A stretch of DNA of 64,000 bases from Chiloscyllium plagiosum (taxonomy: Eukaryota). The position numbers were made by a program, and so were the translations under genes. Positions 1 through 64,000 of the stretch are shown here, piece by piece. Position 1 is the stretch's first letter; every line of letters begins with the position of its first letter. The notes under the pieces were generated by a model. It ran no database searches, was not told where the DNA came from, and saw only the letters and a list, made by a program, of their open reading frames with translations. Where the stretch lies: NCBI RefSeq assembly GCF_004010195.1, contig NC_057718.1:103047566-103111565 (forward strand), in the 5' to 3' direction.

Positions 1-1149
1 TCAAGTCCATTACAACTTCTTTGGAAGTTCTGAAGAAATCATACTAGACTCAAAACGTTAACTCTGTTTCTCTCTCCAAAGATGTTGCTGAGCTCCTCCA
101 AGTTCCTCTGCGTTTCTATTAGATTTCCAGCACCCCTTTATTACGGGAACGTTTTCTCCCTATCTCCTGAGCAGACCTCTCATGATTCTGAGGATGATCT
201 CGATCACATCAGATCTTCGATCAGATCTCGTCTCCAAAGAGAACAGTCCTAGCTTCCACCTTTGTATCTGAAATTCCTCAGTGCTGAAAGCCTTGTGACA
301 GAAACAATCAGGTGCAAAACCCAGTGATGTGAAACAACGATTAAAAATGAGTGGCTTTGGAAACTAAGATGGCCAATCCTCCTCTGCAGCAGTGGGGAGC
401 TTTGTTTGCGCTGTGTAACTCGGGAATAGGAAAGTGGGTCATCTTGCTCAGCAAGGCAATCATGCCCTCCAGAGAAAGGCAATATGGGAGCTATTTCCAC
501 AATTACCAGATCAGAGGCCTGGTACCAATAAATGCGATTTAGTAGGAAATCACGTGAAGAAAAGACAGCAATCACAATTAATTTAAAAGGACAAATGATC
601 AAATCCCTGCAATATGCTACAATATGGTTAAAAATGATAAATACCAGCATGAAACGCTATGCATTATGAAACAGATAATGATTTTCATGGAGGGTGCATG
701 GTATATAGCTGGATTCTGTTCTGATCAATTGCAGCATGTCCAAATTTAATCAGTATAACGGAATGATTATTATCTCAGTGCATATTCACTACGTGCTGCT
801 GTACCCTTGAACTCAGCAGAGCAGAATTAATATTAAATAACAATTACACAGTAAGTTACGAAATGTTACAACACAAATAGCGTAAATACTTAGCTATATT
901 GCCTGCTTTCTGAGTTCCTAAAGTCACACATATTTCCAAATTTGTCTGTGTGAAAGAAAATCTGAAAAGTGCTTCGATTGTTTGGCGATTCTTAGTGAAT
1001 GGCGTTTCAAGGCGAATAAGACACCTCCTAATTGTTGCTTTCACTTGTTTCCTAAATCACCACAGTTTACAGTAGACCTCATTTTATCTCAGCTTTAGCC
1101 TAAGTTTAGCTTTGCAGAACAAACATAGAGACTGCATCTTGATTCACTC

Positions 1150-1670
1150 ACAGACGTTTACATCACAGAAAGAAGGTGATTTGGCCCTTTGTGCTCATGC
1201 CTGCCAACTACAATCTAGTTCTCCAGTTCTCGGCCCAAGGCCCTGGAGGTAATGCAGCTCAGTATCTACATAATGCTTCAGTGTTACAGGAGAGTCTGAT
1301 TCAACCATCCTTTCAGGCAGTGAGTGCCAGATTTCCATCTCCCAGTTAGTGAAAGTAATTCATTTTAGCTCTCCTCTTCACCTTCTGTGTCTTACGTTAT
1401 ACTGATCCCTTCCTGTCCAGCCCATCTATGTCCCTCAAAACCTTATACACCTCTGTCAAGTCCCCTCTCAACCTTCACTGCTCCAAGGAAAAAAAATCCC
1501 AGTCTATCCAATCTTTCCTCATAGTTCAGAACCACCAGCCCAGGCAGGATCCTGGTAAATCTCCTCTGTACTCTCTCTTGAGTACAATCACATCCTTCCT
1601 ATAATATAGTGATCAGGACAGCACACAATATTTTAGTTGTGGTCGAACTGGTGTTTCACAATTCCAACGA
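1150..1670 (-). mobile_element. Old CR1-type LINE 3' fragment
   Basis: Degenerate similarity to the CR1 ORF2 C-terminus and 3' UTR of other copies. Confidence 0.6.
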
Positions 1671-1802
1671 CCTACACATCTACATCAGATCATGGAGCAA
1701 AATCACAATATGAAGCAAGGTATATTTATTAATCTAATTTGATAGAATGTTAAAAAACAAGGAACATGAGCATCAGCGGAGTTTATGAAGGGCTTATCAT
1801 AA

Positions 1803-3455
1803 AGTCATAGAGATGTACAGCATGGAAACAGACCCTTCAGTCCAACCCATCCATGCCGACCAGATATCCCAACTCAATCTAGTCCCACCTGCCAGCACCC
1901 GGCTCATATCCCTCCAAACCCTTCCTATTCATATACCCATCCAAATGCCTGTTACATGTTGCAATTGTAACAGCCTCCACCACTTCCTCTGGCAACTCAT
2001 TCCATACACACACCACCCTCTGTGTGAAAACGTTGCCCCTTAGGTCTCTTTTATATCTTTCCCTCTCACCCTAAACCTATAGTTCTGGCTCCCCCACCCC
2101 AGGGAAAAGACTTTGCCTATTTATCCTATCCATGCTCCTCATAATTTTGTAAACCTCTGTAACGTCACCTCTGTAACGTCACCTCTCAGCCTCCGACGCT
2201 CCAGGAAAAACAGCCCCAGCCTGTTCAGTCTCTCCCTGTAGCTCAGATCCTCCAACCCTGGCAACAACCTTGTAAATCTTTTCTGAACCCTTTCAAGTTT
2301 CACAACATCTTTCCGATAGGAAGGAGACCAGAATTGCACACAATATTCCAACAGTGGCCTAACCAATGTCCACAACATGACCTCCCAACTCCTGTACTCA
2401 GTACTCTGACCAATAAAGGAAAGCATACCAAACGCCTTCTTCACTATCCTATCTACCTGCAACTCCACTTTCAAGGAGCTATGATTCTGCACTCCATTGT
2501 CTCTTTGTTCAGTAACACTCCCTAGGACCTTACCATTAAGTGTATAAGTCCTGCTAAGATTTGCTTTCCCAAAATGCAGCACCACGCATTTATCTGAATT
2601 AAACTCCATCTGCCACTTCTCAGCCCATTGGCCCATCTGGTCCAGATCCTGTTGTAATCTGAGGTAACCCTCTTCGCTGTCCACTACACCTCAAATTTTG
2701 GTGTCATTTGCAAACTTATTAATTGTACCTCTTATGCTCGCACCCAAATCATTTATGTAAATGACAAAAAGTAGAGGACCCAGCACCGATCCTTGTGGCA
2801 CTCCACTGGTCACAGGCCTCTAGTCTGAAAACAACCCTCCTCCACCACCCTCTGTCTTCTACCTTTGAGCCAGTTCTCTATCCAAATGGCTAGTTCTCCC
2901 TGTATTCCATGAGATCTAACCTTGCTAATCAGTCTCCCATGGGGAAACTTATCAAACGCCTTACTGAAATCCATATAGATCACATCTACTGCTCTGCCCT
3001 CATCAATCCTCTTTGTTACTTCTTCAAAAAACTCCAAGTTTGTGAGACATGATTTCCCACGCACAAAGCCATGTTGACTATCCCGAATCAGTCCTTGCCT
3101 TTCCAAGTACATGTACATCCTGTCCCTCAGGATTCCCTCCAACAACTTGCCCACCACCGAGGTCAGGCTCACCGGTCTATAGTTCCCTGGCTTGTCTTTA
3201 CTGCCCTTCTTAAACAGTGGCACCACATTTGCCAACCTCCTGTCTTCCGGTACCTCACCTGTGACTATCGATGATACAAATATCTCAGCAAGAGACCCAG
3301 CAATCTCTAGTTTCCCACAGAGTTCTCGGGTACACCTGATCAGGTCCTGGCGATTTATCCACTTTTAACCGTTTCAAGACATCCAGCACTTCCTCCTCTG
3401 TAATCTGGAGTTTTTGCAAGATGTCACCATCTATTTCCCTACAGTCTATATTTTC
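1803..3455 (-). mobile_element. CR1-clade LINE (HER1-like), 5'-truncated, frameshifted ORF2 RT region plus 3' UTR
   Basis: ORFs with KSPGPD, PGNYRPVSLTSVVGKLLE, DFSKAFDK, WQMEFNSDKC, RPLLEYCVQFWSP, LERRRLRGD; CTATGACT-type tail. Confidence 0.95.
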
Positions 3456-4196
3456 CATTGATTTCCTGCTCCTCGAATGCTGCCTGACCTGCTGTGCTTT
3501 TCCAGAGCCACACTTTTCAACTTTGATTCTCCAGCATCTGCAGTCCTCATGTTCTCCCAGGATTTCAAAGCGTCTCACTGAACTGGAAAGGGAGGCTGTG
3601 GTCTTCATTGATGTGCAAGCAACTCAAAACCGAATCTGTATTTTACATTAGGTTGCCCTGTTATCTATTTAGTTCAATTGCCCAATGAGCAAGCAGAGCA
3701 CACTATAGAATTTTAAGGGCAAGTTCCATCCAACTGACTTTCTGTGATGTTTTGTGATTGCTTTTTTAAAAAAGAAATCACATTAATAAGCTTGTCCCAT
3801 CCACACAAGTGAGCAGGCCTCTGGTAGGAAGACTTCTCTATTGCAAGTTTCTGTTAACATTACTAGTGATTTTGAGGAGATTCCAAAAGTTTAGCTGGAC
3901 TTTTTGGGTGCAAGGAAACTGTTAAGGAACTTTTGGACAGACTGCAATTCCTTTTTTTAAAAACAGTTCCTGAGGAAGTGATCCAGTATAACCGGAAAAT
4001 TTTAACACTTTTAATGGAAAATTTGTTTTCAGTCATTTAAAGTCAGGTTACATAGAGGTGGATCAGGGATTTATTAACAATATTTCAAAATGTGCAACGT
4101 TTGATTTACACCAATTTTCAACTATGCTAATTAAACATTATCCTGTTACCGCTGTTAAGTACATCAAGGAGGGATTTTGCTCCTAAATACCTTTAG

Positions 4197-4665
4197 GGTC
4201 ATAGTTATAGAGCTGTACAGCACGGAAACAGACCCTTCAGTCCAACTCGTCCATGCCGACCAGATATTCCACATTAATCTAGTCCCACTTACCAGCAGAT
4301 GCCCATATCCCTCTAAACCCTACCTATTCATTTACCCATCCAGATGCCTCTTAAATGTTGTAACTGTACCAACCTCCACCACTTCCTCTGGCAGCTCATT
4401 CCATACATGCACCAACCTTTGGGTGAAGAAGTTGCCCCATAGATCCCTTTTAAATCTTTCCCCTCTCATCCTAAATCTATGCCCTACCACAGGAAAAATA
4501 CTTTGCCAAACACTCTATCCATGACCCTCATGATTTGATAAGGTCACCCCTCAGTCTCCAACGCTCCAGGGAAAACAGCCCAAGTCTATTCACCCTCTCC
4601 CCATAACTCAAACCCTTCAATGCTGGCGACATCCTTGTGAATCTTTTCTGAACCCGTTCACAACT
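4197..4665 (-). mobile_element. CR1 3' fragment
   Basis: Similar to 1803-2300. Confidence 0.9.
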
Positions 4666-7600
4666 TTGAGTTTTTTGTTATCAGAAACAAATGCCCGTAG
4701 ACGTCAGCTTTTATGTTTGGAGATATGCAAGTAGGTTTGAGCAGAAACATGGGAGAATAAACCTATTAAAGCAGAAGTCATTTTAGGCTCAATTTGCGTC
4801 ACAATCTCTGATTTTACCTGAAGCCAAACTCCTACCCTCTAATTCTAAACAGACACTGTTTAGAATTAGAGGGTTACCACTACATGCTGAACAGAAGCTG
4901 GACAGCCCTTGGCCTCTCCAGTAGAAGGCCAGCAGTGAAATTCCCTTCCAGTGAGCTGATCCAATTTCTGCACTGGCTCACTGTCACTCTATACCTGGTC
5001 ATCACTCTAAGCACACTTACAAATCCTTATTCATCTTCCAACCTTCAGTAGAATGAGGGCCTCCAAGCTGTTGGGTCAGCAGTTAAATGTTTCTTAAACA
5101 AATTTTACAGTTTGATTCTTCAGAATCTGGCCATCTGGAAACAAAATTGTCTGCAGGTGCTTCATTTATAGAAGTATCTGGCCTGGAGCATCTCCAGCAG
5201 CACAATTTCCTGTTCAAAACTTGTCTGAATAGTTTTGAGCTACAGCCACCTGAAAGTGATTGCACCCACGACAAATCTTTCTCCAAAAGTTTGTTTCAAA
5301 AAAAAAGTAACAAGACTGTTTCCCTTTTATATACATTTCTGGAAACCAGCTGACCAACATTTACCATTTATTTATTTCCAATGTCAAACAGTTGAATCGT
5401 TACATGTTGTGGAATATTAAGCGGCTGCATTATCCGTCATACAACTGCAGGATCCGTTTTCAAAGCGCCTGGGGATTTTCCATGTGCGTTTGCACAGATT
5501 GTAGTGAGGGATTCAGAGGCACCTCAGCAACTAGCGTTGACATGCGGAGATTTTGCTCTACCGTTTTGTTCATTTTAACTTCACCAGAAAATAGTTGCCA
5601 AGCAAAATAAAAGCAATTTAGAAACAAGCATAGCACTGAGATGCACTGAAAAAGAAACATACTTTTTAAATAAAGCTCATTCACTGGATGAAAGCAAATA
5701 TTTACTGCCAATCCTTGATTGCTCTCGAGAAGGTGATGGTGTGTCACCTTGTTCTGGGTTTGGCACCCACCCAAAAAACGTTAGCGATTTTTTTCAGATT
5801 TTGATCTAACAATAGTAAAGGAGCGGTGATATTGTTGTATCTGATGATGCTGTCTGACTTGAAAGGAACTTGCAGATGGCATTTTTCTACATTGTACCGT
5901 GATTAAAGGTGAAAACAAAATCATAGTGATTGTACATTATTTGCAAAACCACAGTACAATTTCAAGTTGAAAGCATTTCCAAAAGAGAAAATGCTGGAAA
6001 ATCTCAGCAGGTCTGGCAGCATCTGTAAGGAGAGAAAAGAGCAGAAGTTTCGAGTCTAACTGACCCTTTGTCAAAGCCCGCATCTGCAGTAATCTGCTTT
6101 TATATTATGAAAGTATTTCCTCTCTTTTGCTTTCTAAGCCATACAGGGGGCAAAACATATATTGTTTGATGTGAAGTTATTTTTGTTTTTAAATATGTGA
6201 ACAGAACAGAAATTGAACAACTCCACAAAAATGTAAAGGAAAGTTTGAGTTTCCAAATGCATAAATCTGAGGAATGAAGATCGTGCTTTGCAAGAAGCAT
6301 CAATGAACACTAAGGTGACTACAAAGAGTTCTGCAGTACGGCACAAATGAAGAGAAAAGCAGCTTTAACTTGAGGACTCTCATCTCAGCACCGTGTAGTC
6401 ATTAACTGACACCAATAGGCTTGTAGACTGAAACCAATCTGAAAGGATTTAAATATTTTCCACTTGATAACCAGCCAAAAGGAAAATCCTATTTAAAAGT
6501 AGGAAAACGGCCAATGAACTGTCTCCATTTAACGAAACACAGTCATTAATCATAAAGTCTTAAACCTGAGCCCAACAATTTCCATAAAAAAGACGAAAAC
6601 TTAGATGTTCTCAACGCTGAACAGTTTCCAACAAGAATGTAAGACAATTATACTAGCGCAGCAATAGGAATTACATATAGAATCTCAAAAAAAGCACTGG
6701 TTAATTTCCAGGCAAATGCCAATTAACCTCGTATAAAGAGCGGAATCTGAAAGGTAGTACCACCAGAGTCAATGTGGATCACATCATGAGTTGGTTAAGT
6801 AGCTACACTTGATGGAATAGTAGCTTATCTAAATGTCCCTTAGCTTTCCTATGATTATAGGGACACCACAAGCAATCTCAGCTAAGGAACAAAATGTGAA
6901 TCTGAAATAAAAGCAGAAAATGCTCAAGGTAGGTGCAATACCAACTGGGGAGTGGGTAAGAGTTAGCATTTCAGGGTTAATGGCCATCCATCAGAACTGG
7001 AAACAGATCGGAGATGGAACATAAGTACAGAGCCAATGGAAGAGGGGGATGTACAAAATGAAAAGCCTGAGACAGGGTGGAATACAGGGGAGATTAACTA
7101 ATGGAAATCCATTTGCTCTGACCTCAGAATCTGAACCACAAACATGGAGTCTGTGACTTCACCTTATTTAATATAAAATGGTATAAATGCAGATGATGCT
7201 AATAGGAGATGATGAACACCTGATGGATTTGAGAGTTTCCAGTTGAGGATGAGAAGTGGTAGCTGGAAATTATGTTTGCAAATATGGAACGTAGACCATA
7301 TACAGACTGCACATGATGGAAGGTGTTTAATTTATATAGATGTATGAGGATGGTCCATTTTTGTAATAGAGTTTACAATTAACTAGGTCAGTTTTTCCAG
7401 AACCATGATTTTAAACCAGTATGGGCCTCCTGGTGTCTTAATGGAAGCTTGTTGATATTGTCAAGATTTGCAACAGTAAGTAAAATGCTGAATTTGCTTA
7501 GCTTTGGGGTTTAAATTAATTAGAACTGAAACACAGATTGGAAAGCCTTTGAGCAGTTTGAAGAGCGCCAGACTGAAGTCAGATATTAGTAGCTGTCTGT

Positions 7601-8899
7601 CTTAGAAAAAGGAAAATCTGGAGCCATGGCACATAATGGAATTTGAATTCCATAAAATCTGGAATTAAGAGTCTAATGATAACCATGAATATGGATAATC
7701 AGAGACTATCTAAAGTCCAAACCTGGTCTGGCCTACTTGTTATTCCAGACCTAGTTGACTCTTAATTGCCCTCTGGGATAGGCAATAAATGCTGGCTAGC
7801 GATGCCCTTATCCCAAGAATAAATGAATTTTAAAAATTAGAGCAGCTAAGGAGGTAAGATACTTCAGTGAAAAGGGTGTAGCTTGTGAAACTTCCAGACT
7901 AGGAATGTTTGGTTAAGAATCTGTATTGGTTATTCTATGCTGAGAAAATTTAAGCTCTCAGTGGTATAAGGATTCAAGGTAAATACTTTACAGTGGAAAC
8001 AGGAATTGAGAACAAAATAGTGAAGTCAAACCTATAGTTTGAATTGGGAAAGAAAATCTCTTTGGGTTTTGATTAACTCTAAAGTGATAGTGTTGGGACA
8101 TAGATGGTATTTTGTTTTTCTGCTGTGTTTTGAAATCTTTCCAACTATCATATGCAGATACATTGGCTTGGTTTACTTAATTTTAAATGCTTTGTATAAT
8201 AACCTTGTTTAGTTGTTAAAATCAAAACTGCAGCCTGGTTCATATGGCACTGAAAAACCATGTTAACAAATAAAACAAATTGCCTGATCTATCAAGCCAG
8301 ATTTCATCTGGGATCCAATTGTCAGCAGTAACATCAGCTGGAATCATAAAACTAACCTATTAAATAAACTATAAATCATTATGGTTTGGGATTAAACACA
8401 TGACCTTGGATCTGTTGGCAAAGGTCACCTTTATAGGAACAGTAAGAGGCCATTCTGCCCCTTGAACCTGTTCCATCATTCAATAATCTTAAGGCTGATC
8501 TGTACCTTAATTCCAATATCAGGTTTGAAACTGTCAGTTTACCCTGAGGGAGAGTCTCACATTTTGGACAGGTTTAATTTCTCGTCTCATCCCACAAAAC
8601 ACAATATTTCGTATCTACCCCACTGTCACTTTAATTATCTTAAATATCATAATTAGATCACTCTTTAATCACATATACTCAAGTGAATAAAGATCTTGGC
8701 TATGCAACCTATCCTCATAGTTTAACCTTTTTACTTCGGTTCACTCTGGTGAATGCCATAGAGTATTACAGCACAGAAAGATGTCTCCAGTCCATCATCC
8801 ATGCTGGTCATCATCTAATCCCATTTCCAAGCAACTGGCACACATGCTCAAAATGAATCCTATTTTGAGTGAGGAGAGTGGACAACTTTAACTACATAA

Positions 8900-9095
8900 T
8901 GAAATTGCTGGTGAAACTTAGCAGGTCAACTTGCACCTTTGGGAAGAAAGCAGAGTTAGAGATGTTGAGTTTGATGAAGAGTCTCCCCGGACTCGAAACG
9001 GTAACTTTGTTTTTTTTCCTGCAGATGCTCCCAGACCTGCTGAATTTCACCAGCAATCTGTTTTTGTTTCAGGTGTCCAGCATCTGCAGTTCATT
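8900..9095. mobile_element. Family B Penelope-type insert with inverted arms; relatives at about 25-135, 18303-18435, 34820-34925, 43685-43800, 52070-52280 and 55720-55850
   Basis: (C/T)TGA.GAAGAGTC...GACTCGAAACG.TAACT followed by CAGATGCTGCCAGACCTGCTGAG. Confidence 0.7.
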
Positions 9096-9289
9096 ATTTG
9101 ATTACGTTATATCCAGTAAAGTAGCCTTCTCCGGATCAAACAGAAACACTAGTTATTGTCATCAACTCAGTGCAGGCACAAGGCTTCTGGATTTCGGAAA
9201 GCAATAAAATCAAATGTTCCCTCAAACCTTGGCTTAGTAATAAATTACTGAATGATATGTTAAATGATAAGAAACCAGCAGCACAGACC

Positions 9290-9800
9290 ATTTAATTTGA
9301 TTTATTACAGCCACTTGTACCTAGGTACAGTGAAAAGTTTTGTTTTGCGTGCATTCCAGGTAAATCATACCATACAAAGATCGTGGGTTGCTAGAACTGA
9401 GTGAGGATAGAGACGGTGCACAAAAAGCAAGATCAACATTAGATTTGAGAGTCCATTCAGCAGTCTAAATAATAGCGGGAAAGCTGTTCTTGAACTTGTT
9501 GATACGTGTGTTTAAGCTTTTGTACCTACTGGCTGATGGAAGAGGTTGCAAGAGATTATATACCGGGGTGGGAGGGGTCTTTGATGATGTTGGCTGCTTT
9601 CCCATGGCAGTGAGAAGTGTAGATGGAGTCAGTGGATAAAAGGTTGGCTTGCAGGATGCTCTGGGCTATGTTCACAACTCACCATGATTTCTTAACAATC
9701 CTGGGCAGAGCAGTTCCCATACCAAGCTCTGATGCATCCAGACAGAATGCTTTCTATGGTGGATCTGTAAAAGTTGGTGAGGGTCCTTATGGACATACCA
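9290..9800 (-). mobile_element. Degenerate LINE 3' fragment (Rex1/L2-like)
   Basis: Minus strand reads like an RT C-terminus (IIKDPSHPG..L.QPLPS); family assignment from memory only. Confidence 0.5.
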
Positions 9801-11049
9801 CGAGTATACAAAACATACCTATCTTCACAATAAATACTGCTCCCATAGCAGAATTGGACCTGACAATATCCTTTAATAATGAGTTAGCGCCGTAAAATTC
9901 ACATTCTTCCAGCCACTGCTTGTGGCCTAGTGAAGTGAAAGTTCACCAATGACACCAAACACAAACCATTGTCCATCTCTTGATGGCTGCAAGTCTCTGA
10001 ATTAAGGAATGCAGGACATTGGAGGAGTGATCATTCAACATGATCTTAGCTGACCTGGCTGTTTTCAGCTCCAGTTTCCTGTCAGCTACCCCAGAATCTC
10101 TGACCCATGCCCCTCGTCTCTCAAAAATTTAACAGCCTTGAAAACAACTTAGGATACAAACTCCGTTACATTCTTGGGAAGCAAATTACACACTCTACTG
10201 AGCCTCTGAAAGAAAACAAAATCATTTCTGTTGTGAAAAGCAAATTACTTATTCACAACATGTGACCCTCAGGTCTAAATCACCCTTACAAGAGGTAAAC
10301 ATTCTCTGGGCATTCAAGTGCCCCATTATCAAACAAAGAGAGCCAATGATACAGTAGGCCTGGTAACCAAAACCTTGGTCAATAAACCCACCCTCTCTCT
10401 CCCCAGAAAGGACAGTCTTAAGGGAGAGATGGAGACACAGATGCGTTTAAGACAGAAAATCCAGACAGCAATCAATCCATGTTTGTGTCAAATGAAGTAC
10501 AAAATGCATCAGAGCCCAGAGTTGTAGAGATGTGTACAGAGAGTTAGATGTCATAGTCATGAGGCAGTGAAGCAAAGGACAGATCTCAACAGGAGAATGC
10601 TCATTCTTTAAAGTGAGGTACTATTGGATCTGGAGTGATCAATAGGGTAATGGACGAGTGGTATATAATGCTGAATGCAATACTGCAGCTAAAACTTGGA
10701 TGAGTTCAAACTTATGGAGAATGGAAGATGGGAGACCAGCCAACACTGCACTTAAATAGTCAAATCTAAAGGAACAAATGTATGAAAGAGAGCTTCATCA
10801 GTAGATAAGCTGAGAAACAAGAAGTGACATGCAATGTTACGCAAGTGTAAGTAGCTGGTCTTTGCAATGTTGATGACCTAGGGTCAGAAGCTCATGATCA
10901 AATAGGATAATGAGGTTGTGCAATTAGATTCAGACCAACAATAGCCAAGGGAAGGGAATGGAATTAGTGACCAGAAAAATGCTATTTGGAGCAGAAGCAA
11001 AGGTCAATGCTTTGAATTTTACAAAGCTTATGTGGACAATCATAATGCC

Positions 11050-11122
11050 ACTTCCACAGTGTAGTGGCTATCACATCTGCCTCACACACGAAAGGTCCCC
11101 AGTTCGATCCTGGCTGGGAACA
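11050..11122 (+). pseudogene. tRNA-Val(CAC) pseudogene
   Basis: 73 nt colinear with vertebrate tRNA-Val-CAC (AGTGTAGTGGcTATCAC...CCTCACAC..GAAAGGTCCCC.GTTCGA), anticodon CAC at 11083-11085; acceptor-stem mismatches and CpG decay. Confidence 0.85.
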
Positions 11123-11137
11123 TCATATCTCATTTTA

Positions 11138-11447
11138 GGGGTGGCTCAGTGGTTAGCACTGCTGCCTCAGAACACCATGGTTTCAGGATAGATTCCAGCC
11201 TCGGGCGACTGACTGTATGGAGTTTGCACATTCTCCCCGTGTCTGTGTGGGTTTCCTCCGGATGCTCCAGTTTCTTTACACAGTCCAAAGACGTGCAGGT
11301 CAGGTGAATTGGCCATGCTAAATTGCCCAGAGTGTTAGGTGCATTAGTCAGAGGGAAATGGGTCTGGGTGGGTTACTCTTTGGTGGTCAGTGTGGACTTG
11401 TTGGGCCGAACGGCCTGTTTCCACATTGTAGGGAATCTAATCTAATC
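11138..11447 (+). mobile_element. tRNA-derived V-SINE (HE1-like)
   Basis: A-box head GTGGCTCAGTGGTTAGCAC, V-domain GGAGTTTGCACATTCTCCCCGTGTCTG..GGGTTTCCTCCGG, (AATCT)n tail. Confidence 0.85.
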
Positions 11448-13169
11448 ACAGAGGTAGACAATTCTGCCCATCAAGTCTATGCAGCTCTCTGTAGTAGTCA
11501 AGCCCATTCCCCACTCTATCCCTGTAAGCCTGCAAGTATATTTCTGTCAAGTAGTGCCCAATTTCTTTTTGAAATCATTGCTCACTTCTAGGTCCACCAC
11601 CCTAGTAAACAGTAAGTTTCACATCATTACCAATGGCTGTGTAAAAATCATTGTTCCTCATAAATATGGTGCCTCATTTGGGACTAGATATCCTCCAGTA
11701 ACCTGGCATCCACCACACAAAGGCAATGGCGCTGAGGTAGAATATGCAAAATAAGATCAGGTGTACAATGGCTCTTTCAGAGCCTCCGGAGGTAACAGCG
11801 CAGGGTGACAAAAGTGATCCTGCAGAGATTCTCTGACTCAATTCGGATTAGTACACGTTGAAACAGATGAGCAGATTTTCGCTCTACTAGACAAGAGAGG
11901 TGTTTGGAGAAGGACGAAATGGGATTGATCACTGTACACATCAGTAATTTGTGACACTGAGTGGACCATTTTGGAGCTGTGTCAGAAGTGGTAAACTGAG
12001 TGGACCAGTTTATATAGGTAGCGACAAGAAACACAGGCAGAGATTTGCGAAAAGACAACTCATTCAAGGACTCGAGAGAAATAGAAGGAATGCATACTGC
12101 ACTTTCAAAATGGGATTTGTGGGGGTCAACATTACTTGTACATGAATGATTTACAATAGAAGCTGGTTTAGGGGCTTCAATGGAAACTGGGCAGTGGTAG
12201 TTTACAGGGAACAAATGCCAGGGAGCAGGAAGTTGGACAATGCACTCGCTAAGCTGTGTGTGCACGTTTGCACGTGAATGCAATGCAATTGAAAAGATTC
12301 AGACTGTGAAAAAGAAAACTTAAATGAACCATCTTTGGCAAAAACAGACTGAATTACTATCTTTTTAAAAGGATATTGCGCGAGACTTGTGGATACGAGT
12401 TGAGACCAAGTTAGCTGTGCTTGTAATAAACAGGTTCTTGATTTTTGAAGTGACACATTACGGTTTTTCTGAGATTTCAAAATTAAGTCAATTTAAAACC
12501 CAGTGCAACCGAACCTTTTCTTTAAAAAGAAAGTAAACAGGAATAGTGGAGGATGTGCACTACACCCTTAGCATAACTTCACCACTGCTACAGCACGTTA
12601 CACTTTCATCATGCACTCAACCAAATATAGAAACGTAACTGGATTATTCCCTTAGGAATAATAATGGGATTGCATATGAGAAGAATTCAAGGTACATTAG
12701 TTCGTCATTTTATAATACCAAATGAGTCCTTCAATTGTTTTTAATTAGATGTCTAGACACTGGTTAAAAAGCACCAGGTATACATAAATACTTACATATG
12801 TACAGTTGCCAAAGTATTACAGAATGTACATAGGCCAATAGAAACCTAAAAATAGTTATGGTACAGATCAGATCGATACTATTGAACTCGGATGTCATTT
12901 TAGGATCTGGTTTTCTAACATTAACAGAGTAGTGCAAACAACTTAAACAAAATAAAATTAAAATTTTACTACAAAGGTATGATATTTCGTATAAATACAT
13001 CATCAGAAAGCAGTAATTATCAGCTGAACTGCAAAGCAACAACTAGCCAGAATCAAGTATAAATGTCCATGTTCTGAGGTAGGTTAGAAAAAAATAGAAT
13101 TTTTTTTATACAGCAAAATCTTGATTTGACAACGTTATTCCATCTAAACCACATTGTGTAACAAAGACA

Positions 13170-14596
13170 GAATTAAAATGTCACAAGAGCTTTATTTGTG
13201 TGGTATCCTGACACCAAATTAAATACTCTCCCAAGTCTGCATAACAGAATGGAGTCTTCAGAAAGCTCAGTTGGAAGTTAAGTCAAATTGAAAGAGTTTA
13301 ACTTTCTAGTAATTGACACATTAGCAAAAAACCAGAACAAAGACATAGCATTATTGCATGATCCATCAATGTATAACTTTGGGCTGATAATGGGTTAATG
13401 GCAACATTCAAATAGTGTACAAGGAAATGTTTGGGTTCTACTCATTTGCCTGAGAAACATGAATCCCAGTGAGCTTAAAACACAAACATTGCTTAAAAAA
13501 AAACTTACTGAAATATTTTTGTCTTGCACTTATCAGAACATTTCACAAGAAATACAAGGTAAAGGGGAACAACATTTTATGTACACAATAAGAAGATAGT
13601 GCTGACTGTCTCGAAAGTAGATTCTTTCCAACCAATCAGCATGCTGTTCTCATACAGTATAAAATGTTGCTCCATTTTATTTTCTTGTGAATGGTTCTGA
13701 TGAGTACAAGCCAACAAACTTTGCTAAAATGTCTTTCTTCAGCAATGTTCAAAAGTGCACTACCAAACTAACAGTAAAAAAGCAAAAAATGGTAACAAAG
13801 AAATTAAAACCAGTACAAAGCATTAGCAGTTTTTTACAATAAGAATCCCTTGGATTATAACAAGTCACTTATTTGCAAAAAGACAGAACATTTGCATTAG
13901 ACTAATTTAATGATGCTTGTTGAAGCTGCCAATTGTTGAAATTAAATCAGGAAAAAGTGGCAGAAGATTGCAATGACTGGTTATTATTCTAGGAAAATGT
14001 ACCTTAGGACTTTGTTTCACGCTTAAGCAAAATACTAAATGGTTCTAGAAAGTTTACAGATAGGACCTTTGGTGATGCAGCCACAAATATTAAGATCATG
14101 TCAGCTTCAATCCAAAGCCTTTGTGAAACTACATTAAAGGGGGGAAAATATCCAGGGTTCCTTTTCCTGACCAGTTGAGAGCCCCACTCCTAATGGAACT
14201 GCTTGTACTAGTCTCAGATTAGTTTGGGAAGAGATGAAATGCTTTTTACAATCCAATAGTCACAAAGCACACACAGCGAGGATCAAAGTCTTGAATTAAG
14301 GCAAAGAGGGATGAAAAGAAAAAGTGACACTAAAAACGCAAAGATTTTTAAGTCATGATATTAGAAACAGACTACTGGGAGAAATACTGTAATGTACTTT
14401 TTAATAACGTAATTATAATGTAAACACACCTGCTTTCTCATAAGCCAACACAAGCCTCCATTCACTTGTCCAGCTACATTGCAGAGAAAAAGATGCACAG
14501 CTGATCCTCTGGAAAGAAAATGTATACTCTTTCAGCTGACTACGATCTCCTTCATCACATTCCTCTAGTAACCAATCATCCCTTGGTTCTACAAAG
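13170..14596 (-). other. ETAA1: Probable ETAA1 3' UTR (end uncertain)
   Basis: AT-rich sequence after the stop codon; minus-strand AATAAA at 13677-13682 and 13191-13196, ATTAAA near 12740. The signal actually used cannot be determined. Confidence 0.45.
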
Positions 14597-14715
14597 TCAC
14601 GTAGGTGGTGAACGAGCATCGATAGCTTGCATTTTCATCTTCCTCCGAGCCAATGCTGCCAATTTCTTCTGTTCAATCTCTTGCAATGAGCATTTTGTTA
14701 CTGGCTTCTCCAAAA
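14597..14715 (-). CDS. ETAA1: ETAA1 exon 6 coding part (RBM2, stop)
   Basis: Acceptor ttccatttgtgcag; translates VLEKPVTKCSLQEIEQKKLAALARRKMKMQAIDARSPPT*. Confidence 0.93.
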
Positions 14716-17700
14716 CTGCACAAATGGAAAGCATAGCAAGAAATATCCTTTGGGACAATAGCACTGATGCATAATTTGCATTTCATATAACAGTTATATA
14801 AAAGGTCACACAAAAGTTTCAAGTTTAGCTCAACAGAATTTTGAGATGGTGAGCTGATGTAGATCCCAGCCGTGTCTGTTCTAACACTGGAAAACAATCC
14901 ACTGTACAGAATTTACTAAGAATTACAGCCGCCTGTCAAGTACTGCCTTCCAGAACTTTAAGGCATGGGTCCTTGATTTTGTCACTTCTGCAGAGCACTC
15001 GAATATCCTCAAACAGTCTACCCCCTCAACAAACTCCAACAGCAACTTGCATTCCATGCCTTGTCGAATCCAACTTGCTCATCAGTCTCACCTCATCCTT
15101 GTGGTTTGGGTTAGTTAACTATGCCTCCATAGGTTTGCATTTAATTTAAAACCCTGCCTTCAAACTGCCGGACACCTTCCTTATTCTAATTTCAGAAACC
15201 TCCTCAAGTTTTGCTGCCCCGTTTGCCACAGTCCCGAGACCTCGGAGATTCTTGCCTTTTTCCATAGCTACCTTCAAAATTAACTGCCTCAGTTATTATG
15301 TCCCCTTTTTAAAATCAGGCATGCTTTATTGATCTATATTAAAAATGCCAGCACACGAAAAATCTCTTTTTGATAGTAAGAGTGAATTCCTACTGCTATA
15401 GTCACAATATTGAGACACCTCATTTGTGCCTTCAGCGACTTAGGGATGAATTACAATACTGGAAAATAATTAATGAGGAACTTTTTAAAACTATTGATTC
15501 CAAATTCACTAAGTAGCAGGAGATTATCCTTCCTCATTTAATCTTCCGTTCAGGAATATTTATTGCCTGGGAGCACATATCCGAAATTCAGGCATGCAGC
15601 CCAGTCTGCGTGGTTAGGCTCCCCAGTGACAGTGCAAATTCAGAAGATTATCACCACTGTAATAGTGTTTATCTGAAATACTGTAGTGCCGCTGAAAACA
15701 AGACATTAGTTATCACAAATGTAACGTAACAGGGCATGAGTAACATTTCACCAGAATTGCACGCAAAATGTTGAGAACACCTTCTCACCTTTGGTCTGTA
15801 AAGAAGAATCAGAAAAATGTCTCTTTAGAGGTGCTGCTGGATATCGCGTCACTGTAGAAAATGTTGTTGACTGAACATTTCTTTCCACAGGGCTTTTCAC
15901 ATGATCTCTGTTGCCAAAAGTCTTTGCCCTTTGCATTACATGACTGCTGGTGTTTCCCTGAACACCCATCACAGACGAATCCATAATTTTAGTGAAGTTA
16001 AACCTTGGAGTCCTGGGAGTGCCAGCAGTATTCTGTGATTTGGGGGCTGTGTGATTCACGGTTACAGTACATGTAGAAAGTTTCTGGCTATGGCCAAAGT
16101 TTGCACTGATTGAAGCCCGAAGCAAATTTGAAATGCCATCACTATTTCCAGAGCCAGGCACAAATTTGGATCTGTTCAAATTCACTGCACACGTGTTGGT
16201 AGTGCTTGACAAACAGCAATCCTGGAAACTGCTTAGGGAATTCAAATGATGGCTTTGTGTAGGGAGTGTAGCTGCAGAACACACCAGGCATGTCAAATCT
16301 CTGGGCCTTAGCAAATGCTTCACGGAAGGTGCATTACTTTGTTTTGCTGCTAACTGTCCTTTAGAGATTTTGCTTTCTGACATGAGGGAAGACTGATTGT
16401 AATTTAAATGCTTTTGCTGTCCATCCAAGCTCTCAGTAAACTGATTTTTTTGCATGTTCAAAGGCAAAATAACATTGTTTGTTAAAGACTGGTTGCTGTT
16501 TACTCTGTTTAGTTCGGTAGCCTCACTGATCGTAGCTGCCCCAGAGTCCTGGCTTTGAATCTGCTTTTCTACATCATCACACATCCTGTTCAAATCATCA
16601 TCATCATCACTAGGTCCCCACTGACTGTCCAATTCGATAAACATATTTTGAATTTCATCAGAGAAGTTTTCATCATTCCAGTCGTCAGTTGACACTGCAA
16701 GTGGAGCACTCTGCAGCAAGGTACCAAACTTCCTCGGTGAAGCAGGACTACAGGGTCTTCCAGATCCCAAATGATCAAGGGATTTGGGAAGCACTGAACT
16801 GCCAGTGGAAACAAGGGTATCCTTTGTACTCATCTGTACACCACCATTGCACAATGTCTGTTGATTAAAAGGTTTTGTGAGAGTAAAGGAACTTGATTCC
16901 ATTTGAGGTACGTTAAACAGATGAGAATTGCACTGAGGTCTTGGAACGTCAGAATTCCTCTGTTCATTTTTTATAAATACATTAACCACAGGTTTAAACG
17001 CATTGCTTTGTTGAATTTTGTCATGAGGTGCCTGCTCACTCATCTTATCTTTAGATTTGCTCTGTAGTGCAAAGGTAGCCCTTGGCTTTGGTCTCTCAGG
17101 TCCTCTTGCAAACTGCAAAGCTTCAGCCATCATCTCAGAGTCTTTACATTTGTGAACGGGGCCTTGCAACGGCTGCAAAAAGGATGAAGATGGCACGGTG
17201 CCAGGAGCAGCCTCCAAATTGGTCAAAACATTACATTTGTTTGTACCATTTTGGTTAGTAGCAGCCAAGGTGTGACCTGATTGGTTCGGGAAATGCTTGC
17301 ATTCTTTGGGCGTGGCAATAAGCTCTGGGTTCTGTGTAATTTGCATTATAAAAGAGTCCTCTGCCATCCAGTCATCATTCTCCCAGTCATCAAACCCATC
17401 ATCCTCTGGAATAATTTCAGATGTGCAAAGTGCTCCTGCCTTACCTATGAATCGAGTATTAGTATCTTTTTGCTGATCCAATTCACCACCTGTGGTGACG
17501 GCTTCACAAGCAAAATCTGTGTCGTGCTTGGAGCTTGCAGTGTGGTCAATGAAAGTACTGTTCCCTGCATCTATTCCCAATGGCTTTGATGCTTGAAGGT
17601 CGCTAGGTAGCTTACCAGTCAGACAGGAAGTCACCGGATCGACTACTGCTGTATTAGTGCTGTATTTGTCAGGCTCTAGACCATCTTGTGCAGGTGCTGA

Positions 17701-20700
17701 AACTACTTTGGAAGTAGAGGATTCCTCCACTTTTGGACTTGGAGTGTCACTGCCTGAGAGGCCCTGACTCAGAGGTCGACTAGTATGTTGGGTGGGTCCA
17801 TCAAACAAAGCATTAACAGCAGCTTCAGCTTCTAGATCTAGTGGTTTCTCGTTACTGTTCTGATTGTGTAGCTCAAGTACAGGAACGGTGCTGCCTGTAC
17901 CATTTGTAACTTGCCCAGCTATTGCAGTCACAGGTATCTGTTCAAATGCTGAAAAGTCAGAATTCAGTTGCTCTGTTCCCAGTGTCTGTTCCCAATCCGC
18001 AGAATCTGAAGTCCAGTTAACTCCACTGGCTTCCTGACCATAACCAACATCTTGTTCCACCATATTCCGGTCAAATTCTTTTGCTAACTTCATCAGTTCT
18101 TCATCTGTGCTCCTTTGAAATCTAAAATGAATTTTAAAATTGTCATATTCGAATAATCTACTTGTAAAATAAAGCGTTATATTTTAAAAAGCAAAATTGA
18201 ATTTCTTTGCATGAATATTTTGCCTCCTTTTTTAAGAACTTCATTAATGAACAACTTAAAATCAATATAACAAGCTGCAAGTAAACTCCCAAAGAAGCCT
18301 AATAAAAGCAAAATACTGGGATGCTGAAAATCTGAAATAAAAACAAAGTGCTGCAAAAACTCAGCAGGTCTAGTTATGTCTGTGGAGACAGAAACAGAGT
18401 TTACATTTTAAGTCCAATATGATTCTTCTTCAGAATGTATAAGTTAAAATATCAGTAGCTTTCTATCAAAAGTGGCACTTACAAGAAATCATTAGATGAG
18501 GACAGGGTAATTGAAATCAGAAAAAGATTCTGATTTCTGAATTAATGGTAATGAAAGACAGCAAATTTTAAACTTTATAAAAATTCATTCGTGGGACATG
18601 GGCTTCGCTGGCTAGGCCAGCATTTATTGCACTTCCCTAATTGACCAGAGGGCAGTTTCTCACATTGATAAGAAATTGATAGTTTTTTAGATATTCAAGA
18701 TATCAAGGGGTATGAGAAAATGCAGGACTGTGGTGTTGAGATAAAAGATCATCCATGATCATACCTGAATAACGAAGCAGACTTACAAGGCTGAATGGCC
18801 TACTCCTGCTTCTATATTTCCATGTTGCATTTTGTAAAGGATTTGTGCATACAAGTGAATTTGATAGGTATAACATCTGTTTACAAGTGGTAATAACAAT
18901 AAGACAATCAGGCATTGGGAGACTTACATTGTGCACATGCACAGCAAGTATCCACATTTATACACAGGCCAAAACTCGGAGTGGCGTGTACACTTCAGTG
19001 GGGAAAGAACTCTCCCCTCAGGTCAATGCACATGGATAGATCTGTGCAAAGTACTAAAACCTGCATGTGTAAAACTTCAGAATAAAATTTCTAAATATTA
19101 AGAAAAAGCAATAAAATTGGCCTAGTTCCAACTTATACCTGATTTTGTTTCTTTCCCATGCTATATCAAAACAGAGCACACTAGCTAAAATAGTGGTGAA
19201 TTTTAAACAGCAATTTCTATTTTAATGGCCTCTTTAATGCAATGAAACATGCCAAATGTTTCATAGGGACAGAACAAAAAAAAGGAAACACAGGGCAGAT
19301 ATCAAAAGCTTGACCAAAGAACATCTTACGGAAGGAAAAGCAGAGGCGAGGAGAAGTTAGGAAGGCAGTTCCAGAATTTAAGGCCAAGGTAAACAAAGGC
19401 ACTGCCACTATTAGTGCAGCAACTAAAATCAGAGATGTTCAAGAGGCCAGAATTCAAGGATTGCTGATACCTTGGAGAATTATATGGCCCAGAGAGAGCA
19501 GGGACAGGGAAGTATGGGATCGACAGAGATACAAAGACAAAGATGAGAGCTGCTTTACAAAATTTGATAAAAGATTCTGAGAGGGTTTGGCAGGGTTGAT
19601 GCTGAGTGGATGTTTCCCCAAATGGGGGAATCTCAAACCTGAGGGCACAGTTGAAAATAAGGTGTCTCCCATTTTAAATGGAGATGAGCAAACACTTCTC
19701 TCAATCTTTAGAATTCTCTACCTTAGAGAGTAGTGGACGCTGGGACACTGAATATAGTCAAAGCAGACAGATTTTAATCCGTAAGAGTGTCTGCAGGCAG
19801 GAAAGTGGAGTTAAAGCCACAACCAGATTAGCTACAATCTTATGAATGACTTGGTAGGTTTGACAAGTCAAAAGGCTTCTGCCTGCTCTTACTTCTTATG
19901 TTAAAGTTCACAGTAGGTTAAATGTAGGAGAGCTCATTCCATGTGTTTTCAAATAGTCACATCTGAAGGTAACAAAGGCATCTATGAGATCCTGCAGATC
20001 TGAAGCAGACATAAAGTTGGGCAATGTTAGGAGATAGAAATAGAGGGTATAAGCAATGTGATACAATGTAGTGGGTATGTGAGTAGTACACCTGGTCAAA
20101 ATAGTGTTTGCAAACTGTCTAGTTCAACCTCCAGCAGTTGCCAGGGAGAGGAATATTAAATTGAGAATGTTGTTTATAACCAAGTTCAATCTGTTAATAC
20201 TCTGAACAAGTGAATATCAAAGTAGTAACCTGCAAGTAAAGAAGTTTAGAGCTCTGTTTTTAAACTGAAAGTATTTCTCAGACACGTTTAAACTTGAACA
20301 ACAGTTCAATAAAGGCATTGTATTATTACCATAATGCACCTAAAAACTCAAGTAAAAAAGGTCAGCATGTCCTGGAAAAGAAATGTAAAGTTCAGTGATT
20401 TATCTGACATGAAGTAGTTTTGTCCAACTTTGTGAATAGCCAATCTCAGAATATTATTTAATGATTGAAACTGATTTATAATAGTTATCAAATTTGAGTG
20501 TCATGTATACTCAGGTGAGGGAACACCACGTGCACAGCTTTCTTCCACTTAAACTTAACACATTTTTGCTACAGACTCTTCTTCAACAGTTGTCGGGTAC
20601 ACATTTCTTAGCAAGTAATTCTGTTTATATCAATAAGATATTAAACAAAATTGAAATATGAACACTTCCTCTTGAATTGATTGAACTATTTTATAATCTT

Positions 20701-23700
20701 GAGCCATCATGACATTGGCAAGTAGTATTATCATCTTAATCACAACATAAAATTTTTCAATAAATTATGAATACATCAACTTTAGCCCAGCGTCATCATA
20801 AAATTTAAGTTTCCCTTAATAAAGTGACTTGGGTATAAAACTTTTGATATGAAAATGTATATATTTCCTTAATCAATGCTTATGCAAATATCTTACAGTA
20901 AGAGCATGGTAACATTTGCATTACAAGCGAATACTTGTACAACCTCACTATAACTCTATGACTCTGTAAAACAGTCTGCTTGTGGCACATACCTTGAATT
21001 ATTTGTTTTGATCCTTTCTCGAAAAGAAATGGTGGGGCTACACTGGATTGCATCCTCACCAAGCCATAGGTTCAGAGGCACTTCAGAGGATCGCTATTTA
21101 ACCAAAAGAAAGGCTATCAATCATCAAATAACTTTAGGCACTTCTACCTGATTTAAATGTATTTCAAAGAACAAAATACTAAAAATAGGTAACAAGAATT
21201 TTATTTAAATCAGGATCTCTGTTTGCTAAAGAAAAGTTGTAATTTTATGTGGTGTGGCAACAGTAACTAAGACAGGTAATCCAACTTTGTTCCTCATTTG
21301 TTCATCTTCTGACGACACTCTAGCATCGTGAATCAAAATGGATAGGATTTTAAGGCTTATCCCTAACACTTTAATGAAAGCAGGGAAATGATAATCAACT
21401 GAAATCAAAGAAAGCTGAAAATAGCCTGGGGTAGTCACAGTTCAGGAAGGAGGAATTCCATCCGCTCATGAGCAACACAGCAAATTGCATTTCTCGATCC
21501 ATTTAGTACACAACATCTGCACAACGAACCCCAAATTGTAATGACGAAGTGGGTAATTGGAATACATGAGTGAGACATGAACTAAATAGACCACCAAGCG
21601 ACCATACACAAGTTAGGCAGCTTCCATGGAGAGAGAAAACTAGAGTTCAGATTTCAGGTCAATGATCTTTCAATGATTTTGTAAAGTAACTCTGAATTAT
21701 GGATACCAACTGAGAGACAATATAATTAGTCAGTTCCCCTAGGTTTGGGATGTGCTCAATAACATTAAACTGTTCAGACCCAATATTATCAGTGGGTTCC
21801 TTCAAGCCCAAAGGTAGATTAGGATACATCCTTTCTGGTCACTTTGAATAAACAACATAAAGTTCATTATCTCACAATTATTTACAAGTTACATGAATAT
21901 GACCATATTGCTAGAGACAGTTAAGAGCATTGTTAGCTCGAAATCCGTTTCCTACAATCTCCTTCTTTACTCTGATCAAGTCCTGCAACATCATCACAGT
22001 GGGTGGTGCTTACACCAATCAATTCCTAACCCTTTCAGAACTCTATGCAACAGAAGGTTTACAAAGTGGTCGATTACCTGTGGGGCAATACGCTTTACAA
22101 TGTCAGATATTTCCACTACATGTTGCCCAGTCACAGACTTCTTTTCCATGCCTGCATAAGCAAAGGTGAGAAGCTAATTTGATTATCAATAAGGTCAACA
22201 AAACAAAATGTTTTTAAAGAAAAGCACAATAATTCAAACAAGCTGGGCTCTAGTGTTTTATAACCTATCAGCAAAAATAAAGTGATTCTACACAATTTTA
22301 AACATGCTGGCCTAAGGATTACGCTGTGGGGTGCCGATAGACTAATGTTCAGCACATTGAACTGATACTGCTCTCAAGCATTTTAGCAAAGTCGTTCATC
22401 GGTTTTGCAGTGAGCTTTATAAAACCCTTACTTAGCCTTCCAACTTGAAACAGCACCCCATACAATCATCAGTCTTTCTGCCAGAAAATAAAATTCTTAT
22501 TTTAACAGCTTCAAATGATATATGTGCTGCCTTTAAAATGTGGCAGTAAGTGACGAAACTTACAAATATTAATGAGATAACAATGTACATAAAATTGTTG
22601 CTGGCAACTATGTGACTAGTAAGATATGATAGGCAATACATGGGCACTATTGTGCAGTGACCAATTCAAGTTCTAAACATGCTGAAGAGTTAGGCAGGTG
22701 AGACAAGGCAATGAGAAAAATATCAAAATAGAGTCAAGAATAAGACTGAATAAAACTCAGACACTTGTTAATGTTCAGATACTTGATAATGTGTTACATT
22801 ACCCAATTTAAATGTGGTTGGAGAGTGTTGGTCCCAATAAATATCCTGTTGTAACTCATTGTCATTGACAGGGGAATTGTGATTTGCAATGAGCTGTTGC
22901 TTTTTCAATATCCTCTTAGGAGTTTTATTCGACGATATTTCTGTAAAATAAAAATAGATTTAAAAATAGTACAAAAACTGGGAGTGCAGTTAAAAATAAT
23001 TATACTTAGGAGAGGCTATCTGCCCAGTTTAGAACAGCATTTATTTAGGATGGAAATACGAATATCTTTACAAAGAAACATAGGAAAGGACATGAACCAC
23101 AGAATAACAAAGTAATGTCTGAAATAAATGTGTCCACTTACGAATAATTTTGTAACTTTTTATATAGTGGATTTAGTGTGCATTGTTAATTCCCAAGAGA
23201 TGAAATACTTCAGGGGAGAAATGTTCCACTTAGGCACAATAATCCAGTTCCAATTTATTACCACTATCATTACAATGTAACTACTATCTACTCACAAGAT
23301 GACCTGCTACCTTCCAAAGACTTGCTAATAAGAAACATTCAAATAAACCTCACACTAAGGGAAATTATTCTTTCAGTCATTAAATATTAAAAACTCTCTT
23401 CATGGGGTTTCCCTGAGGGATGACAGGATCCAAAGGGTCCCAAAGAATCCATCTCCCTTGTGAAAAGTGCATTAATCTCAGCTGTACAGTACAGGTGCTA
23501 AAGCACTCAATGAGGAAACTCAAGTAGTTTGCAATCTGAGTCCTAATTACCAGTCCATAGACTCCTGCTTGATGTGCTCACAGGAATGTCAGCAGAGGCC
23601 AGGAGCCTCAGTTGTGCTGACCAACCTCACCCTTTTCAAACAGCCTGCCAATAATCACAGACTATGTGTGAAAAATGGGCACAGGGTTATGGTAAAGGAT

Positions 23701-26700
23701 GGCATCTGAGCACAGTGAGCAGCCAATGCCTTCAAAGATAGTAAACAGGAAAACTACTGGAGAAAATGCATATTAATATATTTTTTCTGAGTGCTCTCAG
23801 AATTGCAAGTTGTTATCCATGTGCAATCTTAGATCGTCATTATGATTAGATTAGATTCCCTACAGTGTGGAAACAGGCCCTTCGGCCCAACAAGTCCACA
23901 CCGACCCTCCGAAGAGCAACCCACTCAGACCCATTCCCCTACAATTACCCCTGACTAATGCACCTAACTCTATGGGCAAGTTAGCTTGGCCAATTCACCT
24001 GACCTATATTTGAATTATCTGAATTTAATAATTTTGAGCATGAATGCTACATTTGTTATTGCTGAAAAAAAGCTGTAGAGGATTTTTTTTAGGACAAAAC
24101 CTAATATTTATACTGTATTAGTGCTGATTGTTTGCCAAGTGGACTCTGCTCAGCAGAGGGGTTGTGGAAAATGTTACCAGCAAATAATGACTAACAGTCC
24201 GTGCTGTGACAGAAACAGAGAGATGGTGGTGCTGGATGTCTTGAAAAGTAGCTGAAAACGTGTTGCTGGAAAAGCGCAGCAGGTCAGGCAGCATCCAAGG
24301 AGTAGGAGAATCGATGTTTCGGGTATGAGCCCTTTTTCAGGAATTCCTGAAGAAGGGCTCATGCCCGAAACGTCGATTCTCCTGCTCCTTGGATGCTGCC
24401 TGACTTGCTGCGCTTTTCCAGCAACACATTTTCAGCTCTGATCTCCAGCATCTGCAGTCCTCACTTTCTCCTGTCTTGAAAAGTACAAAGGTAGATAAAT
24501 CCCCAGGACCAGATCATTGGTTAGGCCACTTTTGGAATATTGCATGCAATTCTGGTCTCCTTCCTATTGGAAAGATGTTGTGAAACTTGAAAGGGTTCAG
24601 AAAAGATTTACAAGGATGTTGCCAGGGTTGGAGGATTTGAGCTAAAGAGAGAAGTTGAATAGGCTGGGGCTCTTTACCCTGGAGCATCGGAGGCTGAGGG
24701 GTGAGCTTATAGAGGTTTATAAAATCATGAGGGGCAATGGATAGGGTAAATAGACAAAGTCTTTTCCCTGGGGTGGGGGAGTCCAGAGCTGGAGGGCATC
24801 GGTTTAGAGTGAGAGAGGAAGATGATATAGAGGGCAACTTTTTCACGCAGAGTATGGTGTGTGTATGGAATGAGCTGCTAGAGGAAGTGGGGGAGGCTGG
24901 TACAATTGCAACATTTAAAAGACATCTGGATGGGTATATGAATAGGAAGGGTTTGCAGGGAAATGGGCCAGGTGCTGGCAAGTGGGACTAGATTAAGTTG
25001 GGATATCTGGTCGGCATGGACGAGTTGGACCAAAGGGTCTGTTTCCGTGCTGTACATTTCCATGACAGTTAATTGCCAAAGTTTGCTTAAATTTTGAATC
25101 AGGCAGATGGATTCAGATTGTTCAAGGCTTTGCCCTGAAAAATGAACCAGCAAATGGATGTCAGCTGCTTTGTTGAGCTGAAACAGGCACTGTGCATTGA
25201 CATTATGTTCTTCCTGTCTGCGAGTACAGGCATCTGGTATACACAAGTGTGCCACACTCGAGCCCAAATGACAATCCTAAATATCATCTTCACTTGAAGT
25301 ACCGAAGTGAGAAAATTACTTCCAATTGTCAGGAATGGATTATAGTGTTTGGTTCACAATCAGCAATTCCAGATTCAATTGCATCACAGAAAGAAATCAC
25401 TCCTCAAAGTAGCATTAAACTTCAACATGGGAATAAAATGCAAAAGTGATACATGCACCATTCAACTGTGTTGCATTTGGAAATCAGATTGAATGACACA
25501 ACCTCCAAATCCTGGAAGTGAAACTTAATCCCATCTGAACAACATATGGGTCTTTATTATTTCATAGTAAGATTTTGATAAACTGTGCACAAAATTAAAA
25601 CCAATTGCTAACCTCTACCACCATTCTGCACAAAGACTAAAAACAAAAAACAGAGTCATAGAGTTTTTCAGCACAGAAATGGACCCTTCAGTCCAACTCG
25701 TCCACGCCAAGCAGATACTCTAAACTGATCTCGTCCCATTTAATAATTCCCATATCCCTCCAAACCTTTCTTATTCATGTACCCATCCAGATGCCTTTTA
25801 CATAGTTTTAGATTAGATTAGATTCCCTACAGTATGGTAACAGGCCATTCGGCCCAACAAGTCCATACCGACTCTTCGAAGTGAAACCCATTTCCCTCTG
25901 ACTAATGCACCTAACACTATGGGCAGTTTAGCATGGCCAATTCACCTAACTTGCACATCTTTGGATTGTGGGAGGAAATCGGAGCACCTGGAGGAAACCC
26001 ACGCAGACACGAGGAGAATGTGCAAACTCCATACAGTCACCTGAGGCTGGAATCGAACCCGGATCGCTGGCACTGTGAGGCAGCAATGCTAACCACTGAG
26101 CCACCATGCAGCCACGATGGCTGATAATGGGTCACAGTGGACAGGATTTCACACAATGCTGCAAAGATCAAGCTGCAAATTTAAAGCTTGTGTAATTTAG
26201 GAAAGTTCATAGAGCACAGGGATAGAACTTCAGCCTTAGACATGACATTTTGGATCAGCAGTAAGAGGTTTATCTCGGAGTTAGAACCGTGCAAGATGAA
26301 ACGAGAGTGTGGGGCTGGAAAAGCACAGCTGGTCAGGCAGCATCCGAGGAGCAGGAGAATCGACGCTTCAGGCATAAGCCTTTCTTCAGGAATTCCATAA
26401 GGCCTTCATCAGGCTTATGCCCAAAACGTTAACTCTCCTGCTCCTCGGATGCTGCCCGGTCCACTGTGCCTCTCCAGCACCACACTCGCGACTCTGATCT
26501 CCAGTGTCTGCAGCCCTCACTCTCTCCTCTTCCAATGCAAATTGAAGGCCCCACTTCAGAATTTGATTTGCTCATCTCATGTGACACTTTGTTCGAGGCC
26601 ACAATGGAATACTTCAAGTGTCCCTGAAGAAACCTTCACCTGAGATTGTTTGTTCTGGTGATTATAAGTAACTCCACGAGAATATACAAAAGAAATGTTG

Positions 26701-29700
26701 AATTGTACCCGGCTTCACCATCACCTCTGGCCTTGCTCCACACACCGAGCACTCTCTGTATGAAGAAGTTGCCATTCAGGTTCCTCTTAAATCTTTTCCC
26801 TCTCATGTTAAACCTTCTTATTTTTGACTCAAGTACCCTGGGAAAAGGCTTTGACTATTCACCCTAGCTGCGCCCCTCACGATTTTATTAGCTCAAATGT
26901 CTTCAACAAGGGAATACATTTTTTCATTAGAACATTTTCAGGGTAAGAGTCTTTAAAATGTAATGGCATTTGAAACATAGGATTCATTTGAAAGTTTGTT
27001 TGAATTGAGAATGTTCTTTCAACAGTTCTGAATTGGAAGTGTAAGAACACTACACTATTAAGATACCATAATAAGCTTGAGATGTTCCTCCTGCAGGCTG
27101 TGTGCAAGCGAACTCATTACAAGTTATAGTTCTTCAGCCGCACTCCTGTCTAAAATCACAGGTGACAAGAGGAGAGAACTTTGTTTCCGGTAGATATCTG
27201 CTCAGAAGTGACTCTCAAGCTGATCATAACCACTGAAGCTATATGATGGGCAGAGAGATAGGGCTTCAGACCACTCTAAACCACAGCTGTCGTATCTGGA
27301 AACAGAACCTCAATACCCTTTCCCAGTTTTTGGATAGAGACGATCAATACAAGAGTATTTCTTACACCATCATTACTGTTTCTAGCAGCTTGGGAAAACA
27401 ATTAATTTGTATTTACTGATGGCCTTATGTTCAGAAAACTCAAAGCTCAGTACATTAAGCATTAATACAGCAGTCAATGTATATGCTGAAAACTCCACAA
27501 ACATTTCAGTGTCTAGTTACTCCAATCTTACTGGCATTGCTTTAGTGAGGACACAGCACTATCCATCTCAGATGGATGACTCTTTGTTTAAAGTTGTAAT
27601 CAAAGTAACATACTATCAACAATACAGTACTCCTTTACTTTCTGTCCTAGATTATATCCTTACATAGTCATGCACCATGGAAGCAGACCTTTTGATCCAA
27701 CCAGTCCATGCTGAATATAATCCCAATCTGAACTAGTCCCACCTGCCTCCTGGCCCATCTCCCTTCAAATCTTTCCTATTCATGTACTTATCCAAAAGTC
27801 TTTTAAACATTGTAACTGTCCCCACATTCACCATTTCCTCAGAAAGTTCATTCCACATACGAACCACCTTGTGTAAAAGATTTGCCCCTGATGTATTTTT
27901 TAAATCTCTCTCCATCCTAGGGAAAAGACATCTACCATTAACCTTATCTACACCCCACATGATTTTATATCGTGGGGGCTTGAGTTCAGACATTCCTGAC
28001 TCCCAAGACAAAGGGAGATCAACTAACTGAAGATGGAAAATTGGACATTAATGGCAAATGGTTACATTTTAAAGAGTGAAAAGTACATTTATAAGTATTT
28101 CAATCAAATTGCTCAGATATGTTATCTGGAGCAGTCGGGACTTGAACGCAGATCTTCTGGCCTAGAGATAAGAACACTACTACCGCACTAAAAGTATGCT
28201 TGTATACTATTCACTTCTATATGTTTCCTTCCCTCTCCTGATGAGAGTAATGACAAGATTAACTGCAGATGAATTGGAGGTCTCCCACAGCATGTATTTG
28301 CACAATGAAAGTCTAGATAAAACCTTGATGAATATGCCTAAACTAGTAATGACAGTAGATAAAACCTTCTTTTATCTACTGTGATTGCCTGTTTACGTAT
28401 GTACGTCACTTAAAGCCTCTCCGTCTTGTCAGCTGTTAACATGATTGAGCTACTATCATGACAAAGGAGATTGCAAACTGTTAAGCTTCCTTTATCAAGT
28501 GATTGCTTTACAACTGAAACCATATGCATAATCTTTATCACATCATCAAAGCAAGGACATAGAACGTTTGCATCACCACTTGTTTCTATGTCATTACGAT
28601 CACATGTATGAACCCCACCGCTGAAACCATCACACATGCCTTCATCAGCCAAGGTTTAACTTCTCTTGCTTTGCTCACCAGCCTTCCCACTTCAATCATA
28701 AGTTGGATTTGGAGATGCCGGTGTTGGACTGGGGTGTACAAAGTTACAAGAGGATGATCACCTTGCCAAGACCTTCCCCACACCTCCACTTCTTGCCTTT
28801 AAACAGCCATCAAACCTCAAACAGATCATTGTTCATAGCAAACTGCCCAGCCTTTAGGACAATACCATACAACCTTCTCAAGGTAGATGCTGCAAGACGT
28901 GTCAGAGTGTGGACATAGATACCACCATTACACGTGGGGACACCTCCCACCATGTATGTGGCAGGTACTCACGTGACTCAGCCAATGTTGTCTATCTCAT
29001 ACACTGCAGGCAAGATACCTGAGGTACGGTACATTGATGAAACTGAGCAGAGGCTATGGCAATGGATGAACGGGCACCACACAACAATTAACAGACAGGA
29101 GTGTTCCCTCCCAGTTGGAGAACACTTCAGCTGTCTGGGACATTCGACGTCAGACCTTCGGGTGATCATCCTCCAAGGTGGACTCCAGGACAGGCAGCAG
29201 CGAAAAGTGGCTGAGCAGAGGCTGATAACTAAGTTCAGTACCCATAGGGAGGGTCTTAACCAGAACCTTGGGTTCATGTCACACTACAGGAGACCCCATT
29301 GCACTATACACACACACCCTTTCACAGACTTATAACCCTTTACACTCACACATACACACTCTCTCACAGACACTCAACTCAAATGGGAAGGGACAGGCTA
29401 TTCAGCTCTCAAGAATGATCAGTCAATGATCAACAAGATCATGTCTTAGTTTCCTCTAGTCTCATTAATACTTCTGGCTAGCAGAAATCTAGCAATGTCA
29501 AAATTTAGGAGTTATTAGTTCAAGCAGCATCTACTTTTTTTTGTGGGAGAGTTTTTCACACCTTTCTACCACCCTTAGCATGAAGTAGTGTTTCCTGATT
29601 TCAATCTAGACTTAGACATCTCCCTTATTCTTTGCATTTTCCCTGACTTACTTTTGTCCTACAATGATAGTTTGCCCCATGGCTACCCTTCTCCCTGCCA

Positions 29701-31938
29701 TGCCCTGTTTTGGCCTTTGGTATTGTGTAAACAGCATTTATATATAATACTCTTACATGCTAAAACATCCCAAGCTGCTTCACAGGTAGGCTATCAGATA
29801 AAATCTGGTATCATCATAAGATTTGGAGGTGCCAGTGTTGGACTGGAATGGACAAAGCTAAAAATCACACAACACCAGGTTATAGACCAACAGGTTTATT
29901 TGGAAATACAAGCTTTTGGAACGCTGTTCCTTCATTAGGTAGCTAGTGGAGCAGGATCATAGGACACAGAATTTATACCAAAAGATCATAGTGTCATACA
30001 ACCGATACGATATATTGAACAAACCTCCGAAAGCTTGTACTTCCAAATAAACCTGTTGGCATATAACCTGGTATTGTGTAATTTTTAACAGTCATAACAG
30101 GCTGTGATCAAGACAAACAGGTGGGTCTTAAAAGATGTATTACAACAGTAGAGATAGCTAAACAGGTTTGTCTAAGGGAGGGGGTTGCTTGGCATAGGAT
30201 ACAGGCATGACAGCTAATGGTGGAGCAATTAAAATTAAGGAAGCTGAACAGGCCAGCACCGGAAAAATACACTGGAGAACAGAAATATCTCACGGAGCTG
30301 TGGGTCTAGAGAAGTTAAGAGCGAAGAGCAGAATCATGGACAGATTGGAAAAGAGCAAGGCATTATTGAACTAGGAGAACAAAGCAGTCCAGAGAGCACA
30401 GGGGCAATGGGTGAATGGGCCTTGCTGTAAAAACTGTCTGCACATCAGAGTTTTCAATTAGTCCAATCTGCAGAGGAAAGAAAACATTATTTTATAAAAT
30501 GAAGTGTCCAAACAGATACACGTGCCAATCTTGCCCATACAATAATTGCTGTCCTGAGTTTTTTTACTTTATATTCTTGCTGTCAATGCAGTATTTTTTA
30601 CTCTAAGCTTTTGGCTTTCTGGTTTTTGACTGAGGTTTTTCATTCTGTCAGTTTTCTCTCTATTTATATCTTTCTTTTTTTCTCTCCAACCTTGTTATCC
30701 CTCCCTTTTCTCCTAGTCTTTTTGCTCCCAGTTTTGATGCTGGTCTTATTTCTGTTTTTGGCTGCTAATGTGGATTTTTTTCCCCCCCTCCTTTTGCTCT
30801 AAAAGATCTTTATTCCCAGTTTTGACACCCCAGAGCTTTTGCCGATTACAATGTTTCTTACATTTTGGCTTTTTTGGTCCTAATTTTGTTATTCTCAGTT
30901 CCTAATGGGCAGCACTTTTTTCCACCAAGTTTTATTTTTATTTTCACTCTCACTCGTGTCCTACCGTCCCAGTTTCTTGTCCCTAGTTTTTGTTGGCCCC
31001 AGCTTTGGATGCGGATTTGTTTTGCTGCAAATATAAGTTGACTTAATTCCAATTATTATTGATGGACATTATGAACTTGTAACATTGGTTGCTCTCATCC
31101 CTCCTCCTCTTATTCAGTTGCTGAGGTTTTTTTTGAGCCAGAGTCTTTTGCCCCAACCATTTACTTAGACCCGGTCATATGCTCCCAATTTTTGTAAGCC
31201 TTTTGCTCCAAACCTTTTTTCATAAACACGTCTTTTGCTCCAAATATTTTTTGTATGCCCCAGACTTTTGCCTTCCAAGGTTTTTTTTTAATCCCAGACC
31301 TATTCTTGGGCTTCCCAACGTTTTTAAGTTCTAGTTTTGGTTTTCAGTTTTTATTATTGCCAATACAGTGCTTTCGTTCCCAGCTTTATTTTGTGGCTGT
31401 AGCAGAGAGTTTTTTTTGGGGGGTGGAGGGGGTTGGTGGATGTCCCTGTGTTTCTCTACAAACAGAGAGTGTGTGAGAGAGAGAGAGAGAGAGAGAGTGT
31501 GTGTGAGTGAGTGAGAGTGAGAGAGAGTGAGGGAGGGAGAAAGAGAGCGTGTGAGTAAGGAGAGTGAGTGAGTGAGAGGAGAGAGAGAGTGAGTGAGAGA
31601 GAGAGGAGAGAGAGAGAGAGTGTGAGTGAGTGAGTGAGTGGAGAGAGAGTGAGTGAGAGGAGAGAGTGTGTGAGTGAGTGAGTGAGTGGGACAGGGCGGA
31701 GGAGGAGGCGGTAGGGGGAATACTGGGCCTGGGAGGACGCCGGGGGGGTGGGCCAGTGTTCACCTTCAGGGGCCCAGGGCCTAGCTGCGGACCTGGAGCC
31801 TCGGCTCAGCCTGCCAGCCCGGGCCGGGGGAGTCAACCCGGGGCCAGCTCCTCGCTCGCCGGCGAGCCCCGGGCTCGGGTGGAGCCGCGTCCGCCTCGGC
31901 CTGGCGTTGCTGCTGCCGCGGCTCGCCTCCTTCTTCAT
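14597..31938 (-). CDS. ETAA1: Ewing's tumor-associated antigen 1 (RPA-binding ATR activator), spliced CDS: complement join(31764..31938, 22803..22940, 22078..22151, 20993..21093, 15789..18121, 14597..14715); 2940 nt, 979 aa
   Basis: Six exons with GT-AG boundaries and compatible phases (1,1,0,2,1) give one open frame. It contains KTPKR, NSPVND..QQDIYWDQHSP (ATR-activation motif), EISDIVKRIAPQ, LWLGEDAIQCSP, EELMKLAKEFDRNM, DDDDDLNRMCDDVEK (RBM1-like) and C-terminal CSLQEIEQKKLAALARR (RBM2-like). These match my recollection of vertebrate ETAA1 in order and exon layout. Confidence 0.95.
15789..18121 (-). CDS. ETAA1: ETAA1 exon 5 (2333-nt large exon, disordered region with RBM1)
   Basis: Corresponds to the 781-aa ORF 15748..18093; acceptor cattttag at 18122-18123, donor AAAG|gtgaga at 15788. 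Confidence 0.95.
20993..21093 (-). CDS. ETAA1: ETAA1 exon 4
   Basis: Acceptor cttttggttaaatag, donor AAG|gtatgt; translates RSSEVPLNLWLGEDAIQCSPTISFRERIKTNNSR. Confidence 0.92.
22078..22151 (-). CDS. ETAA1: ETAA1 exon 3
   Basis: Acceptor ctttgcttatgcag, donor CAG|gtaatc; translates GMEKKSVTGQHVVEISDIVKRIAPQ. Confidence 0.95.
22803..22940 (-). CDS. ETAA1: ETAA1 exon 2, ATR-activation domain core
   Basis: Acceptor ttttattttacag, donor TTGG|gtaatg; translates EISSNKTPKRILKKQQLIANHNSPVNDNELQQDIYWDQHSPTTFKLG. Confidence 0.95.
23845..24005 (-). mobile_element. 5'-truncated V-SINE
   Basis: (GATTA)n tail plus the 3' half of the family. Confidence 0.8.
24251..24471. mobile_element. Palindromic Penelope-type short insert (family A) with 14-bp TSD
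   Basis: Inverted arms of about 94 bp centred on GAATTC at 24341-24346; TGTCTTGAAAAGTA at 24237-24250 and 24472-24485. Confidence 0.85.
24342..24379 (+). ncRNA. Minimal type I hammerhead ribozyme motif (PLE-associated)
   Basis: CUGAAGA-A-GGGC(UCAU)GCCC-GAA-ACGU-C: intact core, stem II, palindromic stem III, GUC cleavage triplet; stem I imperfect. Confidence 0.7.
25811..26110 (-). mobile_element. V-SINE (HE1-like)
   Basis: Same family as 49817-50126. Confidence 0.85.
26300..26530. mobile_element. Family A Penelope-type insert with inverted arms; single-arm relatives at about 3460-3560, 38420-38540 and 50276-50406
   Basis: Same sequence family as 24251-24471. Confidence 0.8.
28705..29380 (+). 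mobile_element. Penelope-like element fragment with GIY-YIG endonuclease remnant
   Basis: Frameshifted DSANVVYLIHCRQ...YIDETEQRL..WMNGH...SLPVGEHFS..GHS..DLRVIILQGG...RKVAEQRLITKFSTHREGLN; preceded by a short inverted terminal-repeat piece at 28705-28748. Confidence 0.9.
29820..30090. mobile_element. Family C Penelope terminal-repeat insert with inverted arms
   Basis: AAAAATCACACAACACCAGGTTATAG..CAACAGGTTTATTTGGAA and its reverse complement. Confidence 0.8.
31463..31690. repeat. Compound (GA)n/(GAGT)n/(GT)n microsatellite at the start of ETAA1 intron 1
   Basis: Directly visible low-complexity purine-rich tract. Confidence 0.95.
31764..31938 (-). CDS. ETAA1: ETAA1 coding exon 1 (MKKEASRG...RLSRGSRSAARPWAPE)
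   Basis: ATG at 31938-31936 (context AGGATGA) inside the CpG island; donor GAAG|gtgaac at 31763; phase 1 fits exon 2. Confidence 0.8.
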
Positions 31939-31941
31939 CCT

Positions 31942-31983
31942 TCACTCGGTGCCCGGCGCCGCTCTCCGGGCCCGCGCCGCCAT
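31942..31983 (-). other. Upstream ORF MAARARRAAPGTE*, in frame with ETAA1
   Basis: GGCGGGATGG strong Kozak context; TGA at 31944-31942 followed by AGG ATG. Confidence 0.6.
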
Positions 31984-32208
31984 CCCGCCGCCTGCGATGA
32001 AAATAAAACCCCGCCGACACCGCCCCCTCCCCTTTAAGGGGCCGCTCCCCTTCACCCATTGGCTGGGGACAATGTCGACCGCCGTCGTCTATTGGCTGCG
32101 CCGTTGCTAGGGTTAGTCCCCGTCCCCTAGTAACTGTCCATCAAAGTTGGAAAGGACAAAACCTGGAATTGTTGGGGAAACTCAGCAGGTCTGACAGCAT
32201 CTAGAGTT

Positions 32209-32528
32209 ATAGATTCCCTACAGTGTGGAAACAGGCCATTTGGCCCAACAAGTCCATACCGACCCTCCGAAGAGTAACCCACCCAGACCCATCCCCCCCC
32301 ACCCTATATTTACCTCTGACCAATGCACCTGACCTACACATCCCTGGACACTATGGGCCAACTTCGCACGGCCAATTCACCTAACCTGCACATCTTTGGA
32401 ATCTGGGAGGAAACCCACGCAGACACAGGGAGGATGCGCAAACTCCACAAATTCCTGAGGCTGGAATTGCGCTCCGGTCCCTGGTGCTGTGAAGCAGCAA
32501 TGCTAACCACTGAGCCACCATACCACCC
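32209..32528 (-). mobile_element. V-SINE directly upstream of the ETAA1 promoter
   Basis: Family-typical tail, V-domain and tRNA head. Confidence 0.85.
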
Positions 32529-32532
32529 TAAA

Positions 32533-33760
32533 CACAGAGATGTACAGTACGGAAACTGACCCTTCAGAGCAACTCATCCATGCTGACCAGATATGCTAAG
32601 TAGTCTAGTTCCATTTACCAGCATTTGGCCCCTATCCTTCTAAACCCTTCCTATTCATATACCCATACAGATTCCTTTCAAATGTTATAATTGTACCAGC
32701 CTCCACCACTTCCTCTGGAAGCTCATTCCATACATGCACCACATTCTGCATGAAAAGGTTACCCCTCAGGTCCTTTTTAACTCTTGTCCCTCTCACCCTA
32801 AACCTGTGCCCTCTAACTCTGGACTCCCCCACTCCAGGGAAAAGACCTTGTCCATTTACCCTATCCATGCCCCTCATGATTTTATAAACCTCTGCAAGGT
32901 CACCCCTCAGCCTCCAATGCTCCAGGGAAAACAGCCCCAGTCTATTCACCAGAAGAGAAAATGCTGGAAAATCTCAACCTGTCTGGCTGCATCTGTAAGG
33001 AAAGAAAAGAGCTGACGTTTTGAGTCTAACTGACCCTTTGTTAAAGCTCAAAGTCTATTCAGCCTCTCCCTAAAACTCAAACCCTCCAACCCTGGCAACA
33101 TCCTTCTAAATCTTTTCTGAACCCTTTCAAGTTTTACAACATCCTTCCTATAGCAGAGAGACCAGAATTGGATGCAGTATTCCAGTGTCATAATAAATGT
33201 CCTACACAGCCGCAACATGACCTCCCAACTCCTACAGTCAATGCACTGTCCAATAAAGGCACATTTACAAATGCCTTCTTCACTATCCTGCCGACCTGGG
33301 ACTCCACTTTCGAGGAACTATGAACCTGCACCCCAAGGTCTTTTTGTTTAGCAACATTCCCCAGGACCTTACTATAAAGTGTATAAATACTGCTTTGCCC
33401 TGATTTGCGTTTCCAAAATGCAGGACTTTACATTTATCTAAATTGAATTCTATCTGCCTCCTCAGCCCATTGACCCATCTGATCAGGATCCCATTGTAAT
33501 CTGCAGTAACCTTCTTTGCTGTCCACTACACCACCAATTTTGTTGTCACCTGCAAACCTACTAACTATACATCCTATGTTCACATCCAAATCATTTATGT
33601 AAATGATAAAAACTAGTGGACCCAGCACCGATCCTTGTGGAACTCCACCGGTCACAGGCCTCCAGTCTGAAAAGCAACCCTCCATCACCACCCTCTGTCT
33701 TCTACCTTCAAACCAGTTCTGTATCCAAATTGCTAGCTCTCCTTGTACCCCATGTGATCT
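32533..33760 (-). mobile_element. CR1 LINE fragment with a short insert at 32949-33051
   Basis: [25 protein letters not shown] motifs and 3' UTR. Confidence 0.92.
32949..33051 (-). mobile_element. Family D short insert with 10-bp TSD; second copy at about 5983-6100
   Basis: AGTCTATTCA at 32939-32948 and 33052-33061 interrupts the CR1. Confidence 0.8.
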
Positions 33761-34549
33761 TGTTAACTTTAGTTTGGAAATTAATACCTGTCTCACCCTG
33801 AAAATGAAACAAAACTCGGTGCTTTGATAATCAGCTGTCAATTTTTAAAATCCTAAATTCAAGTGCCGATCCTTTTCATAATATGAACAACTCAGATTTT
33901 AATAAACTAAGTTATTTTAAATAAATATTGCAGCTTCCAGAGCTTTCGAATTGTCTGGTTTGAATTTGTGTTTGAGTATCTAAAGCAGGATTGCTATGGA
34001 TTTTTTTCTGACGCTGCGCTGGTTGTCACCTTAAAAAAAATTCAGCTGCACCCAGCATCATGGATTTTAAATTCATTATATCTCCTTTGTTGTCATTGTT
34101 ATAAATCTTAACATTTAACAGCAGCTGGACCCTGTCTAAATAGTATGCCACCCGAATGTTACACTACATTTAAACAATTTTGCAGAGCAAACCTGGGTGG
34201 AACAGGATGTGATTACTTAATTTATCAAATTAGGTTCCTGCATAAAGCAAGTACAATATTCGCTCTGCTTGAATATAGTTTGAAATTTCTCAGTCCCTAT
34301 GGGAATAACATTCCAGGATATAATTCAACTCTAAAATCAATACTATTTATTGCACAGATGATATATTTATCACCACAACAGCAGGAAAGCATTGCATCCA
34401 CAGGGTATTTGGTCATGCTCCTTTTCAGTTGCATCGTCTTCAAACCAATTTCAACAGATATCAGCCTACCAATTTTTCTAAAGAATGAATCCACATCTTA
34501 TTAATTGCTTTTGTTCAAAGCGACCTGTATGTATCCAATTGGTTAAAAA

Positions 34550-34800
34550 AATTTGCATTTTTATAGAGCCTTTTACCAGCTCAGGATGTTTTGTATGGCA
34601 TTATAGCCAAGCACTGTGTGAAGTGTAGCCTCTGTTGTCATATTGGAAGCACAGCAATTAATTTGTGCACAAACTCCATTCAAACAGTAAAAAGATGCTG
34701 ATCAGATCATCTGTTTTTGGGGTTGAGGGATAAAAATGAACCAGGTTACCTGAAGAAATTCACACTTTCCAAAAATAGTGCACAAGATCTTTTCTACGTG
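34550..34800 (+). mobile_element. Deu-SINE-like (SacSINE1/AmnSINE-type) fragment; another copy split at about 44625-44750 and 45165-45450
   Basis: AATTTGTGCACA..CAAACAG...ATCTGTTTT..GTTGAGGGATAAA motif, recognised from memory. Confidence 0.55.
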
Positions 34801-35852
34801 CTTTCTTCATAACTTCTATTGGACTTGAAACATTACCTCTGTTCCTCTCTCCACAGATGCTGCCAGACTTGCTGAGTTTCTCCAGCACTTTCTGCTTCAG
34901 ATTTCCAACATCTGCAGTTATTTATTTTATTCCTTTATTACTGATCTGCACTCAAAAGTGTACATCATCTACTGCACTCTGGTTATTATTACCCATTGTC
35001 CAGTTTGCTGGATGTGCCACAAGGTGATGCCAACAGTGTGGAATTAATTCCTGCACCAGCTGGTGTTGCCATGAAAGTCCTACCTTCTCAACCTCGCCTT
35101 TCACCTGAGACATGGTGATCCTCAGGCTAAACTCACCACCAGACATCTCTCTCTCTTTCCCTAATGAGAGAGCAGCGCTGGGGTCCTCTTGGATTTTGAC
35201 AACAATGTTTAGTTTTCTATCATTAACCAAATAATTATCCTACTCCTATACCCCTTTTTTACTCTTTGATTTACAACATCTCCTCTTACAATCCTTCCCC
35301 CCCCCCCACCCAACCTCCCCACACTAAAGCACTCTCTATTGCCCTAGCTATAAAATTCAACAGAATATTGCTCCCAAAAATGTTCAAATTAAGCTGGTCC
35401 CCACAGTACAGCTCCCATTTTGTCCATTTTTGCCATTGCCTCCCAAATTGAAACACATTTCTTCCGCACCAGTCTTTGAGTCATCTCTCTAATCTTATTT
35501 ACCCCATGCCAATTTGCTTGTGGTTCAGATAATAATCTAGAGATTATTAACTTTAAGGTTCTACTGTCTGATTTATCTCCAATTGCTCACAATTCCTAAT
35601 TATGGTTTGGAGCTCAAAAACTGCATAAATCCATGTAAGATGCTGTAAATCCCACTTTAGAAATAGAACCAGTCCGACTCAACATTGGGACTCAGACAGA
35701 CTTTCTAACTTTAGCTTTTCTAACAATAGGTGCCATCTCAGCTCAGGCAAAGTTATCTTGAGAAGGAGTTCTGGAATTTACATATTAAAGAACTGAAACT
35801 AGCATTTGCCATTCTAAAAGATGAAAGACTTAATCTGAATTTATGATAGATT

Positions 35853-36175
35853 ATAGAATCCCTACAGTGTGGAAATAGGTCCTGCGGCCCAACATGTCCA
35901 CACCAACCCTTCGAAGAGTTTCCCGCCCAGACCCATTTCCCTATCTTATTACTCTCCATTTAACACTTACTAAGGCACCTAATGTACACACCCTTGAACA
36001 CTGTGGGCAATTTAGTGTGGCCAATTCACCTAATCTGCACATTTTTGGATTGTGGGTGGAAATCCACGCAGCCACGGGGAGAATGTGCAATCTCCACACA
36101 GACTCTCACCCAAGGCTGGAATTGAATCTGGGTCCCTGGCACTGTGAGGCAGCAGAGCTAATCACCAAGCCACCA
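35853..36175 (-). mobile_element. V-SINE inserted into a Penelope-like 3' fragment
   Basis: Family-typical sequence; the flanks 35655-35845 and 36180-36335 resemble the contiguous element at 53595-53960. Confidence 0.8.
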
Positions 36176-38814
36176 ATATATTATTACAGCTCCAGGACAC
36201 TGTAACCCTTTTGCTATAAATTCTGTGTCTTATGATCCTATACTCCACAACCACCTGATGAAGGAACAGCAATCCAAAAGCTAGTGCTTCCAAATAAACT
36301 GTTGGACTACATTCTGGTGTTGTGTGATTTTTAATCAATTCCCTAATTAGGCACTCTTTCCCAGTTTTAACCATGTGGTTGGCACCATTGTGGTCCATGA
36401 CCATTAGATCCATCCACTTTCACATGTTGCTATCCATCCCTAAGAAAATGTTCTGAAACTCTGGCACCTAGCAGGCAACATGGCTATCTTGACTAATGCT
36501 CTCAGCTCTAGACAAACTGTGCCAATCACTTGACTTCCAAAACATTCCCATCTACCACCCCATTTGAATGGCTTCCCCTACCACAGTGCTATGGGTAGTT
36601 CACTCCTCCACCCTGCAGTCCCTGCTCTCATCCATATCATCTATAAAAGCCAGGAACATGTCGAGTCATTGCAAGGTCTGAGGCTGCTCCACTCCACCTT
36701 CATGGTCCTCAAACTTGTCTTAATCACTGTCATCCAGTCTCTCCTGTCTCACATCCCGACCAGACTAATCCCCCTCAAAATATATTAAAATAACTGTTTT
36801 TGTTTTAAAGTTAAGTGTGAAGTGTAATGTTCCTGATGCAATTCAATTGGTCAAATTACCAGGCTTGAAACAAACACACACTCTATTTATACACTGTCTT
36901 TAAAACAAAATAAAAAGAAAACAGCTGGCTTAACTGTAACTCAATCAAAATGCTTAACAAAATAATATCTATATTAACTATTACTTCTGAACTGTTCCAA
37001 TGTAGTAACATCCCATGAACACACTGTAGGCAAATGCAAATTCAATAAGATAGATTGTCTCACATGCAATTCTAGCAGCAGGAAGAGAACCCCAGGTTTT
37101 AGCTGTAACAGAGAGAGGAATAAGAGCTTCCACATCCAGCTTCAAGACCCCAGCAACTGCTGAAAGCTAAAACTAAAGGTCCTAGTTCTGTGGGAGCTTG
37201 ACCCCATCCATTCAGGCTGCTTCTACTGTTTCAACTTTAAGAAAAAAAGCCCCAAGGCCATACAAGCTGTTTATGTTATTGATTTGGAACAGACTGCTGT
37301 CCCAACCTTTCTTCATTAAAAAAAAATGACAAGATACACCTCTTAAAGCCATAGTATTATCACAAATCAAACAATAAGGGGTGTGATTACCCTCAGTTAA
37401 TGTTCCCCTTCCTTGATGGATCACAGTGCCTGTAGATCAGGTTGCAGCTCGGTTGACTCGAAGCCAAAGCCCACACAACCACAGACACTTACTGCAGATG
37501 GACTTCCCTTAAATCAGACTGGCAGCCATCAGGTCCAACATACCACAGCCCCAATACATTACCCACCCTGTCATCCTTATTGTGTGTTAATTTACATATT
37601 TTTGGCTTAATTTGTTTTAATTAATCAACCATACTATCCTCAATAAGTTTAACTATTGCTGGTAAACCTAACTATTGCTAATAAAACCACACAATTACAG
37701 GGGGAACGAAGGATGGAAAATAAATGATGGTACAGCTGGCAATGCCTACATCTCATGAATGAATAAAATGGATGCAGCCGTGTCAGGATGGGTCTTTGAT
37801 TTATTCCTGCCTCTAGCGGACATTTCCAGGAATGGACAGAGAAATGCCTTAGCTGTCTGTTCCACAGAGGCTGATAGATAAGCAGGCAATGAGGGGAATT
37901 AAGGGGACATTTTCATTGGTGCCACCATCATGGCATCTCCTGCCCTTCCTACCACACAGTTCACATGAACTATTGAAGCTGCCCACTGGAGCCAACACCA
38001 CTCCCCCCCACCCCAAGCCCAGTTCACACGCTGTCTCAGTGACAGGCTCAGTGGTCATTGGCAGCGGAGACTGTGTATTCCCCAATGACATAGTTGTGGA
38101 GAATTTAGGCTGTAGATCAATCCATCATTAGTATGGTGGAGGGTCTTTCCTACCCTCCAATGATTCTGTCAGCTATGGTCCACTTCATTTCATTCAATTC
38201 CTGTTGGAAATGGAGAGCATCTCCATGTCGAGGTGCCCTCACCTCAGTTTGCCAACCTGTCTCAGCAGCTGTGAGATGTGCCAGTGGGACTGCTGGTCTG
38301 ATATCACAGTGGGACCTCTGGGTGAACTGTAGCATCAGGGTTCACCCACCATCCTTAGTAATACGGTGATTATAGAGGCAGCCAAAAAGGAGGTCCTTCC
38401 GACTAGTTGGCACAAGTATCAAAGGGCTTATGTCCAAAATGTCAATTCTTCTGCCACTCAGAGGCTGCCTGACCTGCTGTGCTTTTCCAGCACCACACTC
38501 TCGACTTTGATCTCCAGCATCTGAGGTCCTCACTTTCTCCCCCTGCCAAAATAGATGGTCTGGACACACCCATCATCAGAGTCCAAAGCCCCACTGGAAA
38601 TTCTAACTCTTGACGTTTGCAGCCAATTATTTTTAAATTAGTCTTTATATTTGGTAACAACAACATCTTCCATATATTTATTGCCTTAACTGTAGTTAAA
38701 CATTCCAAAATATTTCATTGGAGCAGTTAACAAATCAAATTTGACACTGAAGCTCATTAAGAGACGTTAGGACAAGTGACCAATAAATTGGTCAAATGGA
38801 GAGATGTTAATGTA

Positions 38815-39640
38815 GAAACATGGAAGATAGGAGTAGGCCACTTGACCCAAAGAGCCTGCTCCACTATTCAGTAAGACCATGGCTGATCATTGAACTCAAA
38901 TCCCTAATCATTCTATCCCCCGTACCTCTTGATCCCATTAGCCACAAAAGATATATCAACATTCTTCTTGGAAACACATAATGTTTTGGCCTTTCTGTGG
39001 TAATGAATTGGACAGGCTCACCACTCTCTGGGTGAAGAAGATTCTCATCTTGGTTCTAAAACTGTTTCCATCTATGTTTAAACTATGACCACTGGTTCTG
39101 GCTTCCCCCATCATTGGGAACATCCGTCCTGCAACTAACCTAATCCTAACCCTAACCCTAACCCTAACACTAACCCTATTTCCACCTATCTTTAAACTAT
39201 GAACCCTGGTTCTGGCTTCCCCCATCATTGGGAACATTCTTCCTGCAACTAACCTAACCCTAACCCAAACCCTGACCCTAATCCTAAGCCTAACCCTGAC
39301 CCTAACCCTAACCCTAACCCTACCACTAACCCTATTACCACCTATCTTTAAACTATGAACCCTGGTTCTGGCTTCCCCCATCATTGGGAACATCCTTCCT
39401 GCAACTAACCTAACCCTAACCCTAACCCTGACCCTAACCCTGACCCTAACCCTAACCCTGACCCTAACCCTGACCCTAACTCTGACCCTAACCCTAACCC
39501 TAACCCTGACCCTAACCTATCTAGCCCTGTTAGAAGTTTAAAGGTATTATGAGATTCCTCTCACTCTTCTAAACTCCAGAGAATACAATTCTAGCCAATT
39601 CAATCTCTCCTCAAATATCAGTTCTGCCATGCCAAGAATC
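38815..39640 (-). mobile_element. Older CR1-type LINE 3' fragment hosting telomeric arrays
   Basis: RMFPMMGEARTRGHSLKI...FFTQRVVSL resembles the CR1 ORF2 C-terminus. Confidence 0.8.
39064..39518. repeat. Three tandem units of about 70 bp LINE sequence, each followed by a (CCCTAA/CCCTGA)n interstitial telomeric array
   Basis: Directly visible; arrays at about 39135-39178, 39249-39334 and 39405-39518. Confidence 0.95.
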
Positions 39641-41494
39641 AACACTAGAACATGAGATAAAAACTAGTGATGGAGAGGTTTAGGAAGGTTAATCTAGAGT
39701 TGAAGGCACTTGGCATTAGTTGTGCAATAATTAAAATCAAGGATGAAGTAGGGGCCAGAGCTGGAGGAATGCAGAGGTCTCAGAGGCTTACTGCAGCTGC
39801 AGGAGATTAATGAGATCGGAAGGAATTGCGAATAAGGATGAGAGTGTTAAAGTTGAGGAGTCATTGGGATAGCATTCTAATATAGGCAGCACCATGGGGC
39901 TAATGGGTGAACAGGGCTTAGTGTGAGACTTATTACAGAATAGAACAGTACAAAACACAATATTCTGCTCTAGTGCATGTATCCTCTCTAATGATGACCA
40001 CAACATCTCCTGTATGTTGCAGCAGTACAACCATTCTCCAGTGAACAGGGAGGAAAAGAGTTAAGAATGGGAAGAACAGATCTTTCAAGCATTCAGTGCA
40101 ACAAATTAAAGTATAAAAAATATGTTAAGGCGAATGCAAAAACTTAAGAATGGTCACACAGTGACATGAAGCAGGGGCATTGAATGAGTAACCTGTCATT
40201 TCCTTAAATTTCAAGTAGACAAGACCAAATGGTTGGCTTGCTTGTGGCTCAGGGACTGTGGCACAGTGCATACATGAATTTCCAATGATCATAAGCTCCA
40301 GAGAGAGCAAGATTATCCCCTGTGTGAATGATATAAGGCTTACCGGCTGTGGGAGATGATGAATGAGGCTGAATCCATCTTGGATCAGCGATTACATCAT
40401 TGATATACCACAGCTCAGAGTTCTCGTCAACACACTGTGCAAATTTGAAGGGAAAAATAATGTAAAAATTAAGTTCTTCCTGACTGGATCTCGAAGTAAC
40501 ATTTTGAGGATGACATATGTCTTGATTCTGAGGCAGTGAGGTTAGGCAGTGTATACACTTTCAGCACAGTTGGCATTTAACAGTCAGATCTTGTGCAGCT
40601 ATTGTAAAATAGAGCATAAGAAAAAAAAATCAGACCTTCTTCTTCCCTCTTAGTCCATTTGAAGCCTGAAATTTGTTTCAAAAATAATTTTGAAATGACT
40701 GGTCTCATGTTTGGTGCACTTAATCCCTCTCCTCTCTCACGCTCGCTTTATCTTTGCTGGTTTGGATGGAATTGAATACAGTTTGAATGGTGCCTGGACT
40801 TTTGGTGTGGATAGAATAGTCACTGTGTGATCTCATTCAGCAATGACTCGATTGTGGGGGATCTAGTCATTGATTTACAAAACAATATAAACAACGAGTG
40901 TCACAGAAAGGAAAGCAGGTTGAGGGAGATCGTGGTGTCATGGTAATATCACTGGGCTAGTATTCCAGAAGCCTAGGCTTAATACTCTGGGCATGTAATT
41001 AAAAGACCTCTCAAGGCACTGATGTCAGTTTCCATCAAGCAGGGTATTTCACCGGTGTAGGAATGTTTATGTAAGCCATCGAAGATGTGATAAAACTCAC
41101 ATAACATATTTTTGGAATTTGGATGTTTTTCAGTAAAGGGAGAGAGGCAGATAAGTTTTGATCAGTTCTGTGAAAGTTTTTATTAAGGTCAGAAAGTCAA
41201 TTTGGAACAGTGACTTAAATACACCAGTTCTAAGAAAGTATATGATTTCAGCCAACTGAAAAAAACTTGGCGTCAGTAATGGGGACCATGAGAGCTATCA
41301 TTGATTGTTGTAAAGATTCATCTGGTTCACTGATGTCCTTCTAGGAAGGAAATCTGTCATGCTTACCATGTCTGGCCTACATGTACCTCCAGACTCACAA
41401 ACGAGTTGACTCTTAACTGCCCTCTGAATTAGTTTAGCAAGCCACTTAGTTCAATGGCAGTTAAGGATAAGTAAGGATAAACGATGGCTTTTCC

Positions 41495-41714
41495 TGTAAC
41501 AAGGTCAACTAGGTAGACTCATAAAAAATGAGTTCCCTGACTGGGGCTGTTAATCTGGTCCAAACAGAGAGCATTGGCTGACAGATATTAACAGGAGTGT
41601 CAGACATCACTTTGAGAATGAGCTTGGAGGGAGCTGGATCAGTGTCAAGGACGCTCCATGTGTAAATAAAGGGTGACTTGGTGACTGAATACCGGGTTAT
41701 CTAGAGTTATTTCA
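41495..41714 (+). mobile_element. Possible short solo LTR
   Basis: TG...CA ends with imperfect inverted termini (TGTAACAA/TTATTTCA) and internal AATAAA; interrupts a SINE tail; no clear TSD. Confidence 0.45.
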
Positions 41715-42819
41715 CTCACATCCCAGGAAAGTATTTTCTAAACAAAGCCTCTGACCCTAATACTCTGCATGTTTCACTGATTTTATCAACACATGGTACA
41801 CTACACAGTTGAAACTCAAGATGCTACCAAAAGCAGTACAAGGTACAGAGAACTAGAGCATGCTATCAATAATTATACAAGATGTGACATTGATTAATTG
41901 ATATTTTTCCCGGTTGAATAACATACTTCAACACATCCTGCATGCCAATGGCTGTGAATACACAATTCTAGTGATTCATGAAAGGAGGTGTTCTCGCTGT
42001 GTAAAGAAATATTTAAACAGTCAAACATTGTGTCACTGCTTCGAGAATCATAGTTGCTGTATTCTAATGGCTATCTAATGGTTATATAATGCTAAAGTTT
42101 ATGTGAATTCTGAAGATGAAAGGTAACAGAAATAATTACACTTCAGCACTCAAACATTTCACAATGCGTTCTTGTGTGTGAAAACCTTAGTTTATGAAGG
42201 GCACTCTAAACAATAGCACAGCATAATTCTTCAAATTAAAGTGGTGCTTTATCTACATCCTGAGCAATAACATGTAGAGGACAACAAACCCTTGATTATA
42301 ACTCCCAGGACATTATTCAGCTTTCAATAGGTTACTTTCTGCCATCATGTCCAACAAATCCAATCTAATGCAGTCATATTAGTTTAATGAATACATCTAT
42401 CATCATTTAGGAGTGTTAATATTAAACTTCAAAGTTGAAGTTTAACACTACAACAAAAATCTGAAATTTGACTGAAACCTTAGACGTTATAATATAATCT
42501 ACTTGATTAGACGCTGTAGATTCCAAAATTTATAACCCCTGCACAACCTCTGTGCCAAGATAATTTTCCAAATGTATATATTATTAGAAGAACAATAAAG
42601 TCTGTTATAAAATACACCATTATATTGTGCCTTGATAAAATAATGGTGAAAAAGACAGGCTACATGTTATAATTGTACAGAAATTTCAATGGTCTGTCTT
42701 TTCTCCATGTCTAATTAGATACCCATGCTGAAAAAGTTTAACTTTAATTTGAACATGCAATCCTTAATTGTCCAACAGTCTATGGATTTCAAAGTCAACA
42801 ACTGGTTTTAATCTCTGAT

Positions 42820-43480
42820 GTGCATCAGGGCCTTGGTGAGATCACATTCAGAATGTTGCGTGCAGTTTTGGTTCCCCCAACCCAAGAGAGACTTGGCATT
42901 GACGGAGTGCAACTGAGGTCCACTAGGCTAGTACCAGGGATGACAGAACTGTCATACAAGGAGAAATCAGTTCAACATGGCACATGTTCACTACAGTTTA
43001 GAAGTTTGAGAGGGAATGTAATTAAAATGTATAAAATTCTAACGGAGATAGACAGACTGGATGCAGGGAGTGTGGTTCTCCTGGTTAATCACCGGGGGCG
43101 CAGTCTCAGGCAAATGGAGCAGACCATTTAGGACTGAGTCATAGAATCATCCAGCATGAAACAGGCCCTTCGGCCCAACTCATCCATGCTGACCAGGTTC
43201 CCTAAACTGAACTGTCCAATTTGCCTGCATTTGGCTCATATCCCTCTTAACTTTTCCTATTCATGAGATGAGGAAGCATTTCTTCAGTCAGTTGATGGTA
43301 AAACTGTGGAATTCACTACTTCAGGAGGCGGAGTCATGGAGTATATTCAGGAAAGAGATTGCATTTTTAGATATTAAAGAAATCAAAGGTTATGGGGGAA
43401 AGTAAGATAGAGATCCAGCCATGAGCATATTGAGTGGAGGAGTAAGTTTGAAGGGCTGAATGGTCCACGGCTCATACTTT
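42820..43480 (+). mobile_element. Old CR1-type LINE 3' region with a nested minus-strand CR1 tail (about 43136-43265)
   Basis: SLQFRSLRGNVIKMYKIL-like C-terminal motif. Confidence 0.7.
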
Positions 43481-46319
43481 CAATGTTTAAACAATATCAT
43501 TTATAGACAGAGGACCAGATTACAGTCACAGTGAAACCAAGGTTGTATCATAAACTACAATATAAAGTCAGGGAAAGCAAGTTCCATTGCAGCCAAATGG
43601 CTGTCCTAATAACAATCAGACAGAGCATTTGTTTCGACAACTTGGCCAAGAAACTATTACTTCATGAGATTTGAACATGTTTTCTGGACTCAAAATGTTA
43701 ACTTTGTTTTTTCTCTCCACAGTTGCTGCCAGACTGGCTGAGGGTTTCTCCAGCAATTTCTGTTTCTGTCTCAGATCTTCAGCATGTGCAGTTCTTTGTT
43801 TTATTAAAGGATTGAAGCTCCCTGGGAGATAATGGAGGCTATCAGTGGGTGAAAATGGATTGCCTGTGCTGAAAGCAACCCATGTCATGGCAGGACATGG
43901 GGCTATGGAGATGGGTGACAGACCAAGAACAGGGCATTCATGTTCTAAAATTGTTAAAACTCGATGCTGAGTCCTGAACGCTGTGAGGTACTTAAGTAAA
44001 AGGTGAGGTGCAGGCTGGGGAAGCAACATCTCATCTTTCACTTGGGCAATGTGCACATGGGGCTGGCATGTGAGTTAACTGTGATACAGTCTCTGTACAC
44101 ATCATAACCATTGCTCCACCTGGTTAAGGCATTCACAATAAACACACACTTATAGAAATTCTTAAATAATTTACTCGTTTCGTTTTGTATTGTACATTTT
44201 ATGGCTTCATTTCTTTTCATACATCTGAGAAATCCACAGTCAGAAAAGTGATTTATCGAAGATAAAGAAACAGATCACAGCACCTCTTGTGCAGATAAAT
44301 GAAAGCCTGAGGCATTTGCTGAAGGACACTGGCAGAGATTTGATGAGGAAGGCACAATTATACAAATATTTTGGATATATTGAGAAATCCAAACCTACTG
44401 GCAAAACATGCTGCTTGATATTCAAAATAATTTCTCCGTTCTTCACTCACTTCGATAGAGCACAATGCGTTGTGGGACTCCATATAAAGCCTGTTTGGAT
44501 TCCGTGCAGTTGAAAGGTTGTTTTATAGGTGAAGAACACATCTCACGGAAGTGGGCATCGATATGGATCGTCAATCAATATTAAATCAATCAACGTAGAG
44601 AAGGGAAGAATTCCCTTGATGGGGAGTCTTTCACAGCCTCAGGTTGTCCCAGTATGCATCAAAGTCAATGAAATGCTTTTCAAAATGTAATCACTGCTGT
44701 ACTGTGGGTAATGTGAGGACCAATTTGAACACAGCAGGACCCAATAAACATCTTTGGAAGGGCTTCTTTTATGAAGAAAGATTGAGCAAGTTGGGGTTTT
44801 GAAGAATGAGGGGGTGATCATATTGAAACTTACAAGGTCCCAAGGGGACAGGAAAGGAAGAATTCCCCAAGGATGTTTCCTCTTGAGACGAGGGGGACAA
44901 ACTAAAAATAAGAGATCTCCCTTTTAGAACAGAGTTGAGGAGAATATTCTTTTTCTGAGGGGGTCGTTAGAGAGTGGAATTCTCTTCCCCAATAGCTAGT
45001 GGAGGCTGGGTCACTGCATTTAATACTGAGTTGGGTAGATTTTTGAGAGACAGGGGTTACATGGAGATGCAGATTGGAAACCACAGCAAAGTTGAGCCAC
45101 AATCTTACTGCACAACAGGCTTGAGGGAGCTAATCACCAACTCTTACTCCTGATTTCTCTGTTCCTACAAACAGCAATGCAATCATCCCCACCATATCTC
45201 GGTTTTACAGATGTTGGCTGGAGGCTCGGTATTGCAATGAGGATGAGGATTGCTCGCCCATTCTTCACCTCTGGTTGTTTACATTCACCTGGGAGCACAG
45301 ACGCTGCCTGTCTTTCCTAAAAGATGGCATTCTGACAGCGCTGCCTCCCTGTAGTGCAGCACTGCCCTGGAGTGTCAGCACAGAGGCCACTTCCTAACCT
45401 CTGGAATGGGGCCAGGAGCTCAAAATGTTCTGATGAAAGCCACAGCTAATACTATGGAATCTGGTTCATTCCAAAAGAACTATACCAATCATCAAAATAG
45501 TTTATAATATCAATTTTACGTCCTATTTGGATTCCAAAGGAAGGGATTTAATATTATACACTTTTAGATCAATTAAGTGAAGTACTAAGGAGTTTGCTCT
45601 TGGGGGAGATGTTCACTATTGATTGGACAATGTTCTGTACCATTCGTGACTCCGCCAATACTGAAGCAGTCCATGTTCACATGGATCAAGACCTAGTCAA
45701 TATCCAGGCTTGGGCTGAAAAATGATAGGCCTTGGAGTGGGTTCCTTCACACACTGAACTGTAAGTCTATAAGAACATGGTCTGTTCAAGTCAAGGGCAT
45801 GTTTCTTGGGTGCATTGGTACTGCCAGAGGGTGAGAGTGGCATAGCGGTAATGTCATTGGACCAGTAATCCATACACCTAGGTTAATGTTCAGGTAGTGA
45901 GTGCTTGAGTTTCAGCATGGCGGATGGTGAAATTTGAATTCAAAACAAAATCTGGAATAAAGAACTGGCCTAATGGAAGCCATGTATCCCCTGACAATTA
46001 TTGTAAAGACCCTTCCAGAGGATGAAACCTGCTGTCTTTACCTGGTCAAATCTACATGTGACTCCAGGCCTACAGCAATGTGTCTTGTAGGCAATAAATG
46101 CTGGCCTAGTCACACCCCACTGACACATTTCTGACAAATGTTGTTAGGTGAAATGGCTTATGTTGTGCATATCTAAGTCCAGTCATATAACTCAGAGATT
46201 CCTCTCTCCAGGAGACCTCCATGCCATGCTGTATTGTGGCCTAAGGAGAGGTCTGATTTGTATTTGCTATGACCGCTGGGGATTCATATCACAGAAATGC
46301 TATTCCAGTTCTGATTACA

Positions 46320-47585
46320 TAGAATCCCTACAGTGTGGAAGCAGGCTATTCAGCCCATCAGATCCACACCACACCAATAAAGAGCATCCTACTCAGACCC
46401 ACCCCGATACTATCCCTGTAACCTTGCATTCTACATGATAAATCCACCTAATCTGCACATAGATTAGATTAGATTCCCTACAGTGTGGAAACAGGCTCTT
46501 TGGCCCAACTAGTCCACACTGACCCTCCAAAGAGTAACCCACCCAGATCCACTCCCGTCTGACTAATGCACCTAACACTATGGGCAATTTAGCATGGCCA
46601 ATTCACCTGACTTGCACATAGAGTCATAGAGTCATAGAGATGTCCAGCACGGAAACAGACCCTTCAGTCCAGCCCGTCCATGCCGACCAGACACCCCATC
46701 CCAACCCAGTCCCACCTGCCAGCACCCAGCCCACATCCCTCCAAACCCCTCCCACTCATATACCCATCCAAATGCCTCCCAAATGTTCCAGCTGCACCAG
46801 CCTCCACCACATTCCCTGGCAGCTCACCCCACACACGCACCACCCTCTGCGTGAATAAGTTGCCCCCCAGGTCTCGTCCATATCTTTCCCCTCTCACCCC
46901 AAACCCATGCCCTCCAGTCTGGACTCCCCAACCCCAGGGAAAAGACTCCGTCCATTCATCCCACCCATGCCCCCCATAACCCTGCAAACCTCCATAAGGT
47001 CATCCCTCAGCCCCCGACGCCCCAGGGAAAACAGTCCCAGCCCGTCCAACCTTCCCTGTCGCCCAAATCCTCTAACCCTGGCAATATCTCTGCAAATCTC
47101 CTCTGAACCCCCTCAAGTCTCACAACATCCTTCTGACAGGAAGGAGACCAGCAATATTCCAACAGTGGCCCGAACAATGTCTGTCCAGCCGCAACATGAC
47201 CTCCCAACTCCTGCACTCAACACTCTGACCAATAAAGGAAAGCCTTCCTCACCATCCCATCCACCCGCGACTCCACCTTCAAGGAGCCACAAACCTGCAC
47301 TCCAAGGTCTCCTCACTCAGCAACACTCCCTAGGACCCCACCATTAAGTATACAAGTCCTGCTAAGATTTGCTTGCACATCCCTATGGGCCAATTTAGCA
47401 TGGCCAATCCACCCTAACCTGCACATCTCTGGGTGTGCGGGAGGAAACTGGAGCACCTGGAGGAAACCTACACAGACACGAGGAGAATGTGCAAACTCCA
47501 CATAGACAGTCACCTGAGGCTGGAATCGAACCCCAGTCCCTGGCGCTGGGAGGCAATGGTGCTAACCACTGCGCCATCATGCCAC
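46320..47585 (-). mobile_element. Nested cluster: older V-SINE interrupted by a truncated younger V-SINE (about 46460-46619) and a CR1 (46620-47374)
   Basis: The older SINE halves at 46320-46460 and 47375-47585 join at TGCACAT, which recurs at every junction. Confidence 0.75.
46620..47374 (-). mobile_element. 5'-truncated CR1 with A-to-G hypermutation on its sense strand
   Basis: Colinear with 1803-2570; (CTATGACT)n tail; CTTGCACAT at both flanks (46611-46619 and 47372-47380). Confidence 0.92.
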
Positions 47586-49816
47586 CCTACATTGTATCAA
47601 TCCCCTGACCCCCATTGCAAATGGGTGCTTGTGATTGTTGCTATCACAGCCCTGGGAGACTGAAGCAATAGGCCGCAGGTCTGGTCTGATATCAATAGTG
47701 GACCCTTCCAACCTTTGGTCCAGTTTACCGAGTGCCCCTGACCAACCTGTCTAATTGTCTGTGCTTTTGTATGAAACTACTAATGGCCAACAGCGTGGGA
47801 TCATTTTGTGCCAAGGCCTCAGTGGGTACCTGGTCTTTGATTGCCAGCGGCCTAGGCCGTTTCTTCCTTGGGCAGGCCTGGAGTGGTGTCGGGGAGGGGT
47901 TGACTGGTGTAAGGGTGTTCCCGGCTCTGAACTAGAATAAGGTGGCAATCTTTGAGCTAGCGGAGGATATGGGAGATTTGGTGTGAGGAGCTGTTGTGCC
48001 CAGGTGCTGCCCCCCCCCCCCCCCCCCCACCTTCAGGATGGGGCTTGTGTGGGTGTTGCTGGTGCCTGCATAGGTGAAGACAGGCCACTGGGGGGCATCT
48101 TGAGAATCTTGAGAGGGAGGTCAACCTGCCATTAGTGGTACAGCAATGCAGCTCAGCACAATGGAGGCTCCTCAGTTCGTTCCTCACAGAATAGATCCCC
48201 TCTTCACAGCAGCTCAAAAATCTTCTCCGCTGAGTGGATGAGGAGCTGAATTTCAGCCATCAACTCCCTACCGCTACATCCAACCATACGTATGCCCCCC
48301 CTCCCTCATCACCACCCCCATGTTAGGTCAGTATTTGTCATTTTCAAAACCTACTTCACTCCATGAAGCTGTCGGGTTTTGAAGTCAGACAATGGAAGTT
48401 GCATATCAATAGTCCATGTGCCATTATTGTAACAATTGCCTAATCTCTCCTCCTTGTGACACAATTCACATTTTACAATCGCAATCAACTATCAAATCCT
48501 GCTTTAATTTTTAAAAGATTATTTCGCAAGCATCTCTGGTTGGTTCAGTATTTATTACTTATCCCTAATTGCCCCTGGAGAGATTGGTAATGAGCTGCCT
48601 CCTTAAACCACCACGGCGTATTTGATTTGGGTACCCCACAATACTGTCAGGAAGGGGGCTCTGGGATTTTGACCCAGTGATAGCAAAGGAATCGTGATTT
48701 TATCCCAGGTCAGGATGGTGAGTGGTTTGGAGGGGAACTTGCAGGGGTGGTGTTCCCATGTTTCTGCTACTCTTGTCCTTCCAGATAGCAGATGGGTTTG
48801 GAATGAGTGCGGGTTCATAACTTCTGTGTCTACAGAGAACTGCAGATTGCTAGGATGAACTAAACATCACCCATCTCTTTAATTCTTTCTGTGGTAACCT
48901 ACATCTTGATATTGCTGCGTCCGACAGTAATTCTGATGTTAATGAAAAGCACTGTGACCTGATACACAGCGTCAGCCAGTTTGTCTAGCATTATAACACC
49001 ATTGGTTTTCGCCCCAAACTATTAGAAAGAACTGCCGAAAGCAACTAACAGATCAAAAAATGATTGATGAACACACTTGGGACTTATTAATATTCACATG
49101 ATTTACCCATCTGTTTACTGTGGGGTGTTTTGGCTCAGTAACTGGAGAATAATCAAACGCAACAAAAGCCTGGTTTGTGGAAAGCTAATTCTAGAAAACA
49201 TTAAAGGTTAGTAAGATAAATAGTTCAAGCAACAGAACATGTTTTATATTACTTATTAGCTCTTACTCCCATAATTGCACATAAATCTCAATCTAGTCAT
49301 CACGTCTCATATTTGAAATCTATCATTCACTTACATCCTCTGCGGATGCGAACTGCTTGTGAAAGTAATGTATTTCCATCTTTCAAGATATGAATGCGCC
49401 ATTAATTTTAAAAAGTCAGGATAGCATCACACTACTTGTTGTGATGCACATTGATTCTATCTCTCGCTTTTCGCTTTGTCTGTCACCAGTTAAAATCTGT
49501 GGCTGCTTTTCACACCATTCCCTCAAACAACACCTCGAGAGAAAAGCACATGAAGAGGTGATAGCTGTGATGAATATTCAAATGTTCTTTTCATTCCACT
49601 GATGAGTTCGACCATTATACCTCATCTGTGACTCCACCAGCTGCAAATATCAGTGTTTTCCATCATAACTGTACATGTAGGGGAGAAGGTGGCTTCATGG
49701 TGACCTGGTAATCCAGAGACACTGGCTAATTTAGTTCAAAGGGAATGGAATAGAAAAGTAGGGAGCATTTTGCTAAAACCATACAAGGTACTAGTCAGAT
49801 TGCAGCTGAAATACTG

Positions 49817-50126
49817 ATTAGATTACATTACAGTGTGGAAACAGGCCCTTCGGCCCAACAAGTCCACACCGACCCGCTGAAGCGCAAACCACCCACACCC
49901 CTACATTTACCCATTACCTAACACTACGGGCAATTTAGCATGGCCAATTCACCTGACCGGCACATCTTTGGATTTGTGGGAGGAAACCGGAGCACCCGGA
50001 GGAAACCCACGCAGACACAGGGAGAATGCGCAAACTCCACACAGTTAGTCGCCTGAGGCGGGAATTGAACCCGGGTCTCAGGCGCTGTGAGGCAGCAGTG
50101 CTAACCACTGTGCCACCGTGCCGCCC
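49817..50126 (-). mobile_element. Young full-length V-SINE (HE1-like) inserted in an older CR1-type LINE
   Basis: Intact A and B boxes, V-domain and tail; ATACTG duplicated at 49811-49816 and 50127-50132. Confidence 0.9.
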
Positions 50127-50499
50127 ATACTGGGAACAGTTTTGAACCCCTTATTTAAAGGCAGATAGACTGACATTAGAGGCAGTCCAGAGCAGCCTCA
50201 TTCGGCTGATACCAGATAGGGAGGGACTGTTTTACCAGGAGAGGTTGAATAGATTGGGCCTGTACTTGTCGGAGTATTCCTGATGAAGTGTTTATGCCTG
50301 AAACGTCGACTCTCCTGCTCCTCGGATGCAGCCTGACCTGCTGTGCTTGTCCAGCACCACACGTTTCAACTCAGACTCTCCAGCATCTGCCATCCTCACT
50401 TTCTCCTTGTTGGTGTAGGGAAGAATGGGAGGAAACCTTACTGAAACGTACGAGATTCTTCAGGAGACTTGATAATGTTGATGCAGAAAGGCTGTTTTC

Positions 50500-50758
50500 C
50501 ATGGTGGGAGAGTCTAGGACCAGAGGGCATCATCTCAGTATCAGGGGTTGTACCGTGAAGATAGAGGTGAGAAAGAATTTCTTTTCTCAGAAGGTAGTGA
50601 CTCTGTGGAATTTGTAAACACAGAAGGTCATGGTGGGAGAGTCTAGGACCAGAGGGCATCATCTCAGTAATCAGGGGTTGTACCGTGAAGATAGAGGTGA
50701 GAAAGAATTTCTTTTCTCAGAAGGTAGTGACTCTGTGGAATTTGTAAACACAGAAGGT
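50500..50758. repeat. Near-perfect direct tandem duplication (50500-50628 and 50629-50758)
   Basis: Units appear identical except for one extra A in the second. Confidence 0.95.
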
Positions 50759-51219
50759 TGTTGAGGCTGGGTCATTAAGTATACTCAAGGCTGAGATGGA
50801 CAGGAAGGGAATCAAGGCAGGCAGGCAAATAGAGTTGAGGATTATCAGATTAGCCATGATCTCACTGAATGGCAAATGGACATGATGGGCTGAATGGCCT
50901 ACTTCTTTCCGATGTCTTATGGTCAAATGTTGAGGGACCCTGGTTCACACCAAAGTTACTGCAGACCACTGGGCTGTATGAAGCTATTGGCATCATGTGG
51001 GAGCATTGCTGCTGCCATCCTCTTTAAGCATAGGGATCTACAGGTCTGTAGACAGAGGTAAACCACTTCCTGGTCTAACTAGAAGTGGTTCTTGTATTAG
51101 GCCATTGAATGTTGTCAACTAGTTACAGAGTATATTGACAGGATCGAGACTGCTGCAGAGCCTTTGAGGATGACCAGATGTTGGATCTCACCTGTTGTGG
51201 ATTGACCCACAATCCCGTT

Positions 51220-51660
51220 AGAGAGGGAATTCCAAGATTTTGATCCAGCGGCACTAAAGGAACTGCAACATATTTTCAAAGTCAGGATGGTGAGTGGCTT
51301 AGAGGGGAACCTGCAGGGGGTGGTGTTCCCATGTATCTGCTGCCCTTGTCCTTCTAGATGGAGGTGGTCGTGGGTTTGGAAGGTGCTGTCTGAGAATCTA
51401 TGGTGAATCTCTGCAGTGCATCCTGTAGATGGTACACACTGCTACTACTGAGTGTTGGTGGTGGAGGGAGTGGATGCTTGTGGATGTGGTGCCAATCAAG
51501 CGGGCTGCTTTGTCCTGGATGGTGTCAAGTGTTTTGAGTGTTGTTGGAGCTGCCCCCATCCAGGCCAGTGGGGAGTATTCCATCCTGACTTGCGTCTTGT
51601 GGATGATGGACAGGCTTTGGGGAGTCAGGAGGTGAGTTACCTGCTGCAGCATTTCTAACT
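51220..51660 (-). mobile_element. Non-LTR retrotransposon RT C-terminal fragment (second CR1/L2-group family); relatives at about 48540-48810, 54250-54375, 62230-62520 and 62840-63140
   Basis: LSIIHKTQVR.MEYSPLAWMGAAPTTLKTLDTIQDKAARLIG. Confidence 0.8.
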
Positions 51661-53594
51661 TCTGACCGTAATTGTGGAGGACTCTTGTGACACAGAGGTA
51701 CTGTCCCTACCTTCAAGCCAGGAGGCCTGGGCTTTGGAGCCATTTTGTTCCAGAAGAGTGTAATAACATCTCTGAATATAATGATTGGAAAATACTTATG
51801 TGTTGAAGTATAGCAAATTAGCATTAATGACTAACTTTTGTCCATGCCACTAAATGTGAGCCTGTGACTAAGTGTTACAAACACACAATAATGCTGAAGC
51901 TTATTATTAATGCTGTTATTGCTTATTCAACAGCTATTAGCACAGAATGTGCAAATATAATCAGGAATTACATACTTCCAAATTTGTGCTAATTTCTCCC
52001 TTTTAAAAGCATTGTGTAAACACAAGAGAGGACAACTAATGAACAGATAAGAGATTCTAACAAAAAGATGAAAACAAAATACTGTGGTGGATGGGGTTTG
52101 GAAATAAAAACAAACAGTGCTGAAAAAATTCAGCAGCATCAGTTAATGTTTAATGGTTAATGTTTAGAGTTAATGTTTCTTCAAGGAAGATTCCTAATGG
52201 ATCACGAAACATTATCTCTGTTTCTCTCAACTGATGCTGCCAGATCTGCTGAGTTTCTCCAGCACTTCCTGTTTTCATGGCTAAAAGATAGGTTCCTCTT
52301 GCTGAACTGTAGAGGATGAGGTCTGCCAATGTTTCTTGTAGAGTTGTTTGCAAATTCAGAACTTGAGAATTGTTGAAAAAAAATTCCATGTTGTTGAAAC
52401 CTTTTATCTTGTATTCATCAGGACAATTCACAAGAATACCAATGTCAAAGAGAAACAACCATGTTATACAGTGTCAGTAGTATGCTTGATGTGGCACTCT
52501 TGTGTGTACTGGCTACATATATTAACATGTGGAGTCTCATTCTTTGCAGACAGAAAGCACATAACACAAACTCTACCTTATTCACCTTAACAAGATAAGC
52601 AACAGCCATTCTTCTTTTTATTTCTCAGGGCAATGCCAAGACCTGTTTCAGTCTGCCTGGTTTAAATTTAAATAATGCTTGACAGTTAACTGTCAGTCAG
52701 TCATCATCAAACTTGTGCATGCTCTGCAATAAAGCACCTGCCAACCTAAGACCATATCAGCACTCTCTTTCTCATATAGAATATCACTGCAAATATTTAT
52801 CTGCCTAGCAGAGAGGCTAGATAAACCAAATAATTCACTGGTTAATTGTGGGTAGATTGCTCATATGAGCAGTATTGTCCTGGTGGAGCACTGGTCAGTG
52901 CTCGGGAAGTGTTTCACCTTTTTTTTAATCAATCTGTTCGGAGATGTTATCATACACTTCTGGGCAGGTGGGACTTGAACCTATGGTCCAGGGATACGGA
53001 CACTACCATTGCAGCACAAAGTGTTTGAAAGGTTGTTTGCCAGCAGCTGGTGAAAGTCCCCTGAAGTCCTCCGACACTTATTTCATACACTTCCCCAGGA
53101 GACCCACAGGAGCCCCTGGCTGTGGCCACTGGTATATGCATGGTCCCCCTAAGGCAGCAGCATCCTCCCCTCTCCCCATGGGGCTACTGTCTTTCCAGTG
53201 CCATCGGAAGCCTCAGAAACCACCTTTGCATCTTTAACTGGTTGTCAATCCCAAAGGCAGCTTCTTAAACATCAGTCTCTGTGAAGGCCTCACTAGGTGG
53301 TGCGCTGCCATCTAGAATGGGGTGAGGAGTTGGAAATGACTTTGAGCCATGGTTGCTTCTAAAAGGCACGAGAATGCTCCTTGACAGCAGGTTGTAAGGA
53401 CTGGATAGTGGAGCTTTAGCCCAAAGAAGAAAGGCTATGGTCAAAGAGAACATGTAAGGAGTTGTGGAGAATGTCCCCCATTCCCTCAGCCAAGGCTGTC
53501 TCAGCTCTCTAAGCAGTGTAGAAAACAGAAAGAAGGATTTCAACGGGATGTTTTAGAAAATCTACAGCTAGTCAATCCATGTAATATTTTATAA

Positions 53595-53960
53595 ATTCCT
53601 ACTTCGGAAATAGAACCCATCTGACTCGAGATTGGGATACAAACAGATTCTTACCTCACACCTTTAATGCATTGTCTGAGCTGAGATATCACTTTTTAAA
53701 AAATAAAACCTTAAGTTATCTCAAGAATATGACTTAAAAGAAGTTCTGAACTGAAACCTGCAACCCATTCTAAAAGATGAAAGACTTAACAACAATCTAA
53801 GTCTGTTCAATATATTATTTCAGCTCTATGACATTGCAATCTTCTGCGATAAATTCTGTGTCCTAAAGGCCTGCTCCACAACCACCTGATGAAAAAGCAG
53901 CGCTCCGAAAGCTAATGCTTCCAAATAAACCTGTTAGACTATAACCTGGTGTTGTGTGAA
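53595..53960 (+). mobile_element. Penelope-like 3' fragment ending in the family C hammerhead-bearing repeat
   Basis: CAC-CTGATGA...GAAAGCTA at about 53883-53914; similar to 35655-36335. Confidence 0.75.
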
Positions 53961-54389
53961 GAAAATAAAGATTTTCATTTACAAAGCCTTTTTCACAATC
54001 GTTAGACAGGTCATAGACCTTAAGAAGGGGTCAGTTAGCTGGATGAATCATTTCAAATACAAAGTAACACCAACAGCATGGGTTCAATTCCTACACTTGC
54101 TGAGACTACCATGAAGATGATACCTTATCCACATTACTTCCCGCCATCAGTCATCTCTCCCGTCTGAGAGAACAACCCTGTGCAAGTGAACATGGGAGTT
54201 CCTATGCAACTGCTCCCTTTCTCCTTCTAGTTCATAGAGGCTGAAGCTTTGGAGGAAGTCCTCAATGGTGTAAAGTTTCTTGAGTGTTGTTAGAGCTGCA
54301 CCCATCCAGGCAAGTGGGGAGTATTCCATCACACTCCTGACTTGTGCCTTGTAGGTGGTGGACAGCTTTTGGCAGTCATAGTTATTTAG

Positions 54390-54585
54390 GATTTGGAGGT
54401 GACGGTGTTGTACTGGGGTGGACAAAGTTAAAAATCACACAACACACAGGTTTATTTGGAAGCAATAGCTTTCAGAGTGCTGCTTCTTCACCTCCGATGA
54501 AGGAGCGGCGCTCCGAAAGCTAGTGCCTCCAATTAAACCTGTTGGTCTATGACCTGGTGTAATGTGGTTTTTAACTTTGTTGTTG
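54390..54585. mobile_element. Family C palindromic Penelope insert with 9-bp TSD
   Basis: Inverted arms; GTTATTTAG at 54381-54389 and 54586-54594. Confidence 0.8.
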
Positions 54586-55479
54586 GTTATTTAGCTAATG
54601 TTGGAGACGTCTTTGCTTTGCAGTGTGTGACAAGGGTATTATATTACTTTCCACCTATCTATCCAAACCTGGGACTGAGGGAAGCGAAGAGGAACTTTTT
54701 GTTACAGAAAGCAAAAATAGCAAAGCCTGGAGTGCAGTTGACAGTGGAGCAATTCATCACACTACCACCAGGACTTAAAAACGTTAACTTTCCTACCTTC
54801 ACCCGCCTCCGCAGCCCCACTCCCAGGGCAAGGCAGAACAGACCAATGGAAAAGCAGGGCAGTTCATTTGGAATCAATCCGGGGTTAGTGGATGGAATGC
54901 CTGTGGCCATTTCTGGTTGGCGATCACAGAAGTGCCAGCTAGCAACCTGCAGCAGTGCCTCTATGGTCCTTTATCTCTTCATGGAACTGCCCATAAACTG
55001 GGGGAGGAACACTGGAATGCATCATATCAGTTAAATGTTTAGTTCAGTATAATATATTTTTAGAATTAGATTTTATTGTGACATATACTCATGTTCAGAC
55101 GTACAGGAGTGCAGTGAAAAGTGTCTAATGTTGCCACACGTGGCACCATCTTAGGTACAAAGGAGCCAAGGTACAAAAACCTGAGGTACAAAATAACAAA
55201 AGAAACAAAATTAACAAGTAAAGTACTGTATTACATTCATAGAGTAAGTAGAAAAATAAAGAAATGAGTAATAGTTAACATTAAAGTCTTTCTTAATTTA
55301 AACTGGAAAATAAAGGAAATAAGTTGATTTATAAGTCATATCCCATCTCACAGGGCAAAAGTGAGGACTGCAGATGCTGGAAACCAGAGTTGAGTTTAGA
55401 GTTTTTCCAGCAACACTCTAATCTAGACTCCCATCTCACAGCTTGTGCAAGGGAGGGGAAAGTGAGCATGAGGCCAAGG

Positions 55480-55660
55480 GAAGTGGTGGAGGCTGGTACA
55501 ATTGCAACATTTAAAAAGCATCTGGATGGGTATATGAATAGGAAAGGTTTAGAGGGATATGGGCCAAGTGCTGGCAAATGGGACTAGATTAGGTTGGGAT
55601 AAATGGTAGGCATGGACAATTTGGGCTAAAGGGTCTGTTTCCGTGCTGTACAGCTCTGTG
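55480..55660 (+). mobile_element. CR1 3' end fragment
   Basis: EVVEAGTIATFKKHLDGYMNRKGLEGYG plus 3' UTR. Confidence 0.85.
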
Positions 55661-56436
55661 GCATTGAAAGAGAGTTTCGGGGATCAGTGATAAGCGTAGG
55701 GTTCCAGCTTAGTTTCAGTACGATGCTGGAGAGACTCAGCAGGTCAGGTAGTAAATGTCAGTCACATTGGACTCGAAACATTAACTCCCTCCATAGATGT
55801 TTCTCCAGCAATTTCGGTTTTGGTTACCGATTTCCAGCATCCAGTATTTTGCCTTTATTCCTTTGGGATTTTTTTCAGAACCTTGTTTAGGAATGAGCAT
55901 GATTTTAACGTCAGCCTGTATGGAATAAAGCCTCTGCTCAGTGGCTCCAATTTCTCTTCAGGATCTGATCAGTTTCCAATCTATGCCAACACCAAGCAAG
56001 AAGACTGAGGACTAGAGACATGACCAGCAGTGGGAGGGAGGGAGAGAGGGACAGGGAGGGACATTCTTTGGTAGATGATCATGGAGAGCACTTACTGGGA
56101 TCTGGGAACAGCACTAGGGGTCAGAGCAGGAGGACAAAATCAAGGGAATTAATCTCCAGCACAAAAAAAGGATAAACTCAAGCAAGTACCAACAAATTAA
56201 AATACAATGGATAGCAGAAAGTACAACGTGATCTCTAATTTAATAGAATCTTGTGCTATTTAAAGTCTTGAGAATGAACCTTGAGGTCGTTTAACACATG
56301 CAATGCCTCCATATATATATAAGACTTTAGGAATAGGAGTAAGCCACTTAGTGCCTTGGTCCATTCCGCCATTCAATGAGATTATGGGCTATTTATACTC
56401 ACAGAGTGGCATTTTTCATACCAGAGGGAATCTTAG

Positions 56437-57810
56437 AGTCATACAGTTATAGAGATGTACAGCACGGATACAGACCCTTCGGCCCAACTCATCCATATCG
56501 ACCCCTTATCCCAACCCAATCTAATCCCAACTGCCAGCACCTGGGCCATATCCCTCTAAACCCTTCCTATTCATATACCCATCCAGATGCCTTTTAAGTG
56601 TTGCAATCATACAAGCCTCCACCACTTCCTCTGGCAGCTCATTCCATACACGTACCACCCTCTGCATGAAAAAGTTGCCCCTTAGGTCCCTTTTATATCT
56701 TTCCCTCTCACCCTAAACCTATGCCCTCTAGTTCTGGACTCCCCCACCCCAGGGAAAAGATTTTGTCCATTTATCCTATCCATGCGCCTCATAATTTTAT
56801 AAACATCTATAAGGTCACCCCTCAGCCTTCGATGCTCCATGGAAAACAGCCCCAGCCCATTCAACCTCTCACTATAGTGAGAGGTTGAATGGGCTGGGGC
56901 TGTTTTCCATGGAGCATCGAAGGCTGAGGGGTGACCTTATAGATGTTTATAAAATTATGAGGCGCATGGATAGGATAAATGGACAAAATCTTTTCCCTGG
57001 GGTGGGGGAGTCCAGAACTAGAGGGCATAGGTTTAGGGTGAGAGGGAAAGATATAAAAGGGACCTAAGGGGCAACTTTTTCANNNNNNNNNNNNNNNNNN
57101 NNNNNNNNNNNNNNNNNNNNNNNNNNNNNNNNNNNNNNNNNNNNNNNNNNNNNNNNNNNNNNNNNNNNNNNNNNNNNNNNNNNNNNNNNNNNNNNNNNNN
57201 NNNNNNNNNNNNNNNNNNNNNNNNNNNNNNNNNNNNNNNNNNNNNNNNNNNNNNNNNNNNNNNNNNNNNNNNNNNNNNNNNNNNNNNNNNNNNNNNNNNN
57301 NNNNNNNNNNNNNNNNNNNNNNNNNNNNNNNNNNNNNNNNNNNNNNNNNNNNNNNNNNNNNNNNNNNNNNNNNNNNNNNNNNNNNNNNNNNNNNNNNNNN
57401 NNNNNNNNNNNNNNNNNNNNNNNNNNNNNNNNNNNNNNNNNNNNNNNNNNNNNNNNNNNNNNNNNNNNNNNNNNNNNNNNNNNNTCAAGATACTGTTGTA
57501 ATCTGAGGTAACCCTCTTCGCTGTCCACTACACCTCCAATTTTGGTGTCATCTGCAAATTTACTAACTATACCTCTTATGCTCACATCCAAATCATTTAT
57601 GTAAATGACAAAAAGTAGAGGACCCAGCACCGATCCTTGTGGCACTCCACTGGTCACAGGCCTCCAGTCTGAAAAACAACCCTCACCCACCCTCTGTCTT
57701 CAACCTTTGAGCCAGTTCTGTATCCAAATGGCTAGTTCTCCCTGTATTCCGTGAGATCTAACCTTGCTAATCAGTCTCCTATAGGGAACCTTGTTGAATG
57801 CCTTACTGAA
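56437..57810 (-). mobile_element. CR1 LINE spanning an assembly gap, including a fold-back copy at 56875-57082
   Basis: 3' UTR and ORF2 end before the gap; [25 protein letters not shown] after it, in the same orientation. Confidence 0.9.
57083..57484. other. Assembly gap (N run); a second gap lies at 58485-58984
   Basis: N characters. Confidence 1.
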
Positions 57811-57829
57811 CTAAATCTTCTAAATTAAT

Positions 57830-58190
57830 TTTTATTCAGTCCCAGGCTGAGGGTATCATCAGCTGGGCTGGCATGTATTGCCCATTCCTGACTGCAGTTA
57901 ACACTCAATCCCATTGGTGTGGGTCTCGAGTCACACATAGGCCAGGCTGGGTAAGGACGGTGGATTTCCTTCCATGAAGGACATCAGTGAACCAGCTGGG
58001 GTTTTCCCTGACAATTAGTAATGGGTTTGTGGGCCATCATTGGACTCTTAATTCCAAAGTTTTATTGGATTCAAATTCCAGCATCTATTGTGGGCGGATT
58101 TGAACCTGCGTCCCTGGCACATTTCCTGGGTCTCTGGATTAAACGTTGAGTGATAATACCACTAGGCCATTGCCTCCTGTTATTTGAATG
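57830..58190 (-). mobile_element. Second tRNA-derived SINE family; relatives at about 7620-7830, 40920-41490 and 45830-46110 (+)
   Basis: Shared GGAATTTGAATTC..AAATCTGGAATTAAGAGTC, CTGGCCTACATGTGACTCCAGA and GGCAATAAATGCTGGC motifs across copies. Confidence 0.65.
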
Positions 58191-59170
58191 ATCAGGGAAT
58201 TCCACATGTCCAGGATCGAACAGTCCTGTCAAAGGCAGAGCTCCTAATTGTGTTATCAATCGTCAAACCTCAGCAGCTCTGATGGCTCGGGTTAGTCCGC
58301 AGGATGGGAACAGACAGATACCCAGGATCTTGGGCAACTGGGTAGTATATGGAACCAGATGACCATGGGAGACACCCAAGGCTCTTGCTTCAAAGATGCT
58401 CACAGGCTGACAATGACAGCCTGAAACACTGCGCCTCACCCCTGGGAAGGGGGTCACTTGCTGTTGATAGGGTGAAATGGTGACNNNNNNNNNNNNNNNN
58501 NNNNNNNNNNNNNNNNNNNNNNNNNNNNNNNNNNNNNNNNNNNNNNNNNNNNNNNNNNNNNNNNNNNNNNNNNNNNNNNNNNNNNNNNNNNNNNNNNNNN
58601 NNNNNNNNNNNNNNNNNNNNNNNNNNNNNNNNNNNNNNNNNNNNNNNNNNNNNNNNNNNNNNNNNNNNNNNNNNNNNNNNNNNNNNNNNNNNNNNNNNNN
58701 NNNNNNNNNNNNNNNNNNNNNNNNNNNNNNNNNNNNNNNNNNNNNNNNNNNNNNNNNNNNNNNNNNNNNNNNNNNNNNNNNNNNNNNNNNNNNNNNNNNN
58801 NNNNNNNNNNNNNNNNNNNNNNNNNNNNNNNNNNNNNNNNNNNNNNNNNNNNNNNNNNNNNNNNNNNNNNNNNNNNNNNNNNNNNNNNNNNNNNNNNNNN
58901 NNNNNNNNNNNNNNNNNNNNNNNNNNNNNNNNNNNNNNNNNNNNNNNNNNNNNNNNNNNNNNNNNNNNNNNNNNNNNNNNNNNNGCCTCATAATAGTGGT
59001 AGTGGCAAGGTCAGTGAAGATTTGACAATGGAGCTGCATAGGTTCTTGTGAGGCAGGGGAATTCATGGTTATTGGGGATAGCTGGGAATGTAACATTCAC
59101 AACATCAATAAATCAGCCATGATCGTGTTGAGTGGCTGACTTTGGCACCCATCTCATTCGTCAGTTTCAT

Positions 59171-59610
59171 ATAGTCATAGAGCTGTACCGCACGGAAACA
59201 GACCTTTCAGTCCAACTCATTCATGCAGACCAGATATCCTAAATTAATTGAGTCCCATTTACCAGAATTTGGCCCATATCCCTCTAAATCCTTCCTATCA
59301 TATACCCAGACAGATGCCTTTTAAATGTTGCAATTGTACCAGTCTCCAGCCCTTCCTCTGGCAGCTCATTCCATACACGCGCCATCCTCTGCGTGAAAAG
59401 TTGCCCGTTAGGTCCCTTTTAAATCTTTCCCCTCTCACTCTAAACCTGTTCCCTCTAGTTCTGGACTTCCCCATCCTTGGGGAAAAGACCTTGTCTATTC
59501 ACCCTATCCATGCCCCTCATGATTTTATAAACCTCTATAAGGTCACCCCTCAGCCTCTGATGCTCCAGGGAAAACAACCCCAGCCTACCCAGCCTCTCCC
59601 TATATAGCCA
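59171..59610 (-). mobile_element. CR1 3' fragment
   Basis: Similar to 1803-2240. Confidence 0.9.
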
Positions 59611-60734
59611 TGCCTTGGAATGTTTTTGTTATGTTGAAGCTTTTGTCCAACATTAAGTTGTACATAAGCCCCTCCAGATCTGAAGGTTAGAAACTGTAGA
59701 AAACTATTGATTAAGCAGAATATTGCACAGAATTTGGATAGTTGATTCTGCAGTGGTTGTGTTGTTTTAATGCAACATTTTGCAAAGTAAACAGCTTGTG
59801 ATTGCATTCTCTGGTTTTATTTCTATTTTCTAGTTCAATGACAGAAGCTGTTAGCCAATCCCAGCACTAGATGGTGCCCCTTTCTTTCCCTAAGAAAGTG
59901 ATACAGTTCCCAGTTGAAGAGTTTACAGATAAGGGTCTGCCAAAATTCAAATCTTTATTGGATCTGCAGATATTCTCCACAATGCCACAGATTACATACT
60001 TGCGCTCATGTCGTTTGGTGATGCTGCTGCAGAAGCCTTTCTGTTCTCTTCCCCACATGGCAGTGTCTGAGACTGACAAATCCCGTGCCTTTTCATTGGC
60101 GGCTCCTGCTGAATCCTTCAATAACAGTAGTTGTCTTTTTGCAGGCAGTGGAAGAAACAGCAAAACAAAAGGTCAGCTATGACTCTATGACTCTATGTCA
60201 GCAAGTTGTGTTACACTAGTGAAGGCCTTCAACATCCCATAATATTTCCCTCCTGCATTATAAATCATTTAGGGGTAGAATAAAGGGGGGGAGGTGGGGG
60301 GTGGAATCTCATTGACAGTGACCGGAATTTTGATAAACTCAAAAAGGAGTCCCAAGGGTTCTTGTGGCAGATTGGTAGTGCCCCTGCCTCTGAGTCAGGA
60401 GGCCACCTGGTCCAGAGGTGTGTCATAACATCTCTGAGTGGGTTAAGAGGGGTTCCAGATCTAACTGTGACATGAACAGCTTTGTCTAGAATATAAACCA
60501 ATCCTCAAATCTGCATGGGAGACAGGGCATTAAACTGAACGGACACTGTGGGGAATACAATTCGATACTTCAGAGATGCATTCATTATGTTTACTGAAAT
60601 AGTTAGCTGTTGGGCTGTGAGTTTGATTTGGACTGTGAGCACGTAGCTGGATGTAGGGAACGATAACTGACAGTTTGCTACATAAACAGGCAAGGCGAGG
60701 GACAAAGGAGGTTAACAACATTAGCAGTTCCAAG

Positions 60735-61070
60735 TTAAATATCACATAACACCAGGTTATAGTCCAACAGGTTTAATTGGAAGCACTAGCTTTCGGAGCG
60801 CTGCTCCTTCATCTGTTGGTGTTGAGTACCGAGGCTGTTACCGCGATGCCGTCATTGTGGTGGATGCTGGTGTAGAGTGCTGACATGTCCATTGTGATGA
60901 GGAATGTTCCGGTTTGATTGGTCCGTGGGTCCTGAGTTTCTGTAAGAAATCCAATGAAGGAGCAGTGCTCTGAAAGCTGGTGCTTCCAATTAAACCTGTT
61001 GGACTATAACCTGGTGTTGTGTGATTTTTAACTTTGTTCACCCCAGTCCAACACCGGCGTCTCCACATCG
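60735..61070. mobile_element. Penelope-like insert: two inverted terminal-repeat arms enclosing an RT fragment
   Basis: Spacer at about 60818-60952 reads on the minus strand DFLQKLRTHGPIKP/TFLITMDMSALYTSIHHNDGIA, a PLE-type RT motif; TTAGCA(G/A)TTCCA at both flanks. Confidence 0.85.
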
Positions 61071-64000
61071 TGGTTAGCAATTCCAGATTGCCTTCTGCTG
61101 GCTTTGTTCTCTGAGCTGACAGAGCACTGTTTGTAGTTTCTTCCGTTTAGAACATGTTGTTGGTGACACCCCTCCTGATGGAGGAGTATTCTTGGCTCTA
61201 CTTTCAGCGACACAGGTAGCAGACAGGACAAGCGGATAATCACGTTACAGAGCTTGCTATTGAATTCTGTCACTATTTCCTTGTTGCCTTTCTCTACAGC
61301 TACAAAATGTACAAAATGCCTCTTCTTCCATTCCATCTTTTGTACACAGCACCTGTATAAGTGTGCAATACTTCCACTGCACATACTGCCTTTCAGTTCT
61401 GCTTTTCTCCTATTTCCCCCTCATTCATATCGTGTGAAACAGTATGGCTGATTTTTTTTTGTATTCCTCTCTCTGACCTTCCCTGTCCCTTGCAAACCAT
61501 TCTCTGGGCAAACGTACGCCATACCGTGGGATAAAAATGCTCACTTGTATATTTAGACCAACAGCCACTGGAATGTGCACACATTTCCCAGAGGGTGATT
61601 TAGCACACACTGAATACAATCAGCTATTAAAGCAGTTACCAAGCCCACTTTCATACCATTAGTTTACAAACATTTTCTATCTGTTGTTAACTGATCAAGG
61701 ATTGTACAACTTCAGTCAAATCTCAGTCAAGAGGCATCGAATTGAAGGCTTTTATTATTTTTGGGAAAGATTGCGTGAATCAATAAAAAGTTGGGTTCAA
61801 ACAGCAGATGGACATTTGGACAGGAATTTGGTAAGATTAGAGACAATCAGAGCGATTTTAAAGTTTACTTTGACAATATAAATGGATGTGATATAACTTC
61901 ACAACTACAGCCCTTGGCTTTAGGATTTTAATAAGGAAAATGAATAAAGGGCTGACAACACATCCTCATTCCATTCTACATTGGTACCACATTCTCACAC
62001 AAATCACTGGTGTGTTGATAAATACTTCCCTGACACTGTAACAATTGTATCACACTTGATTATTTGGGTGGACAGCCTGCTAACCATTGGTATCAATTGT
62101 TCTGACAAAGCAGTAGATTTGTGCTTCTAAGAAATGTGAGCAACTATATTTCTCCTAAATACTGAATTGTGATATGTATCAGTAGATGTGTTTACAAATT
62201 TTATTAACATTCAACATTTTCAAAGTCATTATTTATTGCCCATCCCTAGTTGCCCTTGAGAAGGTGGGGGGTGAGCTGCCTTCTTGAACCACTGCAGTCC
62301 ATGTGCTGTAGGTAGACCCACAATGCTTTTAGGGAGGAAATTCCAGGATTCTGACCCAGTGACACTGAAGAAACAGCGATATATTTCCAAGTCAGGATGG
62401 GAAGTGGTTTGGAGGGAACTTGAAGGTTTATTGACTTTGCTTGTCCTCTAGATGGTAGAGGTTATGGGTTTGGAAGGTGCTGTCTAAGAAGGCTTTCAGC
62501 GGGTTTCTGGATTGCAGCTGGTGTGGGTAATCCCTCAAAATGAGGATGAAGTATGGTCGTGACAAGAACATGCATGTGGTCTTTAACATGGGGAGACTGT
62601 TATGTGGATCTGGCTGACCAGGAGACCACTTACTATGTGCCATAGATGTATTGGAAGAATTTTCAGACTGATGGTCACACTGTTAAGTAGTATTGTGACA
62701 TATCTCCCATGGTCTTCAAGCTTGGATGTGGGATTTGAACACAGAGCGTCTGGTCCAGTGGGAGAGACGCTATCCATTGCATCAGTCCTCTTTTAGCATG
62801 TGGGACACACACTGGGGCTAATGTGCACCATTGGTGAAGGAAGTGGATGTTTACAGGGTGCTCATCAAGCTATTGCTTTGTCCTGGATGGTATCAAGCTT
62901 TGCAGGTGTTTTTGGAGCAGACAATTGGCAGGTATTCTATCACACTCTTGATTTGAGCTTTGTAGTTGGAGAGCAGATCTTAGGGAGTCAGAACAGAAGT
63001 TATTCAATACAGAATTCTCAGCCACTGACCTACTGTTACAGATAGAGTAATTATATAAATGGTCCCATTAAGTGTCGATTTAATGCAAACCCCTGGGGCA
63101 ATTTGATGATGGCAATGCCTTTGAATCTTCAGGGGAGATTGTTAGATTCTGTCTTGTTGGAGACAATTTGAGGTCTTTGTGTGACCCAGGTGTGGATCAA
63201 AGTGAATTGTGTAGTAGAACTGCACAATTGCATAAAGGAAACACAAAAAATCTGTTAACAGAGAATGGAACATGTTTTTATTAAATATTTCTTCTCTTAC
63301 AGAGGCTCTTCTCCAGAAAACCATCGAGTTTCTGGCTTTATAGGCCCAGCAATGCTGGGGAGCCTTCAGTTTCATAAGAGATGGTGATACCTTAAGTGTG
63401 CATTGGGGTAGGGAGTAGTAATGGCCCTTTTGATGTGTCTGGCATTTGTTCAGAAACCCCAGCTCAATCCCATCCAATAATTACCATACATGGACTTTCC
63501 ACTTCAAACCCACAAGATAAGAAACCACACAGTAAAAACTCTTTCTACATTTTCCACCTACCGGAACGTACCTGTTGATCCCTCCTCGACCCAGACAGAA
63601 ACACCCTGGATCCATTCTTGTCCCAGTTGAGATCATTAACTAAACACAGTTGAGTAGAGAATTGCCTTGGGATTTTTTTTTTTTGACATTTGCCATTTCA
63701 TAAATGAATTCTTAAAAAATGCAATTCAGCTTTCACTATTATTGCAACAACAATAAGTTGCATTTATATCGAGTCTTTAATGCTCCAGGGGTTCTTACAT
63801 TTGATGCACAGAAGAAATTCCCAGTTTACTTTGCACAGTGTGGTGCTTTTTAAAAATGGCCACATCGAGACACTGATTACCAGCGAGGTCCATCGGGGAC
63901 TCATGGTAGTGAGGGGATTGGTGGAGGCAGAGATGGCGCCAGAGAGTGGGTGATTATCATTCCAGCGGGAGCAATGAGGTGAAGGGCACCCATGCCTGGC

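Follow-up and report, generated by a model that had tools for sequence, protein, structure and literature searches.

How a stretch of shark genome came to hold so many short repeats with minimal hammerhead ribozyme (min-HHR) motifs, and whether these motifs still act on RNA, are the questions raised by this locus of Chiloscyllium plagiosum. Hammerhead-like repeat sequences are indeed present at the coordinates cited in a sequence-only reading of the window (the whole 64,000 nucleotides analysed), and the minimal-hammerhead descriptor search proposed there returned more one-mismatch matches than shuffled sequence. Without stem I, the descriptor gave two matches at zero mismatches (0.0 in 30 dinucleotide shuffles), seven at one mismatch (0.6, maximum 3) and nine at two mismatches with four stem II pairs (1.1, maximum 5), one of the nine (36854, minus strand) lying outside every family. 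A stricter descriptor, requiring 3 bp of stem I, gave 0, 1 and 2 matches at 0, 1 and 2 mismatches, against shuffle values of 0, 0.05 and 0.45. Single-copy folding was mostly no better than shuffles (z below −2 in one of eight). Viral contigs yielded no match in either of two pattern scans, and the 14 loci from a metagenome pattern scan were all chance, with no family sequence beyond the pattern.

Twenty-five repeat arms, each with part of a minimal type I hammerhead, were tabulated (the automatic register being arbitrary in the three partial arms 26403+, 8990− and 30015+), which bears out an estimate of more than 15 copies in 64 kb. The core, (C/U)UGAN(G/A)A ... GAAA ... UH, is present at the family level, for family B by combining different copies, but in only four of the 25 individual arms, so that most copies do carry core mutations, as had been claimed. 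Core and palindrome are kept together in three arms, and core, palindrome and full stem II in one, 24347+ of family A.

Four sequence-distinct families had been proposed. Families A, B and D are, however, homologous, with ~100 nt of 3' sequence in common and profiles that cross-match at E 5e-4 to 7e-11, and there are therefore two lineages (A/B/D and C), not four. A PLE (Penelope-like element) origin is supported, and so is the identity of the motifs as min-HHRs, which have the sequence features described by Cervera and De la Pena in 2014. The unpaired base between positions 9 and 10.1 is A in all copies that keep the 5' core, and G10.1–C11.1 closes stem II in the best copies of each family. 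The palindromic stem III region is AGCU in all seven family C arms with a valid register; among the A/B/D palindromes (n = 16, one partial arm excluded), five are ACGT, seven are the CpG-decay forms ACAT/ATGT and four are other, the decay of copies lying mostly at CpG. For stem I, the founding description of PLE min-HHRs gives 4–5 bp; here D (33044−) has 5 bp, B (30+) 4 bp and C 3 bp, and A has two contiguous pairs. Stem I is weak in A and C.

Covariation between families is clear. The first stem I pair is C-G (A, C) or U-A (B, D), stem II is GGGC/GCCC, GAGUC/GACUC, GGGUC/GACUC or GGAGC/GCUCC, the stem III palindrome is ACGU or AGCU, and core pair 3–8 is either C-G or U-A, with U3-A8 replacing C3-G8. 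Within family C, covariation falls short of significance, the observed values being reached in 48 to 167 of 500 shuffles, although the two compensatory changes reported for 29906–29942 are real, U17 and GUA also occurring in the partner arm. Reads restore the core at the family level: position 12 of the family D copy is G in all 42 RNA reads and in 84% of the DNA contig depth, and family A loose-end reads carry CCGAAACGTC. A likeness of ordinary repeats to a short motif by chance alone would fit with Rfam, which has no hammerhead among 16 matches up to E=5, with the loosest descriptor setting, where 17 matches barely exceed chance (7.4 in shuffles, maximum 14), and with the failure of the core in most copies. 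It has next to no likelihood in our view, because the same layout recurs in two unrelated lineages, with two-sided changes that include U3-A8, and stands beside PLE coding remnants.

The family A loci, which include the best-preserved hammerhead, are as follows (units with arms on both strands are marked as having no single strand).

3460–3558, plus strand: 3' part, beginning at about the cleavage site; no hammerhead core
24237–24485, no single strand: head-to-head unit with a 14-bp target duplication (24237–24250 and 24472–24485); arms join at a GGAATTCC palindrome; minus arm with G8A and broken palindrome
24343–24472, plus strand: plus arm of that unit, with tail; sole arm whose hammerhead keeps core, palindrome and stem II intact (position 3 at 24347)
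26300–26528, no single strand: head-to-head unit whose junction holds a short additional inverted piece; hammerhead of the minus arm at 26389 (A15.1G); plus arm begins in stem II and bears the tail
38418–38541, plus strand: copy cut off in the core; family RNA reads have an intact CCGAAACGTC 3' core
50274–50407, plus strand: single copy with intact core and palindrome (50280) and 3/4 stem II pairs
55341–55441, no single strand: tail-only arm and short arm, head-to-head, 13-bp target duplication; no hammerhead

Family D is represented by two loci.

5968–6120, no single strand: tail-only plus arm and a minus arm, head-to-head; target duplication of 13 bp, one mismatch; minus arm with U3-A8, position 3 at 6074, core intact, palindrome broken
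32939–33061, minus strand: single insert in a LINE, 103 nt (32949–33051), 10-bp target duplication; stems I and II 5 bp each; G5A, G12A

For family B, the proposed layout has no intact copy in the window, and both copies cited for it are degraded: that at 25–64 keeps one of five stem II pairs and has G12A, and that at 8967 has lost position 3 and has the palindrome ACGG.

22–135, plus strand: copy with 5' core intact, G12A, stem II lost
8901–9102, no single strand: head-to-head unit, plus-arm hammerhead at 8971, tail on plus arm
18299–18440, minus strand: copy inside ETAA1 intron 4, on the sense strand of the gene; broken palindrome and G12A
21609–21677, minus strand: degenerate remnant in ETAA1 intron 3
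34802–34930, plus strand: copy cut off in stem II
43672–43806, plus strand: copy cut off in stem II
52106–52276, no single strand: degenerate head-to-head unit, both arms without tail
55718–55856, no single strand: head-to-head unit, tail on plus arm
14600–31932, minus strand: host gene ETAA1, six coding exons

The ETAA1 coding exons lie near 31932–31765, 22941–22798, 22160–22078, 21093–20989, 18120–15790 and 14716–14600. An 811-aa ORF beside a family B copy was considered as a PLE ORF and rejected, since it is ETAA1 exon 5.

Family C differs in having coding sequence nearby.

28705–28749, minus strand: family C tail only, inverted relative to the endonuclease remnant
28744–29290, plus strand: PLE linker, zinc-finger-like motif and GIY-YIG remnant, with stop codon and frameshift
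29817–30091, no single strand: head-to-head unit; minus arm with tail, hammerhead at 29938 (UAC/GUA, GGAAC/GUUCC, G5A, G12A); plus arm begins in stem II
35628–36341, plus strand: copy with long upstream part, split by a 374-nt SINE (35834–36207); hammerhead at 36255 (G12A)
53574–53961, plus strand: copy with ~310 nt of upstream sequence; intact core and palindrome (53886), 3/5 stem II pairs, broken stem I
54379–54594, no single strand: head-to-head unit with an 11-bp target duplication, one mismatch; both arms begin in the core, and the minus arm bears the tail
60721–61085, no single strand: plus arm with tail (60953–61073), RT fragment, minus arm (60818–60732); 12-bp target duplication, one mismatch

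A physical link of family C to PLE remnants had been claimed, and fragments of both the reverse transcriptase (RT) and GIY-YIG do adjoin family C; the GIY-YIG remnant, however, touches only a 45-nt inverted family C tail without a hammerhead. The RT fragment (~60949–60821, minus strand) lies between two family C arms within one target duplication, and its ~43 codons have 64% identity to the full-length PLE protein P0021. The family C copy placed at 60784–60818 lacks the CAC strand, being cut at the core and fused to this RT sequence. The GIY-YIG remnant has 76–80% identity to Chiloscyllium punctatum protein P0003; Pfam recognises neither the remnant nor P0003/P0004, and the assignment is by homology to RT-bearing proteins. 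These two are the only PLE coding remnants in the window, both touching family C at rearranged junctions; no complete element is present in the window. A CX2-5CxxC linker before a C-terminal GIY-YIG, found for family C only, is intact in P0003 and P0017 and degenerate in the window. The remnants are probably Neptune-type, the choice between Neptune and Nematis resting on the linker and the host group. When viral and prokaryote contigs were scanned with P0003 as the protein guide, no locus was confirmed.

All families share head-to-head arms, a 30–45 nt tail on one arm and 10–14 bp target duplications, which is PLE anatomy; both this anatomy and internal initiation have been published (PMC3846280; Craig 2021, PMC8557442; PMC11167929). 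Target duplications of at least 11 nt (at most one mismatch) bound 6 of 21 units against 4 of 200 random controls, and 10 of 11 two-part units, judged by eye, have the tail on one arm only. There are two preferred 3' ends, 30–45 nt apart, and the 5' ends of 22 of the 25 arms lie within or just before the ribozyme. The repeats are probably dead 5'-truncated pLTR copies of two PLE lineages. Reverse transcription of uncleaved RNA would start ~55–110 nt downstream of the predicted cut site, and its stop at or inside the ribozyme would yield the 5'-truncated inserts. By analogy with the anole PLE, the two 3' ends may be two internal initiation sites, and head-to-head pairs could arise from two cDNAs primed at one break or from fold-back. 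The templates would not have been cut by the ribozyme, because the inserts span the cut site; those of family C would likewise not have been processed at the poly(A) site, because both 3' ends lie beyond it. In the source elements the ribozyme presumably worked, either as a dimer or aided by protein, and the genomic copies would be passengers, nearly all inactive.

The upstream flanks of A, B and D have nothing in common except the inverted arms themselves, and these families could therefore be dedicated short non-autonomous elements, with RNA beginning ~7 nt before the core and mobilised in trans by a PLE protein. None of 17 A/B/D arms matches a relative farther than 7 nt upstream of position 3, and the family D insert at 32949–33051, which is bounded by a target duplication and whose empty site is seen in reads of other LINE copies, begins exactly 7 nt before position 3 (33044). 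In addition, the window, metagenome loci and a translated-repeat protein search yielded no ORF linked to A, B or D; in that search, translated A/B repeat ends retrieved 13 proteins, none a PLE ORF. We nevertheless consider such elements unlikely: many arms begin inside stem II or later, as truncation predicts, and five of eight family C arms also begin in the core or stem II, despite the ~310-nt upstream copies and the RT link of that family. Neither ARAGORN (0 genes) nor Rfam (no tRNA match) detects a tRNA-like head in the window, although a degenerate one could escape detection, and run-off from the 5' end of a full-length element would yield the same pattern.

Non-LTR retrozymes, tandem hammerhead arrays that spread through circular RNA, share the motif class and have been described in one cartilaginous fish, where they were traced to pLTRs (bioRxiv 10.64898/2026.07.22.740005). 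They are very unlikely here, as none of 20 tandem-repeat rows in the window overlaps a hammerhead and the pairs are head-to-head, not head-to-tail. Motifs in head-to-head pairs lie on opposite strands, so that a cleaving dimer cannot form, and the pairs in the window fold into long hairpins and are thus not dimer substrates. In cofolding of three copies, the stem III dimer was not the lowest-energy form.

AATAAA or ATTAAA follows the predicted cut site by 10 nt in all eight family C arms, and 541 family C RNA reads, which come from one run of which ~2% was read and may derive from few loci, end in poly(A) 13–15 nt after this signal, ~30 nt after the predicted cut site. In the copy at 35628–36341, AATAAA is at 36293–36298, and family reads continue for 13 nt before poly(A). 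Reads in the poly(A) bin are 3:1 ribozyme sense if the first mate is antisense. No pile-up of read starts or ends at the cut site was seen in the runs examined, which had low power. None of the listed sequence entries that contain the stretch is recorded as RNA, which weighs in neither direction. These data would suit dispersed copies that act as ribozymes, or as ribozyme-gated 3'-end modules, in the regulation of host RNAs. This is quite improbable, given that core, palindrome and stem II are kept in only one of the 25 arms, that none of the five arms sense to ETAA1 introns has an intact core and that the hairpins formed by pairs bury the motif. Furthermore, published min-HHRs cut weakly and not as monomers, and eight of nine frog dimers did not cut. 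A splice-acceptor role for the B and D repeats, at their pyrimidine tract and AG, was considered but not adopted.

A doubtful but more specific proposal makes the pLTR of family C a compound module for 3'-end formation, with a hammerhead cut site 10 nt before a working poly(A) signal. Its very many dispersed copies would supply shark transcripts with poly(A) sites, and those still intact would clip the tail when a PLE protein or partner RNA activates the ribozyme; in the element, the switch would divide transcripts between translation and circularisation, and the folded ribozyme would stop reverse transcription, mass-producing 100–135 nt inserts. If the poly(A) coupling holds genome-wide, family C relics would be a large source of shark transcript ends. 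In the literature searched, we found neither a poly(A) signal with poly(A) reads beside the cut site nor arm starts at the ribozyme. With 25 arms in 64 kb, the dense shark case is natural test material for what PLE hammerheads do, and offers four sequence variants including U3-A8, insert ends piled on the ribozyme and a used family C poly(A) site.

Hammerhead-bearing PLE repeats are already known as a class, described in 2014. The min-HHRs of Cervera and De la Pena (PMC4209133) have the same core, unpaired 9/10.1 base, G10.1–C11.1 pair and palindromic stem III, and likewise occur as many consensus families, mostly as single truncated copies, with pairs on opposite strands. The U3-A8 variant is also found there, for Schistosoma Cercyon elements, whereas stem II is shorter here (4–5 bp) than the 7–8 bp of Schistosoma. 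The results and one supplement file of that paper do not name sharks, the host here, and these parts make no mention of a poly(A) signal next to the motif, as in family C. Non-LTR retrozymes also place a type I hammerhead in vertebrate pLTR-related repeats, but are defined by head-to-tail arrays, which are absent from this window. Neptune/Nematis-type PLEs (Craig et al. 2021, PMC8557442) likewise have a C-terminal GIY-YIG preceded by the CX2-5CxxC linker and inverted 5'-truncated copies with a one-sided tail, but this window holds only fragments of such an element. In the Poseidon element PAc of Anolis carolinensis (Frangieh et al. 2024, PMC11167929), the ORF begins at stem II. As in the reading preferred here, the tail of PAc is defined by two internal initiation sites with the hammerhead upstream of them, uncleaved RNA is the main substrate, and both DNA strands are cut and extended. 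The family C remnants, by contrast, appear to be Neptune-type.

Eight of eight family C arms carry a polyadenylation hexamer, AATAAA in five and ATTAAA in three, that starts 10 nt past the predicted hammerhead cut site, although arms that share a unit are not independent observations and the hexamer occurs often in the window (197 matches). In X21, a poly(A) single-cell RNA run, 541 reads clipped at 36299 run on for 13 nt beyond the hexamer before a poly(A) stretch starts (agreement 0.85). These reads come from a single run, sampled at ~2% and aligned at 80% likeness, so the loci behind them could be few or many. They may even stem from a single A-tailed genomic copy. In contrast to the X21 reads, contigs from the sequencing dataset X9 carry a templated, GT-rich continuation without an A run at the same point. 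The two 3′ ends that family C has in the genome are both past the poly(A) site, a placement that would fit copying begun within the RNA rather than at a polyadenylated end. No description of a poly(A) signal beside a PLE hammerhead was found among the open-access Penelope papers listed for polyadenylation, or by term searches of PMC2377424 and PMC8557442.

A second point of interest is the start of the inserts. In 22 of 25 arms the start falls between ~7 nt upstream of position 3 and the 3′ side of stem II, and three family C copies extend ~85 to 310 nt upstream. In several pairs the arm starts nearly coincide despite a tail-sized difference in length, which indicates that position, not length, fixes the insert end. 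As inserts run across the predicted cut site, their templates were probably uncleaved or religated. Eleven units are two-part and head-to-head, with the 30–45 nt tail on one side only in 10 of them, as read by eye from profile matches. Flanking direct repeats of at least 11 nt (one mismatch allowed) accompany 6 of 21 units versus 4 of 200 random pairs. Head-to-head arms, a one-sided tail and target duplication are the published PLE signature in the accessible parts of PMC3846280 and Craig 2021. The family D insert at 32949–33051 lies within a LINE, and the empty site is seen in reads of other LINE copies; this nesting, like that of a SINE (35834–36207) inside a family C copy, gives relative ages.

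Head-to-head units hold two motifs on opposite strands, and their read-through RNA is predicted to fold into a long hairpin in four of four units, which argues that they are not dimer substrates. No read-end pile-ups were seen in reads over the window, a comparison of low power. As far as the sections available report, published minimal hammerheads cut weakly and none as monomers (Cervera and De la Pena 2014), and one of nine frog dimers cut (2026 preprint).

The sequences cited in the sequence-only reading are present in the window (GC 41%, two N gaps). A descriptor built from the core, the extra A, stem II and the palindrome matched perfectly twice versus 0.0 times in shuffles (n=30), seven times versus 0.6 with one mismatch, and 17 times versus 7.4 at the loosest setting; an Rfam search of the window did not find the hammerhead. 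Profile searches recovered 25 arms in which part of the motif is present (six A, nine B, two D and eight C), in line with the more than 15 copies anticipated. Most copies are indeed mutated in the core, which is kept in only four arms; three keep core and palindrome, and 24347+ alone has the full stem II as well. Decay is mostly at CpG, with ACAT or ATGT in 7 of 16 A/B/D palindromes. Reads taken across each family show a restored core: for family D, all 42 of 42 RNA reads have G at G12, as does 84% of the DNA depth; for family A, 547 loose ends give CCGAAACGTC (agreement 0.73). The loose-end consensus of family B is poor (agreement ~0.5), and its core was therefore assembled from separate copies.

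The four distinct families originally proposed reduce to two lineages. Families A, B and D have in common ~100 nt 3′ of the motif, including a predicted 7-bp stem closing with the tail (weak energy; two-sided change at one pair), and family C has no similarity to them. Two-sided pair changes between families affect stem I, stem II, the core pair 3–8 (U-A in D) and the palindrome. Within family C, both compensatory changes in 29938- proved genuine, with U17 and GUA found in its partner arm too; as a count, however, covariation falls short of significance (the observed values are reached in 48 to 167 of 500 shuffles).

The window contains only two PLE coding remnants, both oriented so that the hammerhead lies on the ORF sense strand:

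PLE RT fragment, 64% to residues 420–450 of P0021 (a full-length PLE protein), between two family C arms within one target duplication
PLE linker and GIY-YIG fragment, 76–80% to P0003 (a Chiloscyllium punctatum protein), joined to an inverted family C tail

The suggested physical link of family C to PLE remnants is borne out for the RT piece; the GIY-YIG piece touches only the inverted tail, which has no hammerhead. The nearest named relatives of the endonuclease remnant are from C. punctatum (76–88%) and other sharks, which points to a shark host, probably of the carpet sharks. No ORF tied to family A, B or D turned up among the window's PLE remnants, in a metagenome pattern scan or in a protein search with translated A/B repeat ends. 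Four annotated shark host proteins (P0002, P0009, P0015 and P0035) contain an in-frame piece of this PLE endonuclease, which suggests exonisation or annotation error. A head-to-head pair resembling family B seems to have been read through to give P0119, a protein predicted in a different organism.

Just before the ATG-like position, ~20 nt past the predicted cut site, 8 of 10 B/D arms have a pyrimidine tract and AG, against one of six A arms:

34846–34857, plus strand, pyrimidine tract and AG
6010–6030, minus strand, pyrimidine tract and AG
32985–33000, minus strand, pyrimidine tract and AG
other B/D copies, pyrimidine tract and AG

This is possibly a splice acceptor. Among 13 predicted proteins, P0113 and P0123 run from host sequence straight into the MLPDLL that the repeat encodes; no read joints at the tract and AG were among those listed, and the same bases are also predicted to pair with the tail.

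Several repeats lie close to or within a host gene:

14600–31932, minus strand, ETAA1, complete six-exon coding structure with canonical splice sites, exons placed from homologues

Its 811-aa frame (15748–18183) matches Pfam ETAA1 (E=2e-41), and its first exon, near 31765–31932, is GC-rich. None of five sense-lying arms in ETAA1 introns has an intact core and the intact copy is antisense, numbers too small for a test of bias. A family C poly(A) hexamer at 29895–29900 (minus strand) lies in intron 1, sense to the gene and ~1.9 kb past exon 1, and could cause intronic polyadenylation of ETAA1.

Elsewhere, a perfect 208-bp inverted repeat without spacer (56667–57082), immediately before an N gap, is probably an assembly fold-back and accounts for spurious Rfam microRNA matches. 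A tandem array of 114–156 nt units with telomere-type hexamer runs occupies 39025–39520, and 130 nt are tandemly duplicated at 50500–50758 (99% identity).

The phrase 'hammerhead ribozyme' occurred in none of the listed matches, as indexed, to the shark and hammerhead literature. The window repeats are a real feature belonging to an already described class: the available text of Cervera and De la Pena 2014 covers the motif class together with its families, the pairs on opposite strands and the U3-A8 form, and that of the 2026 preprint ties vertebrate retrozymes to pLTRs (PLE terminal repeats), with one cartilaginous fish sampled. What is noteworthy is the coupling to a poly(A) site and where the inserts have their 5′ boundary, rather than the motif itself. 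In the uncleaved or religated templates deduced for them, the window's inserts resemble the anole element of Frangieh et al.

What the first reader, a model, noticed from the sequence alone, without database searches (positions are those of the whole stretch)
46620..47374. CR1 LINE copy with about 60 strand-specific A-to-G changes: candidate genomic fossil of an ADAR hyper-edited RNA
Seen: against sister copies here (1803-2570, 56437-56874, 59171-59610) this copy differs mostly by T>C on the + strand, i.e. A>G on the LINE sense strand. I count roughly 60 in about 670 nt by eye. Examples: cttcctattc>cctcccactc, cattccatac>caccccacac, ccccttagg>ccccccagg, ccctaaacctat>ccccaaacccat, aattttgtaa>aaccctgcaa, cttcactatcctatctacctg>cctcaccatcccatccacccg. 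Changed Ts are mostly followed by A or T and TC is mostly spared, so changed As have a 5' U/A neighbour and GA is avoided. The last ~70 nt at the 3' end look largely unchanged. Established: ADARs hyper-edit long dsRNA, prefer 5' U/A over G, and inosine is copied as G by reverse transcriptase; neutral decay (CpG C>T) and APOBEC (G>A) give different spectra. Inference: an A-to-I hyper-edited transcript was retrotransposed in the germ line, so RNA editing was written back into DNA, possibly a trace of ADAR acting on LINEs in sharks.
Basis: partly seen in the sequence, partly recalled or inferred. Interest (0 to 1): 0.85.

Follow-up and report, generated by a model that had tools for sequence, protein, structure and literature searches.

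The report
ADAR-edited LINE copy fossilised in DNA
A dead copy of a jumping gene in a cartilaginous-fish chromosome carries 68 A-to-G changes on one strand, in the pattern left by the RNA-editing enzyme ADAR, so a heavily edited RNA was most likely copied back into inherited DNA.

Summary
Against the majority state of 67 sister copies, the copy at 46617-47374 has 68 T>C on the + strand, which is A>G on the LINE sense strand. That is 68 of 196 positions, against 3 of 196 for the reverse-strand type and 25 other differences, which is ordinary background. Full-length sisters have 0-10 T>C.

- **Private changes:** sisters carry C at a median of 1.5% of these sites, and the best other genome match is 83-87% identical.
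- **Confined to the insertion:** the flanks show T>C at 6 of 71 positions.
- **ADAR neighbour rule:** the edited fraction is U 0.64, A 0.51, C 0.17, G 0.14 by 5' neighbour (p = 1e-8). A 3' G helps. Ordinary A>G changes in the sisters do not show this pattern.
- **Normal insertion:** the copy is 5'-truncated, has an 8-nt-repeat tail and is bracketed by a 9-nt direct repeat.
- **Two more edited copies:** L025 has 42 edits and L072 has 48, in sharply bounded internal clusters.

ADAR hyper-editing of LINE RNA before retrotransposition is the best reading (about 0.85). Three things were not done. This scan noted a similar ADAR fossil once before, in another genome (e1-7810917).

The parts
46617..47374 (-). 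5'-truncated copy (about 755 nt) of a very abundant CR1-like LINE. It covers the end of the ORF2 RT, the C-terminal region and the 3' end. This is the hyper-edited copy Q.
   Evidence: alignment with sisters. (RVT_1 frames on the minus strand of sisters L005 and L006).
46650..47353 (-). Span that holds all 68 sense-strand A>G changes (T>C on the + strand). This is 38% of the A sites in the span.
46617..46639 (-). LINE 3' tail: about 2.9 units of the 8-nt repeat CTCTATGA, with no poly(A).
   Evidence: the same tail in 20 sisters shown.
46611..46619 (.). Left copy of the 9-nt direct repeat CTTGCACAT at the 3' junction. Its last 3 nt may belong to the LINE tail.
   Evidence: Read, with the tail comparison.
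47372..47380 (.). Right copy of the 9-nt direct repeat CTTGCACAT at the 5' junction. Its first 3 nt also match the LINE. This is a target-site duplication of 3-9 bp with junction microhomology.
   Evidence: Read, compared with sister 1797-2566.
46455..46616 (-). 3' part of the SINE-like repeat into which Q inserted. It serves as the left-flank control: T>C at 1 of 35 positions.
47381..47590 (-). 5' part of the same SINE-like repeat. It serves as the right-flank control: T>C at 5 of 36 positions, partly SINE-subfamily variants shared with L034.
   Evidence: ARAGORN and Rfam call no tRNA there.
1797..3056 (-). Unedited sister copy in the window, used as a comparator (sense A>G 6, T>C 3).
56435..56877 (-). 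Unedited sister copy, used as a comparator. Its inner part is one arm of a perfect 208-nt palindrome (56667-57082).
59167..59604 (-). Unedited sister copy, used as a comparator.

Best explanation
A transcript of this CR1-like LINE formed a long duplex with an antisense LINE sequence. The partner was not identified and may have acted in cis or in trans. An ADAR enzyme deaminated about 38% of the adenosines over at least 700 nt to inosine. The LINE reverse transcriptase then used this RNA as template at a nick in a SINE-like repeat. It read inosine as G, stopped short (5' truncation) and left a dead copy carrying 68 A>G changes on its sense strand. The copy has since aged like its sisters, so it is inherited DNA.

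Shown here: the spectrum, the strand, the neighbour context, the privacy of the changes, their restriction to the insertion, the insertion hallmarks, and two further copies with bounded clusters.

Inferred: that the agent was ADAR, that it acted on RNA before integration, and what the duplex partner was.
For: 1. **Spectrum.** Q has 68 T>C of 196 sites against 3 A>G of 196, plus 25 other differences. The 58 full-length sisters have a mean of 3.5 T>C and a maximum of 10.
2. **Strand.** The RT frames are on the minus strand, so the changes are A>G on the RNA template strand.
3. **5' neighbour.** Edited fractions are U 29/45, A 23/45, C 6/35, G 10/69 (p = 1.1e-8). Pooled over the edited regions of Q and L025, 5' G sites are edited at 17/99 against 92/173 for other sites (p = 4e-9).
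4. **3' neighbour.** Within WA sites, a 3' G gives 35/44 edited against 47/84 otherwise (p = 0.011). This matches the ADAR motif of G depleted upstream and enriched downstream (Porath 2014 PMC4365171; review PMC8586724; passages read).
5. **Context control.** Ordinary sense A>G changes in 67 sisters show no such bias. Their rate is highest at 5' G: 2.75% against 1.4-1.7%.
6. **Private changes.** Sisters have C at a median of 1.5% of the 68 sites and at no site above 14%. The best other genome matches are 83% (40 scored of 16,383 candidates), 86% (40 of 1,874) and 87% (40 of 4,782).
7. **Confined to the insertion.** The flanks have T>C at 6 of 71 positions against 68 of 196 in Q (p = 1e-5).
8. 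**Insertion hallmarks.** The copy has the 8-nt-repeat tail, a 5' truncation and a 9-nt direct repeat.
9. **Recurrence.** L025 has 42 A>G, 41 of them within nt 207-519 from the 3' end and none in the last 200 nt. L072 has 48 A>G against 6 T>C, with 44 in two clusters. Both show the same 5' preference. Q and L025 share 24 edited sites against 19.3 expected from context, and only 2 other derived states, so they are separate events.
10. **Enzyme family present.** The genome has A_deamin (PF02137) exons at 6 loci.
11. **Age.** Q's non-edit divergence is 25 of 755, within the sisters' range of 20-57.
Against: - No raw-read or second-individual confirmation: read laying was lost.
- No duplex partner was found. 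The LINE's 3' 1.27 kb has no self-complementarity beyond 9-12 nt. No inverted copy lies within about 8 kb of Q. In any case the relevant locus is the unknown source.
- The 3'-neighbour effect is not significant over all A sites (p = 0.26 pooled).
- The two extra copies were found with T>C-rich queries. They therefore say nothing about whether clusters on the opposite strand also exist.
- In the unbiased material held (118 HSPs; 10,773 pairs), no further edited copy of either strand type appeared. The frequency is low and was not measured.
- 4 of L072's 48 sites are shared with the normal copy L076, and the majority reference is weakly supported 5' of about nt 870.
- ADAR activity on this LINE in the germ line of this animal was not shown.
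Confidence: 0.85

Rival explanations
1. The reverse transcriptase misincorporated dC opposite template A during one aberrant round of cDNA synthesis, for example under a dTTP-poor, dCTP-rich pool. No RNA editing was involved.
For: It would also give sense-strand A>G confined to the insertion. Hypermutation by biased dNTP pools is known for retroviral RTs (recalled, not read here).
Against: The 5' U/A preference and 5' G avoidance match ADAR. By inference, excess dCTP should favour extension when the next template base is G, which is the opposite of what is seen. In L025 and L072 the clusters are bounded inside a single cDNA, with 200-400 unedited nt on the 3' side and unedited stretches on the 5' side. 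A pool imbalance during one continuous synthesis does not explain that.
Confidence: 0.05
2. Strand-coordinated clustered mutation of the DNA after insertion, for example error-prone repair synthesis with a WA preference.
For: A WA preference is also recalled for polymerase eta. The clusters in L025 and L072 are internal, so insertion boundaries do not argue against this rival for those two copies.
Against: 68 of the 70 changes at A sites in Q are transitions (T>A 1, T>G 1), whereas polymerase-eta spectra are recalled to contain many transversions. 35% of all A sites changed over 700 nt. In Q the changes stop at the insertion ends. Ordinary A>G substitutions in 67 sisters lack the context.
Confidence: 0.04
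3. An assembly or sequencing artefact, or RNA-derived sequence that entered the assembly.
Against: The copy lies inside a chromosome-scale contig, between two halves of one SINE-like repeat, with a direct repeat at the junctions. Errors would not follow an ADAR neighbour rule. Three loci on three contigs show the pattern.
Confidence: 0.04
4. An ordinary G-rich (C-rich on the + strand) subfamily of the LINE, or retained ancestral CpG states.
For: None found.
Against: No other copy is more than 87% identical over any tested part of Q. Sisters have C at a median of 1.5% of the sites. Only 6 of the 68 sites are in a possible CpG context, and sisters have C at 0-14% of those.
Confidence: 0.02

Closest known systems
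ADAR A-to-G hypermutation of retroviral RNA fixed in proviral DNA (RAV-1, Felder 1994; avian leukosis virus, Hajjar and Linial 1995; HTLV-2 and STLV-3 in culture), as summarised in the review PMC8586724 (passages read)
   Same: RNA-level A-to-I on a duplexed template. Reverse transcriptase writes G. The changes are clustered, strand-specific A>G with 5' G avoidance.
   Different: Here the template is a non-LTR LINE copied by target-primed reverse transcription. The product is an old, inherited genomic copy and not a provirus in infected cells. There are three separate loci.
APOBEC3 G-to-A 'DNA editing' of retrotransposons fixed in vertebrate genomes (Knisbacher and Levanon 2015, PMC4866542; passages read)
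   Same: Hypermutated retroelement copies that still integrated and became genomic fossils. They are detectable by comparing a copy with its family.
   Different: A different enzyme, substrate (minus-strand cDNA, not RNA) and mutation type. That screen used A-to-G only as the direction control.
Hyper-edited RNA clusters in transcriptomes (Porath, Carmi and Levanon 2014, PMC4365171; passages read)
   Same: Dense A>G clusters, G depleted upstream and enriched downstream, and a dependence on long dsRNA from oppositely oriented repeats.
   Different: Those are differences between RNA and DNA. Here the changes are in the DNA itself.
Searches for editing in new retrotransposition events in human cells: L1 RNA (Orecchini 2016, PMC5224506) and de novo Alu inserts (Wagstaff 2012, PMC3415434)
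   Same: They ask the same question: does edited RNA get retrotransposed?
   Different: Both reported no editing (passages read). The present copies are natural positive cases in another vertebrate and another LINE clade.
   Same: The same proposed chain: ADAR on LINE-borne RNA, then reverse transcription into the genome.
   Different: There the duplex was a nested inverted-repeat transposon inside the element. Here no internal duplex exists. That note was not checked here.

Membership tests
ADAR hyper-editing footprint | One mismatch type, A>G, on a single strand, at high density | tested here: met
   68 A>G against 3 of the complementary type. 38% of the A sites in the span are changed.
ADAR hyper-editing footprint | 5' neighbour preference U/A over C/G, with G depleted | tested here: met
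   U 0.64, A 0.51, C 0.17, G 0.14 (p = 1.1e-8). The same holds in L025 and L072. It is absent from ordinary A>G changes in the sisters.
ADAR hyper-editing footprint | 3' neighbour G enriched | tested here: inconclusive
   Within WA sites, 35/44 against 47/84 (p = 0.011). Over all A sites the effect is not significant (p = 0.26).
ADAR hyper-editing footprint | A long dsRNA partner for the edited stretch | not testable with these tools
   The source locus is unknown. The LINE's 3' 1.27 kb has no internal complementarity beyond 12 nt. The bounded clusters in L025 and L072 fit duplexes of about 170-310 bp.
ADAR hyper-editing footprint | The enzyme is encoded by the host and acts on this RNA | tested here: inconclusive
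   A_deamin (PF02137) exons lie at 6 loci. Activity on this LINE was not tested.
Retrotransposed LINE copy (target-primed reverse transcription) | An intact 3' end with the family's tail, 5' truncation, and a target-site duplication | tested here: met
   The tail (CTCTATGA)n is as in 20 sisters. The copy ends 755 nt from the 3' end while sisters run on. A 9-nt direct repeat brackets it. No clear duplication was seen at L025.
CR1-clade LINE | ORF2 reverse transcriptase | tested here: met
   RVT_1 hits with E = 7.4e-22 and 2.3e-8 on the sense strand of sisters.
CR1-clade LINE | 3' end made of short (8-nt) direct repeats without poly(A) | tested here: met
   That this feature marks the CR1 clade is recalled, not read here.
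CR1-clade LINE | Phylogenetic placement of the RT, and an APE endonuclease domain | not tested
   The loci held reach only about 2.2 kb from the 3' end.

The most novel reading that the evidence does not exclude
ADAR hyper-editing is a recurrent germ-line event on the RNA of an active CR1-like LINE family in cartilaginous fish. Hyper-edited RNAs are not all destroyed or retained: some remain templates for retrotransposition. The genome would then hold a population of edited fossils that record ADAR specificity and the dsRNA partners of LINE transcripts over deep time. ADAR would be a second, RNA-level hypermutator of retroelements alongside APOBEC.
Probability: 0.45. Interest if true: 0.8.

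Novelty: new variant of a known kind. Interest (0 to 1): 0.7.

Why it matters
It is direct sequence evidence that RNA editing can be written back into heritable DNA through a LINE. It also shows that ADAR meets retrotransposition-competent LINE RNA in vivo. Cell-culture studies looked for editing in L1 RNA and in new Alu inserts and found none (PMC5224506, PMC3415434; passages read). Published genome screens for edited retroelements that I could read counted only the APOBEC type (PMC4866542).

Three copies turned up from a handful of searches, which suggests that a genome-wide screen is feasible. Such a screen would measure how often this happens, on which strand, and in which families. It would also show whether ADAR contributes to LINE restriction or to LINE diversification in early-branching vertebrates.

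In ten full-text searches of the held library I found no description of ADAR-type hyper-edited LINE copies in a germ line. Subscription journals are mostly not held, and Carmi et al. 2011 could not be read.

Tried and rejected
- **Raw-read check.** The look-up of sequencing runs listed 24 runs. Nothing was laid, and the listed word shares are not used as evidence of anything.
- **Unbiased genome sample.** No genome-wide frequency or strand test could be made.
- **Searches with pieces of Q.** Queries 46930-47070 and 46690-46935 found no co-edited copy (nine loci checked).
- **Whole-L025 query.** It found none either (27 new loci).
- **Cluster-only queries.** The query with L025's cluster found L072. 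The query with L072's cluster found no further edited copy: L076-L080 show scattered A>G counts of 14, 4, 16, 11 and 3 in their main HSPs (scatter read site by site for L076 only). L073 is likewise not edited (10 scattered).
- **All-against-all comparison.** In all held DNA (10,773 HSPs of at least 150 nt), only Q and L025 were flagged recurrently.
- **Shared descent of Q and L025.** Rejected. They share 24 edited sites against 19.3 expected from context, and only 2 other derived states.
- **Retained CpG states.** Rejected.
- **Internal hairpin of the LINE RNA as the ADAR substrate.** Rejected for the 3' 1.27 kb.
- **tRNA origin of the flanking SINE-like repeat.** Neither ARAGORN nor Rfam calls one.
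- **The ~50-nt similarity between the two flanks.** I first read it as a long target duplication or a template switch. It is better explained by a SINE variant with two tandem units, like L034 and window 32210, plus a short direct repeat.

Full report
**What is at the coordinates.**
The stretch 46620-47374 (Q) matches many other stretches of the window: 1797-2566, 56435-56867, 59167-59601, 24510-25066 on the other strand, and others. It also matches a very large family in the window's own 3.56-Gb genome, with 16,383 first-look candidates of which 40 were scored.

In sister copies the strand opposite to the window's + strand carries reading frames that hit Pfam RVT_1 (E = 7.4e-22 and 2.3e-8). 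These continue into a C-terminal region and a short 3' end.

The family ends in two to three units of an 8-nt repeat (CTCTATGA) and has no poly(A) (20 sisters shown). I recall that feature as typical of CR1-type LINEs, but the clade was not placed by phylogeny. Earlier notes of this scan call the genome a shark or cartilaginous fish (unchecked).

**Insertion anatomy.**
Q keeps the family's 3' tail (46617-46639). It stops 755 nt from the 3' end, while sisters run on. It sits inside a SINE-like repeat whose two parts lie at 46455-46616 and 47381-47590.

The same 9 nt (CTTGCACAT) stand at both junctions (46611-46619 and 47372-47380). Three of them at each end could also be LINE sequence, so the target duplication is 3-9 bp. 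The ~50-nt likeness between the two flanks is best explained by a SINE variant with two tandem units. Variants of that kind occur at window 32210 and in L034.

**The substitution spectrum.**
I aligned Q with 29 genome sisters and 4 window copies. Later I used 70 rows. Each row was compared with the majority state of the others.

| Row | T>C (+ strand) | A>G (+ strand) | Other differences |
|---|---|---|---|
| Q | 68 of 196 majority-T positions | 3 of 196 majority-A positions | 22 (25 counting the 3 A>G), of 755 aligned |
| 58 full-length sisters | mean 3.5, SD 2.1, max 10 | – | total differences 20-57 |
| L025 | 42 | – | – |
| Window 24510-25066 (old copy) | 16 | 17 | 155 differences in all |

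Only Q and L025 exceed the sisters' range in a one-sided way. The window copy at 24510-25066 is old and symmetric. The strand asymmetry in Q gives a binomial p of 5e-17. On the LINE sense strand the changes are A>G.

**Neighbour context.**
The table gives edited sites over all A sites for each 5' neighbour on the sense strand.

| Set | U | A | C | G | Test |
|---|---|---|---|---|---|
| Q | 29/45 | 23/45 | 6/35 | 10/69 | chi-square p = 1.1e-8 |
| Ordinary A>G in 67 sisters | 1.74% | 1.61% | 1.43% | 2.75% | no U/A preference |

Pooled over the edited spans of Q and L025, 5' G sites are edited at 17 of 99 against 92 of 173 for the rest (p = 4e-9). Within U/A-preceded sites, a 3' G raises editing to 35 of 44 against 47 of 84 (p = 0.011). 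Over all A sites the 3' effect is not significant.

This is the published ADAR motif. U and A are preferred over C and G upstream, G is depleted upstream, and G is enriched downstream (passages read in PMC8586724 and PMC4365171). The sisters' ordinary A>G changes run the other way, with the highest rate at 5' G, so the context is not a general mutational bias of this sequence.

**Controls on direction, privacy and place.**
- At the 68 sites, sisters carry C at a median of 1.5%. Four sites exceed 10% and none exceeds 14%. Only 6 sites are in a possible CpG context, and sisters have C at 0-14% of those. So T is ancestral and the changes are private to Q.
- No other genomic copy shares them. The best non-self matches are 83% for all of Q, 86% for 46930-47070 and 87% for 46690-46935.
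- In the SINE-like flanks, T>C is 1 of 35 on the left and 5 of 36 on the right. Several of the right-flank changes are variants shared with L034. The contrast with 68 of 196 in Q gives Fisher p = 1e-5. The flank sample rests on only 8 sister SINEs.

**Further edited copies.**
- **L025 (contig C21)** came up among the 40 best matches to Q. It has 42 sense A>G, and 41 of them lie within nt 207-519 from the LINE 3' end. None lies in the last 200 nt and none in nt 560-720. It shows the same 5' preference. Its best other matches are 89%. It is truncated at a different point, about 725 nt, and has no clear target duplication.
- **Q and L025 are separate events.** They share 24 edited sites against 19.3 expected from context alone (permutation p = 0.04). 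They share only 2 other derived states.
- **L072 (contig C10)** came up with a query made of L025's cluster alone. It has 48 sense A>G against 6 T>C, with 17 in nt 427-595 and 27 in nt 757-966. Its 5' neighbours are U 13/66, A 20/79, C 9/74 and G 6/119. Four of its 48 sites also occur in the normal copy L076. The majority reference is only 50-60% supported 5' of about nt 870. Its count is therefore a little soft.
- **No others.** Other loci from these searches are not edited.
- **Limit of this evidence.** Both extra copies were found with T>C-rich queries, so they cannot show that clusters on the opposite strand are absent. In the material not chosen for it, nothing else stands out on either strand. 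That material was 118 HSPs against the majority reference and 10,773 pairwise HSPs.

**Mechanism and rivals.**
The simplest chain has three steps. LINE sense RNA was duplexed with antisense LINE sequence. ADAR deaminated the preferred adenosines. The LINE RT then copied inosine as G during target-primed insertion.

The evidence here establishes the spectrum, strand, context, privacy, confinement, insertion hallmarks and recurrence. The enzyme, the RNA stage and the partner are inferred.

The partner is not inside the LINE's 3' 1.27 kb. The longest self-complementary match is 9-12 nt in three sisters, and the longest predicted helix is 14 bp. It was therefore an antisense copy in cis or in trans.

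The family is abundant in both orientations. The window even holds a perfect 208-nt palindrome of LINE sequence next to a LINE 3' end (56667-57082). If that palindrome is real, it shows the kind of hairpin that would be an ideal substrate. The genome encodes A_deamin domains at 6 loci.

- **RT misincorporation under a biased dNTP pool** would not give the ADAR context. It also does not fit clusters bounded inside one cDNA.
- **A DNA-level clustered process** does not fit a spectrum with 68 of 70 changes at A being transitions. It does not fit the density either, or the stop at the insertion ends in Q.
- **A subfamily or retained CpGs** are excluded as far as the searches reach.
- **An assembly artefact** is unlikely given the junctions, the context and three loci, but it was not tested directly.

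**Age.**
Q differs from the majority at 25 of 755 positions apart from the edits, within the sisters' range. It is therefore as old as the family's main burst and is inherited DNA. This step is inference.

**What is known.**
ADAR-type A>G hypermutation fixed by reverse transcription is described for avian retroviruses, and for HTLV-2 and STLV-3 in culture (review PMC8586724, passage read). Genome screens for edited retroelements that I could read count the APOBEC G>A type and use A>G as the direction control (PMC4866542). A survey of genomic traces saw no A>G excess in high-quality DNA traces (PMC2873906).

In human cells no editing was found in L1 RNA (PMC5224506) or in 52 kb of de novo Alu inserts (PMC3415434). 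A mild A>G excess in one endogenous MMTV lacked the ADAR context (PMC12548423).

Ten full-text searches found no report of ADAR-type hyper-edited LINE copies in a germ line. Most subscription journals are not held, and Carmi et al. 2011 could not be read. This scan noted a similar case once, in another genome (e1-7810917; not checked here).

**What could not be done.**
As a result there is no read-level or cross-species check.

**Verdict.**
I rate it a new variant of a known kind: ADAR hypermutation written into DNA, here through a non-LTR LINE in the germ line, and recurrent at three or more loci. Interest is 0.7.

Noticed in passing
L025:1501-2225 (G000 contig C21): Second hyper-edited copy of the same LINE. 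It has 42 sense A>G, and 41 of them lie in nt 207-519 from the 3' end. The last 200 nt are unedited. It shows the same 5' U/A preference and is truncated at about 725 nt.
   Followed up: yes
L072:1313-2557 (G000 contig C10): Third hyper-edited copy. It has 48 sense A>G against 6 T>C, in two bounded clusters (nt 427-595 and 757-966). Four of the sites are shared with the normal copy L076.
   Followed up: partly
window 56667-57082: A perfect palindrome with 208-nt arms, 100% complementary and with no spacer. It is made of LINE sequence (about nt 232-443 from the 3' end) and is followed on the minus strand by the LINE 3' end. It is either a fold-back insertion that would give a perfect hairpin RNA, or an assembly artefact.
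   Followed up: partly
window 46455-46616 and 47381-47590; L034:2715-3140; window 32200-32545: The SINE-like repeat around Q exists in variants with one to at least four tandem ~50-nt units. About 45 nt of its 3' region resemble the LINE's 3' end (80% to L015:1524-1569 and L004:2199-2244). This suggests a SINE/LINE partner pair. ARAGORN and Rfam call no tRNA in its head.
   Followed up: partly
L032:2917-3141 and L042:2879-3130: Older LINE fragments with an excess of sense-strand G>A (16 of 29 and 20 of 43 differences). They may be APOBEC-like, or may reflect subfamily differences from the young-family reference.
   Followed up: no
G000 contigs C17, C51, C7, C32, C5, C41: Exon-wise matches to the A_deamin domain (PF02137) lie at six loci, consistent with several ADAR/ADAD/ADAT1-type genes.
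   Followed up: no
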